Of a stretch of DNA of 64,000 bases, positions 1-64,000 are shown one piece after another (position 1 is the stretch's first letter; each line of letters starts with the position of its first letter). Below the pieces are notes generated by a model that saw nothing but the letters and a program-made list of their open reading frames with translations, ran no database searches and was not told where the DNA came from. Origin of the DNA: Sedimentisphaerales bacterium (lineage in GTDB: Bacteria; Planctomycetota; Phycisphaerae; Sedimentisphaerales; SM23-30); the NCBI GenBank assembly GCA_963666285.1, contig OY762711.1, one strand, 5' to 3'. A program made the translations under genes and the position numbers.

Positions 1-161
1 GTGTGTGATATATGGCGAAATGTCAGGCTAGGGTTTTGAGTTGTTTGCATTGATATAGTATAGCCCTTATTTATTGTATATATTATATATGTTTTTAACA
101 TAATAGTAAGAAAAGCCCCTGCAATCTGATTGTTAAAATTGATTGTATATGTGTATGGCTT

Positions 162-2432
162 ATGTTGGCTGATCAAAACAATACAAAGTTAAAATCTCTT
201 GGTAATGAGATGTTTTCATTGCTGGCTGGTCTTGTTAATTGCAAAGATTCGCTTCAGATGATTGATACATTTGTTGAGGCTATAAACCAATTCTCAGAGA
301 GCTTTTCAGTTGTTTTTTCTAAAGAAGTTCCTTCTGAACCTGTTGAGTTACTTTGCCTGGGGACAGATAAAAATATTTATGGGTATATGGTTATTGATGG
401 TGATATGCATGTTGTTTCACCTGAATTTCCTGTTTTGTTTAAGAATTCGGTTTTTATGCTTGCTGTGTTGTTGGAAAAGTTTCATCAGGATAAACTATTG
501 GAAAAGGAAAGGCTTTTGCTGAATAGTCGAATAGATCAGGCAGAAGAGTCTTTGGCTGAAAGTGAAGAAAGATATCGTCTTGCGATGCAGGCTGTTAATG
601 ACGGCATGTTTGATCTCGATGTTACCACCGGTGAGGTTGTTTTTAGTGATAGATGGTATACTATGCTTGGTTATGAGCCGGGAGAACTTCCTAATGTATA
701 TGCAACATGGAAGAGTCTACTGCCGCCGGATATGGCAGATGAAATTGAAAACGAGTTATGGCGAATTATGGAATCTCAGGAACATTGGGAAATGGAATTT
801 CAAATGCTTCGAAAAGATGGCCGTTGGGCATGGATTCTTGCAAGGGGGCAGATTATAAAGAGAGATGAAGGTGGTTGTCCTGTACGTATTATTGGCACTC
901 ATATAGATATTACAGCCAGGAAGAATGCGGAAAGAGAGTTGGAGGAGTATAAGGGGCATCTTGAAGAGTTGGTTGAAGATAGGGCAAAAGAGCTTAAATT
1001 GTTGAATCAGAGGTACAATCTTGCTTTAGATGCAACTGGTACAGGTGTTTGGGAATGGGATCCGCGAACAGATATTACAGTAACAAATGAAGCTTGGCTT
1101 AATATATTTGGATTTGATAGAATTAATCCGGGGGAGGATTATGGAGAATTTTGGATCAATCATGTTCATCCGGAAGATAGAGGACGTGTAGCAGAGTGTC
1201 TTCAAAAGCATGTTGACAATGAGCTGGATATGTTTGATATGGAATATCGTTATCAGCTGCCTGGGAGAGACTGGATTTGGCTGCATGTTGTCGGAAGAGC
1301 TGTCGAACGAGATTGTAATGGAAAAGCGTTAAGAGTAATTGGAATTTGTAATGATGTAACTGACCAAAAAAATATTGATTTACAATTGAAACTGAAAAAT
1401 AAGGAACTGGCAGAAACTGTTGAACAGCTACAGGCGACTCAGAGTCAGCTAATTTTGTTTGAAAAGATGGCTGCTTTGAAGCATTTGATTGCTGGTATTG
1501 CTCATGAGATCAATACACCTCTAGGTGCTATCAGCAGTTCGCGTGAAGTTTTGTTATCACATTTAAAAGGTGCGGTTGATTCGATTCCTCGATTAGCAAA
1601 ATGGCTCCAAGGGCCTTACGGAGATCTTGTTAGAAGTCTTATTATTAGTAATTTTGAGTATAATGTTGATGATATCCTTATGTCATCGCGGGAAAAAAGG
1701 GCCAGGAGACATGAGATTGTAGATATTTTGTATAAAGCCGGTGTGCCAAAGGCAGAAGATGTTGCGTATAAAATAATTGAGATGAGATTGTATAAAGATA
1801 TTGATCCATTACTGCTAATGCTGAAGGACGTGAGTGGGTATGAAATACTTTGCGATATAGCAAAAATTGTAGATTCAATTCTTGCATGCGAGACAATTAA
1901 GACTGCTGTTGCCAAGGCTTCAAAAACTGTCATGGCGTTAAATAATTATATCAGACGTGGAAATGGTTCTGGTTCGGAAGATGGTAAGGCAAATATAGAT
2001 GTACGGATGAGTATTGATAATGTTCTGGTGCTGTTTCATAATGCCATCAAAAAAAGTGTTAGCTTAAATGTCGTATATGATGATGACTTACCTGAAATAT
2101 ATGGCAATAGTGACGAATTAAATCAGGTTTGGACAAATATAATCCAGAATGCTTTACAGGCTATGGATAATAATGGTACATTGGATATATCTGCCAAAAG
2201 AGTTGAAAATGGTGTGAAGATTGATATTGTAGATAATGGGTGTGGAATGGGACCGGAAGTAAAAGAGAAGATTTTTGAACCGCTTTATACCACAAAACCG
2301 GCCGGAGAAGGTACTGGCTTGGGTATGGATATTGTCAGGAAGATCATTGTTGATAATCATAATGGAAAAATTAATGTTGAAAGTGAATCCGGCAAAGGGA
2401 CTACTGTTTCGGTATGGCTCCCGGAAAAGTGA
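162..2432 (+). CDS. PAS-domain sensor histidine kinase
   Basis: Two PAS/PAC domains, H-box AGIAHEINTPLG, N-box ELNQVWTNIIQNA, G-boxes DNGCGM and GTGLG. Confidence 0.92.
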   Translation: MLADQNNTKLKSLGNEMFSLLAGLVNCKDSLQMIDTFVEAINQFSESFSVVFSKEVPSEPVELLCLGTDKNIYGYMVIDGDMHVVSPEFPVLFKNSVFMLAVLLEKFHQDKLLEKERLLLNSRIDQAEESLAESEERYRLAMQAVNDGMFDLDVTTGEVVFSDRWYTMLGYEPGELPNVYATWKSLLPPDMADEIENELWRIMESQEHWEMEFQMLRKDGRWAWILARGQIIKRDEGGCPVRIIGTHIDITARKNAERELEEYKGHLEELVEDRAKELKLLNQRYNLALDATGTGVWEWDPRTDITVTNEAWLNIFGFDRINPGEDYGEFWINHVHPEDRGRVAECLQKHVDNELDMFDMEYRYQLPGRDWIWLHVVGRAVERDCNGKALRVIGICNDVTDQKNIDLQLKLKNKELAETVEQLQATQSQLILFEKMAALKHLIAGIAHEINTPLGAISSSREVLLSHLKGAVDSIPRLAKWLQGPYGDLVRSLIISNFEYNVDDILMSSREKRARRHEIVDILYKAGVPKAEDVAYKIIEMRLYKDIDPLLLMLKDVSGYEILCDIAKIVDSILACETIKTAVAKASKTVMALNNYIRRGNGSGSEDGKANIDVRMSIDNVLVLFHNAIKKSVSLNVVYDDDLPEIYGNSDELNQVWTNIIQNALQAMDNNGTLDISAKRVENGVKIDIVDNGCGMGPEVKEKIFEPLYTTKPAGEGTGLGMDIVRKIIVDNHNGKINVESESGKGTTVSVWLPEK

Positions 2433-2550
2433 TATGGAGTCGTAAGATTATTTGTAGATTTTTTTTGTTTTTGTTTGTGTTTTTACGTTGCATCCAGTAA
2501 CTATATTTTGACGTTGCATTATAGCGTATCATTATATTATAATTAGAGTT

Positions 2551-3459
2551 ATGAGAGAACTACGAGACAAGACAAAACAGAAGATACTGGACAATATTGC
2601 GGTGCTACCGTCGCTAATTACCCTTTGTAACGGTTTATGTGGATTTGCATCAATTACCTTCGCTATGCGAGGGATGGCAGACCCGGAAGGGCACTGGCTT
2701 CAGAATCCGCAAGTTTCGTATTTTACTGCAGCTGCATGGTTTATCGGCATTGGAATGATTTGCGATGGTCTTGATGGATTTGTTGCTCGTAAGTCCGGAA
2801 GTATGAGTGATTTTGGTGGTCAGTTGGATTCTATGTCTGATATCATAACTTTTGGTATAGCACCGGCAATACTCATGCTTACTGTTCTGGATAGTTCCTG
2901 GAAAGGAATGATAGGTCCGGTAGGCCCAATTTTCGGGGGGTGGTCTGGTAAGCTTCTCTGGACGGTTGCGGCTCTTTATGTTGCCTGTGCTATGCTGAGA
3001 TTGGCCAAATTCAATGTTGAAACTGATACAGATGAAAGTTCTCATAGTAAATTTAGTGGCATGCCGTCTCCCGGTGCTGCCGGGGTTGTAGGTTCACTGG
3101 TCTTGCTATATAGCGATTTCCTCCCTGAACTGCAAAGTGGGGTACCGTGTCCGGGTGTAGTAAATGCGACTTCAAAATTTATTGTATTCACTTTACCTAT
3201 TTTTACAATTATGGTTTCGCTTCTTATGGTCAGTAGTGTAGAGTATTCTCACGTTGTCAGCCGATATATTCGGGGTAGAAAGCCGTTTGAACACCTGGCA
3301 ATGTTGGTTATCATTTTAGTGCTTTTATCGTGGATACCACAGGTTACTCTGGCTGTAGCAGCTCAAATTTATTTATTCAGCGGTATAATCCATTATATTC
3401 ATGTTCGTAAAGGGGAAAAGGTTAAGTCCATTGATAATAGTGTCCACAATGGTTTATAG
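2551..3459 (+). CDS. pssA: CDP-diacylglycerol--serine O-phosphatidyltransferase
   Basis: CDP-alcohol phosphotransferase motif DGLDGFVAR...GGQLDSMSD, LRLAKFN, FSGMPSP. Confidence 0.85.
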   Translation: MRELRDKTKQKILDNIAVLPSLITLCNGLCGFASITFAMRGMADPEGHWLQNPQVSYFTAAAWFIGIGMICDGLDGFVARKSGSMSDFGGQLDSMSDIITFGIAPAILMLTVLDSSWKGMIGPVGPIFGGWSGKLLWTVAALYVACAMLRLAKFNVETDTDESSHSKFSGMPSPGAAGVVGSLVLLYSDFLPELQSGVPCPGVVNATSKFIVFTLPIFTIMVSLLMVSSVEYSHVVSRYIRGRKPFEHLAMLVIILVLLSWIPQVTLAVAAQIYLFSGIIHYIHVRKGEKVKSIDNSVHNGL

Positions 3460-3500
3460 TTTTTAAGGTTTGAGAAAAGAAGCGATTTTTGAGGAAAGTT

Positions 3501-4367
3501 ATGATAAAAAAAGCTGTTATTCCTGCCGCAGGTTTTGGAACTAGATTTTTACCGGCTACCAAGAGTCAACCCAAAGAAATGCTTCCGATAGTTGATACTC
3601 CGGTTATTCAATATGTGATAGAAGAAGCTGTTGCTTCTGGCATAACTGATATCTTAATGGTAATTGGAGCAGGCAAGAGAGCGATTGAAGAACATTTCGA
3701 CCGTAGTTTTATGCTTGAGGATAGGTTGAACGCCAAAGGTGATACTGAGATGCTTGGCCGGATGAAGAAAATATCTGAGATGGCTGATATTCACTTTGTC
3801 TGGCAAAAGGAGCAGAAGGGGCTAGGCGATGCTGTATATTGTGCCAGACACCATATCAATAATGAGCCGTTTATGGTAATGCTTGGTGATACAGTTATTG
3901 ATAGTGTCGAACCTGCTGCGTCTCAGCTTATTAATGTATACAATCGTTATCATTCGCCGGTAACTCTGCTGGAAGAGGTGCCACGCGAAAAGGTCAGTCG
4001 TTATGGTGTAATGGATGGTAAAGAGATTGACGTTGATTTATTTCAGGTAAATGATTTTGTGGAGAAGCCTTCTGTTGAAGAGGCTCCATCTAATTTAGTT
4101 ATTGCAAGCAGGTATATTTTGACTGCAGATATCTTTGGCTATCTTGCAGAGACTAAGCCTGGCAAAGGCGGAGAAATACAGCTTACCGATGCGATGCGGA
4201 TGATGGTAAAAGACAGGGCTATGTACGGTTTGAGGCTGCATGGAAAACGCTGTGATATTGGCAACAAGGAAGGTTTTGTTAAGACCAATATAGAATTTGC
4301 CCTGAAGAGAAATGACATGAACGAAGATCTAAAAGTGTATATAAAGGAATTAGCCAGGAGTTTGTAG
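3501..4367 (+). CDS. galU: UTP--glucose-1-phosphate uridylyltransferase
   Basis: KAVIPAAGFGTRFLPATKSQPKEMLP, VEKP, GEIQLTDA; ATG at 3501 after GAGG. Confidence 0.95.
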   Translation: MIKKAVIPAAGFGTRFLPATKSQPKEMLPIVDTPVIQYVIEEAVASGITDILMVIGAGKRAIEEHFDRSFMLEDRLNAKGDTEMLGRMKKISEMADIHFVWQKEQKGLGDAVYCARHHINNEPFMVMLGDTVIDSVEPAASQLINVYNRYHSPVTLLEEVPREKVSRYGVMDGKEIDVDLFQVNDFVEKPSVEEAPSNLVIASRYILTADIFGYLAETKPGKGGEIQLTDAMRMMVKDRAMYGLRLHGKRCDIGNKEGFVKTNIEFALKRNDMNEDLKVYIKELARSL

Positions 4368-4413
4368 GTTCCTATCTGCATTGAAGACAGTTTGTCATGG
4401 AAATACCTTAATT

Positions 4414-4443
4414 AAGCCTCGTGAAAAAACGAGGTTTTTTTAT
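4414..4443 (+). terminator. Intrinsic terminator after galU
   Basis: aagcctcgt-gaaaaa-acgaggttt hairpin followed by T run. Confidence 0.65.
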
Positions 4444-4587
4444 GGCTAAAGATTTTTTAATAAATAACGTTATATATTTTCAATTTTGGCAGACATATTT
4501 ATTAGAGATAACTTAAGTAATATTTTTGTATATCGATAATATGATATGTTTTGTTTTATATAACCACTTATTTTAGGAGATCTTATC

Positions 4588-4962
4588 ATGAAACAGGCAA
4601 CAAGGATTTTAACTGTATTTATGCTCGTTGGTGTTCTTGCGGTGTTAAGCTATGCAAACTCTGCTAATAAAGGCGACGACCCGTCTATAACCGTTTCTCC
4701 ATCAACTTTAGTGCTGAAGGCACCTGTCAAAAGTATATCTGTTCATTCAAATCTTCCTTATTCTTTGGTTAATCCGGATTCAGTAACACTCGAGGGAGTG
4801 GCAGCAAGTTCTGTAGCAGCTGATGATCTGGGCGATATGGTAGCTAAATTTGACGTTGATGCCATCGCCGAAGTTGTGGAAGTTGGCGAGCAGACTCTAA
4901 CTCTGACATGCATTTTTGATGGTGAAGAAATTAGTATTGAAGACAGCATAAGAGTTAAATAG
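4588..4962 (+). CDS. Small secreted hypothetical protein
   Basis: AGGAG RBS, N-terminal signal peptide, followed by terminator-like hairpin. Confidence 0.75.
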   Translation: MKQATRILTVFMLVGVLAVLSYANSANKGDDPSITVSPSTLVLKAPVKSISVHSNLPYSLVNPDSVTLEGVAASSVAADDLGDMVAKFDVDAIAEVVEVGEQTLTLTCIFDGEEISIEDSIRVK

Positions 4963-4993
4963 CCATTTCGCATCTAACTCTCTGGGAGTGAGT

Positions 4994-5036
4994 AAAAGCC
5001 TCGATAAGGAGTACCTTACCGGGGCTTACTTTTTTG
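4994..5036 (+). terminator. Intrinsic terminator
   Basis: aagcctcgataagg...ccttaccggggctt hairpin followed by T run. Confidence 0.6.
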
Positions 5037-5227
5037 ATCATTTGGGTGTGTTCAATTCTCAAAATGTTATGACAAAAATGCATGAAAGACAGTTTTACTG
5101 TTTTGGTTTACCTATATTCTGGTTTTATAAAAAAGCTTGCTAAAATAGCTAAAATCCAATATTATAAGATGTTTTACTGTATAGTGCGGTAATTGTAAGT
5201 ACTTGTGAAATAACGAATTGGAGTTTT

Positions 5228-6031
5228 GTGATGCCAAAAGTCGCTTCTTCTGCCTCGATAGCCGGCTCTGCAGTTCTCGGCAATGATGTCGTAATTGGTC
5301 CGGGCTGTATTATCGAGGATAATGTTGAAATAGGCAATGGTACTCAGTTGAAAGCAAATATTCTGGTATGTAAAGGTACGAAAATTGGCAAAAATAATCG
5401 TATTTTTCATGGCTGTGTTCTTGGTGAGGAGCCTCAGGATATCTCAACAGTTGATCCGGAAACAGAACTTATTATTGGTGATGATAATATTATTCGTGAA
5501 TATGCTACCATACATAGAGGTTCAGTCAAAGGTGGCGGAAAGACCGTTGTCGGCAATAAAAATTACCTTATGGTCAATAGCCATCTAGGCCACGATTGCA
5601 TTATTGGCAATAATATTGTTATTACAAATTCCTGTATGCTTTCCGGCCACGTAATGGTTGAAGATAATGCCTGGCTGGCTGGCGGAGTAGCGGTTCATCA
5701 GTTTACCACGATTGGCAGGTTTGCTTATATTGCCGGTTATAGTGCGGTCACCCAGGATATCCCGCCGTTTTTGCGTTTTTCCGGTAATGGTCCGTGTGTG
5801 GCTAAGGCTGTTAATAGTATTGGGCTTACCAGAAACGGATTTAGCCCGGAGTCTGTAATTGAAATAAAAAATGCCTTCAAGGAAATATTTATCAGACGCA
5901 AAAGTGAATCTATTGAAGTGGTGGTAAAGGAAATTCTTGCTCGTAACGAAATCGATGAAAATGTGCAGTATATGCTGGGATTTATGCAAAAAAGTTTTGC
6001 CAGTCCCAAGAGGAGATTTCGGCAGATTTAG
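5228..6031 (+). CDS. lpxA: Acyl-ACP--UDP-N-acetylglucosamine O-acyltransferase, paralog 1
   Basis: Hexapeptide repeats; PQD, IREYATIHRG, SHLGHDC, VHQF, QDIPPF. Confidence 0.88.
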   Translation: MMPKVASSASIAGSAVLGNDVVIGPGCIIEDNVEIGNGTQLKANILVCKGTKIGKNNRIFHGCVLGEEPQDISTVDPETELIIGDDNIIREYATIHRGSVKGGGKTVVGNKNYLMVNSHLGHDCIIGNNIVITNSCMLSGHVMVEDNAWLAGGVAVHQFTTIGRFAYIAGYSAVTQDIPPFLRFSGNGPCVAKAVNSIGLTRNGFSPESVIEIKNAFKEIFIRRKSESIEVVVKEILARNEIDENVQYMLGFMQKSFASPKRRFRQI

Positions 6032-6145
6032 CTGATTGATTAAGAGAATCCGGGTTTTGGCTTTATTTTGTTATATTGATAAAGGCATACCTTGTAGACA
6101 AGCCCTTTGGCTGTAGATATGAAAAATAGGATATAGATAGAACAA

Positions 6146-7003
6146 ATGACTGAAATATCAAAATTTGCAGATGTCAGTTCGGATGCAAAGATAGGTGAAA
6201 ATGTAACTATCGGACCATTTTGTGTGATTGGACCTCAGGTTGAATTAGGTGATAACTGTGTTCTGCATAATGGGGTTACTGTTACAGGTAATACCAGGGT
6301 TGGTGCAAATAATACCTTTTATCAGCACAGCTTGATTGGAACAGCTCCGCAGGACCTGAAATACCGAGGGCAGGATACAGAGACAATTGTTGGTGATAAT
6401 AATGTCTTTCGTGAGTTTGTTGTTGTCCATCGGGGTACAGAGGTTGGTGGTGGGCAGACCATTGTCGGCAGTAGTAATCTGCTTATGTGTGGTGCTCATA
6501 TTGCACATGATTGTATTGTTGAAGATCGTACTATTATTGGAAACAATGTCCTGCTGGCTGGACATGTGAAAATCGAATACGGTGCCATGGTTTCTGCTAT
6601 GGTTGGCATACATCATTTTACAATTGTTGGCAGAAATTGTTACGTTGGTGCTAAAACGCCGGTTCGTAAAGACGTGCCTCCTTTTAGTATTTTTGAGGGT
6701 GATCCGTGCAATGTACGTGGCATCAATGCCGAAGGACTCAAAAGGCATGGTTTTTCTCAGGATGTGATTTCTGATCTCAAGAGGGCGTATGTCAAACTAT
6801 ACCGCAAAAGTGACTCTCTTGAAAATGCGGCACAAGAGTTACTGAATTCTGAAGGGATAAGTGATCAGGTTAAATTGTTTTGTCAGGCTGTTGTTAACAG
6901 CTGTTCCAATAGATTTGGAAGGTATATGGAGAATTTCAGAGCCGATGGCAATTTGAGCAAGGTTAACCGTATTCCTGAAGAAGTGAGAAAGAACCAATCT
7001 TGA
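6146..7003 (+). CDS. lpxA: Acyl-ACP--UDP-N-acetylglucosamine O-acyltransferase, paralog 2
   Basis: PQDLKY, FREFVVVHRGT, AHIAHDC, AGHV, DVPPF, EGLKR. Confidence 0.9.
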   Translation: MTEISKFADVSSDAKIGENVTIGPFCVIGPQVELGDNCVLHNGVTVTGNTRVGANNTFYQHSLIGTAPQDLKYRGQDTETIVGDNNVFREFVVVHRGTEVGGGQTIVGSSNLLMCGAHIAHDCIVEDRTIIGNNVLLAGHVKIEYGAMVSAMVGIHHFTIVGRNCYVGAKTPVRKDVPPFSIFEGDPCNVRGINAEGLKRHGFSQDVISDLKRAYVKLYRKSDSLENAAQELLNSEGISDQVKLFCQAVVNSCSNRFGRYMENFRADGNLSKVNRIPEEVRKNQS

Positions 7004-7124
7004 TAGGATTATTAAAGTAACCTTTTGTCTTTGACTGGGTAAGATAAATATAGATAATTTAGGGAAAGTATTATCATTTGATGGATGCTTCCGATTTAAT
7101 TTAAATATCAGCAGGAGAATATAT

Positions 7125-8210
7125 ATGGCGCGTAGAAGCTATTATGGCACAAAGAGACGGACCTCTTCAAGGCGAATAGTATTGTATATAGCATTGGTTG
7201 CTGTTCTCGCTCTGGCTGGTAAAAAAATATATGATGAATATATGACTCGTGCACCTGAGATTGTTGTGCCTGATGATCCTGAGGTTACTTCTGAGAATAC
7301 AACTCAGGATCCTGTATATCATACACCTGAACCTGAATATGTTGCTGAGAGTGAACCGGAAGCCCAAGTTGAGATGGCTGCTGAAGATGATCAGCAGGGT
7401 GTGACGCAGCAACCTGTTACTCAGCCTGCTTCTATGCCGTATGCTCCGAAATTTGATGCAGCACTGAAGAAATTTGCCGATGGCAAGGTTGCGAAGGACC
7501 AGGGGAAGGTTTTAGAGTCTAGAAGTCTGCTTTCTGCTGCTGTAGCAGAAGGGTTGCCCTGGGAAAAAGAAGTAGAAGCTCGTAGTTTGTTAAATGATCT
7601 TGCTAAATTATGGTTATTTTCAAAGAACTTTTACGAAAATGATCCGCTTTGCGTGAGATATCGTGTTCAAAGTGGTGATTACCTGGCAACTATCGGGAAG
7701 AAGTTCAAAATACCTTTTCAGTTCATAATGACGTTAAACAATATCAGTCGTCCGGAAAACCTTCGTGCTGATGAAAATCTGAAAGTTATTAATGGGCCGT
7801 TTCATGCTGTTGTTGACCGGTCAAAATTTATGCTCACAATTTACCTGGGCGATACTATTTGCTATACTTGGCAAATATCTACCGGGCGGGAAGGGCGATC
7901 TACACCAACTGGTAAATGGATGGTTACTAAGGGTAAGAAACTTGAAAATCCGGAATGGACTGATCCTGATACTGGTGTAAAATATTTGCCTGACGATCCT
8001 GAAAACCCTCTTGGTGAACGCTGGATAGGTATCCATGGCATAGAAGGCGATGCCCTTGGGCGTACCGGATTTGGTATTCATGGTACTATCGAACCGGAAA
8101 AAATCGGGCAGCCGGCCAGTAGAGGATGTATAAGGATGCGTAACCAGGATGTTGAGATTGTTTACGATATGCTTTATGGTGGCGAATCTACTGTCACTAT
8201 CAAAGATTAG
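7125..8210 (+). CDS. LysM-containing L,D-transpeptidase (YkuD family)
   Basis: N-terminal TM, LysM (YRVQSGDYLATIGKKF), NPLGERWIG, GIHGT...SRGCIRM catalytic motif. Confidence 0.9.
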   Translation: MARRSYYGTKRRTSSRRIVLYIALVAVLALAGKKIYDEYMTRAPEIVVPDDPEVTSENTTQDPVYHTPEPEYVAESEPEAQVEMAAEDDQQGVTQQPVTQPASMPYAPKFDAALKKFADGKVAKDQGKVLESRSLLSAAVAEGLPWEKEVEARSLLNDLAKLWLFSKNFYENDPLCVRYRVQSGDYLATIGKKFKIPFQFIMTLNNISRPENLRADENLKVINGPFHAVVDRSKFMLTIYLGDTICYTWQISTGREGRSTPTGKWMVTKGKKLENPEWTDPDTGVKYLPDDPENPLGERWIGIHGIEGDALGRTGFGIHGTIEPEKIGQPASRGCIRMRNQDVEIVYDMLYGGESTVTIKD

Positions 8211-8262
8211 TTTCAAGATAGTAAGTTTGACAATGTCTTGCTTCGCGAAGGATTAGTTTATT

Positions 8263-10035
8263 GTGGAATGTAAGGCAATTGATACATTATTAGCGAAGCG
8301 GGATGTTAAGGGCCACTGGACCGGCAAACTTTCAAGTAGCGCCTTGGCTACAGCTGTTGCTGTCTTTGCCCTAAAAAAAGTCGATCCGGATATATACGCC
8401 GGTCAAATTTCAGATGGTGTTAGATGGTTGGCTGACAATGCCAATGATGATGGTAGTTGGGGAGATACTACTAAAAGTTTCAGTAATATTAGTACTACAT
8501 TACTATGCTGGTCCGCTCTTAATGGTGAAATTGGTATTGATCCGGTTATTTCTAAATGTGAACGCTGGATCAAGGATTATTGCGGTTCACTCAATCCGGA
8601 AGATATTGCTCAGGCGGTATATCAGCGGTATGATAATGACCGAACTTTCTCGGCTCCCATAATGACGGTGTGTGCACTGGCCGGTAGGTTGGGCAAAGGT
8701 AAGGCTGCTTGGAAATATGTGGCAAGATTACCTTTCGAACTAAGTATTTTTCCGCATAGTATGTATAGTATGCTCGGGCTGCCGGTTGTTAGCTATGCTT
8801 TGCCTGCTCTCATTGCTATTGGCCAGGTTGGGCATCATTTCAGGCCGACTGCTAATCCTTTAACAAGAATATTGCGTTGTTTGTCTATTGGCCGTTCTTT
8901 GAAAAAACTTGCAAAGATTCAGCCTGGCAATGGCGGATTCCTTGAAGCTGTGCCATTAACAGCTTTTGTAGTATCCTCGCTGGCGGCAAAGGGGCTTAAT
9001 AATCACAAAGTCGTTCAAAAAGGAGTTAAGTTTATCATCAGCTCCCAGCGGGCAGATGGCAGCTTTCCAATTGATACTGATCTTGCAGTGTGGCTGACAA
9101 CTCTGTCGATCAATGCCTTGGCAGATAGTGACAATCTGGAGCTTTTAAGTGAAGAAGAACATAGATATTTTGCTGACTGGCTGATTAGCTGCCAGTATAA
9201 GGAAACTCATCCTAATACCAATAGTCCGCCCGGCGGTTGGGGGTGGACGGATAAACCGGGTTCTGTCCCTGATGCCGACGATACCTCTGGGGCAATCCTG
9301 GCATTATGCAATCTGATGAATGATAAGTTAACGGTGGCTGACACTTTGAATTCCATTACAGACGGTTGTCGCTGGCTCTTGGGTCTCCAAAACAAAGATG
9401 GCGGCATACCTACATTCTGTCGAGGCTGGGGCAAACTGCCTTTTGACCGAAGCTGTTGTGATATTACCGCCCATGCTATTGCTGCCTGGTCGAGTGCCTT
9501 GGAATATGTCAGTGACGACAAGACCAAAAATGATATGATTGTTGCGATCGGTAGGGCGCTGGAGTTCCTTCGTTCCCAGCAAAACTATCGCTTTGGTTTC
9601 TGGCTGCCGCTCTGGTTTGGTAACCAGCATATGCCCGATGATTCCAATCCGGTTTACGGTACGGCCAGGGTAATTGCCGGCATCCGCTATGCCCCAGAAG
9701 AGTTTAAATACCTGGTTTATCCCATGCTGGAGAAATCTTCCCATTGGCTTGCTGATGTCTTATGTGACGACAGTCAGGTTACTGATATCTATAATTCTAT
9801 CGAAGAAGTTTCTCTTGCTGTTCATGCTATACAGGCAGCTCTGGATATTTTGCCTATGGAAAAAGAGAAAAAGACCGAAAAACTCAAAACTGCCATACAA
9901 AAAGGAAGGGCATACCTCGCTGATAAGCAAGATATGCCCGCATCACCTATCGGTTTTTATTTTGCAAAGTTGTGGTATTTCGAAGAGCTTTATCCTCTTA
10001 TCTTCCAGACCGCTCTCAAGCCTGCTATATCATAG
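8263..10035 (+). CDS. Squalene-hopene cyclase-like terpene cyclase (prenyltransferase/squalene oxidase repeats)
   Basis: PDADDT protonation-type motif; repeats NDDGSWG, QRADGSF, QNKDGG; GGWGW. Confidence 0.8.
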   Translation: MECKAIDTLLAKRDVKGHWTGKLSSSALATAVAVFALKKVDPDIYAGQISDGVRWLADNANDDGSWGDTTKSFSNISTTLLCWSALNGEIGIDPVISKCERWIKDYCGSLNPEDIAQAVYQRYDNDRTFSAPIMTVCALAGRLGKGKAAWKYVARLPFELSIFPHSMYSMLGLPVVSYALPALIAIGQVGHHFRPTANPLTRILRCLSIGRSLKKLAKIQPGNGGFLEAVPLTAFVVSSLAAKGLNNHKVVQKGVKFIISSQRADGSFPIDTDLAVWLTTLSINALADSDNLELLSEEEHRYFADWLISCQYKETHPNTNSPPGGWGWTDKPGSVPDADDTSGAILALCNLMNDKLTVADTLNSITDGCRWLLGLQNKDGGIPTFCRGWGKLPFDRSCCDITAHAIAAWSSALEYVSDDKTKNDMIVAIGRALEFLRSQQNYRFGFWLPLWFGNQHMPDDSNPVYGTARVIAGIRYAPEEFKYLVYPMLEKSSHWLADVLCDDSQVTDIYNSIEEVSLAVHAIQAALDILPMEKEKKTEKLKTAIQKGRAYLADKQDMPASPIGFYFAKLWYFEELYPLIFQTALKPAIS

Positions 10036-10040
10036 ATATT

Positions 10041-10235
10041 CTATTCTTCTTCCCATACGACAGGGTATATTGTTACTTGCAGGTTGCTTTTGGTAATATA
10101 AATATCATCTGTAATTATAGGTCTGAGCGATTCTATTTCTTTTTGCATATTTTGTATTGCTTTTTCACCAGTTGAAATCTGTTGATTGAGGATGCCTATT
10201 CTTGATCTGATATCCCTTTGTTTCTTAAATATCAT
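10041..10235 (-). CDS. Short coiled-coil ORF, possibly the C-terminal part of the upstream gene
   Basis: ATGA overlap with 10232..11311; continues the heptad-like character. Confidence 0.4.
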   Translation of the reverse strand: MIFKKQRDIRSRIGILNQQISTGEKAIQNMQKEIESLRPIITDDIYITKSNLQVTIYPVVWEEE

Positions 10236-11311
10236 TGGATGATGCTCGATATCATTTTCTTTCTTGCCATTATTTCAATTTTTGCTACTATCCCGGCCTG
10301 GTCGATAGTTAAATCAATGATTTTCTCTGACAGAGAAAGGACAATATCATTCATCTTTTCTTTTTGGGATATTCTTACATTGATTTGTTCTTCCAGCCTG
10401 ATATCTTTGTCTGGACTTTCAGCTAAATGCTGTCTTATGTTATCAATTTCAGCTTCGTTTTGCCTGACCATTTGGAAGGCGATCTCTTTTTGTTTTTTGG
10501 TTTCTTCCAGCCTGGCTCTTATTTCAGCTAATTCAACTTCTGCGACAGTTATTTCAGAACCCCATTCTTTGGCCTCTGTCAAATCCTCTTCGATGTTTAA
10601 ATCATATCCTTTAAGTTGTTTACTGCATTCATCATGCTCTAGCATGAGTTGTCCCAGTTCTTCGTTAAGCTTTTCTATTTCATTCTGGCCTTCCTCAATT
10701 TGGCCGCTAAGTTTTGTTATCTTTGCCTCTTTATACCTTTCTAAGTATTCCACCATAGCACCGGCAATGTAGATTGCATCTTCTTTTGAGCTGGCCAGAA
10801 ATGAGCATCCCGAATCCATTGGTGTATATGGTTCATCGGTTTCTGGTACGTTTTTTCTTGGTCCTCTTATGGCATCTCTTCTCCTTTGATTAGCTATTGC
10901 TCTAGCCCTCTCAGCCTGCGTAAGGTTTGCAGGTATACTAAAGTTTTTGCCTCTTTGAAGGTTTAAAAGATACATCATATTGTCAGAAATTTCTTTTTGA
11001 GCTGGTGAAACATGTTTCCAGGATTCAGATTCTGGCATCCCATCATATATATCATAACAATTGACCTCGTGATATTCATCCAAGGTGATTCCGATTGCCA
11101 CCCTGAAATTAATCTTTTCTCTTGATGAATAGAATTCCGGCATATTTTTTGAAGTGTAAATATTTGATTCATTGCTTTGATTTGCCAGTGTTTCAATCGT
11201 TTCAGTTATTGAACCGGCTTCAATTGGCTCTGATAGACTTTGTTTCTCTTGGGCGATGGCCGGGCATAATGTTATAAGTAGTATTAGTAATGCTTTAATG
11301 GGTGTTCTCAT
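10232..11311 (-). CDS. Secreted coiled-coil hypothetical protein
   Basis: Signal peptide, long E/K/Q-rich heptad region; in operon with ECF sigma/anti-sigma. Confidence 0.7.
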   Translation of the reverse strand: MRTPIKALLILLITLCPAIAQEKQSLSEPIEAGSITETIETLANQSNESNIYTSKNMPEFYSSREKINFRVAIGITLDEYHEVNCYDIYDGMPESESWKHVSPAQKEISDNMMYLLNLQRGKNFSIPANLTQAERARAIANQRRRDAIRGPRKNVPETDEPYTPMDSGCSFLASSKEDAIYIAGAMVEYLERYKEAKITKLSGQIEEGQNEIEKLNEELGQLMLEHDECSKQLKGYDLNIEEDLTEAKEWGSEITVAEVELAEIRARLEETKKQKEIAFQMVRQNEAEIDNIRQHLAESPDKDIRLEEQINVRISQKEKMNDIVLSLSEKIIDLTIDQAGIVAKIEIMARKKMISSIIQ

Positions 11312-11314
11312 GGT

Positions 11315-11830
11315 TTATATTCCTTTCTGAAGGGTATTTAGCTTGTTTTTTGCTATTTCAGCCTGTTCAAAATCCGGATATGTTTCTATTATTGATTTAT
11401 ATTGAGTTATTGCATAGTCAACATTGCCAGGCTGTGCTGCAAATATATCTGCCAGTGCCAGTGCTCTTGCTGCCATACCTGCCTTTTCGATTCTGTATTC
11501 AATATCTGCCAGTGATAGAATTTTGCTTTCCTGGCTGATTTCGATAGTGTTCTCAATATTATTGGAATTAACTGCAACAACTGGCGGGGTTGCTATTTCT
11601 TTTATCGGCTTGCTTATTAAATATATATAAAAGGAGACTGACAGCAGAATACCAAGCACCGCCGCAGCAGACAGCCATTTAAATACCAGCTGCCTGCTTT
11701 TGTCTGACTGGCTGGATGCAGCAAAAATAGCATTTTTAAGCTTTTCATCCGGCCCGGTTGGCTGATAATTATTCAATATATCTAATATCTTATTTTCATT
11801 ATTATCCATATAGAGTCTCCCTGGCATCAT
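11315..11830 (-). CDS. Putative membrane anti-sigma factor
   Basis: Directly downstream of ECF sigma; short N-domain, single TM, TPR-like C-terminus. Confidence 0.6.
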   Translation of the reverse strand: MMPGRLYMDNNENKILDILNNYQPTGPDEKLKNAIFAASSQSDKSRQLVFKWLSAAAVLGILLSVSFYIYLISKPIKEIATPPVVAVNSNNIENTIEISQESKILSLADIEYRIEKAGMAARALALADIFAAQPGNVDYAITQYKSIIETYPDFEQAEIAKNKLNTLQKGI

Positions 11831-12305
11831 CCGGGATGATTACTTTTAACTTTTCTATTGCGTACTGATACCGGCTGGCTACAGTATTTACCGATTTATC
11901 CAGCATTTCGGCTATTTCCTTGAAGGTCATATTTTCAAATACCTTCATATGTAATACTTCTCGTTGCCGCGGCGGCAGCTTTCTCATCGCTGATTCAACT
12001 ATTTCCTGCTGCTCACTGGCAAAATCTTCACTTTTGGACTCCAGTAAACCTGTTTGAGCATAAGAAATCTTTAGGTTTTCGTGGTCATTATTCTTTTTTA
12101 GCAGTTTATATGCCTCATTTCTGACAGCCTTGCGTAAGTATAAATATAATTCTTTCAATTCTGAGATCTCTCTGCCGGACCTGATGAACTTCATAAATAC
12201 CAGCTGGATAGTATCCTCTGCCATTGATTTGTCGGCAAGGATCATGAGAGCGTACCTGTATAATTGCTCTCCGTATTCGTTATATGCTAACTCGCTTATA
12301 TGCAA
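11802..12305 (-). CDS. ECF RNA polymerase sigma factor
   Basis: AEDTIQLVFMK (region 2), LPPRQREVL...TFKEIAEML...VNTVASR (region 4). Confidence 0.9.
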   Translation of the reverse strand: MHISELAYNEYGEQLYRYALMILADKSMAEDTIQLVFMKFIRSGREISELKELYLYLRKAVRNEAYKLLKKNNDHENLKISYAQTGLLESKSEDFASEQQEIVESAMRKLPPRQREVLHMKVFENMTFKEIAEMLDKSVNTVASRYQYAIEKLKVIIPDDARETLYG

Positions 12306-12452
12306 GGCTTTATTAGTCCCGAATGATAGCTGTTTTTATGATTTATTATGTCCGTCACTATTAATAATCCACAATTAGATGTTTTTGTCTATAAAAATGA
12401 AAAAATTGCTGGATATATGGTAATATTTTCTGGTATCCTGCGTTATTCAGCT

Positions 12453-13460
12453 ATGAGAATAATATTTTTACTTACATTTTTTATGATTTGTCGGCATGCC
12501 ATCTATGCCGAAGTTGATTGTTTGCCTATGAATACCAGTTCCAACCAGCCTGAAACTTATCAGGTAGATACCGTTTTGCTTCAGTGGCACGATGCCAAAA
12601 GAGGTCGTGATATTCCCGTTAAAATTTACTATCCTAAAGACTATGCAGGCATCTGTCCCGTGATTGTTTTTTCTCATGGACTTGGCGGTTCTCGTCAAGG
12701 GTATGCTTATCTCGGCAATTTTTGGGCTGGTCAGGGCTATGTTTCTATTCATCTGCAGCATCTTGGCAGTGACGACTCTCTCTGGATTGATAAAGCTCCT
12801 GATGATATTATGCCTGCCATGCGAAAGGCTGTTGCAGATATCAGTAATTCACTCAATCGCATATTTGATGTTCATTTTGCTTTGGATCAGTTAGATATAC
12901 TTAATACTGAAGAGGGGGTATTGAAAGGGCGTCTTGATATTCAACATATAGGCATGGCCGGCCATTCTTTCGGTGCTTTTACAACTCTCGCAGCAATTGG
13001 TGAGGGATTTCCTCGTCTTGGCAGCAGGTTGCAGACTTATGATGACTCCCGGATCAAAGCTGCTATTGCTATGAGTGCTTCTCCATCTCGTCATCGTGAA
13101 AAACTTAAAAAAGTATACAGTGGTATTGATATACCTTGTTTCCATATGACAGGTACACTGGATGATAGCCCGGTTTCCACTACAAAAGCAGCTGAGCGAC
13201 GCCTGGTTTATGATAATATCGATCGGCCGGACCAGTATCTGCTTACTTTCGAAGCTGGCGACCATATGGTATTCTCCGGCAGGTCTACTCCCGGCAGGGA
13301 TACTTCCAGAGATTCTACCTTTCACAACCTGATTCAAATCAGTACTACTGCATTTTGGGACGCTTATCTTAAAAATGATAAAAAGGCTCTCCAGTGGCTG
13401 ACTGAAGGTGATTTTGAGAAACAACTTAATGGAAACGGGACATTTGAACATAAGGAATGA
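12453..13460 (+). CDS. Secreted alpha/beta hydrolase (PAF-acetylhydrolase-like)
   Basis: VFSHGLGGS, nucleophile GHSFG, TGTLDD, GDHMVF; start moved to the ATG before the signal peptide. Confidence 0.85.
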   Translation: MRIIFLLTFFMICRHAIYAEVDCLPMNTSSNQPETYQVDTVLLQWHDAKRGRDIPVKIYYPKDYAGICPVIVFSHGLGGSRQGYAYLGNFWAGQGYVSIHLQHLGSDDSLWIDKAPDDIMPAMRKAVADISNSLNRIFDVHFALDQLDILNTEEGVLKGRLDIQHIGMAGHSFGAFTTLAAIGEGFPRLGSRLQTYDDSRIKAAIAMSASPSRHREKLKKVYSGIDIPCFHMTGTLDDSPVSTTKAAERRLVYDNIDRPDQYLLTFEAGDHMVFSGRSTPGRDTSRDSTFHNLIQISTTAFWDAYLKNDKKALQWLTEGDFEKQLNGNGTFEHKE

Positions 13461-13465
13461 TAGAT

Positions 13466-14512
13466 TTATTCACCATGTTTAATGTCTCTGTATTCTTCTT
13501 CAATTTCCCTGTCACATTCTTCGCAAAATTCATGTGTCATGTAATGCTGAACGTATCCTGTCCCCGGCAGCCCGGGATAGACCTGACCTTCTTTCAGCAG
13601 TGTTTCTGTTAGTAGTTTATATGCCTTTCTTGGCGTGTAGTGCTTACACATATCCAGGGCAATACTCAGCATGGCCATACGCATAAGCAGCTCATGAAAG
13701 ATGTCATCAATCTGTTCGTCGCTAAGAGTTTCCTCTTTAGGTAACTTTATTGGCGGGTCAAACAAGGTGCATACCGGCTCATCTCTTAAACCATATGTAA
13801 CGATATCCATTTGCTCGAACATCTTTTTAGTTTCTTCGTCCGGTTCGATCTTAAAATCTGACTCTGCTTCACTTTTTATGATTTCGTCAATATCATTCTC
13901 AAATAAGTTGTAGGGATCATTATCTTCATGGCTATTTTCCTCAGCGAATGAATGGGTTGTCTCCTTTATTTCTATATTTTCATCTTCGTCGACTGAAACT
14001 TCTGTTATTTCCAATTGTGGTTTATCCGGTGGGTTATTTGGGTCGGCAAAAGGTGGATCTGGAATTGTTAATTCTCGCGGCTCTAAGTCATCTAGAAATG
14101 TCAATATCGGATCTACCAGCTCTAGCAAAACTCTGCCGTTTTGGCTGTACCATTCAAAATACAGGCGAGGTTTCCAGTACATCGGAGGTGGTTCTCCAAG
14201 CTTTGCCCGGCGGTATGCCTGTTCTATCGAACCGGGAAACCATCGAACATAGTCAATATTAATAGTGCCAGGCGGCCCAATTTGCTGATCGGCCAGGATG
14301 CTTCTGTCGAAATTAGAATCTTGCGAAAACGTGTTCTCTCTAGTCGAGAATTGTAAATGTCTACCGGCTAGCTGATTGGTGCAATTGCCGGTTAGATTAA
14401 GAATTAATGGAAATTCATGGTTCTTAAAGTGAATGTGCCCGTGAATTGAATTTCTTTCGGTATTATTGATTACGCATCCGGCTATTATATCATCATTTAA
14501 TCTGTGAGCCAT
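13466..14512 (-). CDS. Acidic hypothetical protein
   Basis: 348-aa ORF with C-terminal CEEC; no motif recognised. Confidence 0.7.
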   Translation of the reverse strand: MAHRLNDDIIAGCVINNTERNSIHGHIHFKNHEFPLILNLTGNCTNQLAGRHLQFSTRENTFSQDSNFDRSILADQQIGPPGTINIDYVRWFPGSIEQAYRRAKLGEPPPMYWKPRLYFEWYSQNGRVLLELVDPILTFLDDLEPRELTIPDPPFADPNNPPDKPQLEITEVSVDEDENIEIKETTHSFAEENSHEDNDPYNLFENDIDEIIKSEAESDFKIEPDEETKKMFEQMDIVTYGLRDEPVCTLFDPPIKLPKEETLSDEQIDDIFHELLMRMAMLSIALDMCKHYTPRKAYKLLTETLLKEGQVYPGLPGTGYVQHYMTHEFCEECDREIEEEYRDIKHGE

Positions 14513-14599
14513 AGTACCTCCATATATTATCTAATCAGATTATACCTTAAATTGCACATCATAGTCAACAATTCACTTTTCCCGGCTTTTTGACCAATA

Positions 14600-14633
14600 A
14601 AAAAGCTCAAATCATATGTTGACTTGAGCTTTA
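14600..14633 (-). terminator. Intrinsic terminator after pgi
   Basis: aaagctcaa...ttgagcttt inverted repeat with A run on + strand. Confidence 0.6.
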
Positions 14634-14661
14634 AAATTATTTGTTGGATATTGCTGATCTA

Positions 14662-16311
14662 TTATCGCATATTTTTATATGCATTAATCAGTCCGTTTGT
14701 TGAGCTGTCATGTGAACTGACGGCCGTATCACCGTCCAGTTCCGGCAATATACTCTTTGCCAGCTGTTTGCCTAATTCTACTCCCCATTGGTCAAAGCTG
14801 AAGATGTTCCAGATTACGCCTTGGGCAAATATCTTGTGTTCGTACATTGCTACCAGTGAACCAAGTACTCTTGGAGTTACTTTTTTCACCAGGAATGAAT
14901 TTGTTGGGATGTTACCTTTGAAGATCTTAAAAGGCAGCAGTGCTTTTACTTCTTCGTCATTTAATCCTGATGCTTTTAGCTCTGCTGTTACTTCATTGGC
15001 GGTTTTACCTTTCATCATAGCTTCTGTCTGGGCAAAGAAATTACTAAGTAGTTTCGGGTGATGGTCGCCAATAGGGTTATGGCTCTGGGCCGGTGCAATA
15101 AAGTCACAAGGTATCAGCTTTGTACCCTGGTGGATTAGCTGATAAAATGCATGCTGACCGTTTGTGCCCGGCTCACCCCATACGATAGGGCCGGTCTGGT
15201 AGTCAACTTCATTGCCGTCACGATCGACGTATTTGCCGTTACTTTCCATGTTTCCCTGTTGGAAGTAAGCCGCAAAGCGGTGCAGGTATTGATCGTATGG
15301 CAAAATAGCCTCGGTTTCTGCTCCGTAGAAGTTGTTATACCACAATCCGATTAATGCCAGTAGTACCGGTATGTTTTTATCAAAATCTGCTTCCTTAAAG
15401 TGATTATCCATTGCGTGAGCACCTTCCAGCAGTTCGACAAAGTTGTCAAAACCAATTGTACAGGCTATTGGCAGACCGATTGCTGACCATAGTGAATAGC
15501 GGCCGCCAACCCAGTTCCAGAACCTGAACATGTTTGCTGTATCGATGCCAAATTCACTTACTGCTTCGGCATTTGTTGAAACCGCTGCAAAATGCTTGCT
15601 TACCTGACCTTTGTCACCGCCAACTTTTTCCAGGAACCATCCGCGAGCGGTAAATGCGTTTGTCATGGTCTCCTGGGTGGTGAATGTTTTAGACGCGATA
15701 ATAAACAGGGTTGTTTCCGGGTTAACCTTTTTCAGGATTTCCGCAATATGTGAACCGTCAACATTTGAGACAAAATGGGGGGTAATATTTTTCCAGTACG
15801 GCTTAAGTGCCTCGGTTACCATAACCGGACCCAGATCGCTGCCGCCGATTCCGATATTGACAATATCTGTTATTGCCTTACCCGTATAGCCTTTCCAGCT
15901 GCCGCTAAGCAGGTCATCACAAAATGATTTCATCTGGTTTAATACATCGTTTACTTCCGGCATAACATCGTCACCGTCAACCATGATTGATGTATTGGTA
16001 CGGTTACGCAGGGCAACATGCAGAACAGCACGACCTTCTGTTTCATTTATTTTATCACCGCTAAACATGGATTTTATCCCGTCCTTTAGGCCTGTCTCTT
16101 CGGCGAGAGTTATCAGGTTTGCCAGGGTCTCTTCTGTTATGCGGTTTTTGGAGTAGTCCAGTAGAATGTCTTCGAATTGTATTGAAAACTTTTCAAAACG
16201 CTGCGGATCGTCAGCAAACATTTCTACCATGGTTTTGTCTTTAATTGCCTCAAAGTGGCTGTGCAATTTCTTCCATGCTGCAGTATTGTTAGGTTTTACT
16301 CTTTTAAGCAT
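14662..16311 (-). CDS. pgi: Glucose-6-phosphate isomerase
   Basis: [42 protein letters not shown]. Confidence 0.98.
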
Positions 16312-16330
16312 ATTTAATTATTTCCTTTCA

Positions 16331-16864
16331 CTATTTTGAATTATCTCTACTTTCTCTTTCTAAAGTAATAGTATTTGTTAGTCGGTAATTGGGGGTATAA
16401 ATAAAGGTCGCTTGTGCGATAATTGTTGATGGTAGGTTTGCAGCTTCAAATTCCATTATATAAGATCTGGTTATCCTGTCCCAGTGAAGCTGGTTCAAAT
16501 CTGAGCTGGTAAGGTCAAACTCGGCATAGCCGGAATCATTTACGGATAATCGCTCGCCCAGGTCTTCCTGGCTTCGGGGTGCTTTTCGATACAATTCTAT
16601 CCGAAAACTGCCTGGTATTTTTAGACTGTCGCCGAAGTTGTCTTGCACTTGGATATAGAGTTTGATACTGCTTTTACCTGTTGATTTCGCATTTCTGAGA
16701 TAGCAGAATGAACTCTGAAATTTGATTTTCATCGGTACAAAGCATGGTGTTTCGCCATCAATTACGATATTGGGCTCACTGCCGCAACCGGCAACCATAA
16801 TCGATGATAGCAGTACAGCTAAGAATAAGACTCTGGATTTTATTTTGTTAAGCCTTTTAATCAT
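16331..16864 (-). CDS. Putative lipoprotein
   Basis: Lipobox VAGC after hydrophobic stretch. Confidence 0.7.
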   Translation of the reverse strand: MIKRLNKIKSRVLFLAVLLSSIMVAGCGSEPNIVIDGETPCFVPMKIKFQSSFCYLRNAKSTGKSSIKLYIQVQDNFGDSLKIPGSFRIELYRKAPRSQEDLGERLSVNDSGYAEFDLTSSDLNQLHWDRITRSYIMEFEAANLPSTIIAQATFIYTPNYRLTNTITLERESRDNSK

Positions 16865-17223
16865 AATGTCTTATGCGATTAAAGTCGCATAACTTTCTGT
16901 TAGTGGATTGTTAAGCAATTTTGAAATATGTATTTTACTTATTGTTACAGAATTATCAATGGTTGGTTTTTTCTATTAGTTTTAATAAGTGGTAATTTAG
17001 GTGGTTTGGGCTTGCTTGTTTACAATACTAATGTACTTTTTACTTTTATTTGTTTTCTGTTTTGTTTATTATGTATTTAGAAAATTTTGTGATTGTCTTC
17101 GGCAGAATGTTTATGTGGTGTTCTTGCCGATTTCGAGTGTTATATGGTTTAAGAATGAGTGCTTGAGTGTTTCTGGATGTCTGGCACAATTCTCTATCTA
17201 AATTAATTGATGAGGTACATAAA

Positions 17224-20200
17224 ATGGTTAGATTTTGCACATCTGTAATTTTGTTGTTGGTTTTTGTTGTCTCCGATTCTGTAATGTCTGCTGAGGAACT
17301 AATTTATGATAACAGTAATGCTAATGGATATTATTTTTATCCTGGTAGAAATATGGAGGTGTTGGATTATGGTCGAAGTGCTGGTGGCAATATTACCAGA
17401 TTTAAAATGAGATATTATACTGATAGCAACTACTCGGCTAACGTAATGGTGGAATTTTATAAATACACTACAGACAGCTACGAGGGTAATTTTGTAAAGT
17501 CTTTCTATATTACCGGGCTGCCTCACAACTATGGATTTAATTATCTGGAATATGAGATTCCGGAAAGTCAGCAATTTAATTTACCGGCTGGTAATTTTGG
17601 ATATTCAATGTCTTTTAGCAGGGATGATTATGGCCCGGCATTAGCTTCCGGTGGTACAGGCAGTGATACTTATTTCTGGGCTTGGAATGATCTGTATCAA
17701 GACCTTTGGCTCACGTATTTTGACGGTGTGTGGGGCGGGTTTTATATGCAGGTCTATGCCGGCACTCCCGATATTATTCCTGATCCGAATGTGTGTGATG
17801 TTTCCGGACATGTATTTTATGATGCAAATTCAAATGGGGCAGAAGATTCCAACGAAACCGGGTTAAGCGGACAGGAAATATTCTTGGATTATGACGGAGA
17901 TGGAATATTTGATGCCGGTGAGCCTAATACTGTAACAGACATAAATGGCGATTATGAATTTAATAGTACATTAGCTGACGGCGTCACTTTTGATGTATTA
18001 CCGATTCTGGAAGATGGCTGGTTTATTACTTACCCTTCTTCAGGTTCTTATTATATTGATCCCGACCCTAACGGTGTGTATTCCTATCGTGACTTTGGTT
18101 TGTCTGATATTTCTGAGTTAACTCTTTCCGGTGTTGTTGTTATGGAAAATGATGAACCGGTTAGTGGTGTTCGTGTTGAGGCTTATTATGGTTCTGGTTC
18201 GTTTACTGCGTCTGGTATATATGATATTACCGATGAAAATGGATTGTATTCGATCTCTGTAGCATCTCCTTTTACTGGTAAACTGGTTGCTTCCAAAACC
18301 AGGTACGCTCAAACATCTTCATCATTTATATATGTTAATGCTGTTGATAGTGCTATTGAGGATATTGAAATACAATATGTCTTCAGTGGAGGATCCGGTG
18401 AGCCTGAAAATCCATATTTGATCTATTCTGCCGAAGATCTGAATATGATAAATATACCTGATATCGATCTTCCGGAAGATAGTAAACTTACCAAACATTA
18501 TAAACAAATGGCTGATATCGATTTGTCTGCCTATACAGGTGATTCTTTTAATGTAATAGGTTCACAGGCTTATCCGTTTGGTGGTTCATATGATGGTAAC
18601 AATAAAACAATATCTAATTTTACATATGCTAAAGCTGGCAGCATTGTTGGCTTATTTCCTGTTGCAAATATTGAAGGTGTTGAAATTAAAAATTTGAACC
18701 TCTTAAATCCTGTTGTTTGGGGAGATGGTAATTATCAGGGTATTATAGTTGGATTCATGAGTAAAGGTACTATCTCAGACTGTAAAGTTAATGGTGGAAG
18801 TATCCAGGGAGGTACATCTGTTGGAGGTGTTTGTGGCTTAAATTCTTCTTCATCTTTTAATAACTGTTTTTGCTCCGCAAGTGTCACTGGTTCTGAAAGC
18901 GTTGGTGGTATTTGTGGCAGCAGCTATAGTGGCAATTTTTCTTATTGCATCTCTGAAGGTGATGTGACTTCTGGAAAGTATGCCGGAGGTTTATGTTCCT
19001 ATTTACGCCAGGGAACTATAAGTGATTCTTGTGCAACTGGCCAGGTGAATTCTGAACAAGTAGCTGGCGGATTGGTTGGCAGTACTTTTCTAGCAAATAT
19101 ATACAGGTCTTTTGCTGCTGGTGATGTGATTTCTACGAGTGTTACTGTTGGGGGGCTGGTCGGATGGAATGATAAGGATTGTATTATCAGTGATTGTTAT
19201 TCCTCTGGTAATGTTTCCGGAACTGAATATGTTGGTGGAATGGTTGGTTACAATCTTGGTACCATCGAAAGAGGATACTCTATTGGAGAGGTCAACGGTA
19301 CTGATTGGGTCGGTGGAATATGTGGTATGAGTAATCATAGTGTTTATAGCTGCTATTGGGACAAGGACAGTTCTAAAATCCTTAATAGTTATGGCGGTAT
19401 GTCTCGTAGTACCTCTCAAATGAAGCAGGCCTCTACTTTTATCGGCTGGAATAATGATAACTGGAAGATCGCAGAAGGTGCTGATTATCCTGAATTAGCG
19501 TGGCAGGATACTGCTGCCGGTAGCTTGATTACTACAGATTATCCTCAGGCAACCTATGAGGGGGCTGGTACTCTTGCCGATCCATTTGTTCTGGAAGACG
19601 AGAATGATATTATCTCAATGGCTGTTCGTATGCCGGACTGGGACAAGGCCTATAAGCTTGGCTGTGACATTGACATGGTTGGAGTGTCTGGTTATTGCCC
19701 GCCTGTATCTTTTAGTGGTATATTTGATGGTGATGGTTTTTCTATATATAATCTCACTATTAACTCTGACCTGATAGGTAACAGGGCCAATGTTGGCTTT
19801 GTTGGTGTTAATTCTGGCAGTGTTTCCAATCTATATCTTAAAAATATCAATATCATTAATTGTGATCAGGCTGGTGCCGTTTGTGGCGAAAATCAAGGTG
19901 CTATTTCTCTTTGTGCTGCAACTGGTGATATTGCTGGTGGAGGTTCTCTTGGTGGTATTTGCGGTTTGAATTATTATGAGCCGGCTGAAATCACTAATTG
20001 TTATTGTTCTGTCAAAATTACCGGTCAGGACTATCTTGGTGGTTTGTGTGGTGATAACCGTAATAGTATTTCTTATTGTTATTCAACAGGTGAGGTTGGC
20101 GGTTCTGGTGAAAACGTCGGCGGTTTCTGCGGATACGGCAATGCTGTAAGTTGTTTCTGGGATGTCGACGCATCTAAAACCTTGACAAGTCCTGGTGGTG

Positions 20201-20487
20201 TAGGGCTTTCAATGGTTCAGATGCAGGATATTGACAACTATCTTAGTGCTGATTGGGATTTTATTGGTGAAACCGCAAATGGCTCCGATGATACCTGGAA
20301 AATGTTTGGTTATCCTGTTTTCAGCTGGCAGGATATAGATATGAACGAGTTTACTAATCTGGCGGCTTATTGGAATCTGACAAACTGTGGTAGTGGTAAT
20401 GAATGCCAGGCAGCCGATTATAATGGCGATTCAATAGTAAATATTCAGGACCTGATTTTATTCGCTGAAAACTGGCTGTGCCAATAA
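17224..20487 (+). CDS. Large secreted GLUG-motif protein with SdrD-B-like domain and dockerin-like C-terminus
   Basis: Signal peptide; SGHVFYDANSNG...TDINGDYEF; many VGGLxG repeats; C-terminal ADYNGDSIVNIQDL...NWL. Confidence 0.85.
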   Translation: MVRFCTSVILLLVFVVSDSVMSAEELIYDNSNANGYYFYPGRNMEVLDYGRSAGGNITRFKMRYYTDSNYSANVMVEFYKYTTDSYEGNFVKSFYITGLPHNYGFNYLEYEIPESQQFNLPAGNFGYSMSFSRDDYGPALASGGTGSDTYFWAWNDLYQDLWLTYFDGVWGGFYMQVYAGTPDIIPDPNVCDVSGHVFYDANSNGAEDSNETGLSGQEIFLDYDGDGIFDAGEPNTVTDINGDYEFNSTLADGVTFDVLPILEDGWFITYPSSGSYYIDPDPNGVYSYRDFGLSDISELTLSGVVVMENDEPVSGVRVEAYYGSGSFTASGIYDITDENGLYSISVASPFTGKLVASKTRYAQTSSSFIYVNAVDSAIEDIEIQYVFSGGSGEPENPYLIYSAEDLNMINIPDIDLPEDSKLTKHYKQMADIDLSAYTGDSFNVIGSQAYPFGGSYDGNNKTISNFTYAKAGSIVGLFPVANIEGVEIKNLNLLNPVVWGDGNYQGIIVGFMSKGTISDCKVNGGSIQGGTSVGGVCGLNSSSSFNNCFCSASVTGSESVGGICGSSYSGNFSYCISEGDVTSGKYAGGLCSYLRQGTISDSCATGQVNSEQVAGGLVGSTFLANIYRSFAAGDVISTSVTVGGLVGWNDKDCIISDCYSSGNVSGTEYVGGMVGYNLGTIERGYSIGEVNGTDWVGGICGMSNHSVYSCYWDKDSSKILNSYGGMSRSTSQMKQASTFIGWNNDNWKIAEGADYPELAWQDTAAGSLITTDYPQATYEGAGTLADPFVLEDENDIISMAVRMPDWDKAYKLGCDIDMVGVSGYCPPVSFSGIFDGDGFSIYNLTINSDLIGNRANVGFVGVNSGSVSNLYLKNINIINCDQAGAVCGENQGAISLCAATGDIAGGGSLGGICGLNYYEPAEITNCYCSVKITGQDYLGGLCGDNRNSISYCYSTGEVGGSGENVGGFCGYGNAVSCFWDVDASKTLTSPGGVGLSMVQMQDIDNYLSADWDFIGETANGSDDTWKMFGYPVFSWQDIDMNEFTNLAAYWNLTNCGSGNECQAADYNGDSIVNIQDLILFAENWLCQ

Positions 20488-20817
20488 GTATAAACGCAAC
20501 ATAAAAAGCTAGAATACGACAATAGTTTGTTTTGTAAGAAATGTTCTAGATTTTTCTTGTAATTAACTGGCATAATTCGTACAATTAATACAAGTGTCAA
20601 TTTTAGCGGCTGCGAAAGACGTCTTTCTCCCAGGGGCGTTTTTCCGCCGCAACTTTTTTATTTATAGTTACTTATGTGTGTTTATTGTTCCCGTTTTTTG
20701 TTTTGGAAATGCTTTTAGCCTTTATAGGTGTTTTTGCTTGAAATATTATTGGACGTGAGGTTTAGGTGAAAAGTAAATCTCTGATTATTGCTTTATAGTC
20801 ATATTTGACCGGGTATT

Positions 20818-21678
20818 TTATCCGCATATTATCTTACTTATCGCTATGAATTGCTCAATAGTCAGTTTTTCTGCTCGCAATTCCGGAGAGATCCCGGCAT
20901 TGCGGATTTTTTCGACCAGTTGAGCTTTATTGTCACCTTTGGGAAGGCAGCTTTGCAGCTGTTTTCGCCTTTTGCCAAAGAGCAGATCGGTTGTCTGCTT
21001 TAGAGCTTCGATTTCTGTGTTATTTAACCTGTCATTGCGTATCCAACTTATTATCGCCGAGTTAATCTTAGGAGCCGGCCAGAATGACTGTGGTTTAAGT
21101 GTACGGACTTTATTGACTTCTCCTGTTGCTCCCAGTATTACAGATATCTTACCGTAATCTGAAGAGTTTTCGGGGCCTGATGCCATACGGTCTGCCACTT
21201 CTTCCTGTACCGTCACACTCATCCCGTCCAGTGGTGGGTTTTCTGTTATCAGGTTAATTATTAGTGGTGATGCTACATTATAGGGAAGATTTGCTACCAG
21301 CAGAAATCTGCCGGAACACAACTGTTTTTTCTCTTTTACTAATGCCATCACTTCCGGAGCTAGTTTACTTTTTTTGGCCAGGATATCTGTATGGATAAAG
21401 CTGACATTTTCGATATTTGCCAGTTCCCGGCTTGCTATTGTATGCATATCCGGATCGATATCTACTGCCACAACCTGTCCGCTCCGATCTGCCAGCAGAC
21501 TGGTAAGAGAACCGGTACCATGGCCTACTTCTAGTACCAGGTCTTCCTTGCATATCTCGATACTGTCTGGCACCATCTGCATAAGGTTCAGGTCTATTAG
21601 AAAGTTCTGTCCCCATTTATGGTGAGGATGCGTTCCGAGCTCGGCTAGAAATTGTTCTATTTGCTGTTTTGTATGCAC
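20818..21678 (-). CDS. rsmA: 16S rRNA adenine dimethyltransferase
   Basis: GQNFLID, VLEVGHGTGSLT, VANLPYNVASP, VQEEVADR. Confidence 0.95.
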   Translation of the reverse strand: MHTKQQIEQFLAELGTHPHHKWGQNFLIDLNLMQMVPDSIEICKEDLVLEVGHGTGSLTSLLADRSGQVVAVDIDPDMHTIASRELANIENVSFIHTDILAKKSKLAPEVMALVKEKKQLCSGRFLLVANLPYNVASPLIINLITENPPLDGMSVTVQEEVADRMASGPENSSDYGKISVILGATGEVNKVRTLKPQSFWPAPKINSAIISWIRNDRLNNTEIEALKQTTDLLFGKRRKQLQSCLPKGDNKAQLVEKIRNAGISPELRAEKLTIEQFIAISKIICG

Positions 21679-21711
21679 GGTAATTTTTTACTGTAGATTG
21701 GTTATAAATAA

Positions 21712-22347
21712 TTATAATCCCGGCTTAATCCTGTAAGCTGCCTGGATTAGTTGCTCAGTTGTATTGATTTCAGGGTCAGCTTGCATAGCTCTGGATATCA
21801 GGTCTTGTGCAGCACCGGCATTTTCTCCCAGCTGGATCAATACTTCCATTGCCTCTTTTTCTATGTTGCTTAACAGCTTTGGTGCCTTGCCTGGTTTATG
21901 TTCCGGCATATCGGCAAAATCTCCTAATTTACCTTTAAGTTCTGCTATTATCTGTTCGGCTGTTCGTTTACCGATTTCCGGCAGAGTTTTGAGCATCGCT
22001 GCATCACCGGACTCTATCGACCATGCTATATTGCCCGGTCGCTGAGCCATTGCCCGCAAGGCCTTTTTCATGCCGATTCCCTTAACGCTGGTAAATTTCA
22101 AAAAGAAATCTTTATCTGCTGGTTGTGGAAATCCAACTATTCTGGGTATAAAACTGCTCGCATTTGCGGAGTTACCCTCATAAAACTCCAATGTATAAAG
22201 TGTTATCTCGTGGTTTATCATCATGCTGAGTTCGCTGATGGTATAACCCGGTGCCAGTACTTCATAACATATGGGGCCAACCTCTACCAGCAGGGTATTG
22301 GTTTTACTGTCGAGCTCAAGTAATTTTCCGGTTAATCTTGCTATCAT
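21712..22347 (-). CDS. ruvA: Holliday junction DNA-binding protein RuvA
   Basis: MIARLTGKL, HhH motifs VKGIGMKKA and LPEIGKRTAEQIIAELKGK. Confidence 0.92.
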   Translation of the reverse strand: MIARLTGKLLELDSKTNTLLVEVGPICYEVLAPGYTISELSMMINHEITLYTLEFYEGNSANASSFIPRIVGFPQPADKDFFLKFTSVKGIGMKKALRAMAQRPGNIAWSIESGDAAMLKTLPEIGKRTAEQIIAELKGKLGDFADMPEHKPGKAPKLLSNIEKEAMEVLIQLGENAGAAQDLISRAMQADPEINTTEQLIQAAYRIKPGL

Positions 22348-22437
22348 AATATTTCAAGTATATGCTTATCTTTAAGTTCTTAATGCCTTATTATATCGTT
22401 TTACATGTATTTGTATACAGTTCTTTTTTGGAGATTG

Positions 22438-23685
22438 TTAAACGTGTATTTTGATTATTTCGTCCCAGTTTGTAGTGTATCTACCGGATTTATACTGTGT
22501 GTTTGACTGCCACTTGTCATCCAGTGTTTCACTGGCAAAGTTTATACTGTGTCTGCTCCTGGAATTGATCTTATCTATAACTTTCATTAATCGAGATGAT
22601 TTATCCCGGTCCATTTCATCAAAAAGGGTGCCTTGAACTTTATCTGCCGGTATAAGTGCTGACAGAAGTACACCTGCCTTTACGTATTCTTTTCCTTCGC
22701 AGTAAATGGGTTTCAGTATTCTATTAGCTTCAGTAATAATTTCCGCACTGTCGCACGTAGATGTTTCAAATTCTGTTGTTGCCGAATCATAATACCTGTC
22801 TTCTTTGAAGCGATTAGTCGTAACCATTACCGATATGAGACCTGCGGCCTGGTTGCCGGCTCTTAGCTTTTCCCCGGCCCTCGCTGCAAATCGGCTCACT
22901 GCCGCTGAAAGTGATTCAAGGTTGTTTACTGGTTTGCCAAATGTACGTGATACTGCAATGCTTTTTCTTGCCGGTGGTATGGTGTCTATTTCAAAACAGC
23001 TTAGCCCTCGCAGTTCGTGAACCGTTCTAAGAGTCATAATATTGAAGCGATTTAATATCCATTTATCGTCCATGTCACGAAGCTGAAGGGCGGTGAATAT
23101 CCCGGATTTATTCAATTTGGCACTTATGCGTCGGCCAATTCCCCATATGTCTTCCACTCTTGTCTGTTCTAGTGCCTGGTCATAATAGGGGCTGTTAGCA
23201 AGGTCTAAGACTCCATTGGCTTTTGATGATTTCTTGGCGATATTTGCCGCGACCTTTGCGATAGTTTTGGTTGGGCCTATACCGATTGAAACCGGTATCC
23301 CCGTCCACTTCATTACTGTCTCTTGTATCTCTCTGCATATTGAAGAATTATTTGCACTGTCGAGAAGTGTGATAAAAGCCTCGTCAATTGAGTAAACCTC
23401 TACTTCAGGGGAAAAATGTGAAAGAGTATGCATTACTCTCTGGGACATATTGCCATATAGGGCATAGTTAGAGGAAAACACGGAAACTCCGGCCTGGTAG
23501 ATAAGGCTTCTAACTTTGAACAGGGGGGTACCCATTGCTATACCCATAGCTTTAATCTCGTTGGAACGAGCTACTATGCAGCCGTCATTATTGCTTAATA
23601 CCACTACCGGGCGGTTTTGCAGGTCAGGCCTGAATACCCGTTCGCAAGAGACATAAAAATTGTTGCAATCTACTAGTGCGATCAT
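22438..23685 (-). CDS. umuC: Y-family DNA polymerase V subunit
   Basis: [37 protein letters not shown]-terminal [11 protein letters not shown]. Confidence 0.95.
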
Positions 23686-23694
23686 TTTGCAGGA

Positions 23695-24126
23695 TTAAAG
23701 CTTATGTATGACATTAGTTACAACTCCCCATATCTGAAAATCCATATCTTCATGTATTTCCTGTGGGGCATATTCTTCATTTTCCGGTTCGAGGATGAGC
23801 TTATTCTTATATTTCATTAGACGCTTAACTGTTAATTCACCATCTATCGCCGCTATTACCACACTGCGATTTACCGCCTCCAGGCTTCGGTCAACTACCA
23901 GCATATCACCGTCATGGATACCGGCATTAATCATCGAGTTTCCTGTCACACGCACAAAAAAAGTTGCTGCCTGGTTACGGATAAGATATTTGTTAAGATC
24001 AAGCTTACCTTCCTGGTAGTCATCTGCTGGCGAAGGAAATCCAGCTGACACTTTTGCGACATACACCGGCTGAGGACTCGCTGTTCTATCATCTGCTCTA
24101 TAGATGCTTTTTATCCTAATGCTCAT
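23695..24126 (-). CDS. umuD: DNA polymerase V subunit UmuD (S24 peptidase)
   Basis: VSAGFPSPADDY cleavage site, GNSM, ELTVKRL; start moved to ATG at 24126. Confidence 0.93.
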   Translation of the reverse strand: MSIRIKSIYRADDRTASPQPVYVAKVSAGFPSPADDYQEGKLDLNKYLIRNQAATFFVRVTGNSMINAGIHDGDMLVVDRSLEAVNRSVVIAAIDGELTVKRLMKYKNKLILEPENEEYAPQEIHEDMDFQIWGVVTNVIHKL

Positions 24127-24748
24127 CGTAATCTTCCAACTTGAAGCTATAGACAAATTCTTTAAGCGGCATCATGCTCTTTTTGTCGAAGTCATGCCTG
24201 AATGTCGGCAGTTCATCCCATGCGGCTTTCGGACTCTTGCCGTTATACTTTATCTCGTATAATGCTACCATTACCCCTGTTCTTACAACTCCCTGTTCGC
24301 AATGTAGTAAAACCGGATGGTTGGCCGGGTCGTCCATTATCTCAAACCATTTTTTTACATCTGCTTCTGTCGGCAAATCCTTACCCTTGATTGGAATGTG
24401 ATAGAAATTCAAATTGTTTTCTTTACAGAAGTTTTTTTCATTTTCATACCAGTTGACCTCCCAGTCTCCTTCTGTTTGCAAACGCATACTCACAATTGAC
24501 TTAATCCCGTATTTCTTGGCAACATATTCCAGGTTGTACGGTCGCAGCGATCCGCAGCGATACAGGACATCATCCTTGACTGTTTTGAAATGGTATGGTC
24601 CCAGCTTATGCCTGGCGACAAAAAACAAGGTGATTCCAACTATCAAAATGATAGCGATTAAGTGGCCTTTATTAATGCCTTTCTTACCTGTTTTTATTGG
24701 CTCAGAATCATTAGGGCTTTCTAGTTTAGGTTCATTATTTTCTGGCAT
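24116..24748 (-). CDS. Membrane-anchored tyrosine/dual-specificity phosphatase-like protein
   Basis: HCEQGVVRTG (CX5R) motif, N-terminal TM. Confidence 0.85.
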   Translation of the reverse strand: MPENNEPKLESPNDSEPIKTGKKGINKGHLIAIILIVGITLFFVARHKLGPYHFKTVKDDVLYRCGSLRPYNLEYVAKKYGIKSIVSMRLQTEGDWEVNWYENEKNFCKENNLNFYHIPIKGKDLPTEADVKKWFEIMDDPANHPVLLHCEQGVVRTGVMVALYEIKYNGKSPKAAWDELPTFRHDFDKKSMMPLKEFVYSFKLEDYDEH

Positions 24749-24765
24749 TTACTTTTCCTGTTTAT

Positions 24766-25722
24766 CTATTTGTTTCTGAATATTCGTTTTTTTATCGCTT
24801 TTGTGATATTTTCTGGCTCGACTCTTATCTCTCGGATTATAGCCTGCAATCTGGCGCAAAGCATAGTAAATCCGTTTGCCTTATTGCCAAATTCTATCAT
24901 CTTGTGATAAGCAGCTACGTCACAGGTGCATACCGGGGAAAGGCATGGCATTGCGGACTTATATAATGCAAAGGTTTTATCAGGGATACTGCCTAGCTTA
25001 CCGCCTAGCTGCGGCATCCAGCATCTGTACGCTTTGCCGTCGATATTAACCGCAATAAAATTATACCCCGTTCGGCATATTGTGCTGCATAACTGGTTGT
25101 TTTTGTCGTCAACCTTTTTCTTTTTGTCTTTATATATATGCTTGACGATTCTATCTGAATATTGGACAAACTTACCATCATCTACACAATGGCGGAAATG
25201 GAAAGTTACTCCTCTTTCTGACAGCCTCTTCTCCATCTCGCATAAATCTTCAAAATTTTCTTCCGTAACAACTGCGGATACTGTAAATCTGCACGTGTCA
25301 GATTTATGCCCCTGGAACCAGGCACATTTCTCTACGAAATCATCCCGGTCTTTAACCTGTTGTATGTGCAGGCTTGCATTCATCAGGTTGAGTTTATCAC
25401 CGGTAGCTTCGAGATATTCTTCAAGTTTCTTTTGCGAACACGAAAAATTTGTTGTCAAACTTAATGTGTGTCCCATGTCGGCTATTGCTTTACTGATCTC
25501 GATAAACCTTGGATGTACAAAAGGCTCTCCTCCAATGAGTTTTACATGGCAGCTGCCGTCTAAACTGCCAAATAGATTTAGCATACTTTCAGTTACACTG
25601 TCTGGGCTATGCTTATTATCTTTTGTGTTCTGGGTGTTGCTGCAGCAATATTCACATGCATAATTACACCTGGTAGTAAGCATCCATTCAATGCACTTTA
25701 TTGGCAATTTTGTATCTTTCAT
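24766..25722 (-). CDS. Radical SAM protein with Cys-rich twitch/SPASM-like C-terminus
   Basis: CNYACEYC (CxxxCxxC), GGEPF, CRTG...DGKAYRC. Confidence 0.88.
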   Translation of the reverse strand: MKDTKLPIKCIEWMLTTRCNYACEYCCSNTQNTKDNKHSPDSVTESMLNLFGSLDGSCHVKLIGGEPFVHPRFIEISKAIADMGHTLSLTTNFSCSQKKLEEYLEATGDKLNLMNASLHIQQVKDRDDFVEKCAWFQGHKSDTCRFTVSAVVTEENFEDLCEMEKRLSERGVTFHFRHCVDDGKFVQYSDRIVKHIYKDKKKKVDDKNNQLCSTICRTGYNFIAVNIDGKAYRCWMPQLGGKLGSIPDKTFALYKSAMPCLSPVCTCDVAAYHKMIEFGNKANGFTMLCARLQAIIREIRVEPENITKAIKKRIFRNK

Positions 25723-25770
25723 TTTTATCTGGATTTATGACTGATATTCTTTTTATTGTCTCTGCTCCAA

Positions 25771-25994
25771 GTTTACTTTCGCAGTTTTTAAGTTGCGATA
25801 AGGAAGTGCCTCTGGTAAATCGTCTAAAAGGACTTCCTGCAACGCTTTGATTTTAAACTAAGTATGAGACGATAGTCGAATACCTTAATTTTTCATTATT
25901 CATTTTTCACTTAATTGGCCCTGTTCTGGCCTTTGCGTGTAATGTTGAACAGTCAAAAGTACGCTATGCATATGATGCGAAGCATAAACCGCAC
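25771..25994 (+). mobile_element. MITE-like element copy 1 (core B, long right end)
   Basis: GTTTACTTTCGCAG...AAACCGCAC; flanked by CTCCAA at 25765-25770 and 25995-26000. Confidence 0.88.
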
Positions 25995-26017
25995 CTCCAA
26001 TATAGCTGCTGTAAAAT

Positions 26018-26057
26018 AAAAAAACCGCAGCCATCAGTGTGATATGCTACGGTTTTT
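26018..26057 (-). terminator. Intrinsic terminator after serC
   Basis: aaaaaccgcagc...gctacggttttt inverted repeat. Confidence 0.6.
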
Positions 26058-26095
26058 GTCGTTATTAGTAAAGAAAATTATACTTCAGGGCTGTT

Positions 26096-27187
26096 TTACC
26101 CTTTTTTAGCAGAAAATTCTTTCATCAGGTCACACAAGGCCTGAACGCTTTCTGTTGCTACTGCGTTATAGATAGAAGCACGGATACCGCCGATACTGCG
26201 ATGGCCTTTTAGACCGATCATATTATTGGATTTAGCTTCCTTGATGAATTCTGCTTCCAGTTCTGGTGTTGGCAGATTGAACACGACATTCATCTTTGAA
26301 CGATCTTCTGGTGCTATAGTATTAACATAGAAACCGTTTGAGTTGTCTATCGCATCATACAGCATAGCAGCTTTTGCATTATTGATCTTTTCAATACCGG
26401 CTAAACCACCTTTGCCTTTAACCCACTTCAGCACTTTGCCCATCACGTAAATACCGAAACTAGGCGGAGTATTGAATAATGAGTTATTGTCAATATGAGT
26501 TTTATAGCTCAGCATTGTAGGTAGTCCGTCGTTCATCTTTTCTATGATGTCTTTACGAATTGCTACCAGAGCCACACCGGATGGTCCCAGGTTCTTTTGG
26601 GCTCCGGCATAGATTATACCAAATGGCTTTGGATCAAATACACGTGACATGATATCACTTGACATATCTGCTACCAGTGGTACTCCCGCTGTATCAGGGA
26701 ACTGCGACCACTGTGTGCCGTAAATTGTGTTATTTGATGTTATATGGCAATATACTGCGTTGGCATCCAGTTTTAGATCGGCCTGTTTTGGCATTGCCTT
26801 AAATACGCCGCCTTCCAGTTCCATATTTGCTGCTACATTTACTTTGCCAAATAGCTTGGCTTCTTTGATAGCCTTTTTACTCCATGTACCTGTATTGATA
26901 TAGTCAGCTGATTTACCTTCGCTCAGCAGGTTCATTGGTATCAGGGCAAATTGCATGCTCGCACCACCCTGGATCAGGATAACTTCAAAGTCGTCGCCTA
27001 AACCCATCAGTTCTTTGGCGTTTGCTATTGTCTCATTATGTACAGCATCAAATTCCGACGAGCGGTGTGAGGTCTCCATGATACTGGTGCCAGTACCCTG
27101 ATAGTCGAGTAGTTCCTCACATGCCTCCTGCAATACTTCTGTTGGAATTGCAGACGGTCCGGCATAAAAATTATGCGCTCTAGTCAT
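26096..27187 (-). CDS. serC: Phosphoserine aminotransferase
   Basis: NFYAGPS, SHRS, DMSSD, AGAQKNLGPSG, GHRSIGGIRASIYNA. Confidence 0.97.
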   Translation of the reverse strand: MTRAHNFYAGPSAIPTEVLQEACEELLDYQGTGTSIMETSHRSSEFDAVHNETIANAKELMGLGDDFEVILIQGGASMQFALIPMNLLSEGKSADYINTGTWSKKAIKEAKLFGKVNVAANMELEGGVFKAMPKQADLKLDANAVYCHITSNNTIYGTQWSQFPDTAGVPLVADMSSDIMSRVFDPKPFGIIYAGAQKNLGPSGVALVAIRKDIIEKMNDGLPTMLSYKTHIDNNSLFNTPPSFGIYVMGKVLKWVKGKGGLAGIEKINNAKAAMLYDAIDNSNGFYVNTIAPEDRSKMNVVFNLPTPELEAEFIKEAKSNNMIGLKGHRSIGGIRASIYNAVATESVQALCDLMKEFSAKKG

Positions 27188-27253
27188 TTTGATGTCTCCT
27201 TAGTTAAAGTATATATTAAAATTTAAGAGTGTGGCACAACCAAAAAGCCAACT

Positions 27254-28567
27254 CTACCTAACTTTATTGATTGTTAGACCCGAGAAGATCTTCGGGTAGA
27301 AAAATGTCGATTTCTGCGGCATCTTTTCTCCTGTGGCCGCAACATCTTCAACTGACGATGGGGGTACTGTATTCATCAGGAACAGGCCCTGGGCCTGGCC
27401 GCTGTCGACCTTGTCGATTGCACGCATTACGGCATCGCCCAGGTCTTTTATGTAATCTACATTACTCTGGGCTGTTAATGCCTCTTGGTCTATCCCCAGG
27501 TGCTTCTCCAGGATTGCCTTATGTAGAACTGCTACATCAAGCTTACGCCATGCCGGGCTGTTTTCCGGTGCCAGGGGTTCCATAATTGCAAGATCTTTCA
27601 ATGTTGCGATATAGAAACCGCCATCGTTGAAATACATGCCAAATGCGTTATTTCCGGTCTCAAGTTCAACTTTTAATGCGTCAATAACATCGGTCAGCTT
27701 ATTTTTCTTATCAACTATATCTGTAAAGTCCATACGGGCGATATCAAAATCTTCGCTCATATCTGTTAGCAGCTTACTGATATCAAATGTTGCCAGGTCA
27801 CGTACCAGTCTGTGTGTAGGCAATACCACCAGGCCTTCGTTATGAGCATTGATAAAGGTCATCATGCAGTATTTGGTAGATTCCAGGCCGGTTTCGTTCA
27901 TGAAATTTAGTGATGTTTCATAGCGATGATGACCATCAGCGATAAATACGTTTTTGTCAACCATTGTTTTCTGGGCTGTCTCGATTTTAGCAGTGTCTGT
28001 TATCGCATATAGCTCATGGAGTACGCCGTCATCATCTTTGGTGCTCAGCAGGGCGGTTCCTTCGCAGGCCTCGGCTAGCAATGCGTCAATAGTCTTTTCC
28101 TCATCAGAATACATCATGAATATCTGACCGATCTGACAGCCAATAGCCCTCATCAGGTTCAACCTGTCTGCCTTAGGTCCTGCCAGGGTTTTTTCGTGAG
28201 GCTTGATTGCTCCGCCATATTCTTCCAGTTCGCCCAACGCGATAAAGCCGTTACGGCGATAGGTTTCACCGTTAATTGTGAAAGACTGAGAGTATACATA
28301 AATCGCAGGGGTATCATCCTGCTTCAAAGCACCTTTTTCAATGAATTCATTGATATATGATGCTGCTCGTGTGTAAACATTTTCCGTCTCTGTATCTGTA
28401 TCAAATTTCTTGCCTTTGATTACTCTGGCAATATTAAAATCGTTCTGGACATACAGCTTTTCCTGCTGGTCAGGATCGATCACATCATAAGGTGGCGCAA
28501 TACATGCTCCGGCATCTCCTGTGACCTCTTTATCGTACCTGTAACCGCAAAATGGCTTTATTTTCAT
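27254..28567 (-). CDS. DUF1015 family protein
   Basis: APPYDVI, PHEKT, IADGHHRYE, MPQKSTFFYPK; adjacent to serC. Confidence 0.9.
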   Translation of the reverse strand: MKIKPFCGYRYDKEVTGDAGACIAPPYDVIDPDQQEKLYVQNDFNIARVIKGKKFDTDTETENVYTRAASYINEFIEKGALKQDDTPAIYVYSQSFTINGETYRRNGFIALGELEEYGGAIKPHEKTLAGPKADRLNLMRAIGCQIGQIFMMYSDEEKTIDALLAEACEGTALLSTKDDDGVLHELYAITDTAKIETAQKTMVDKNVFIADGHHRYETSLNFMNETGLESTKYCMMTFINAHNEGLVVLPTHRLVRDLATFDISKLLTDMSEDFDIARMDFTDIVDKKNKLTDVIDALKVELETGNNAFGMYFNDGGFYIATLKDLAIMEPLAPENSPAWRKLDVAVLHKAILEKHLGIDQEALTAQSNVDYIKDLGDAVMRAIDKVDSGQAQGLFLMNTVPPSSVEDVAATGEKMPQKSTFFYPKIFSGLTINKVR

Positions 28568-28816
28568 TCTATATTTCCTGTGTTATCTACTGGGTAAAAT
28601 CTTAATCCCTTGTCCAGCAATGACTTAATGCCGGACACTTGCTCAGGTATTTTGCTTTTTACCCCACATTTTTCTTGTTTTTTTACAAAATACGCCCGTA
28701 TTATACCCGATTATTTTCGATAGTCAAACAAAGAAGAAAGAAAATTGATATTTTTTTATCGATTTGGGGGTTTTATATAAACCAACTCAATATCAGTATA
28801 TTCTTCAGCGCAAATA

Positions 28817-28846
28817 AAAAAACGAGGGCAGATTTTGCCCTCGTTT
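28817..28846. terminator. Hairpin, probable terminator of the TRAP operon
   Basis: aaacgagggca-gattt-tgccctcgttt with A run. Confidence 0.6.
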
Positions 28847-28950
28847 GCATAGTCAATACTATTGATAGATTATTATTTACTCAAAGTGACCGATTTTACA
28901 TTTTTTATTGCGGTAACATAATTCAATGCAAATTGTTATATTAATGATTA

Positions 28951-29042
28951 AATTAGCTTGCCGCTTTGCGGCAAACCTTCCCTAATACCAAATAACTAAT
29001 ACCTAATACCTCTCAAACTGACCATCGGTCAGTTTGAGTTAT
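28951..29042. repeat. 92-bp REP-like repeat, copy A
   Basis: Differs from 33627-33718 at 2 positions; two hairpins separated by CCTAATA-type heptamers. Confidence 0.9.
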
Positions 29043-30694
29043 TTACTTTCTGGCTGTTTTCCTTTGTCAGCTTCGGGCTCTGCAGAGGACTTTTCGTCAC
29101 TTACGGTTTCAGGCTTAACATCAGTATCATTTGCTGTTTCTGCTGATTGTTCTGCTTCTGCCTTGCTGCCGAAGTTCTCATCCCATATTTTCATGGTCTT
29201 ATCTACATCTTCCTGTTTGATCAAACCTGTCTGAACCGGCATCCACAGTGACACCTTAGGTATATATGTTATAACCATCAGTGCCGCGATCATCGCCAGG
29301 AAAAACGGGATCATTGTCTTGGTAACTTTAGCAATAGTTGTTTTGCCTACACCGCAGCCGATAAACAGACATGTTCCAACCGGCGGGGTACACAAACCGA
29401 TACAAAGGTTAGCAATCAGCATTATACCAAAATGTACTTCATGCATACCGAACTGCTTTACTACCGGCAGAAAGATCGGCGTAAAGATCAGCACCGCAGG
29501 TGTCATATCCATAAAGGTACCAACAAACAGCAGCAGGATATTAATCGTCAGCAGGATAACAAATGGGTTATCTGACATTCCGATCAATGCGGCACTGACA
29601 GTCTGTGGAATATCTGCTATTGTCATAATCCAGCTCATACCCTGGCTTGCACCAATCAGCAGCATAACAACCGCTGTTGTTATACCTGTCTGCTTGAGTA
29701 TCTCCGGCATATCTTTTATCGGTATCTCTTTGTAAAAGATTACTGACAAAATGAACGCGTATAAAACGGCTATTGCTGCCGCTTCTGTTGGGGTAAATAC
29801 TCCGCCCAGGATTCCGCCTATCACAATTACTATTAGCAGCAGGCTGGGGTATGCCTCCGTGGTTTCAGCACTGTAACTTTTTGCCAGCTTAAAGATGTCT
29901 CGTGCTACTGGCCAGATTATTGATATGATTATTATTACCAGCGGCAGGCTGAAATACACTTTCCAGTTTGACAAACTTTGAAAACATACCAGAAATGCAA
30001 AATATGACAACATTGTCATTACTCCGCACGCTGTCATGCTGAGACTTATGTTATAGAGCGTGGAAAATGAAAAACTGCCTTCCGGCTTATATTTCTTGAT
30101 AAATGCGAAATAGCCGCATACTAACATGATAAATAATCCGCTTAGAATGCCTGGCAGTATTCCCGCCATAAACATTGCCGCGATAGAAACACTTCCAGCC
30201 GCTACTGAATATACGATCATAACGTTACTTGGAGGTATAAGCAGGCCGGTTGTTGCCGCGGTAGTCGTTACCGCTACATTAAACTCTTTATTGTAACCTT
30301 TTCGGTTCATCTCAGGGATCATAAATCCACCTACTGATGATACCGCCGCGGCCGCTGAACCGGATATACTGCCAAACAGCATACAGGTCAGGGTATTTAC
30401 ATACGCCAGCCCGCCCGGCATCATGCCTACCAGCGTAGAGGCAAAATCTATCAAACGTCTTGCCATACCGCCGCGGCCCATCAAATGGCCAGAAAAAATG
30501 AAAAACGGGATTGCCAGCAAAGCAAAACTATTCACGCCGTTTGCCATCTTGGATGCCATCATAACCATTGGGTCTGCTGTACCGTTTGCGGCAACAGCAG
30601 CAAATGCTGCCAGGCCAATTGCTATTGCGATTGGTACATTACTAACCAGCAGGAGAACAAAAACGACAACTAGTATTAATGCTATTGTACCCAT
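29039..30694 (-). CDS. dctM: TRAP transporter large permease
   Basis: LLAIPFFIFSG, FGSISGSA, IPPS, GVFTPTEAAA, IGLCTPPVG. Confidence 0.93.
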   Translation of the reverse strand: MGTIALILVVVFVLLLVSNVPIAIAIGLAAFAAVAANGTADPMVMMASKMANGVNSFALLAIPFFIFSGHLMGRGGMARRLIDFASTLVGMMPGGLAYVNTLTCMLFGSISGSAAAAVSSVGGFMIPEMNRKGYNKEFNVAVTTTAATTGLLIPPSNVMIVYSVAAGSVSIAAMFMAGILPGILSGLFIMLVCGYFAFIKKYKPEGSFSFSTLYNISLSMTACGVMTMLSYFAFLVCFQSLSNWKVYFSLPLVIIIISIIWPVARDIFKLAKSYSAETTEAYPSLLLIVIVIGGILGGVFTPTEAAAIAVLYAFILSVIFYKEIPIKDMPEILKQTGITTAVVMLLIGASQGMSWIMTIADIPQTVSAALIGMSDNPFVILLTINILLLFVGTFMDMTPAVLIFTPIFLPVVKQFGMHEVHFGIMLIANLCIGLCTPPVGTCLFIGCGVGKTTIAKVTKTMIPFFLAMIAALMVITYIPKVSLWMPVQTGLIKQEDVDKTMKIWDENFGSKAEAEQSAETANDTDVKPETVSDEKSSAEPEADKGKQPESK

Positions 30695-31266
30695 TAGTTC
30701 GCCTCCTCCTGTATTTCTTGCTTATCTTGAACCGGTTCTTCGACTTCTGCTTCCGGCTTTGTTAGAATGCATTCCAGCAATTGCTCCAGTGTGAATACTA
30801 TTATAAATATTCCGGCTATCGGCACCGCGGCATAAACATAACCCATTTTTAATTGCAGGGCAGGGGTGAGCTGGGCCTTTATCAGTTCTCCATTTGGGCC
30901 GATTTTTTCCAGGTTGTCTGTTACCAGGGTATGACCACCCTTTATGAACACAAAAACGGTGAAAGCAAGAACTGCAATATAACTGAATATCTCCATTATC
31001 TTTCGGGCGGAAGGAGCCATTAGTCCGACAAAATAATCTACTCCCAGGTGGGCCTTTTCGCCAAATGCCGCGGCACTGCCCAGCATTGACACCCAGATCA
31101 GCAGAAACCTTGCCAGCTCTTCTGTCCATTTTGCCTGACCGTCCAGCAAATGCCTGGTTATTACCCCCCAGAGCACGTCCAGTGTCAGTACTGCAACTGC
31201 TATGATCAGGGCAAACTCTAAAATCCTGCATAGCACAATTCGGATTATCTTTAGGGTCGCCAGCAT
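30694..31266 (-). CDS. dctQ: TRAP transporter small permease
   Basis: WTEELARFLLIW, HLGVD; lies between dctP and dctM. Confidence 0.92.
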   Translation of the reverse strand: MLATLKIIRIVLCRILEFALIIAVAVLTLDVLWGVITRHLLDGQAKWTEELARFLLIWVSMLGSAAAFGEKAHLGVDYFVGLMAPSARKIMEIFSYIAVLAFTVFVFIKGGHTLVTDNLEKIGPNGELIKAQLTPALQLKMGYVYAAVPIAGIFIIVFTLEQLLECILTKPEAEVEEPVQDKQEIQEEAN

Positions 31267-31267
31267 A

Positions 31268-32293
31268 TTATTTGATCCCCCGGATTTCTTCGATTAGTTT
31301 CTTGATTGCCGCATCCTTCGGGTCATCATCTTTTAGTTTATCATACATCGGCTGTACCTTATCTGCAAACAGCTTTGTATCTACTTCGTAGATTGTAACG
31401 CCTTCTTCTTTCGCCTGCTCCAAAGACTCTGCTGTCATTTTTTTCCATAGCTCACGCTGGTACACAGAAGATTTGTTTGCCGCCTCTTGTACCCATTTCT
31501 GCTCTTCCGGCGATAGGCTGTCCCATACATAGGTGCTTATCCATAGGATATCGGGTACCATTGTATGACCGTCCAGGGTAAAATGCTTACATACTTCGTA
31601 GTGCTTGTTAGAGGTAAAACTTGGCGGGTTGTTTTCCGCTCCTTCAACAGTACCCTGTGCCAGGGCAGTATACAGCTCACCCCAGGCAATTGGGGTTGGG
31701 TTGCCGCCCAGTGTTTCTACCATGTCCATCGCGGTTTTACTGTTCATTACCCGGATCTTCATGCCGTCAAGATCAGCCGGGGTCTTGATTGGCTTGTTAA
31801 CTGTATAAAAATTCCTGCTCCCGCTGTCATAATAGCATAGGCCTTTTAGGTGCGTTGGTATTGCTTTATCCAGCATCTTTTTACCTACATCACTTTCCAG
31901 GACATTCCAGTAATGTTCCGAATTCCTAAACAAATATGGCATCCCAAATACAGAATATGAGTCCTCAAAGTTCTCGGCCGCAGCCGCTGAGGTCTTGGTC
32001 ATCGCCAGTGAGCCGTCACGAAGCTGCTCAATGCATTGCGGTTCGGAGCCCAGTGTGCTGCTCGGATATATACTTATTTTCATCTTACCGCCCGAGATCT
32101 CTTCCAGCTGCTTGCCCATATATTCCATTGCAATATGGACTGGGTGGTTGGTGTCCAGGCTGTGGCCCAGTTTAAGGACCTTGGCATCTGAGCCCAGGCT
32201 TCCGGCATTCCTTACATAAAGGGCAAAACCGCCTGCTGTTACTATCGCACCGATCAGGAGACCGCAAAAAAAGAATGATAATGAATGTTTCAT
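31268..32293 (-). CDS. dctP: TRAP transporter substrate-binding protein
   Basis: DLDGMKIRVM, WGELYTALAQG, GAENN. Confidence 0.93.
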   Translation of the reverse strand: MKHSLSFFFCGLLIGAIVTAGGFALYVRNAGSLGSDAKVLKLGHSLDTNHPVHIAMEYMGKQLEEISGGKMKISIYPSSTLGSEPQCIEQLRDGSLAMTKTSAAAAENFEDSYSVFGMPYLFRNSEHYWNVLESDVGKKMLDKAIPTHLKGLCYYDSGSRNFYTVNKPIKTPADLDGMKIRVMNSKTAMDMVETLGGNPTPIAWGELYTALAQGTVEGAENNPPSFTSNKHYEVCKHFTLDGHTMVPDILWISTYVWDSLSPEEQKWVQEAANKSSVYQRELWKKMTAESLEQAKEEGVTIYEVDTKLFADKVQPMYDKLKDDDPKDAAIKKLIEEIRGIK

Positions 32294-32714
32294 AGTATTA
32301 TTTAACCTTTCAAACAAATTTATTGATTAGAAAGCTGTGATCCTGAATTACTGATTTTAATATATCTTTATTACTTATTCAAGTTCCTTATATGAATAAA
32401 CAGTTGGTTATTGTGCAATTATTTTTTTCTTTTAAAAGTATTTTTTTGCCTTAACTATATGATTTGCAGTTAGTTAATATGAATTGCTCGATGTGGTTTA
32501 TGTCTGTATTGGTCAATAAGTGTATTTTGGTGTAGTGAAATGTTCACTTTGAACAATAATTGTTGTTGTTTAGGCCTTTGGGGTGGTTCGGCATGCTCAA
32601 AGGCATTATTTTTGTTGTAATATTTTCACTGATGTGTTAATTTTAATATTGGTCCTTGTGGCGGCTGTTGCTTGAAAAGAAATTTTGTGCTTATTTTCAT
32701 TCTGGAGATTAGTT

Positions 32715-33602
32715 ATGAAAAAGGTGTCTGTAAATTGGGTTTTGAGTGTTGTTTTAGGTCTGTTTATCTTTTCTGGTTCCGGGTTGGCTGATATTTCATT
32801 ACGTTTGGATTATGGCGATGGTGACTGGCAGGAAGTTGGTCCTTTTGCTGCATTTTTTCCTGATTTACCTAAATTGGGAATATATAGTGATAGTGATCAG
32901 GAATGGTCAGGCAAAATTAACGGCAGATTAATAAATGGCAGATTAGCAAATTCTGATGATGGTGTTTTTTACGTTACAGGTTCAATATCTGAGTTAGATC
33001 CATTAGGTTCAGGATATAGATTGTCTGGTAATTCACACAGTTCCTTTTCGCTTAACAATGGTATTAATTTTACGATGGATTTTGATAGTGGTGAAGGTAT
33101 TTATATAGATCATATTTTACTTTATGACGATTCTTCTATTTTTAATGTTCCAGTAGACACTCTCAGGGTTTGGAATGCTGGTTCACCTGGATATGATGAT
33201 GCGGAACTAAATGCTAATGCTGGCGATGGATATCTACTTCTCGAAGGTGGCTCTGTAACCTTTAATGCTAGTGCTTCTACTGTTACCTATTGGGAAGAGT
33301 CTTGGGATCCTGACTATGAGCCTTCTTCATGGACTGATAACATCACTTCTGATTTCTTCAAAGATATCTATTGGAGTATAAATGGTGTAAATGTTGCGTA
33401 TGGCCTTACCCCAGAGCTTTCTTATGATACTTTGATGCAGGGATTAAACCTTACTCCCGGCACATATGATCTCAAAATGGAAATAGATGGCATGGAAGGT
33501 TATGACTATGATATTACCACTATCGAAATCATTCCCGAACCAATTTCATTTGCCATAATGATTGGTGGTGGAGCATTAATGTTAAAAAGAAGAGTAAGGT
33601 AA
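32715..33602 (+). CDS. PEP-CTERM sorting-domain protein
   Basis: Signal peptide; C-terminal IPEP + hydrophobic helix + KRRVR. Confidence 0.85.
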   Translation: MKKVSVNWVLSVVLGLFIFSGSGLADISLRLDYGDGDWQEVGPFAAFFPDLPKLGIYSDSDQEWSGKINGRLINGRLANSDDGVFYVTGSISELDPLGSGYRLSGNSHSSFSLNNGINFTMDFDSGEGIYIDHILLYDDSSIFNVPVDTLRVWNAGSPGYDDAELNANAGDGYLLLEGGSVTFNASASTVTYWEESWDPDYEPSSWTDNITSDFFKDIYWSINGVNVAYGLTPELSYDTLMQGLNLTPGTYDLKMEIDGMEGYDYDITTIEIIPEPISFAIMIGGGALMLKRRVR

Positions 33603-33626
33603 CACGTATTTATATTACCATCATTT

Positions 33627-33718
33627 AATTAGCTTGCCGCTTTGCGGCAAACCTTCCCTAATACCAAATAAATAATACCTAATACCTCTCAAACTGGCCA
33701 TCGGTCAGTTTGAGTTAT
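33627..33718. repeat. 92-bp REP-like repeat, copy B
   Basis: Near-identical to 28951-29042. Confidence 0.9.
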
Positions 33719-33728
33719 GTCTTGTTAC

Positions 33729-35414
33729 TTATTTCGTTTTTGGCTCTTGCTGCCGAAACTTGAATATTTCTATCGTATCAACCGAAAATACTTCCTTTTC
33801 CTGCTTGTCATTACGCACCATCGGGTAGCAATCCTTACTGACAAACTCGTATTTTTCACTCATATCGGCAAACCACTGCTCAAATTTATTCTGATCAAAA
33901 TCGTCTTTTGCCTGGTCCTTAAAACCTTTGCGATACAAAACAAAATATTCATATCCCTGCCCATCTTCCGGCAGATATTCCGGAAACGGCTTCCGAACCA
34001 TATCGGTTGGCTTATAGATATACTTATTCGCCAGGTACATTGCCGACCAGCTCAGGTCCGACCATGTCTTTTCAGAAAACGAGACACCAAGGTCATCTTT
34101 TATGCAGCATGCTTCCGATGCGAAGTTGCTGTTATACCAGAACCATCTCGAAAAGCTTCTCATGCGTTCGTCAGCACTGTTTTTATAAGGATGGATTATG
34201 TCATTTGCCGATGTTGCAATCGCTATCAGCGACAAGCCGCCCAATACCAGGCATACCACTGTTTTGGTATTCTTTTCTGTTGCTCTCCCGGCATGACTGT
34301 TCAGCATTACCGCCGCTCCAATACCAATTACAATGTTTAGCATCGGGGCAAAATACATCGAAAACTTTACATGCCCGCCATATGGAAACTTACCCATAAA
34401 TGCCGCCGCCATATTCATGCCCAGCGGAAACAGCAGCAGGGCGGCAATCTGCCATCTGCCACGTTTGAATAATGCCCATATCCCCGTGATCATTAGGATA
34501 GCCGTTGCACTGCTGCCATAGTTTTCTCCTCCGACAGGATGCCCGAATGTTGAACCGGTATGGGTAGTTATAAACCATTTTACCAACTGAATTGGGTTCG
34601 TCAGTGATGGAAATGTATCTTTCCAGCTGTTGGCCATATACCCGATTTCGGCCTCCTGCTGAGCCTTGGTTGACAGGATAAACATCAGTATAAACGACAA
34701 TCCAAATATCAGGTTAAATATCACCCAGTAAATTAAAGGGGTCCGTCCCCTTTTTTCTTTCACTATCACTATCAGCAGCAGTAAACTTAATCCGCTCGCT
34801 GTAAATAGCATCGGAAACGACATCCATATTGCTATCGGAACCCACAGTATCATCCCAACCAGCCATTTCATATTATTCGGCTGTCGCAGCCATTCAATTG
34901 CCAAAACTACCATTACCAGCGAGACAAACATATCTGTTCCATAGGTCTTGAATTCTGCCGCATATCGTATATTCGGATATGATACCGCAAAAAACGCCAA
35001 CGCAAACACTCTTGCCGATCCGCTCAGCAGTCTCTTGCATATATGCCAGAACAAAAACATACTCGCTATCGAGCTCAAAAATGCCGGCAGCCGCAGCGAT
35101 AGCTCGTTAAATCCAAACACCTGGCTGCAAGCCTTGCCCAGCCAAAAATATAATACAGGTGCCACCTGGTGATAGTTTAGCGGCTGCAGCAGCTCCATAT
35201 AACTCCGCTTAAATACATTCACCGCGATAAAGCATTCATCCTCCCACAGCGGAAACATAAGGAAATATCGCACACATCTTGCCGCAATCCCGACTATAAA
35301 AAAGAATAGTATCCACTTGTCCATCGACTTCATTGCCGGGTTTTTATCCAGCTGTTCGGTCAGGTAGAGCGGATTATTAAAGATTTCCAGTGAGCTGTTT
35401 TTCTCAGCTTGCAT
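33729..35414 (-). CDS. Polytopic GT-C fold glycosyltransferase (GT39/ArnT-like)
   Basis: LWEDE, APVLYFWL, ELSLRLP, YAAEFKTY; many TM helices. Confidence 0.75.
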   Translation of the reverse strand: MQAEKNSSLEIFNNPLYLTEQLDKNPAMKSMDKWILFFFIVGIAARCVRYFLMFPLWEDECFIAVNVFKRSYMELLQPLNYHQVAPVLYFWLGKACSQVFGFNELSLRLPAFLSSIASMFLFWHICKRLLSGSARVFALAFFAVSYPNIRYAAEFKTYGTDMFVSLVMVVLAIEWLRQPNNMKWLVGMILWVPIAIWMSFPMLFTASGLSLLLLIVIVKEKRGRTPLIYWVIFNLIFGLSFILMFILSTKAQQEAEIGYMANSWKDTFPSLTNPIQLVKWFITTHTGSTFGHPVGGENYGSSATAILMITGIWALFKRGRWQIAALLLFPLGMNMAAAFMGKFPYGGHVKFSMYFAPMLNIVIGIGAAVMLNSHAGRATEKNTKTVVCLVLGGLSLIAIATSANDIIHPYKNSADERMRSFSRWFWYNSNFASEACCIKDDLGVSFSEKTWSDLSWSAMYLANKYIYKPTDMVRKPFPEYLPEDGQGYEYFVLYRKGFKDQAKDDFDQNKFEQWFADMSEKYEFVSKDCYPMVRNDKQEKEVFSVDTIEIFKFRQQEPKTK

Positions 35415-35621
35415 ATATATACTCCAGCCTTAACAGGTCAAATTTGTGTATCTGTAGTAAGTATAATAGTTTATGCAAAAGCTCCTCTTTGTCAATCGAA
35501 AATAAATCATTGTCCTCTCGTAAGTTAGCTTACATTTATATTTGAGTTTGGATGCTTGTTAAGGTACTATTACTGAAAGTGTAATGAATTGCCATTGTGT
35601 GTATTTTAGGGGTGATATCAC

Positions 35622-37136
35622 ATGAAGATCAAAGTTAAGAAATGGTATATCTTAGTTACTGTTTTAATATTAGCGATTGTATGCTTCTTTGTCAATGGGT
35701 GTAAAATTGATCCTAAACTTCAGGATGAGTTTTTTAGGACGGGCTTGAATCCTGAGATCAAATCAGAATTATTTGAATTCCAAAATCTTATACCTGGGAT
35801 TATGAAAGAGCGTAAAGTTCCCGGCTCTGCATTGGCTGTTGTTGACAGCGACGGTATAATCTGGTCCGCCACGTTTGGCTTTACTGATTATGACAAAAAT
35901 ACGCCGGTTACACGGGATACTATCTTCAGCATCCAGTCGATGTCAAAAACTTTTACTGCTTCTGCTGTTATGCTGGCTGTTCAGGATGGTCTCGTTGACC
36001 TCGATATTCCTATCAGCCAATATCTTCCCGGTTTCAAAATCAATAGCCGTTACGAACAGCATCCTGAAGATGTGATAACATTGCGACATTTATTAAGCCA
36101 TACCGCCGGGTTTATTCACGAGGCTCCGGTTGGTAACAACATAGATGCTTCCTGTCCATCTTTTAACGATCATATTAAAAGCATATCTGATACCTGGCTT
36201 CAATGCAAAGTAGGTGAAAGCTGGCACTATTCAAATCTTGGCATTGATCTGGCTGCTTATATATTACAGGTAAAATCAGGCAAGCCAATCACTGAATATA
36301 TGAAAGAGAAAATATTCGATCCGCTGGAAATGGACAATAGTTCTGTTGACCTTGATTTTATCAGGAATCATCCCAATCGTGCTATTGGCCATCGAGAGTA
36401 TTTTAAACAGCTGGAATTAATACCTATGCTGGGAGCAGGAGGTGTCTATACCAATGCAAATGACCTCGCCGAATTCATCCGGTTTTTCCTGAACAATGGC
36501 AGAGTAAATGGCCATACCATCCTGAAAGATTCATCTCTGGAAATCATGTATGCACCCTTGACAAATAAAAATGATATGGGAACTGGTGTTTATATTGTTA
36601 AAAGTGGAAATGGCTCTGTTTATATCAATCATGGTGGCGGCGGGTTTGGCTTTTCTACTTTTATGATCTGGTATCCGGAATATGGTATTGGCGGTTTGGT
36701 ATTAACCAACTCTGAAAGTGGCCTTCAGCTATTCAATATTATCGAAGAATTGATCCGGAAAAAGCTGATCGAAAAGAAGTCAGATTTTATTCTGCCTGCT
36801 TCCTGGGACCCAAAGGTCAAAAATGTAGTTTTACCGGAAAATACTAAGCCTGAGCCTGACAATTTTACCGCTTATAAACCTCAGTGGAAAAAATATACCG
36901 GAACATACAAATACATCATTGGCGGCAATAAACTTCATAATTATGCTTCTATTGCTCTGGCTCTGGGGTATCCCGTACCTGAATTGGAAGTCAAAATATA
37001 TGAAAGAGACGGCTTTCTGGAAGTAAATGGTCGGCGGCTGGATGAATATCTCCCTGGCGTGTTTTTCACTTATGATGGTGAGTGCCTTGATTTTTCAGGA
37101 GATACTCCTCTTTGGAACGGTCTTAAGATAGAATAA
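35622..37136 (+). CDS. Serine hydrolase, beta-lactamase/AmpC-like family
   Basis: SMSK (SxxK), LLSHTAG, YSN, HGGGG. Confidence 0.88.
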   Translation: MKIKVKKWYILVTVLILAIVCFFVNGCKIDPKLQDEFFRTGLNPEIKSELFEFQNLIPGIMKERKVPGSALAVVDSDGIIWSATFGFTDYDKNTPVTRDTIFSIQSMSKTFTASAVMLAVQDGLVDLDIPISQYLPGFKINSRYEQHPEDVITLRHLLSHTAGFIHEAPVGNNIDASCPSFNDHIKSISDTWLQCKVGESWHYSNLGIDLAAYILQVKSGKPITEYMKEKIFDPLEMDNSSVDLDFIRNHPNRAIGHREYFKQLELIPMLGAGGVYTNANDLAEFIRFFLNNGRVNGHTILKDSSLEIMYAPLTNKNDMGTGVYIVKSGNGSVYINHGGGGFGFSTFMIWYPEYGIGGLVLTNSESGLQLFNIIEELIRKKLIEKKSDFILPASWDPKVKNVVLPENTKPEPDNFTAYKPQWKKYTGTYKYIIGGNKLHNYASIALALGYPVPELEVKIYERDGFLEVNGRRLDEYLPGVFFTYDGECLDFSGDTPLWNGLKIE

Positions 37137-37227
37137 ATGGATTTGGTTGGGTGTATGGTATGTCCAGATGCTGAGCCTGTAGATATATTTTCTTGTGTTT
37201 GGCCTTTGTTCGGGTTATTATTATGCC

Positions 37228-38277
37228 ATGGCATTAGAAAGAATAATTGACCCGGAAAACCGCGAAACTGGCGAAGAGAAATACGACTTGGCTCTCAGAC
37301 CCAAGCTCATCAAGGAGTGTATCGGTCAGGAAAAGCTTATCGAAAAGATCATGATCGCTCTTACCGCTGCCCGGCAGCGTCAGGAGCCGATGGAACATAC
37401 CCTTCTCCATGGCCCGCCCGGGCTCGGCAAGACTACTATTGCCCATGTTATCGCAAATGAGATGGGTACTGCTCTCAAAACTACCAGCGGCCCGGCATTA
37501 ACCCGTCCCGGCGACCTCATGGGGATACTTACCAACCTGCAGCGGGGCGATGTGCTCTTTATCGATGAGATTCACCGCCTGCCCGCTACTGTAGAAGAAT
37601 TTATCTACCCGGCAATGGAGGATTTCCGCGTCGATTTTACCGTCGATTCTGGAATGCACGCCAAGACTATCAATATTCCGCTCCAGCCGTTTACACTTAT
37701 TGGTGCTACCACTCGAGCCGGGCTTATTTCCGCTCCTATGCGTGCCCGTTTCGGCATACAGCATCATCTGGAGTTTTGGTCTCAGGATGACTTGGTCAAA
37801 TGTCTTAACCGGTCTGCTAATATGATGCAGATGGATTTCAAAGATGAATCGCTTGGTATTATTGCCGGTTGCAGCCGTGGTACTCCTCGTATTGCCAACC
37901 GTCTGCTACGCAGGGTGCGAGACTATAGCCAGGTTCATTGCGGTGGAAAGGTAACCGCTGACGCGGCCAATCATACCCTTAGAATCGAAGAAATCGATGA
38001 GATGGGGCTGGATAATCTGGATAGGGCCTACCTTAGTACACTTATCGGCACGTATAGCGGCGGTCCTGCGGGCATCGAAGCTATTGCCGCTACACTCGGC
38101 GAGGAACGCGATACTCTCGAAGATGTTGTTGAACCGTATCTGCTCCAGCAGGGGTTTGTCGCCCGCACCCGGCAGGGACGTATGGCTACCGAAGCTGCTT
38201 ATAAACACTTGAATATGCCTTATGATGGTAAGCTCGGCAAAGATAAAGCTAATTCACAGCCGAATCTTTTCGATTAG
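37228..38277 (+). CDS. ruvB: Holliday junction helicase RuvB
   Basis: GPPGLGKTT, LFIDEIHRL, GATTRAG, RGTPRIANRLLRR, VEPYL. Confidence 0.97.
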   Translation: MALERIIDPENRETGEEKYDLALRPKLIKECIGQEKLIEKIMIALTAARQRQEPMEHTLLHGPPGLGKTTIAHVIANEMGTALKTTSGPALTRPGDLMGILTNLQRGDVLFIDEIHRLPATVEEFIYPAMEDFRVDFTVDSGMHAKTINIPLQPFTLIGATTRAGLISAPMRARFGIQHHLEFWSQDDLVKCLNRSANMMQMDFKDESLGIIAGCSRGTPRIANRLLRRVRDYSQVHCGGKVTADAANHTLRIEEIDEMGLDNLDRAYLSTLIGTYSGGPAGIEAIAATLGEERDTLEDVVEPYLLQQGFVARTRQGRMATEAAYKHLNMPYDGKLGKDKANSQPNLFD

Positions 38278-38336
38278 GGTTTTGTAGTGATAGTACAAAA
38301 GTTATCGAAAATGTTAGTATATTTGGATTCTGTTAT

Positions 38337-39187
38337 TTGATGGAAAATAATTCAGAAATAGTCATATACCAAAACCATGAAGGTGATATTCGGATAGATG
38401 TACATCTTATAGACGATACTGTTTGGCTATCGCAGGCAGGTATGGCTACATTGTTTCAAACTTCAGTTCCAAACATAAGTATGCATATTAGAAATATTTA
38501 TGAGGAAGGGGAGCTGGAACAGGTTTCAACTGTTAAGAAATTCTTAATAGTTCGAAATGAAGGAGATAGAAGTGTTAAACGGGAGATAGAACATTACAAC
38601 CTTGATGTGATTATCTCTGTTGGATATAGAATTAAAAGTAAGATTGCAACTCAATTTAGAATTTGGGCAACTCAAACCTTAAAAGAGTATATTGTAAAAG
38701 GGTTTGTCTTAAACGATGATCGTTTCAAATCTGGTAATTCGATGAATTATTTTAACGAATTACAGGAACGAATTCGAGAAATTAGATTATCGGAACGATT
38801 CTTTTATCAGAAAATAAAGGATATTTATACTACTAGTATAGATTATGACCCTAATGATGAAAAAACTATCTTAATGAAAATGAAATTAAGTTGCTTGGGC
38901 TGCTTGTTGAACAATATTTGGCCTTTGCTGAAACAATGGCACAGCAGCATACCCCAATGTATATGGATGATTGGATTAAACGCCTGGATTCTATTATTCA
39001 GCTTAATGGCAAAGAATTGCTTCATCATGCTGGAAAGATTTCCCATAAAATGGCATTAGATAAATCTGCAACTGAATATGATAAATATAAAGAATTGCAG
39101 ATAAAAGAACAATGTGAACAAAGTCTGGCTGAGTTAGTTGAAGACATACAACGTTTGTCGAAAAAAGCAGAAAAGAAAGAGGGCTAA
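38337..39187 (+). pseudogene. RhuM-family protein gene split across two frames by an internal deletion
   Basis: N-part has YNLDVIISVGYRIKS..ATQFRIWAT and IREIRLSERFFYQKIKDIY; C-part KNYLNENEI..LVEQYLAFAE..MDDWIKRLD..AGKISH is in another frame. Confidence 0.8.
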
Positions 39188-40463
39188 GTGTTTGCCGGCT
39201 AATACTAATAAAACCGCATATAAGAAACCAAAATATAAACCGCTCAAAAACAAACGCGGGTTTGACCTGTTTACCTTCAAGCTTACCCAGGAAGGAATGG
39301 TTATTACCGGTGCTGTTAGTGTAGTTGCTGGTTTTGTCACTATGTCACCGGCTTATCATCTCCTGGTATCTCTTTTCTGTGCCTACCTCGTAATATATTT
39401 TGTCGGAGGATGGTATACTCCGAAACTTGATATTAAAGGGCGGTTACCCGACCGGCTGGAGGCCGGCAGAGAAATAAAAGTCCGGTATGAATTAACTAAC
39501 CTGAAAAAACGATCTGCCTATGATGTTGCTGTCGGGCTTTTTCACTTGCCTGCCCAATTGAGACAGACCAAAACGAATGATGTTATCTCGTGTATCAAAA
39601 CAGGTGAAACTGTTACTTACGATCTTGAACTGAAACCTCTTCGCCGCGGCATGTACGAGATTTTCGGACCGAGATATTTTTCTACTTTCCCCTTTAATCT
39701 GTTCAGAAACGGACCGACCAACAAGCGTGAAATTTCGATGCTGGTTATTCCATCATATCATCCAATCGGTACACTCCAGCTTTCTAAAGATAGCCGCTAT
39801 TGCCCTGGTGGTGTCACCAGTGCCTCGAATGTTGGTGAGTCGCCCGAATATATCGGCAACAGGGAATTCCGGTCTGGTGATTCGCCTCGAAGGATAGACT
39901 GTCGTGCCTGGGCCAGGCTTGGTTCGCCTGCCATCAAGGAATACAATGAAGAATATTTCTGTCATGTTGCTTTGATTCTTGATACTCAGATCAGCGAAGA
40001 CGTTAAGCCCGGCCCCGAAGGTTATCCAAACTTTGAAGCTGCTGTCAGCCTTACTGCTTCGCTTGTTGATTCGATATCAAAAAGTGAAGATGTAATAGAT
40101 GTCTTTGCTGCCGGTTCTGAACTTTATATCTTCCGTGCCGGCAGAAATACCGCCCAGTTTGATAACCTGCTGGAAGTTTTTGCTTGCCTGGAACATTCTA
40201 AATCCGATCCTTTCGGTAGTATCTCATCTACCCTTGTTCAGGAGCTGGAAAACACCTCTTCGGCGATCTTTGTCCTGCTGGATTGGGATGATTCACGAGA
40301 GATACTTGTCAAACAGGCATTAGAGCACGGTTGTGTCGTCAAAATTATTTTGATCGGCAACGGTAAATACACCAAAGATTATCGTAGTAATTCGGAGTTG
40401 GCTGTTGCTACTTATGATATTACCCCTGAAATGGTCAAGGAAGGAAGAGTTTGTTTCTCATAA
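39138..40463 (+). CDS. DUF58 family protein (real start probably TTG at 39192)
   Basis: PLRRG, FPFNLF, EYIGNREFRSGDSPRRIDCRAWAR, KEYNEE, FEAAVSLTAS. Confidence 0.85.
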   Translation: MKTYNVCRKKQKRKRAKCLPANTNKTAYKKPKYKPLKNKRGFDLFTFKLTQEGMVITGAVSVVAGFVTMSPAYHLLVSLFCAYLVIYFVGGWYTPKLDIKGRLPDRLEAGREIKVRYELTNLKKRSAYDVAVGLFHLPAQLRQTKTNDVISCIKTGETVTYDLELKPLRRGMYEIFGPRYFSTFPFNLFRNGPTNKREISMLVIPSYHPIGTLQLSKDSRYCPGGVTSASNVGESPEYIGNREFRSGDSPRRIDCRAWARLGSPAIKEYNEEYFCHVALILDTQISEDVKPGPEGYPNFEAAVSLTASLVDSISKSEDVIDVFAAGSELYIFRAGRNTAQFDNLLEVFACLEHSKSDPFGSISSTLVQELENTSSAIFVLLDWDDSREILVKQALEHGCVVKIILIGNGKYTKDYRSNSELAVATYDITPEMVKEGRVCFS

Positions 40464-40472
40464 ATAAATACT

Positions 40473-41141
40473 ATGGAATTCTTTTGGCTTAATAGACAAG
40501 ATAATAAGGAGCTTATTTTATTCTTTAACGGGTGGGGCATGGACCAGCACCCGGTACAGCATATCGAATGCAGCTCTTATGATGTTCTTGAATTCCATGA
40601 TTATTCGTCTCAGGAACTTTCTCTTGATCTTCCTGAACTGGTAAAAACTTACGATAGCGTTTCACTCATCGCCTGGTCGCTGGGTGTCTGGGCTGCCGCC
40701 GAGTTTTTATCTGGTCGTAAGATGAATATTTCTCGGGGTATCGCCATTAACGGGACAACAGAGCCTGTCAGTATTAAATACGGTATTTCACCGAATGTCT
40801 TTCAGGGTACTATTGACAATTGGTCTGATACTGCTCGCGGTTCTTTCAATCGCCGTATGTGTAAAGATAAAAATATATTGGATTTCTTTACTGACAATTA
40901 TCCTGACCGCTCGGCCGTAAGCCAGAAAGAGGAGCTCGTTTCGCTTCAATCCAGAATCGAATCGTCCAATATTGAGCCTTCATTTTTTGATACCGCCGTA
41001 ATAGGTATCAAAGACAAAATATTTCCTTCTGACAGCCAGCAGGCTTTCTGGAAAAAGCATTCTGTATATGCTCAGCTTGTACCGGCTCCTCATTATTTCT
41101 TTAATGATATTATTGACTGGAGGGTAATACTTGGTTTATGA
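40473..41141 (+). CDS. bioG: Pimeloyl-ACP methyl ester esterase, BioG/DUF452 family
   Basis: LILFFNGWGMD, LIAWSLGVW, AINGT; overlaps bioC. Confidence 0.8.
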   Translation: MEFFWLNRQDNKELILFFNGWGMDQHPVQHIECSSYDVLEFHDYSSQELSLDLPELVKTYDSVSLIAWSLGVWAAAEFLSGRKMNISRGIAINGTTEPVSIKYGISPNVFQGTIDNWSDTARGSFNRRMCKDKNILDFFTDNYPDRSAVSQKEELVSLQSRIESSNIEPSFFDTAVIGIKDKIFPSDSQQAFWKKHSVYAQLVPAPHYFFNDIIDWRVILGL

Positions 41142-41895
41142 CAAACCGGACAAGTTATTGATCAGGCAGCGATTTGCCCGCAGCCTGAAAACTTATACTG
41201 ATAATGCCTCGGTGCAGCATCAGATTGCTGACCGGCTGATTTCTGAACTTATAGAGGCTGCCGGCCATTATTTTCCTCGTATTATGGAAATTGGTTGCGG
41301 TTCTGGACTTTTTACCCGGCTTATAAATGATAAGCTCCGGTTCGAGAGGCTCTTTTTAAATGACCTTGTCGATGACTGTCGGTTTGTTGCCGATACCGTT
41401 CCTGCCGGTGAATTTATTAGTGGTGATATTGAAACTATCGATTCATTACCCCAGGATATCAACCTGGTTGTTTCCAATGCTGTCTTCCAGTGGTTCCATG
41501 ATATGCCTGCCACTCTCAGCAGGCTGGCAGCAGTTATGCAGCCGGGGGCTATGCTGGCATTTTCAACCTTCGGGCCTGACAATCTGTCTGAAGTCTCCAG
41601 TATAACTGGTTCTTCCCTTGAATATATGCCTCTGTACGAACTCAAGGAAATACTCTCTGATAACTTTGAAGTTATTACCTGTTATGAAAAATGGTATTTC
41701 CTGGAATTTCAATCACCGGTAGACGTGCTCAAGCATCTCAAGCAGACTGGTGTAACCGCAATCTCAAACCAAAGCTGGACCAAAAGTGATATGGCCGCCT
41801 TTTGTGATGAATATAATAGTAAATTTAACACTGAAAATGGTGTTGTTTTAAGTTATCACCCTGTTATTGTTGTGGCGCTAAAAAAGGAGTTATAA
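41131..41895 (+). CDS. bioC: Malonyl-ACP O-methyltransferase
   Basis: EIGCGSG, SNAVFQW, FSTFGPDNL, HLKQTGV. Confidence 0.92.
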   Translation: MVYDKPDKLLIRQRFARSLKTYTDNASVQHQIADRLISELIEAAGHYFPRIMEIGCGSGLFTRLINDKLRFERLFLNDLVDDCRFVADTVPAGEFISGDIETIDSLPQDINLVVSNAVFQWFHDMPATLSRLAAVMQPGAMLAFSTFGPDNLSEVSSITGSSLEYMPLYELKEILSDNFEVITCYEKWYFLEFQSPVDVLKHLKQTGVTAISNQSWTKSDMAAFCDEYNSKFNTENGVVLSYHPVIVVALKKEL

Positions 41896-43400
41896 TGTCT
41901 AAAAAAGTATTATTATTGGTTTCTGTTGTATATTTACTGGCTTCTGTTTGTGTATTGAACGCTGCCCAGAAGCCGAATATCGTCTTTCTTTTCAGCGATG
42001 ACCATGCCGTTCAGGCTATAAGTGCCTATGGCTCGATAGTCAATAAAACTCCAAATATTGATCGGCTTGCTGATGAAGGTGCGATGTTTACTCGAAACTA
42101 TTGTGCCAATTCCATTTGTGCTCCCAGTCGGGCATGTATTCTTACTGGCCTCCACAGCCACAAAAACGGGTTGCGTGACAATGTCGACCGGTTCGACGGT
42201 AGCCAGCAGACTTTCCCGAAAATCCTGCAGAAAAATGGATACAAAACTGCTATTTTTGGTAAATGGCATCTGAAAACCAATCCGACCGGATTTGATAAAT
42301 GGATGATCTATCCCGGACAGGGCTATTATTACAATCCGGACTATATTACTCCGGAAGGAAAAAAACGCATTGAAGGGTATTCTGTTGAACTCACTACCAA
42401 TTTTGCTTTGGATTTTATCAAAGAGCAAAAAGAAGCAGATAAACCATTCCTGCTGATGTGTCAATATAAAGCGCCGCATCGTACCTGGAACCCAGGACCG
42501 AAATACCTCGATAAGTATAGGAATGTCAAATTCCCTGAACCTGATACGCTTTTCGATGATTATAGCAATCGTTCCAGTAACGCAGCTAAACAGGAGATGG
42601 AAATTGGCAGGGATATGATTATGGGGTACGATTTGAAAGTGCCGGTTGAAAAATGTATCGACTGGAAACGAATGACAGAGAAACAACGTCAGGATTTTGC
42701 CGAATCGTATAGAATGGCAAACAAGGAGTTCATGGAAGCTAACCTTACTGGCAAAGATCTTGTACGATGGAAGTACCAACGTTATATGCAGGACTATCTT
42801 GCTTGTATCGCTGCTGTTGATGATAATATCGGCCGCATTCTGGACTATCTCAAGGAAAACGGGCTGGAAGACAATACCATTGTTGTTTATAGCTCCGATC
42901 AGGGTTTCTATCTCGGTGAGCACGGCTGGTTCGATAAACGCTGGATGTTTGAGGAATCTTTCAGAATGCCGCTGTTTATCCGCTGGCCCGGCGTTATCAA
43001 ACCCGGTACCGTAATTGATAAGCTTACTCAAAACATTGATTTTGCTCCGACTTTCCTGGAGATGCTCAACCTGCAGGCTCCTCAAAAAATGCAGGGTGAG
43101 AGCTTCCTTCCGCTGCTGACTGGCAAACCTGTCCAGTGGCGTAAATCATTGTATTATCATTACTATGAGTTTCCTGGTTGCCATAGTGTTGCCAGGCACG
43201 AAGGTGTGGCTACTGAAAGATATAAACTGATAAGTTATTATCAAACTGGTGATTGGGAACTGTTCGACCTGGAAAAGGATCCAAAGGAAATGAACAGTGT
43301 GTATGGTGATAAAGAGTATTCAGCAGTGCAAAAAGAGCTGGAAGCGGAACTGATACGCCTGAAAAAACTCTACGATGCTCCGGATGTGTCTAAGAAATAA
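41895..43400 (+). CDS. Secreted formylglycine-dependent sulfatase
   Basis: PNIVFLFSDD, CAPSRACILTG (CxPxR), GKWHL, SDQGFYLGEHG. Confidence 0.95.
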   Translation: MSKKVLLLVSVVYLLASVCVLNAAQKPNIVFLFSDDHAVQAISAYGSIVNKTPNIDRLADEGAMFTRNYCANSICAPSRACILTGLHSHKNGLRDNVDRFDGSQQTFPKILQKNGYKTAIFGKWHLKTNPTGFDKWMIYPGQGYYYNPDYITPEGKKRIEGYSVELTTNFALDFIKEQKEADKPFLLMCQYKAPHRTWNPGPKYLDKYRNVKFPEPDTLFDDYSNRSSNAAKQEMEIGRDMIMGYDLKVPVEKCIDWKRMTEKQRQDFAESYRMANKEFMEANLTGKDLVRWKYQRYMQDYLACIAAVDDNIGRILDYLKENGLEDNTIVVYSSDQGFYLGEHGWFDKRWMFEESFRMPLFIRWPGVIKPGTVIDKLTQNIDFAPTFLEMLNLQAPQKMQGESFLPLLTGKPVQWRKSLYYHYYEFPGCHSVARHEGVATERYKLISYYQTGDWELFDLEKDPKEMNSVYGDKEYSAVQKELEAELIRLKKLYDAPDVSKK

Positions 43401-43402
43401 AT

Positions 43403-44083
43403 ATGGCAAAAGTTTTTTACATAACAGGAATCGATACCGGTATTGGCAAAACGTACGCTGCGGGCGTGCTCGCAGCGTTTTTGCAGCAGCAGGGCCATCG
43501 GGTAATTACTGCCAAGCTTGTTCAGACCGGCTGTAAGGGCATTTCAGAAGATATTATCTTGCATCGTAAGATTATGGGGATTGATCTGCTCCCCGAAGAT
43601 ATCTCCGGCATAACCTGCCCTTATGTCTTTACTCTACCGGCATCGCCGCATTTGGCTGCCCGGGCAGAAGAGAAGGCCATCAATCCGGAAGTGATACTGA
43701 ATTCAATAAGTCGGCTTGCTGAAATGTATGACTTTATCATAGTTGAAGGAGCGGGGGGGCTGCTGGTGCCGCTTACTGGCGACCTTATGGCTATTGATTT
43801 TGCTGCCGCTCAAAACTGGCCCATTATTATTGTCAGTTCTTCTCGGCTTGGCAGTATAAACCACACTCTTATGACCGTTGAATGCGCTGCTTCCAGAAAT
43901 TGTATGATCGCCGGAGTAATTTATAATACAAACAGTCCCGACGATCCGGCTATAACCGCAGATTCCAGGGATATAATCGAAGCGAATCTTAACCATTTTT
44001 CCGATAGGGCATCACTAGTTGATCTTCCTCAAATCGATATCACAAATATACCAGATATTGATTTTTCTGATATATTTGTATGA
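43403..44083 (+). CDS. bioD: Dethiobiotin synthase
   Basis: ITGIDTGIGKT, ASPHLAA, VEGAGGLLVP, LGSINHT. Confidence 0.95.
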   Translation: MAKVFYITGIDTGIGKTYAAGVLAAFLQQQGHRVITAKLVQTGCKGISEDIILHRKIMGIDLLPEDISGITCPYVFTLPASPHLAARAEEKAINPEVILNSISRLAEMYDFIIVEGAGGLLVPLTGDLMAIDFAAAQNWPIIIVSSSRLGSINHTLMTVECAASRNCMIAGVIYNTNSPDDPAITADSRDIIEANLNHFSDRASLVDLPQIDITNIPDIDFSDIFV

Positions 44084-44265
44084 GTTTACTTTCGCACTTT
44101 TCAAGTTGCAATAAACGCCTAAAAGGGCCTTCTTGTTGCGGTTTGAATTAAATATGCTTTCGAGATTTAGCCTCGAAAATGATAAAAATAACCTGATTAT
44201 AATTCACAAGGCCCTGTTCCGGCCTTTGCGTGTAATGTTGAACAGGCAATAGTGCCAGACCTTAC
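44084..44265 (+). mobile_element. MITE-like element copy 2 (core A, degenerate short right end)
   Basis: GTTTACTTTCGCACTTTT...GTGCCAGACCTTAC; flanks TATGA / CATGA (4/5). Confidence 0.85.
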
Positions 44266-44266
44266 C

Positions 44267-45556
44267 ATGAACAAAGACCAAATTAACAACCTGATTACTT
44301 TCGACCGTGACCATATCTGGCATCCATATACGTCAATGGCAGAGCCGTTGCCCGTTTATCCCGTTGTTGCTGCTGATGGAGTCGAACTCGAATTAGCTGA
44401 CGGTCGCAGGCTTGTAGACGGCATGAGTTCATGGTGGTGTGCTATCCATGGTTATAACCATCCCGTGATCAATCAGGCTATCAAAGGCCAGCTCGACAAA
44501 ATGGCACATGTTATGTTCGGCGGCATAACTCATGAGCCGGCGGTTTGCCTTGTCAAAAAGCTTATTGATATCACACCGGAACCGCTTCAGCATGTTTTTC
44601 TGGCTGATTCGGGCTCTGTTTCGGTTGAGGTTGCTATCAAAATGGCTCTGCAGTATTTCCAGACCCAGGGGCCAAAAACTAAAACAAGGCTTCTTACTGT
44701 TCGCGGCGGCTATCATGGCGATACTCTTGCCTGCATGAGTGTTTGTGATCCTGTTACCGGTATGCATCATCTTTTTACAGATATTCTTCCTAAACAGATA
44801 TTTGCCCACAAACCTGCCTGTCGTTTCGATCAGCCGTATAATTCCGAGTCCATTGATGACCTTGCAGGGCTGCTCAAGGCCAACTCCTCCGAAATTGCCG
44901 CTGTTATTATCGAGCCTGTTGTCCAGGGTGCCGGCGGCATGTGGTTCTACCATCCTCAATACCTCGTTGACCTGCGTGAACTTTGCGACCGGCATAATAT
45001 CCTGCTTATCTTCGATGAAATCGCAACCGGGTTTGGGCGGACCGGCAAAATGTTTGCCTGTCAGTGGCCTGAAATATCACCGGATATTATGACTGTTGGC
45101 AAAGCTCTTACCGGTGGATATATGACTCTGGCCGCGTCATTGACAACCGAAAAAGTAGCTATGGGGATATCTGATAATGGCGGGGTTTTCATGCATGGAC
45201 CAACATTTATGGCTAACCCATTGGCTTGTGCGGCTGCTTGTGCCGGATTGGATCTGCTCAACAAAGGCGATTGGGCTTCTCAGGTATCAGAAATTGAAAC
45301 CGGCTTAAAGGCGATGCTTGAACCTTGTCGCAGCAGCGAACTTGTTGCTGATGTAAGAGTGCTCGGTGCCATAGGAGTAGTGGAAATGCACCAGCCGGTA
45401 GATATTGCCGCTATTCAGAAGTTCTTCGTCGATCACGGCGTCTGGATACGTCCCTTTGGGAAACTTATCTATCTTATGCCGCCGTATATTATTAGTCCGG
45501 ACCGCCTAAAACTGCTTTGCGATGCAGTAACAGGCTGGATTAATTTGCAGGCATGA
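44267..45556 (+). CDS. bioA: Adenosylmethionine-8-amino-7-oxononanoate transaminase
   Basis: IWHPYT, DGMSSWWCAIHG, DSGSVSVEVAIK, GYHGDT, FDEIATGFGRTG, GKALTGG. Confidence 0.97.
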   Translation: MNKDQINNLITFDRDHIWHPYTSMAEPLPVYPVVAADGVELELADGRRLVDGMSSWWCAIHGYNHPVINQAIKGQLDKMAHVMFGGITHEPAVCLVKKLIDITPEPLQHVFLADSGSVSVEVAIKMALQYFQTQGPKTKTRLLTVRGGYHGDTLACMSVCDPVTGMHHLFTDILPKQIFAHKPACRFDQPYNSESIDDLAGLLKANSSEIAAVIIEPVVQGAGGMWFYHPQYLVDLRELCDRHNILLIFDEIATGFGRTGKMFACQWPEISPDIMTVGKALTGGYMTLAASLTTEKVAMGISDNGGVFMHGPTFMANPLACAAACAGLDLLNKGDWASQVSEIETGLKAMLEPCRSSELVADVRVLGAIGVVEMHQPVDIAAIQKFFVDHGVWIRPFGKLIYLMPPYIISPDRLKLLCDAVTGWINLQA

Positions 45557-45932
45557 TACCGTGGTTTTCTGTTTCATAACTGTCTATTAATAATTAGGTT
45601 TCTTTTACAGGCTGTAACCTTAAGCTCAATCGGTATCGCTAATATTGTTATTCGCTTTTCTCCTGCCGGGATATCCCTTTTGTTAGTCCTATAATTCTGT
45701 GGATAAACCATGTCCGGTTTTTGTTTAATTTCACAATTAGTCTCATAACTTTTACTCTGCTTAATTAATTATCATGGTTTTTATGTCTGTGATAATAGGG
45801 TAATTTTCTCTAAGTTGCTATTTTATAAGTATTACTATTTTTACTGCATCTTTCTTCTTATTATTTGGAACTTATATGTTACTTTTAATATGGCGATAGA
45901 AATTCTGGTAGCTTGTAGAAATAAACTTAAAT

Positions 45933-47078
45933 ATGGCTTTACGTCTAAAAAAAATGGAAACAAACCAGAACATACTATTTGTTGATGATGACATCCGGCT
46001 GTTATCCGGCCTCAAAAGGGCTCTTCACCATGAGACCGAAGTGGGGTTGTATTTTGCTACCGAAAGTTCAAATGCTTTCGAGATAATGCAAAAAAACAAG
46101 ATTGATGTTGTTGTTTCCGGCTTCAAGGCAAAAGACATGTCTGGCAGTGAAATTCTTGAAAAAGTCAAAGAGTCAAATCCCGGTAGTGTACGTATGATGT
46201 TTGCCGGGTTCGAAAATGATTCTGAAATCAAACAGCAAAGCAGCGACCTGGTACATCGTCACATTTCTCGACCTTGCAGTAGTTTGAATATTATTGACAT
46301 GATCAAAAGTGTCAGTAGAAAATGGGCTGATGTGCCAAAAGAATTCAGGGTGGTAGCAGCTGATATGCCTCACCTCCCGTTTTTACCGGAGACAATTGAG
46401 TATGTCAGAAGCTCCAGGGGGCTGGATCTGAATGATAAGGCTCTTGTTCAACTGCTGGCCAGGGACCTTGGTTTTGTGTCCTGGGTTTTACGTAATTCCG
46501 ATGAAAAAATATATGATTTGAATTGTAGCGGTACTAATGACTTTATAATCAAAGTTTGTGATATATATGGGTTTTTGCACAATGGGTATCTTATAGATGG
46601 TTGTGTACGATGTTATGAGGAGCCTCTCTTGTTAAGCCTGCAGCGTCGGGTATATTATCATGGCAGTCTGACAGGAGAGTACGCATCTGGAATTGCGGGG
46701 GATATACTGGGGGAAGACTCTTGTGGTAGCAGGAGTTTGTTAGCTGGTATGCTGCACGATGCTGGAAAGCTGGTTATAGCTCAAAAGCATGCGCAGCAAT
46801 ATCAGCTATTAGATAGATCTTCGCGTTCTGTTTCGGATCGTCTTCAGCAGGAAAATAATGACTTTGGTGCTTCTCACAACAAGGTTGGTGCTATGCTTCT
46901 GGATCTATGGGGTATCCCTGAAGTTATTGTCGATGCTGTTTTGAACCATCATGAGACTGACTGCCTGGAAGGCAGGTGTGATTTGCTGACCATAGTGAAA
47001 AAAGCGAATTGGATGGCTCATGGAAAGACTGATGGAAATGTCCCATTAAAAGATTATGAATTAAAAAATACGAACTAA
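45933..47078 (+). CDS. Receiver-like domain plus HDOD domain protein
   Basis: ILFVDDD; AGMLHDAGKL, HNKVGAMLLDLWGIP...AVLNHH. Confidence 0.85.
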   Translation: MALRLKKMETNQNILFVDDDIRLLSGLKRALHHETEVGLYFATESSNAFEIMQKNKIDVVVSGFKAKDMSGSEILEKVKESNPGSVRMMFAGFENDSEIKQQSSDLVHRHISRPCSSLNIIDMIKSVSRKWADVPKEFRVVAADMPHLPFLPETIEYVRSSRGLDLNDKALVQLLARDLGFVSWVLRNSDEKIYDLNCSGTNDFIIKVCDIYGFLHNGYLIDGCVRCYEEPLLLSLQRRVYYHGSLTGEYASGIAGDILGEDSCGSRSLLAGMLHDAGKLVIAQKHAQQYQLLDRSSRSVSDRLQQENNDFGASHNKVGAMLLDLWGIPEVIVDAVLNHHETDCLEGRCDLLTIVKKANWMAHGKTDGNVPLKDYELKNTN

Positions 47079-47129
47079 TTAAAACTTAAAGCAGTTTTTG
47101 CTGCAATTACTTTTTCAGGGAGAGATACC

Positions 47130-47858
47130 ATGAAATATAAATTATTATTTGTTGATGACGATCAAAAAGTTACCCAGGGTATTAGAAGAAACCTTGCTGA
47201 ACTTGATTATGAAATCTTTACTGCCGATTCCGGTCAGCAGGCTCTGGATATTCTTGCGAATGAGCCGATTTCAGTTGTTGTTTCTGATGAAAAGATGCCC
47301 GGGATGACCGGTGCCGAATTCCTGTCAAAGGTTAGAGATCTATACCCCGACACTATCAGGATTATTCTTACCGGGCAGGCCTCTCTTGAAGCTACCGTTA
47401 AGGCCATTAATGAAGGCGAAGTATATCGTTTTCTTATCAAACCATGTAATACTACCGAACTTATCTTTACTATCAGGCAGGCTCTCAAGCAGCGTGAGCT
47501 GGTTGTCCAGAGTAATAAACTTCTCGAACTTACTCGGCGGCAAAGTGAACTGCTCCAGACGCTTGAAACCGAATGTCCCGGCATTGTGGATGTAAAGACA
47601 AATGATGACGGCGCTATTATTTTAGAAGAGCCGAGTGATGATATTGATGTTCTTATACAGAATATTCAAAATGAAGTTGAAAAAGGCGAATCTCTGTTTT
47701 TGGACTGGTCCTGCTCAAATGGGGCTGCCAACGGCCAGGCGAGTAACCAGGTTGGCGATCCGACTTTATTTAATATAGATTTAGGCGAAACATCAGACCA
47801 AAAGGGTGTAAGCGATAAGAGCAAAGATAGTCTTGATAATTCTGAGATGTACTATTAA
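47130..47858 (+). CDS. Response regulator receiver protein
   Basis: LLFVDDD, VVVSDEKMPGMTG, RIILTG, FLIKP. Confidence 0.9.
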   Translation: MKYKLLFVDDDQKVTQGIRRNLAELDYEIFTADSGQQALDILANEPISVVVSDEKMPGMTGAEFLSKVRDLYPDTIRIILTGQASLEATVKAINEGEVYRFLIKPCNTTELIFTIRQALKQRELVVQSNKLLELTRRQSELLQTLETECPGIVDVKTNDDGAIILEEPSDDIDVLIQNIQNEVEKGESLFLDWSCSNGAANGQASNQVGDPTLFNIDLGETSDQKGVSDKSKDSLDNSEMYY

Positions 47859-47859
47859 T

Positions 47860-48042
47860 GTTTAATTTCGCAGTTTTTAAGTTGCAAAAATCGCCTAAAA
47901 GGGCCTTTCTGCAACGCTTTGAATTAAATAACACTTTCGAGAAATAGCTCGAAAATACTTTTAAATATAAAGTTTTTCATTCACAAGGCCCTGTTCTGGC
48001 CTTTCCGTGTAATGCTGAACAGTCAAAAGTGCGAAACCGCAC
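47860..48042 (+). mobile_element. MITE-like element copy 3 (core A, short right end)
   Basis: Flanked by TTAAT at 47855-47859 and 48043-48047. Confidence 0.9.
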
Positions 48043-48092
48043 TTAATCTCAGTTCAATATGAAGTGTTTCTTTGATTTTGGTGCATTTATGT

Positions 48093-48123
48093 GGGGGACA
48101 GCGATTAGCTGTTCCCTTTTTTT
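48093..48123 (+). terminator. Intrinsic terminator-like hairpin
   Basis: ggggacagc-gatta-gctgttccc followed by T run. Confidence 0.65.
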
Positions 48124-48137
48124 ATACCTGTAATGCA

Positions 48138-48322
48138 GTTAACTTTTGCCATTTTCAAGTTGTGAAATTGTATATAATGGCTTTTCTGCCGCCTGTTGAA
48201 TTACATGCACTTATGGGGAAATACCCACAAATATAGATAAATATAACATTTCCATTCACCATAAGGCTAATACCAAACAGTCAAAAGTACGCCTTGGATA
48301 AGATGCGATGCATAAAGTGTAT
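48138..48322 (+). mobile_element. MITE-like element copy 4 (decayed; core A, long right end)
   Basis: GTTAACTTT...AACAGTCAAAAGTACG...; flanked by ATGCA at 48133-48137 and 48323-48327. Confidence 0.75.
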
Positions 48323-48434
48323 ATGCACAAAATTGTCATTTATAATGCACGAAATAGACTTGTTTAAATCAATATAATCTTGCATACTGGAACTATATAA
48401 TCTGTATGATTTCTGAATTATGTTTTATTTCTTA

Positions 48435-48637
48435 GTTAACTTTCGTAGTTTTTAAGTTGCAAAAAACGCCTAAAAGGCCTTCCTGCAATACTTCGAATTT
48501 AATACATTTTCGAGAAATGGCTCGAAAATACAATTAAATGTAAAGTTTTTCATTTACAAGACCCTGTTCAGGTCTTTGCGTATAATACTGAACAGTCATA
48601 AGTGCGACATGCATATGATGCGTAGCATTAACTGCAC
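48435..48637 (+). mobile_element. MITE-like element copy 5 (core A, long right end)
   Basis: GTTAACTTTCGTAG...AACTGCAC; flanks TCTTA / TTTTA (4/5). Confidence 0.85.
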
Positions 48638-48719
48638 TTTTAGAGAAACTTCAGAGGCTCCTTTATTAGTAGAAGTTGCCTGATTGTCAAAAGTTTATAA
48701 CTCAAAAGGAGTATTGAAT

Positions 48720-49571
48720 ATGTTATACCGTGGTTCTAAGGCTAATAGCGGTAGAGGCTTCACTTTAATTGAGTTGCTGGTGGTTATTTCTATTATTGCG
48801 TTACTTGTATCAATTATCTTACCGGCATTAAACAGGGCAAAGGATAATGCCAAAAGAACTGTATGTGCCAATAATCTGAAATCAATTGGCCAGGCTCTGT
48901 TCATGTATGCAACAAACAACGATGATAAAATTCCGCAGACAGACTATGAAATGGGAGCGCCTGGAACTCCCAATAAAACTTATATGATGTTTTTAATTAA
49001 CCCTGATATAAATCTCAAGCCGATGGATCGCATTTATGACACCAAGGGGTTAGGTTATTTGTTTGGCAAAAAATACATTGATACTCCGGAAGTCTTTTAC
49101 TGTGAAGGCATTCCCAGGTCGGCTATGTCATGGAGGTTTGAACTCTTTGATGGTGGCGGCGGGTTCCCATGGAATACCGGGATAACCGAACAGAACACTA
49201 ATTATGTCCGTTGTAGTTTTAGTTATGTTCCTCAATCCCGCAAACAAAAGATGGGACTTACTATTCCTGGCGATTATACTCCTACCAGCGGTATTATCAG
49301 ATCTGACGGCAAGGAATATTTCCCTATTGTTGCCAAGTCAATTTCGGAGCTCTATGGAGATTACGCTATTACTTCCGGGCTGCTTCATACCCTGAGTGCT
49401 TTACCTCACAAGATGGGCAAAAACGGCTCTGGTGTTAATGTGCTGTTTGGTGATACCAGTGTTAGATTTTGTAATGACAGGGAAGCGTTCGATGAAGATT
49501 TGTGGGATGACAGTATTGGTGACGGACCGCACGAATACGAATTCAGAAAAGTCTATTCATTGTTAAAATAG
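48720..49571 (+). CDS. Prepilin-type N-terminal cleavage/methylation domain protein (DUF1559-like)
   Basis: [17 protein letters not shown]...PAL, CANNLK, C-terminal H...[18 protein letters not shown]. Confidence 0.88.
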
Positions 49572-49578
49572 CATTATC

Positions 49579-50289
49579 TCAGTGACCTTGTCTCTCTGAA
49601 TATTCGATAAAATTTTCGATTAATAATTTATTTACTGGCTCGTCGATATATTTTTCCGGATGCCACTGAACTGCCATCAGGAATGGATGTCCCGGCATCT
49701 CAACTGCCTCGATTATACCATCTTCTGTTTCTGCTGCTGCCAGTAAACCATTGCCGGCTTTTATTATTCCCTGGTGATGGGCACTTGCTGTTTCTACTGT
49801 TTCTGAATCCAGCCAGTTTCTGAGCTTGCTCTCCGGGTGCAGTGAAACCATGTGACGTGTCTTTTCACCTTCATAACCATGGTTCACAGAACCGTTTATA
49901 TCCGGTATGTGCTGACATATCTCACCTCCGAATGCCATGTTGATAATCTGCATCCCCAGGCATATGCCAAGTATTGGAATTTTCTTCTTAATTACTGTGG
50001 CCAATAGCCTTAGGTCAAATTCCTGACGTCTGGCATGCACCAGCTCTGCCTTGGCGTGTAATGGCATGTCCCATTGTCTGGTATCCAGATCCATTCCACC
50101 GGTAAATACTATCCCGGAAATGTTTTCCAGGTATCCGTCCAGACTCTTATCGCTGCTCACTGGCAATATTGGCCGACACAATACATTATATCCCTCGAAT
50201 ACGTCGAAATAGGTATGGTCCAGGTATGCCCTCTCAATATTATCCGCTGAGAGGTGGTAGTTCATGCTGATTCCGATTTCGATTGCCAT
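49579..50289 (-). CDS. Class I glutamine amidotransferase, peptidase C26 (PuuD-like)
   Basis: FTGGMD, PILGICLGMQ, HHQG, VQWHPE. Confidence 0.88.
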   Translation of the reverse strand: MAIEIGISMNYHLSADNIERAYLDHTYFDVFEGYNVLCRPILPVSSDKSLDGYLENISGIVFTGGMDLDTRQWDMPLHAKAELVHARRQEFDLRLLATVIKKKIPILGICLGMQIINMAFGGEICQHIPDINGSVNHGYEGEKTRHMVSLHPESKLRNWLDSETVETASAHHQGIIKAGNGLLAAAETEDGIIEAVEMPGHPFLMAVQWHPEKYIDEPVNKLLIENFIEYSERQGH

Positions 50290-50451
50290 TTAAATGGTTT
50301 TCCTTTATTATTATTTCAGCCGTTAGTGCCGGTTATTTGAGCTCTCCAAAAAATTATACTGTCTCTTAATGTAAAATTAAAGATTTATTGATGAAATTAA
50401 GTCTCGTTGTATTGTAAGTTTTGAAATTAAGTATTTTCTTTAGAGGAGTTT

Positions 50452-51558
50452 TTGATGATTAAAAAAAATGTTAAATTGTCTTTTGCTGTCATATTATTAC
50501 TCGCTGTAGTTAGTTTTGCTCAGGATTATTTCCCTGATATTGATGGCTATCATACATTGGTAAGTGACTTCCATACTCATACTGTTTTTTCTGATGGTGA
50601 TGTCTGGCCTTCCGTACGAATTAAGGAAGCCAAAAGAGAGCATCTTGATGTAATTGCTATTACCGACCATATTGAGTATCAACCACATTACGAGGACTTG
50701 CCAACAAAGCATGATCGTCCATATGAAATCGCAAAAAATGAGTTGAAAGATAATGATAAGCTTATTCTTATAAAAGGAACTGAAATTACCAGAGATACTC
50801 CTCCCGGCCATTATAATGCTGTTTTTATTAAGGATATCAGCTCGCTTGCCAAACATTGTGCCAAGGACGAAGAAACCGTCGAACAGAAGGTTGCTAAATT
50901 AGTTAATATTGTCGGACAGGCCAATAACCAGGGTGCCTTTGTCTTTTGGAATCATCATGACTGGAAAGGGCAGGATCGTGGCAACTGGATGGAATGTCAT
51001 ACTAAAATGGTTGCTGACAAACAGCTTCATGGCATGGAAGTCGTCAATGGTGGCAGTTATTACCCTCGCGCTCATCAGTGGTGTATTGATAACAACCTTA
51101 CAATGCTGGGTAATTCTGATATCCACAGACCTTCTATCAATTATAAATATACGCCAGAAAAACATCGGTCCCTCACTCTGGTATTCGCCAAAGAGCGTAC
51201 CGCCGATTCTGTTCGAGAGGCTCTCGATGCTGCCAGGACAGCTGTCTGGTACAAAAACAGTCTTATAGGTGATAAAGAGCTTCTCGGTTCTTTATTGGAT
51301 AAGTTACTTGTTTTTACTGTTACCGCAAAAGGTGATGACTTTCTTAATCTAATGGTTGAAAATACTGCCCTGATCGATCTGGAAGTGGCTGGGTTAGGGC
51401 AGCTCGAGGGTAGAACTTCTATTATCCCTGCTCGCAGTGAAATGGAAGTTAACCTGCCGTTATTTTCGGAAAATGGCAAATATACTCTTGAATTTAGTGT
51501 ATCTAATTTCAAGACCGCACCAAACGAAGGGTTGCATGTCATAAAGACTTTTGAATAA
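50452..51558 (+). CDS. Secreted PHP-domain phosphoesterase
   Basis: DFHTHTVFSDG, AITDH, GTEITR, FWNHH, GNSDIH. Confidence 0.85.
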   Translation: MMIKKNVKLSFAVILLLAVVSFAQDYFPDIDGYHTLVSDFHTHTVFSDGDVWPSVRIKEAKREHLDVIAITDHIEYQPHYEDLPTKHDRPYEIAKNELKDNDKLILIKGTEITRDTPPGHYNAVFIKDISSLAKHCAKDEETVEQKVAKLVNIVGQANNQGAFVFWNHHDWKGQDRGNWMECHTKMVADKQLHGMEVVNGGSYYPRAHQWCIDNNLTMLGNSDIHRPSINYKYTPEKHRSLTLVFAKERTADSVREALDAARTAVWYKNSLIGDKELLGSLLDKLLVFTVTAKGDDFLNLMVENTALIDLEVAGLGQLEGRTSIIPARSEMEVNLPLFSENGKYTLEFSVSNFKTAPNEGLHVIKTFE

Positions 51559-51580
51559 CCAAAAGATTACTTCTATAACC

Positions 51581-51619
51581 TAAAAAGGCAGGACGCAATA
51601 AACGTTTCCTGCCTTTTTT
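51581..51619. terminator. Bidirectional terminator between convergent genes
   Basis: aaaaaggcagga...tcctgcctttttt. Confidence 0.75.
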
Positions 51620-51655
51620 GATTTTATTAGCAATATTTTTATTATCTGCCAGCTA

Positions 51656-52966
51656 TTAACTGTCATAGCGTTTAATTATGATAGTATTATTCTGGCCGCC
51701 GAAACCGAAAGAATTTGACATGCAGATGTTTACTTCTGCTTCCCTCGGTGCATTTGGTATATAGTCCAGGTCGCATTCCGGGGCAGGGGTATTCAAATTT
51801 GTCGTTGGAGGTAGAATATTATCCCTTATCGCTGTTATACAGGTTATCAGTTCGGTTGCTCCTGCTGCGGCAATCAAATGGCCCAGCATACTCTTTACAC
51901 TGCTGATCGGGGTTTTATAAGCCTGTTCGCCGAATACGGTTTTAATTACCAGTGTCTCAATCTTATCATTTTCTGATGTCCCCGTTCCATGGGCACTGAT
52001 GTAATCAATATCTTCTGGTTTCAAACCGGCATCTGCCAGTGCCAGGCTAACCGCTGCTGCTCCGCCTCGGCCTGTTTCATGCTGATCTGTTATCCTGAAA
52101 GCATCTGCCGTACTGCCGTATCCTATCACTTCTGCCAGGATAGTTGCACCTCGTTTTTTCGCCGATTCCAGCTCTTCCAGGATTATCGCTGAACCGCCTT
52201 CTGCCATGACAAAGCCGTCACGGCTGACATCGAAAGGTCGTGATGAGGTTTTATAGTCATCATTTCGGGTTGATAGGGCGGTCAACCGGTTGAATCCTGT
52301 CACTCCCAGCGGGTGTATCATTGAATGTGCTCCGCCGCTAAGCAGGATATCTGCTTCGCCGTTGCGGATCATTTCTGTCGCTTCTCCGATTGCCTGGGTG
52401 CTGGCGGCACATGCTGTCAAGCAGCTGCAGCATGGCCCTCTTAGGCCAAATATCGAGGCCAGGTGTGCTGCTGGCATATTCGGCTCCTGCTCCATCTCTG
52501 TCACGCCGTTCATCTTCTCTGATGCGATCTCCAGCCATTTATTCCAGTTTACATCTTTGGCTTCATTATCCCAGCCTCCGACATTGGCCGCGATAAAGTT
52601 CTCGAAATCACTTGGCCCTTCTCCCGCTCCCAGGTAAACACCAACATTTTCGGATGCTATTTCGCTTTGTTCTTCTAGGTTATCTGGAAGTTTGGCATTT
52701 TGCCATGCCTGGTATGCAGCCGCTATCATGAGCTTGCTGTTACGGGCAGCTGTTCCATTATTTTGCCTTATTGCTTCTGGCAGTTTATCCCAGAAACTCC
52801 AGTCCAGTACCTGGGCACTGAATTGGGTTGGAAATGTGCCTGCGTCAAAAATCTCTGTCTTTTCGATGCCGCATTCGCAATTCAGGATTCGTTTCCAGGT
52901 AGTTTCGACATCATTGCCAAGTGGGTTTACTGTACCCATTCCTGTTATAACAACTCGTCTTGTCAT
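51656..52966 (-). CDS. fabF: Beta-ketoacyl-ACP synthase II family, catalytic triad intact
   Basis: TACAAS, HGTGT, KSMLGH, SNSFGFGGQN. Confidence 0.9.
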   Translation of the reverse strand: MTRRVVITGMGTVNPLGNDVETTWKRILNCECGIEKTEIFDAGTFPTQFSAQVLDWSFWDKLPEAIRQNNGTAARNSKLMIAAAYQAWQNAKLPDNLEEQSEIASENVGVYLGAGEGPSDFENFIAANVGGWDNEAKDVNWNKWLEIASEKMNGVTEMEQEPNMPAAHLASIFGLRGPCCSCLTACAASTQAIGEATEMIRNGEADILLSGGAHSMIHPLGVTGFNRLTALSTRNDDYKTSSRPFDVSRDGFVMAEGGSAIILEELESAKKRGATILAEVIGYGSTADAFRITDQHETGRGGAAAVSLALADAGLKPEDIDYISAHGTGTSENDKIETLVIKTVFGEQAYKTPISSVKSMLGHLIAAAGATELITCITAIRDNILPPTTNLNTPAPECDLDYIPNAPREAEVNICMSNSFGFGGQNNTIIIKRYDS

Positions 52967-52991
52967 ATTTATTCCTGTTTATTCTATTATG

Positions 52992-53183
52992 GTTTACTTT
53001 CGCAGTTATTAAGTCGCAAAAATCGCCTAAAAGGGCCTTCCTGCAATACTTATGTTTTAAACAAAGCGTGAGACAATAGTCGAACACCTTAATTCTTCAC
53101 TTTTCATTATTCATTTTTCACTTAATTGGCCCTGTTCTGGCCTTTGTGTGTAATGTTGAACAGTCAAAAGTGCGATACCGCAC
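52992..53183 (+). mobile_element. MITE-like element copy 6 (core B, short right end)
   Basis: Flanked by TTATG at 52987-52991 and 53184-53188. Confidence 0.9.
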
Positions 53184-53273
53184 TTATGCTAATAGTATGA
53201 AGTTGTATATTCTTATAATTATTTAAATTCGAGCGAAGCGATCATGTTTTGTCCTTCACTCCTGACTCTTTAC

Positions 53274-54608
53274 TCAATCGTGCTTCTTGAGCACGATCGC
53301 CGTTGTCTGTCCGCCCAGGCTGTAGTTTGTCACCAGGGCGTATTTGATTTCTTTCTCGATTTTGCCGCCTGTTGTCAGGTTTAGGCTGCAGCCTTCAGCT
53401 TTGCTTTTGCAGTTTAATGTTTCGGCTATTACTCCTCTATCCATCGATAAAACCGCTATTGCTGCATCTATTGCTCCTGAACCTGCTCCTGCCATACCTA
53501 TCCGGCTTTTGGTTGCCAGAACTGGTACTGTTGCAGCTGCGTCACCCAGGGCCGCCTCTATCCCCGCGGCCTCGGCTTTGTCATGTGCCGGTACACCGCT
53601 TCCATGTGGTATCAAAAGGTCAATGTCTTCTGCTTCGATCCCCGCATCTTTTAATGCCTTTTGTATTGCTACTGTGGTGCCTTTACAGTTGGTTTCCGGG
53701 TTAATAAAATCGTTATCTGATCTCCCGTGATTAAATGATGAACCATATCCGACAACTTCTGCGTAAATTTTGGCACCACGGCCTGTTGCACGTTCATATT
53801 CTTCCATTACCAGGATTGCGCCGCCTTCTGCTGCGACAAATCCATCTGCATCGGTGGCAAACGGTCTGCTGGACTCTTTGGGAGTATCATTATATTTGCT
53901 GCTTGAAAGGTTGTTCAGGGCATAACGCGTAAAGTTCATTGCATTTACTTTACTCTCTGCTCCGCCTGCCAGGACAATGTCGGCTTTGTTGCTGGAGATA
54001 TGACGGCGGGCTTCGCCAAGTGCCATCAGCCCGGAAGTGTCTCCGCAGGTGATCGAGTTGCTCGGACCCTGCAGGTCATAAATTATACTTACGTGACAGC
54101 TCAGCATATTGGGCAGATATTTCAGCAGCCATAATGGAGTAAGTGACTCCATTCCGCCGCTGCCCCATGTCTTAAGGTCAAATACTCCATCTGTTACACT
54201 TGTGCTTGCTGCCTGGCTTAGCTCTGACAGGTCGCAGCACATCGAACCGGCACCAATATTGACTCCGCTTCGGGTCGGATCTATATCTATCGGGCCATCC
54301 GGGTTATTAGCCCTGGTGTTCAGACCGCTATCCTGCATGGCACAATCTGCTGCCATTACGGCTAGCTGGATATCGCGGCTCATTAATTTTACACTTTTGC
54401 GGTGGCTCTTTGGCACAACCTGGTTCATCTTTACTACCGGGGCTTCTCCTGATACGCGGCTCTTGAGATTTTCCGCGTCAAAAGAACTTACTTTGTCTAT
54501 TCCTATTTCATTGCTGAGCAGGGCGTTCATACTTTCGTCTTTGCCCAGCCCCAGTGCGCTGACCAGCCCGACACCTGTTATCACAGATCTGCGTTTTGGC
54601 ATTATCAC
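53274..54608 (-). CDS. Beta-ketoacyl synthase homolog lacking catalytic residues (chain-length-factor-like)
   Basis: KAS fold motifs (VITGVG, SRPF, EGGAILVMEE) but TCGDTS and KSRIGM in place of TACAAS and KSMLGH. Confidence 0.8.
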   Translation of the reverse strand: MIMPKRRSVITGVGLVSALGLGKDESMNALLSNEIGIDKVSSFDAENLKSRVSGEAPVVKMNQVVPKSHRKSVKLMSRDIQLAVMAADCAMQDSGLNTRANNPDGPIDIDPTRSGVNIGAGSMCCDLSELSQAASTSVTDGVFDLKTWGSGGMESLTPLWLLKYLPNMLSCHVSIIYDLQGPSNSITCGDTSGLMALGEARRHISSNKADIVLAGGAESKVNAMNFTRYALNNLSSSKYNDTPKESSRPFATDADGFVAAEGGAILVMEEYERATGRGAKIYAEVVGYGSSFNHGRSDNDFINPETNCKGTTVAIQKALKDAGIEAEDIDLLIPHGSGVPAHDKAEAAGIEAALGDAAATVPVLATKSRIGMAGAGSGAIDAAIAVLSMDRGVIAETLNCKSKAEGCSLNLTTGGKIEKEIKYALVTNYSLGGQTTAIVLKKHD

Positions 54609-54634
54609 CTCTCTGTTTTGTTTACTTTTTTACT

Positions 54635-54661
54635 TTCAAACCGGCCATCGGTCAGTTTGAA
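54635..54661. repeat. Isolated second hairpin of the 92-bp REP-like repeat
   Basis: ttcaaaccggcc-atc-ggtcagtttgaa. Confidence 0.7.
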
Positions 54662-54676
54662 TAAATTATTACCTTA

Positions 54677-54878
54677 GTTAACTTTCGTTGTTTTAAGTTG
54701 CAAAAATCGCCTTAAAGGGCCTTTCAGGTGAATCTTGAATTAAACAAAGCGTGAGACGATAGTCGAACACCTTAGTTTTTCACTTCATTATTCACTTAAT
54801 TAGCCTGTTCCGGACTTTGCGTATAATGCTGAACAATCAAAAGTGCGTCATGCATATGATGCGTAGCATAAACCGCAC
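54677..54878 (+). mobile_element. MITE-like element copy 7 (core B, long right end)
   Basis: Flanked by CCTTA at 54672-54676 and 54879-54883. Confidence 0.9.
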
Positions 54879-55070
54879 CCTTAATTATTTGCTGGACTTT
54901 ATTTATAATTAAAGCTTCAGCATATGTTTAACCTAAAAGTATCGCCATATATCTCTAATTAGTCAATAATAAAATAATGAATCAACTGTTTGACTTTTCT
55001 GTTGTTTTTTATCTATTTTTATAAAAAAACCGTTATATTTGACCGTTTATTGTGGACGATATTATAAAAG

Positions 55071-56837
55071 ATGTCTTTAACGAAGAATGAAAACGAAATA
55101 ATAAGAAATGCTGGTTCAGGCAATCAGGAAAGCCTTAACCAGCTCTTTGAAATGGCACGCCCAAGGGTCACGCAGTATATATACCGCTTGACGCTGGACC
55201 ACCATATAACACAAGACGTTGTACAGGATACACTTATAGACATGGCAAAATGCTTGGGAAAACTTGAAGACCAGGATAAATTCTGGCCTTGGCTGCGAAG
55301 GATAGCTTATAATAAGCTGAAAAATCAGCAGCGAAAAGAGTTCAGGCAGAAAGATATTGTCACCAGGCTATACTCTGGAACCAATTCCGAACAGGCTAAA
55401 GGGCTGTCAAATCTCATTAGTGAAGAGCTGTCTGAAGTCGTCATGAGCTCTATGCGGCAGTTAAAGAGTGATCATCGTCGTGTTTTAGTGTTAAGGTGTT
55501 ATGAGGAAATGACTTACCCTGAAATTGCCGACATTATGGAACGCACTGAGTTTGGCACTAGAATGCTTTTTGTCAGGGCGAAAAACGCGTTAAAAAAGAA
55601 ATTAGCTAAAAATGGAATGTCCAAAGCTGCTCTTTTGACCGCTCTGATCGCTTTTGGCAAAATTACTGCCGGTTCTCAGGCTGCAACTGCTCAATTAACA
55701 TCAGCTAGCCTTAATGCAGGATTTACTGCATCCTTAACAGCAAATATTACAACTTTTGCTGCTGGAGCTAAACTGACTGCTGCTGTAATTACTGTTATGG
55801 CTCTTTCCTCGTTTATGTCCGACTTGGGTTCTGGTTCGCATAATAATCATGATAGTATAGGGCAGGTTTCGGCTCATATGCTGTCTCTTATGGCTGACCC
55901 GCAAAATTATACCGAATTCTGGTATTCATACCCTGATGGCCCGGCAGGGCCGCTTCTATCGAGGTTTACCGCCAGGGATGCCGATACCGGCCACACGATT
56001 GGCCAGTGGTTTAATACTCGGGATGGTAATTACTTCTATGACCGACCGGCAGACTATGTTTACCTGTTAAACCATAACTACTACAATAATGACTTCGATA
56101 TAATGCGGCTGCCGGCTGACAATTATAAAATGGTTTCGGCGATAAATGAAACTTATGGAGCAGGTTCGGGTTTAGACAATTCTATAAGATACGAGGGGGC
56201 CGGACTGTTTTATGTGAAAGGGCTGGATAGTCAGGGCAGATCGTATTCTCAGGCCGGCAGACTACGGAATATTCCTAAGGAAGAATATTTTAACCTCACC
56301 TGGGCAAAGAGTGCGAGCTTAGTGGATTTACGTGATGATATTCATAAACAGGGCTGGGCTGGTGTTACCGTATCAGGTTTACTGAACGGAAAAACCGTTA
56401 ATGGCAGTGGTTGTATCCCGCTATATCTTGATACTGCACAAAGTCATTCGCCTTGGCTTTTCTTGGATATCGCCGGTAATTTTTATTATTCTGGTAAATC
56501 TGATTTTCTCACCGGATTTTCTCGGCCTTGGTATGGCCTGCATACTATTGACTCTATCCGACGTGACTTTGCTTATAGTAAGTATGATGCCGGTTCAATT
56601 AAGGTTGCTGACCAATCAGTAGATGTTACCTTCCTGATCGGTGATAACCGAATTGTTTATACTGTTTCGCTTGACGCCGATTTAGTTGAATCTATTCGTT
56701 TATTCGATTCAAATGGCTCGGAAACAGGATACCTTGTATTTGACTATAGACTTGAATCAGAAAAAGATCCGGGAAATTCAGCTTCTGCTCAAGAGCTTAA
56801 ATCCTTATTAGATATATTTGTAAAGGTGACCGAGTAG
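55071..56837 (+). CDS. ECF sigma factor with long C-terminal extension
   Basis: Regions 2 and 4 in first ~180 aa (QDVVQDT, FWPWLRRIAYN, MTYPEIADIM), Ala-rich hydrophobic linker, ~330-aa extension. Confidence 0.85.
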   Translation: MSLTKNENEIIRNAGSGNQESLNQLFEMARPRVTQYIYRLTLDHHITQDVVQDTLIDMAKCLGKLEDQDKFWPWLRRIAYNKLKNQQRKEFRQKDIVTRLYSGTNSEQAKGLSNLISEELSEVVMSSMRQLKSDHRRVLVLRCYEEMTYPEIADIMERTEFGTRMLFVRAKNALKKKLAKNGMSKAALLTALIAFGKITAGSQAATAQLTSASLNAGFTASLTANITTFAAGAKLTAAVITVMALSSFMSDLGSGSHNNHDSIGQVSAHMLSLMADPQNYTEFWYSYPDGPAGPLLSRFTARDADTGHTIGQWFNTRDGNYFYDRPADYVYLLNHNYYNNDFDIMRLPADNYKMVSAINETYGAGSGLDNSIRYEGAGLFYVKGLDSQGRSYSQAGRLRNIPKEEYFNLTWAKSASLVDLRDDIHKQGWAGVTVSGLLNGKTVNGSGCIPLYLDTAQSHSPWLFLDIAGNFYYSGKSDFLTGFSRPWYGLHTIDSIRRDFAYSKYDAGSIKVADQSVDVTFLIGDNRIVYTVSLDADLVESIRLFDSNGSETGYLVFDYRLESEKDPGNSASAQELKSLLDIFVKVTE

Positions 56838-56839
56838 TT

Positions 56840-57877
56840 GTGATTAGTTTGAAAGAAACAAATATGAATATAATTAAAATCCATCTGCTTTTTGTCATAT
56901 GTATAAATATTAGTATATGTATGGCATCTTCCCTATCAGGAGGCACGATAACCAATAAAACTATTGTTGCTTTATCTGATACAATTATAAATGCTGCTAA
57001 GCCTTTTAATATTATTCATGTTGATACTGTATTTGGAAATGATATAAATAGCGGATCTTCTCGGCAGAATGCTCTCAAGACCATTCAGGCTGCAATTATT
57101 AAATCTCAGGACGATGATACGATACTTGTTTGGCCCGGTGTTTATAATGAAACGGTAGATTTCTACGGTAAGGCTGTTACCGTTAAGAGTGCTGCTGATG
57201 CGGCTGTTATCTCTAATCCTAATGGGTACGGTGTTCGTTTTCATTCTGCTGAAGGTTATGACAGTATTTTGAAAAACTTTGTTATTCGTGATTGTGTTTA
57301 TGCCGTGCAGGTAGAAAGCTCTTCTCCTGTTATAGAGAATGTTACTGTTGTTCAGAATTTGCAGGGCATTATAGCTGATGGCGTTGCTGATCCGAATATT
57401 GCTAATAGTATCTTCTGGGCCAATCAGTTCGGCGATCTGGTTAATTGCGATGCTCAGTTTAGTTGGATACAAGATTGTCAGAGCGGATCGGCTGCTTCGG
57501 AAAATGATGGAACCGGTGTGGGTAGTCCAATGTTTACTGATCCTAATAGTAATGACTTCCATCTCAAATCCGAGATGGGGAGATTTTACCCCGAACCTGT
57601 AGAGCAGCCGGCAATGTTTGGAGTTGCTGATGGGGTTTGGGTTGTCGATAGAGTTACCAGCTCCTGTATTGATGCAGGAGATCCTGAACTTGACCCTTCT
57701 TTGGAGGGTTCGTCAAATGGCGGAAGACTAAATATTGGTGCCTATGGCGGCACTCCTTACGCTTCCAAAAGCGAGTATCCGCTTGCTGCCGATTTTAATC
57801 GTGATGGTATTGTTGACCTGATTGACTTTGCTGTTCTCAGCAGCCAGTGGCTTGATACTATGCCTTGGCATCAATAG
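56840..57877 (+). CDS. Secreted beta-helix-repeat protein with dockerin-like C-terminus
   Basis: KTIQAAI...VWPGVYNE, DFHLKS, SSCIDAGDP, NIGAYGG, ADFNRDGIVDLIDF...QWL. Confidence 0.8.
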   Translation: MISLKETNMNIIKIHLLFVICINISICMASSLSGGTITNKTIVALSDTIINAAKPFNIIHVDTVFGNDINSGSSRQNALKTIQAAIIKSQDDDTILVWPGVYNETVDFYGKAVTVKSAADAAVISNPNGYGVRFHSAEGYDSILKNFVIRDCVYAVQVESSSPVIENVTVVQNLQGIIADGVADPNIANSIFWANQFGDLVNCDAQFSWIQDCQSGSAASENDGTGVGSPMFTDPNSNDFHLKSEMGRFYPEPVEQPAMFGVADGVWVVDRVTSSCIDAGDPELDPSLEGSSNGGRLNIGAYGGTPYASKSEYPLAADFNRDGIVDLIDFAVLSSQWLDTMPWHQ

Positions 57878-58029
57878 CTTTATTTTTATAATATTTCGAG
57901 TTTTGGGTTCCGTTCTTTGCTGTGAAAAGAGCGGAACTCTATCAAAGTGTTTCTATCATTATTTATTATCCAGTTTAACTACTGTATCCGGAAAATGTAC
58001 GTTTAAATTGCATGAATTATTTTTGAATC

Positions 58030-58063
58030 GTAATGTTGAACAGTCAAAAGTGCGAAGCCGCAC
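58030..58063 (+). mobile_element. Right-end fragment of the MITE-like element (copy 8)
   Basis: GTAATGTTGAACAGTCAAAAGTGCGAAGCCGCAC; no left end or TSD found. Confidence 0.75.
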
Positions 58064-58110
58064 GATTAAGGAGCTGTTTTTATTAACCTATTTTATTGGA
58101 GGACTTTCCT

Positions 58111-59046
58111 ATGAAAGCCAGAAATTTATTACTTGGTATTTTTGTTATAGTTTTTATTTCTGCTTCAGCTTTTGCGGCTGGTGATAAAGTCAGAAATAGA
58201 TACGCTGGATCTAAAGGTGTTGGACCTGTTACCGTTAAGGTGTCTGCTGATAAAGTCCAAACCCTGGAACAGACTCAAGACAAGACTCAGGATCAGACCC
58301 AGGACAAATTACAGGATGGTTCCTGCCAGCAGGATTGCACTGGCGACCAGGCTCAGGACCAGACCCAGGACAAATTGCAGGATGGTTCCTGTCAGCAGGA
58401 TTGCACTGGCGACCAGGCTCAGGACCAGACCCAGGACAAATTGCAGGATGGTTCCTGTCAGCAGGATTGCACTGGCGACCAAGCTCAGGACCAGACCCAG
58501 GACAAATTGCAGGATGGTTCCTGTCAGCAGGATTGCACTGGCGACCAGGCTCAGGATCAGAACCAGGATCAACTGCAGGACGGTTCTTGTCAGCAGGATT
58601 GCACCGGCGACCAGCCTACAGACGAGCAGGCCTATGCTTTAGTCTATTTGCTTGCAGAGGAAACCCTGGCTCATGATGTATATGCAGCCTTGGCGGAAGT
58701 TTATCAGCTGAACATTTTTGCTAACATAGCTGATTCAGAACAGAGTCATATGGATGCCGTTGAAAACCTCATTTATCTTTATGGTATCGATATGGTCCTT
58801 ACCCCGGATGATGAACAATTCTTTACCGATGAATATGAGATACTTGCTCTAGGTCCTCAGAATATTATTGAGGCTCTCGAAGTGGGTGTGCTTATTGAAG
58901 AAATGGATATTGCTGATATCGAAGCTATGCTGGCTGATGATACCCTTCCTGCCTCAGAAGTTCAGGTACTCACAAACTTGCTGGTTGCTTCAGAAAAACA
59001 TCTTGCTGCATTTACAAGGGTACTTGCAGTTCTTAGTGCTCAGTAA
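58111..59046 (+). CDS. Secreted DUF2202 ferritin-like protein with Cys/Gln/Asp tandem repeats
   Basis: GGAGG RBS, signal peptide, EETLAHDVY, NIADSEQSHMDAV, IEEMDIAD, ASEKHLAAF. Confidence 0.82.
   Translation: MKARNLLLGIFVIVFISASAFAAGDKVRNRYAGSKGVGPVTVKVSADKVQTLEQTQDKTQDQTQDKLQDGSCQQDCTGDQAQDQTQDKLQDGSCQQDCTGDQAQDQTQDKLQDGSCQQDCTGDQAQDQTQDKLQDGSCQQDCTGDQAQDQNQDQLQDGSCQQDCTGDQPTDEQAYALVYLLAEETLAHDVYAALAEVYQLNIFANIADSEQSHMDAVENLIYLYGIDMVLTPDDEQFFTDEYEILALGPQNIIEALEVGVLIEEMDIADIEAMLADDTLPASEVQVLTNLLVASEKHLAAFTRVLAVLSAQ
58288..58617 (+). repeat. Five 66-bp in-frame tandem repeats (QDQTQDKLQDGSCQQDCTGDQA)
   Basis: Near-identical units read directly from DNA and protein. Confidence 0.95.
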
Positions 59047-59239
59047 TAATTATTAAGGATGACCCGATAACAGGGGTTGCCTAAAGTATTACCTCGTAAC
59101 TGAGATAGTCAAAATACCTGAATATTCTAACAAAGTCCTTTATGCCATAAAAATATTATTCAGGTATTATAACTATTATCGTGTATGTGTGTATGCATAC
59201 GTTTTTTGTCTTTTGTGTAATTCATATTTAATCATCTGG

Positions 59240-59280
59240 TCCAGGCTGTGAATGTTTTTGTTTGCAGCCTGGATTCTTAT
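59240..59280 (+). terminator. Terminator-like hairpin
   Basis: tccaggctg...cagcctgga then ttcttattt. Confidence 0.5.
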
Positions 59281-59325
59281 TTGGGCTGCCTTGATATTTT
59301 AGCAATTATGTGATATTATATATAT

Positions 59326-59507
59326 GTTTACTTTCGCAGTTTTTAAGTTGCAAAAATCGCCTAAAAGGGCCTTCCTGTAACACTTTGAATTAAATATACT
59401 TTCGAGAAATAACTCGAAAATACAATTAAATGGTAAGTTTTTTATTCACAAGGCCCTGTTCCGGCCTTTGCGTATAATGTTGAACAGTCAAAAGTGCGAA
59501 ACCGCAC
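59326..59507 (+). mobile_element. MITE-like element copy 9 (core A, short right end)
   Basis: GTTTACTTTCGCAGTTTT...AAAAGTGCGAAACCGCAC; flanked by TATAT on both sides. Confidence 0.9.
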
Positions 59508-59602
59508 TATATATTGATACCTCTTTTTTCTCGCAATATTTTCTTTTGATTTTGCGTTCTTAAACAAAGAAGTTTTATATTTTTACAGGCATTTTGAGCT
59601 TT

Positions 59603-60475
59603 ATGTCAATAGATACTAAAAAGCAATACAGGGCATTTACCCTTATAGAGCTGCTGGTAGTTATCAGCATAATTGCTTTATTACTAAGTATTTCTATTCC
59701 GGCATTAAACAAAGCTCGTATCGCTGCTCGTAAAGTTATTAGCCAGAGCAATTTGAGACAAACCTCTATGGCTTCTGTTATGTACGACTCTGATAACGGC
59801 AGACTTATGCCCTCTGTTGCCTATATTGAATCCGGTAGTCCTCGAACCTGGCTGGAACCTACTACTCTTGTCAATTATGAGTTTTCCGGGCATCGTTCTA
59901 TTAGTGCATACCTTGGCAGATATATCGAAAAGGCTGATTCTATTTATTGCCCCAGTGCGCCCGCTGATTTTTCGTATATGCAGGATGCATGGGATTCAAA
60001 AGATAGTTGGGACAATCCTGATACCCTCCGTTTACAGGATCCTCTTTTCGGAACTTTCTCCTACTGGTGGAATTATAAAGGCTATCTATCCGATTTAGGC
60101 AGGGTATTTAACGGTCCCAGCTCATCATCAGCTTCTAGTCGAGAGAGCACACTTCTGGCCTCCTGTACTTTCGGCACAACTCCGAATCCTTCAAATTGGC
60201 TGGATCTTGGCGACTATATTAGTTGCGAAAAGTTCCGTAAATCTGGCAAAACTCCTCAATATTCTGTTGCTTCCCAACTATGGAACAGAATGAACCATGA
60301 CGGCACCGGCAGAGAGCTGTTGGATATAACGCTTAATGCGACATATATTGACGGGCATGTCGAGCAGTTTAACGCTTCAGATACTACTCCGTTGAGAGTG
60401 TCAATGAGCCCTGATGGTGGCTTGCCATATTTCCCTGACAACCTCAGGGGAGAAATTTATATTCCATATAAATAA
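59603..60475 (+). CDS. Prepilin-type N-terminal cleavage/methylation domain protein (DUF1559-like)
   Basis: [17 protein letters not shown]...PAL, SNLRQ, YCPS, NATYIDGHVE. Confidence 0.88.
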   Translation: MSIDTKKQYRAFTLIELLVVISIIALLLSISIPALNKARIAARKVISQSNLRQTSMASVMYDSDNGRLMPSVAYIESGSPRTWLEPTTLVNYEFSGHRSISAYLGRYIEKADSIYCPSAPADFSYMQDAWDSKDSWDNPDTLRLQDPLFGTFSYWWNYKGYLSDLGRVFNGPSSSSASSRESTLLASCTFGTTPNPSNWLDLGDYISCEKFRKSGKTPQYSVASQLWNRMNHDGTGRELLDITLNATYIDGHVEQFNASDTTPLRVSMSPDGGLPYFPDNLRGEIYIPYK

Positions 60476-60771
60476 GAGCTATTTGCCTGTCCCGGCATAC
60501 AAACTCTTTTCTTCTCTGGCCTTCATTTCTATTATTTCAAAGATGCAAAAATTGTTTTAATAGCGACACGTGTTACATATATGTTATTTTCCTTAACTGA
60601 ACTACAAAATAGTTACTTTATTCTTTGGTTTTCCGAAATAATTGTAATAATATTTTTGAAATTATTGATTTTCTGTCATTTTTAGGCATATTGTTAATTG
60701 TAAGCAAATCATAGGGTTAGGGGAAAAATCGCTGTTATCAGTACTAAAAATATCGATATCTGCCGTGCTAA

Positions 60772-60787
60772 TGGCACGTAGATTGCA
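60772..60787 (+). promoter_or_regulatory. Sigma54 (-24/-12) promoter upstream of glutamine synthetase
   Basis: TGGCAC-GTAGA-TTGCA matches TGGCAC-N5-TTGC. Confidence 0.8.
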
Positions 60788-61000
60788 CTAATTCCGGCAT
60801 GAAAGATTGGGGTACGTGCCCCAATTGTGGGATATTATGCCCTCGACAATTGAAAATTACGATTGTGCCTTAAAAATGACTGTTTCAAACCTGAAACTTG
60901 TTACTCCCCGGCGTTCTGGTTTTCAAACTAGAGGTGTATAGAAAATGTGAATATGTACAAGGGATATTGTACAAGAAAGAAAAAACAGGAGACTTTTACA

Positions 61001-63106
61001 ATGAGCGAATCCAACAAAGCTACATGTTTTGGTAGTAACGTATTTAACGATGCGGTTATGTCTGAAAGATTGCCTAAGGCAGTTTACAAGACTCTGAAAA
61101 AGACTATTCAGGCTGGTGACACTCTTGACGCTTCAATAGCTGATGTTGTAGCTAATGCTATGAAAGACTGGGCTGTTGAAAAAGGCGCTACTCATTATTG
61201 TCACTGGTTCCAGCCGATGACAGGCCTTACCGCTGAAAAGCACGATTCTTTTATCTCGGCTACTCCTTCAGGTGAATCTATCATGGAATTCAGCGGCAAA
61301 CAGCTGATCCAGGGTGAACCTGATGCGTCTTCTTTCCCTTCTGGCGGACTGCGTGCTACTTTTGAAGCTCGTGGTTACACTGCCTGGGATTGTACCTCTC
61401 CTGTATTTGTTAAAGAAGATGGCGATAACAAGACTCTTTATATCCCGTCTGCTTTCTGTTCTTATAAAGGTCATGCATTAGACAAGAAGACTCCTCTTCT
61501 GCGTTCTATGGATGCTCTAAATACTCAGGCTCTGCGTGTTCTTAGAGCTCTTGGTAATACTACTACTAACCGCGTTACTTCAACTCTCGGCCCTGAACAG
61601 GAATACTTCCTGGTTGACCGCAGCTTCGTTGAACAGCGTATGGACTTGATGCTGGCCGGTCGCACTTTGTTTGGTGCTCCTTCGCCACGTGGCCAGGAAC
61701 TGGATGACCATTACTTTGGTTCTCTGCATGAAAGAATTGCTTCTTATATGGCAGAACTGAACGAAGAGCTTTGGAAGCTTGGCGTAACTGCTACCACTCA
61801 GCATAACGAAGTGGCTCCTGCTCAGTATGAAGTAGCTCCTGTATTCAGTACAGTTAACGTTGCTACTGACCATAATCAGCTTTGTATGGAAACTCTGCAG
61901 AAGGTTGCTCTTCGTCATGATTTCGTTTGCCTGCTGCACGAAAAACCGTTCGCTGGTGTTAATGGTTCCGGTAAACACAATAACTGGTCTATGGGTACAG
62001 ATGATGGCATCAACCTGCTGGATCCGGGCTCAACTCCTGAATCTAACATGTTCTTCCTGGCTTCTCTGTTCGCTATTATCAAGGCTGTTGATTCTAACGC
62101 TAAACTGTTGCGTGCTACCGTTGCTACTACCGGTAACGAACACCGTCTTGGTGCCAACGAAGCTCCTCCTGCGATCGTTAGTATCTTCCTGGGCGACCAG
62201 TTGAACGAAATCTTCGAAACTATCGCCAAGGGTTCTATGGCCGGCTGCAGTGCTGAAGGCGGCAAGCTGGTTCTTGGTGCTACTACTCTTCCTGAACTTC
62301 CTAAAGATTGTACTGACCGTAACCGTACTTCTCCGTTTGCCTTCACTGGTAACCGTTTTGAGTTCCGTATGGTTGGTTCTACTCAGAGCTGTTCTGGTCC
62401 GATCTTTACTATCAATACTATTGTTGCTGATGCTCTGAAAGAAATTGCTGACGAGCTGGAAGCTGCTTCTGACGCTCCTAAGGCTCTTGAACAGATCATG
62501 ATCAAGATTGCTAAGGAACATGGTAAGGTTGTATTCAACGGCGATAACTATTCTGATGCATGGGTTGCAGAAGCTGCCAAACGCGGCCTGCCAAACATTC
62601 CTTCTACTGTTGATGCTCTGATGTGTCTGAAGGATAAAGATGTTGTTGATCTGTTCGCTAAAAACACTGTCTTAAAACCTGACGAACTTGAAGCTCGTCT
62701 GGAAATCCTGCTCGAAGCATATGCTACAACTATCAAGATCGAAGGTAAGACAGCTCTTAGCATGGCTAAACGTCAGATCCTTCCTGTTACTATGAAGTAT
62801 GCCGGCGACTTGGCTTCTACTCTGACTTGTGTCAAAGAAGCTGGCGGAAGCACTAAAGCTCAGGAAACTAAACTGAAAGCTGTTTGTGCTCTTAACGATT
62901 CTTTAGTAGATGCTATCGACAAGCTGGAAGCTGCTATTGCTAAGACTAATGAAGCCGAAGAAGCTGAAGAAGCTGCTAAGATTGCCAGCACTGAAATCCG
63001 TGATACTATGGGCGTTGTTCGTGAATCAGTTGACGCTCTGGAAATGCTGGTTGACGCTGAAATGTGGCCGCTTCCAACTTACGCTGAAATGCTTTTCATG
63101 CGTTAA
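61001..63106 (+). CDS. glnA: Glutamine synthetase type III
   Basis: [78 protein letters not shown]. Confidence 0.96.
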
Positions 63107-63130
63107 TAGATATTTTAAGGTATTATTTAC

Positions 63131-63356
63131 AAGTAAATAGTGTAAGGCAAAGAGTGACATATTGCGGCAGCTAAAAAAATAGTATCGCCGAAAGGCGAAA
63201 CTGCAACTTTTCACTCTTAGTTCTTCACTCTTAACTTTTGATACGTATTAGGAATTATAGGTATTTGCTGAAAGAGTGGCGGTTTGCGTCAGCCTTTAAA
63301 ATAAGGTCGCTTGCGACACCTTCACTAATACCTGATACCTAGCTCCTAATACCTGA
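63131..63356. repeat. Heptamer arrays flanking hairpins (REP-like mosaic)
   Basis: ttttcac/tcttagt/tcttcac/tcttaac and actaata/cctgata/cctagct/cctaata units; tcgcc-gaaa-ggcga hairpin. Confidence 0.6.
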
Positions 63357-63380
63357 TTTTGTATAATATCCCCCTTCATT

Positions 63381-63415
63381 AGAGGGCCGTTCCTTGTGAT
63401 CGGCTCTCTTTTTTA
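63381..63415 (+). terminator. Intrinsic terminator
   Basis: agagggccg...cggctctct followed by T run. Confidence 0.65.
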
Positions 63416-63588
63416 TGCGCTGTCACATTTACACTCTACTTACGCTGACCGCTTTTCCCTTTTATTTGTCATGATTTTAATATAAAATCTCTTCTCTTGA
63501 TTATTAGATCAGGGCGGTTGCCCAGGCTGACCAGCAATCAGTTTGAGTTTTTACTTACATAATGATTTTGAAAAACAGGGGGCATGTT

Positions 63589-64000
63589 TTGAAAAAAAGT
63601 ATTTTTAATGTTGGTTCGTTACTGCTATTGTTCTTGTCTATATCTTTTCAGTGCAACCATCTCTTATCCAGTAACGTTGAATGTCAGTTGAAGGTCGATT
63701 CCCTAAAATGTGAATATCAGGTCAATCCGTTAGGGATTGATATCACAAATCCTCGCCTCAGCTGGACTATGCAATCTGATGCCCGATCACAGACCCAGTC
63801 CGCCTACCAGGTTATCGTTTCAACCAGTCTCGACTCTTTAACGGCTAGTAAAGCTGACCAGTGGAACAGCCGCAAAGTTCAATCGGGCAATTCCATCCAG
63901 GTTACTTATAGCGGTCCGGAACTTGCCCCTGAAACCCGTTATTATTGGCGCGTCCGTATCTGGGACCAGAACGATACACCCAGTGCCTGGAGCGAACCGG
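63589..64000 (+). CDS. Glycoside hydrolase family 78 (alpha-L-rhamnosidase-like), N-terminal part, runs off the window
   Basis: Translated by hand: signal peptide, LKCEYQVNPLGID..PRLSW..QSAYQVIV..ETRYYWRVRIWD. Confidence 0.82.
   Translation, partial: MKKSIFNVGSLLLLFLSISFQCNHLLSSNVECQLKVDSLKCEYQVNPLGIDITNPRLSWTMQSDARSQTQSAYQVIVSTSLDSLTASKADQWNSRKVQSGNSIQVTYSGPELAPETRYYWRVRIWDQNDTPSAWSEP

Follow-up and report, generated by a model that had tools for sequence, protein, structure and literature searches.

The orientation of a family of short mobile elements (MITE) in a Sedimentisphaerales chromosome is set by position, with ordered non-coding arrays marking the starts of one-sided domains of 30-60 kb; as a pattern, we hold this with high confidence. 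Within a domain, the strand that continues the purine-rich strand of the array gains purines, and most small repeats share a single orientation. The polarity is distinct from that of origin-to-terminus (ori-ter) replication and from gene direction. Collectively, the one-sided skew at the arrays and the orientation of the MITE suggest that the chromosome undergoes some directional process that is neither normal replication nor the transcription of genes.

The MITE family

The eight full copies and one right-end fragment described in the initial annotation of the window (the whole stretch of 64,000 nucleotides analyzed) were all recovered with the same starts, each on the plus strand. They are listed here with an unrelated repeat and the polarity domain that contains them.

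2551..64000 (C1:1058551-1127664), minus strand: polarity domain, minus strand purine-rich at four-fold sites
25771..25994, plus strand: MITE copy with an array-derived internal module, right end lengthened by a 22-bp insert in its terminal repeat, flanked by the 6-bp repeat CTCCAA
28944..29042, plus strand: unrelated 99-nt intergenic repeat (heptamer run and hairpin), same domain orientation as the MITE copies
33620..33718, plus strand: the same unrelated 99-nt repeat again, likewise oriented with the domain
44084..44265, plus strand: MITE copy between the bioD stop and the bioA start, right end eroded
47860..48042, plus strand: MITE copy, short form, duplication TTAAT
48138..48322, plus strand: MITE copy, diverged, long form, duplication ATGCA
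48435..48637, plus strand: MITE copy, long form, duplication TCTTA/TTTTA
52992..53183, plus strand: MITE copy containing an internal module derived from an array, duplication TTATG
54677..54878, plus strand: long-form MITE copy that contains an array-derived module, duplication CCTTA
58030..58063, plus strand: MITE right-end fragment
59326..59507, plus strand: young MITE copy, identical to two others elsewhere on the chromosome, duplication TATAT

That all copies in the window are co-oriented had gone unremarked. Nowhere in the genome are the copies denser than these eight per 34 kb, a level that three regions attain against a mean of 1.2.

The two MITE ends form an imperfect inverted repeat matching at 13 of 18 positions, as claimed earlier. 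The accompanying claim that each copy has its own target duplication holds overall, except that one of the eight pairs listed, TATGA/CATGA at 44084, is probably no duplication, since the right end is eroded and CATGA contains the native bioA start. In G003, a rearranged relative that shows the pattern described below, the native bioA start has the same spacer ahead of it, without the element. Empty sites, which had been proposed as a check, were thus found in orthologous form, the bioD-bioA junction being empty in both G003 and G001, and also in paralogous form, with 11 junction-spanning matches for the copy at C1:1740688. No strain-level empty site was found in three contig sets from one study, and in silico empty sites compared with sequences of relatives gave 0 of 96.

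Genome-wide, there are 214 merged MITE matches on the 6.15-Mb chromosome (C1) and 0 on C2-C4. They are mostly 177-240 bp long, multicopy and non-coding, 205 of the 214 having no more than half of their length overlapped by a called ORF. Among 96 full copies, a 5-bp target duplication is exact in 43 (1.7 with shuffled flanks) and has at most one mismatch in 69 (10.1 shuffled), whereas lengths of 2-4 bp occur at chance and an exact 6-bp duplication is seen in 9. The target is AT-rich and near-symmetric, the duplication is of the TNNNA type, and no asymmetric motif was found in the local target. Identical copies indicate recent spread. These data bear out the initial proposal of a non-autonomous DDE-type element with target duplication: the MITE, of about 180-240 bp, very probably transposes by a DDE mechanism that leaves a 5-bp duplication of the TNNNA type. 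No Rfam family matched in the window at gathering score, and a literature search, conducted largely without subscription papers, found no described element or phenomenon that matches.

Like RUP, Correia/NEMIS, ERIC and Nezha, as far as the accessible part of the published overview describes them (PMC3733652), the element is non-coding, in the range of 70-300 bp, and has terminal inverted repeats of the kind whose ends transposases recognize. Unlike in that description, its ends are asymmetric, with a terminal hairpin at the right end conserved across genera; when 22 bp are inserted in the right repeat, as in a long form, duplications are kept as often as in the short one (exact in 12/29 versus 31/67); and the orientation is fixed by chromosome domain. 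Taken alone, the MITE is an ordinary new family.

A candidate transposase in trans

The initial annotation envisaged a transposase acting in trans, and a plausible one is present in the same genome. Shared ends, duplication length and target suggest that the MITE is probably moved by a 1427-bp IS701_3-type element residing there, or by one closely related to it. This element carries one ORF of 430 aa, and its length falls within the IS701 range of 1400-1550 bp. Its predicted transposase scores 286.5 bits on the NCBIfam model IS701_3 (NF049999; cut-off 170) and 82.5 bits on the classical IS701 model NF033540, below the cut-off of 150. Its ends match those of the MITE at 15/18 and 14/18 positions; the published IS701 end pattern, in the portion of the family description at hand, fits the element at 6/7 positions and the left MITE end at 7/7, and the family likewise has one DDE ORF (PMC2266710). 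By that partial description, IS701 members make a 4-bp duplication and rarely have a complete YREK motif, whereas the candidate has a 5-bp duplication at 8/8 full copies and a complete motif, Y-2-R-3-E-6-K, as read by eye in the translation. Among three relatives, one has a 5-bp duplication and two have none. We thus file the candidate as IS701-like, not as classical IS701. For IS701 as a family, orientation bias occurs in few or no chromosomes among the 1,806 surveyed, according to the available part of that survey (PMC3971601).

The partner suggested earlier, IS1634, is not supported: the candidate scores 21 bits against a cut-off of 100, is shorter than 1500-2000 bp and has ends that start with GT instead of C, with only the 5-6 bp AT-rich duplication in agreement. 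Identity with ISH3 was likewise rejected (12.2 bits against 225; ends GT instead of CRGT). The search for a long element with the MITE's own ends around a transposase, another check proposed in the initial annotation, returned none among 45 unpaired left ends; one long candidate encloses catalase-like and Fur-like ORFs (named by eye), and another locus (L185) is a lone end without a transposase.

Several observations count against the IS701-like partner. The right end of the MITE and the IS end disagree at positions 3-6, and the IS was not found in G001-G003, although these carry the MITE. Moreover, the orientation of the IS is not set by domain, only about 5 of its 9 copies conforming to the segmentation, and it shows a flat skew profile.

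Orientation domains

MITE orientation changes along the chromosome in 44 runs, against 107.9±7.3 expected, and all 69 pairs less than 5 kb apart are co-oriented. Where the nearest non-MITE repeat lies within 5 kb, MITE orientation matches it in 84 of 87 cases, and the orientation domains are common to most other repeat families. This community of unrelated families argues against an account in which local hopping, selection against nearby inverted copies, or misassembly co-orients the clustered copies. The nearest sequence relatives of MITE copies are distant (5 of 154 within 50 kb, median 1.9 Mb), the window copies are linked by short-read contigs with 0 differences, and the rule holds in a second genome, so that this account is barely credible.

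Neither the replichore nor the flanking genes account for the orientation of the copies: 83 lie with the ori-ter direction and 131 against it, which is not the behavior of a replication-oriented element, and flanking genes yield no rule (72/61/53/27 across four classes). What the domains match instead is a skew in purines that depends neither on the ori-ter axis, which is intact, nor on gene direction. Third-position GC skew is described by 0.139 replichore + 0.139 domain - 0.002 gene strand, and the parS, dif-like and KOPS-like sites follow a normal ori-ter axis, as does the private excess of C>T over G>A in both domain classes.

The domains might be old inversions, with repeats and purine skew preserving a replication direction that no longer applies. 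Transition ratios conform to today's ori-ter axis while the purine skew mirrors with the domain at full size, as expected some time after an inversion, and present forks run from ori to ter everywhere. Nevertheless, identical young MITE copies obey the domains, gene direction is not reversed, domain edges are sharp at the start and gradual at the end, the signal at the arrays is one-sided, and orthologues in G003 do not keep the domain sign. This explanation is largely refuted already, and we consider it very improbable.

Arrays at domain starts

Domains begin at 66 ordered, purine-rich non-coding arrays of up to ~1.5 kb. The domain in the window starts at the array C1:1125518-1125674, which points left and lies ~5.5 kb past the right end of the window; from 8 kb onward, the four-fold purine skew on the plus strand is -0.20 to -0.35. 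The array at C1:1129864 has the opposite direction and points right. At 39 lone arrays, purine skew is 0.027±0.019 upstream and 0.224 downstream, where it fades over 30-50 kb, and the fit coefficients of the array model at 30 kb are 0.35 downstream and 0.015 upstream.

All 108 MITE copies located up to 40 kb in front of the nearest array face the way of that array, whereas 2000 circular shifts gave a mean agreement of 0.50 and a maximum of 0.72. The array set is partly circular in that 65 of 107 repeat seeds were called array modules by their own skew step; with arrays defined by homology only, agreement is 28:1 in front and 14:14 behind. The 35 MITE copies without an array module all obey the array direction. 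Shuffling array orientations is a weak control, reaching R2 of up to 0.27 versus 0.35 and agreement of up to 0.934 versus 0.938, and no more than 39% of the variance is accounted for by the array model.

Six array loci gave 0 Rfam matches at E<=1, and among 60 relatives only short module matches to the full array were found. Nine metagenomic matches to the array head are confined to a 21-nt pattern in DNA of 57-61% GC and were taken as chance, and a generic detector for asymmetric intergenic DNA proved too unspecific.

In G003, the same sawtooth purine skew is present but with array sequences differing from those of the genome studied here (G000), and it is not inherited with orthologues, which lose the domain sign. 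The MITE copies of G003 obey in 13 of 13 scorable cases (1 is unscorable), and its own arrays point away from both jumps. Among the genomes compared, G000 and G003 thereby stand apart from G001, G031 and G047. In G020, purine skew alternates in 5 of 10 tiles, but keto skew moves along, and this genome was not counted.

The arrays could be products piling up at start sites and not causes. The start sites may be some other feature, protein-bound or structural, with arrays and MITE as passengers that are densest where the polar process is strongest. The difference in array sequences between the two genomes is consistent with this, as are the clustering of G003 arrays on both sides of each jump, the arrays that flank oriC in G000 and the skew jumps with no array nearby. 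However, behind lone arrays the skew is near zero, whereas a two-way start should have the mirror value beside it, and no other feature shared by the jumps was found, with tRNAs, parS-like sites, DnaA-box clusters and conserved genes having no general link to domain starts. We regard the passenger role as quite unlikely.

Possible nature of the polar process

Each array may be the start of a one-directional DNA transaction without oriC, the reading that we favor and find plausible, if somewhat short of probable. Such a transaction might be strand-displacement synthesis primed by a nick or R-loop, or the excision and refilling of one strand over a long stretch. Over many rounds, it would leave a strand-specific mutation signature and might present an asymmetric target (a 3' end, gap or clamp), thereby determining the direction in which MITE copies insert or survive. 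More tentatively, some Sedimentisphaerales chromosomes might harbor a second, self-organizing polarity system, in which dozens of mobile non-coding arrays serve as starts of one-directional single-strand DNA synthesis or processing over 30-60 kb, rewriting base composition with a signature of their own and dictating the insertion direction of unrelated mobile elements, independently of oriC replication and transcription.

In both G000 and G003, the skew is context-specific, the base lost being mainly the 3' base of pyrimidine pairs, and G[T]C is enriched. One-strand loss at pyrimidine pairs resembles the trace of lesions left unrepaired on a non-template strand, and the arrays could start very long, termination-resistant transcripts, with strand-specific repair or hairpin selection shaping the skew and removing misoriented repeats. 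A one-sided, decaying signal and a second NusG-family gene in G000 and G003 would fit. Yet G001 also has a second NusG and shows the pattern only slightly, coding strands are ordinarily pyrimidine-rich (the opposite sign to the domain skew), G[T]C enrichment contradicts simple avoidance of YC pairs, and one array contains 4 promoter matches, about what chance would give (5.1). In addition, genes in front of arrays follow replichore direction and not that of the array, with a fraction of ~0.33 co-oriented in opposed domains. Transcripts of this kind are therefore an unlikely source.

Among private mutations in repeats, the predicted Y[Y]>R changes are not significantly enriched, either in the MITE (31/1571 versus 34/2594, p=0.12) or in the others (p=0.75), which counts against transactions launched from arrays. 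Recombination tracts that begin at arrays, e.g., with imported single strands, followed by biased mismatch or loop repair fixing purines and one repeat orientation, would account both for this absence and for the 30-kb decay. A near-complete orientation bias is nevertheless hard to reach by repair bias, the two MITE strands folding almost equally as DNA (-23.4 versus -24.6), and a conjugative coupling protein was found in 0 of the 5 genomes searched (G000, G001, G003, G031 and G037). Recombination consequently has little probability. That the ten youngest MITE copies all lie in replication-opposed domains also counts against array-launched transactions, which leave it unexplained.

Nor did the same five genomes yield an enzyme whose presence tracks the pattern, a further point against such transactions; all five encode Y1 transposases, Y-family polymerases, UvrD and one DnaE each. 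A 504-aa mobile protein was not found in G003, and the families searched gave no distinguishing initiator for arrays acting as a secondary origin or rolling-circle start.

Relation to known systems

If arrays do launch one-strand synthesis, this would be an undescribed chromosome transaction in Planctomycetota, and selfish repeats would shape the mutation spectrum of the host and, slightly, its amino-acid use. With about 200 MITE copies as natural reporters, some of them very young, and with the arrays as defined start points, the process is open to direct testing.

A sharp start with gradual decay, or one-directional synthesis from a fixed site, is known from eukaryotic skew N-domains, R-loop-primed origins (oriK, ColE1) and IS91/ISCR rolling-circle read-through. 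Unlike these, the array signature is one-sided, purine-type and context-specific, no initiator was found among the families searched, and the arrays are non-coding without an Rfam match. REP/BIME mosaics resemble the arrays in combining intergenic hairpin modules into composite clusters, but the arrays are ordered over ~1.3 kb, have a strong purine/pyrimidine strand asymmetry and act over tens of kb, an effect absent from the part of the REP/BIME description consulted (PMC3733652).

The orienting step proposed here may be likened to TnsE orienting Tn7 on replicating DNA, where, in the available account, insertion direction derives from a polar DNA structure, a 3' recessed end with the beta clamp (PMC12153342). 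Unlike for Tn7, the polarity starts at host-genome arrays and is common to unrelated repeats, and a targeting protein is not known.

Strand skew and element orientation are routinely taken to record replication direction or past inversions; in such genomes this can mislead, since both follow a position-defined polarity while the ori-ter axis is intact. In replication-oriented IS families, as the accessible part of the survey presents them, element orientation likewise tracks local strand skew (PMC3971601), but the skew tracked here is a second, purine-type one, laid out in dozens of domains over an intact ori-ter keto skew.

The MITE family and its candidate mobiliser

The eight full copies and the right-end fragment (58030) reported in the initial annotation were recovered at their places in the window, all on the plus strand. 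The window corresponds to G000:C1:1056001-1120000, and DUF1559 genes suggest a planctomycete as its source. A profile built from those eight copies yielded 218 matches on the chromosome (C1; 6.15 Mb, 41% GC) and none on the small contigs C2-C4, three sequences of 65-66 kb with 75-95% mutual similarity over long stretches. Merging left 214 elements, with 31 matches shorter than 35 bp left out. Both ends were callable in 96 elements, on which the flank tests rest: an exact 5-bp flank repeat occurs in 43 (1.7 in shuffles) and one with at most 1 mismatch in 69 (10.1 in shuffles), bearing out the proposed target-site duplication. The target is TNNNA-like in AT-rich surroundings, with no one-sided motif in the flanks of these copies. 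Empty sites were found as well. One copy interrupts a member of a different repeat family, and the remaining members provided 11 junction-spanning empty matches; the bioD-bioA junction, the site of copy 44084, lacks the element in the relatives G003 and G001. Given this empty junction, the duplication originally listed for copy 44084 is probably the native start codon adjoining an eroded element end.

Three copies have the same sequence and a fourth matches them at 99%; judged by sequence, the family is therefore one of recent spread. Related copies were found in G001-G003 and weaker ones in G014 and G018, and the MITE has no Rfam match. Despite low identity, its internal inverted repeat persists across genera together with the terminal hairpin (loci L006 of G018, L004 of G001, and L003 of G003), hinting at a structural role. 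A long form carries an extra 22 bp, about two helical turns, within the right terminal repeat and has exact duplications at a rate like that of the short form (12/29 and 31/67). Its copies in the window include:

25771-25994, plus strand, long MITE form
48435-48637, plus strand, long MITE form
54677-54878, plus strand, long MITE form

No long element bearing the exact MITE ends was found in the source genome, G000. A 1427-bp insertion sequence (IS), present as seven identical copies, one further copy at 89%, and a fragment, shares 15/18 and 14/18 end positions with the MITE and is flanked by a 5-bp duplication in all 8 full copies. Its 430-aa protein passes the NCBIfam IS701_3 model and fails both the IS1634 model, contrary to the IS1634-like partner first guessed, and the ISH3 model. 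This IS701-like element is thus the likely mobiliser. It differs from classical IS701 in duplication length and the full YREK motif (PMC2266710). Relatives with the same ends (58-72% identity) are present in G020, G038, and G030; none were found in G001-G003. The MITE itself is ordinary, a new family of the IS701-like group.

Orientation domains and the replication axis

The 214 copies form only 44 orientation runs, against 107.9+-7.3 expected, and pairs less than 5 kb apart agree in 69 of 69 cases. Local hopping is ruled out as the source, because the closest sequence relatives lie a median of 1.9 Mb apart. The orientation is not MITE-specific but common to other repeats: most of the 111 repeat seeds (many being overlapping modules) change direction with the same domains, mixed orientation is seen in only 3 of 479 repeat clusters, and, of 87 MITE copies with another repeat within 5 kb, 84 match the nearest one. 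By contrast, group II intron pieces (e.g., G000:C1:1613547-1613975) are oriented by replichore, not domain (11:0). The IS shows no clear match to replichore or domain even though the MITE is oriented, and each of the ten youngest MITE copies is in a domain that runs against replication.

Purine skew tracks the domains, mirrored at full size both in intergenic sequence (+0.062 versus -0.055) and at four-fold sites (+0.25/+0.06 versus -0.30/-0.09). Of 465 repeat markers, 440 have the orientation given by a codon-based segmentation, an agreement partly dependent on training with marker-labelled tracts, and the segmented domains start sharply and end gradually. We consider old inversions and artefacts, taken jointly, a very improbable source of this pattern. 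On the array-leading strand, GATAAG-core eight-mers follow domains genome-wide (about 3-4:1), and GTC is enriched and GAC depleted in both G000 and G003.

Third-position GC skew resolves into a replichore term and an equal domain term, with no gene-strand term. Two perfect parS sites (G000:C1:5741896 and 5742069) mark the skew minimum at the origin, a dif-like site (G000:C1:2693709) lies at the maximum, or terminus, where the octamer GCAGGGCG, polarised like KOPS, switches. In either domain class, private C>T changes outnumber G>A on the strand that leads in ori-ter replication (ratios 1.2-1.8). Ori-ter replication thus looks normal. The two dnaA genes (G000:C1:1186136 and 6147507) are both distant from the origin.

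Arrays at domain starts

Skew aligned per repeat family separates two classes. The MITE and some other families sit on symmetric peaks, and read the domain. The other class consists of modules in fixed order that form arrays up to about 1.5 kb. Here the skew changes on one side only: it is near zero behind and +0.20 to +0.25 in front, fading across 50-70 kb. Of the 66 larger arrays that we counted, 41 point with replication and 25 point the other way. Around lone arrays (n=39) skew is 0.027+-0.019 behind, compared with 0.224 in front. The best fit of a decay model is reached at 30 kb (R2 0.39), with R2 at most 0.064 when array positions are shifted.

The orientation of a MITE copy is that of the closest array directed at it in 68/68 cases within 20 kb, 40/40 at 20-40 kb, 22/25 at 40-60 kb, and 28/55 beyond 100 kb; circular shifts never exceeded 72%, and copies behind arrays follow no rule. 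Since the skew step itself had served to class the modules, we recounted with 27 arrays picked by head homology alone, obtaining 28:1 in front and 14:14 behind. That arrays are merely passengers at other start sites is, in our view, rather unlikely. One third of full MITE copies contain an array-module piece, and module-free copies follow arrays equally (35/35). Collectively, a one-sided, decaying polarity from arrays governs MITE orientation, independent of replication and gene direction. The window's own domain begins at an array 5.5 kb past its right end, back-to-back with an oppositely pointing one.

An array-family module of the same polarity replaces the MITE interior in 33 of 96 full copies, those at 25771, 52992, and 54677 in the window among them, which suggests exchange between the two families. 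Young copies of IS3-like and IS110-like multi-copy elements (e.g., G000:C1:3045912-3047324) appear to lie within arrays and to take on their orientation.

Relatives

In the 0.8 Mb of G003 examined, which is rearranged relative to G000 (median protein identity 63%), purine skew forms a clean sawtooth. Orthologues do not keep the G000 domain sign, and G003 has its own, non-homologous arrays, directed away from both skew jumps. MITE copies there obeyed the orientation rule in 5/5 cases and then in 8/8 more scorable ones, with one unscorable. In the parts of genomes covered, tiles with a purine residual beyond 0.15 numbered 15/40 in G000, 34/60 in G003, 1/20 in G001, 0/20 in G031, and 0/10 in G047; G020, with 5/10, is ambiguous.

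Possible mechanisms

In both G000 and G003, the four-fold-site effect is context-dependent: on the array-leading strand it is strongest for pyrimidine after pyrimidine, whereas after G it is weak or even reversed. The skew therefore looks mutational, and simple avoidance of YC pairs is disfavoured. Private mutations in repeats show no excess of the predicted change, which counts against a mutational reading. Long transcripts are an unlikely origin of the domains, and biased recombination is improbable. We tentatively favour one-strand synthesis or excision-refill launched at arrays, a reading that may well prove wrong. Arrays would repeatedly launch such a process, which would supply a 3' end or clamp of the kind that orients Tn7 insertions (PMC12153342). 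Seven families or proteins searched yielded no candidate enzyme.

IS orientation bias relative to replication is known, and one survey reported IS701 bias in few or no chromosomes (PMC3971601). REP mosaics share only some features with the arrays (PMC3733652). Literature searches, at the level of listings, returned no published description of the MITE or of array-launched purine domains. Strict MITE orientation exposes a second chromosome polarity, for which we found no match to a described system. Possible analogies to the array domains include skew N-domains, R-loop origins, and rolling-circle read-through.

Other repeats

Further elements include:

G000:C1:5956869-5958711 (locus L044), 1.8-kb mobile element
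G000:C1:4257604-4259410, second copy
G000:C1:4636283-4638095, third copy
window 58096-59046, DUF2202 protein containing a 66-nt tandem repeat region

The 504-aa protein of the 1.8-kb element has no convincing NCBIfam match; its KMYDK...LRIE motif is reminiscent of rolling-circle initiators. Small repeats at 29010, 33686, and 54633 of the window reproduce the hairpin found at the element's end. Finally, a repeat array lies near G000:C1:3250543, with a unit end that resembles that of a Cas12a CRISPR repeat.
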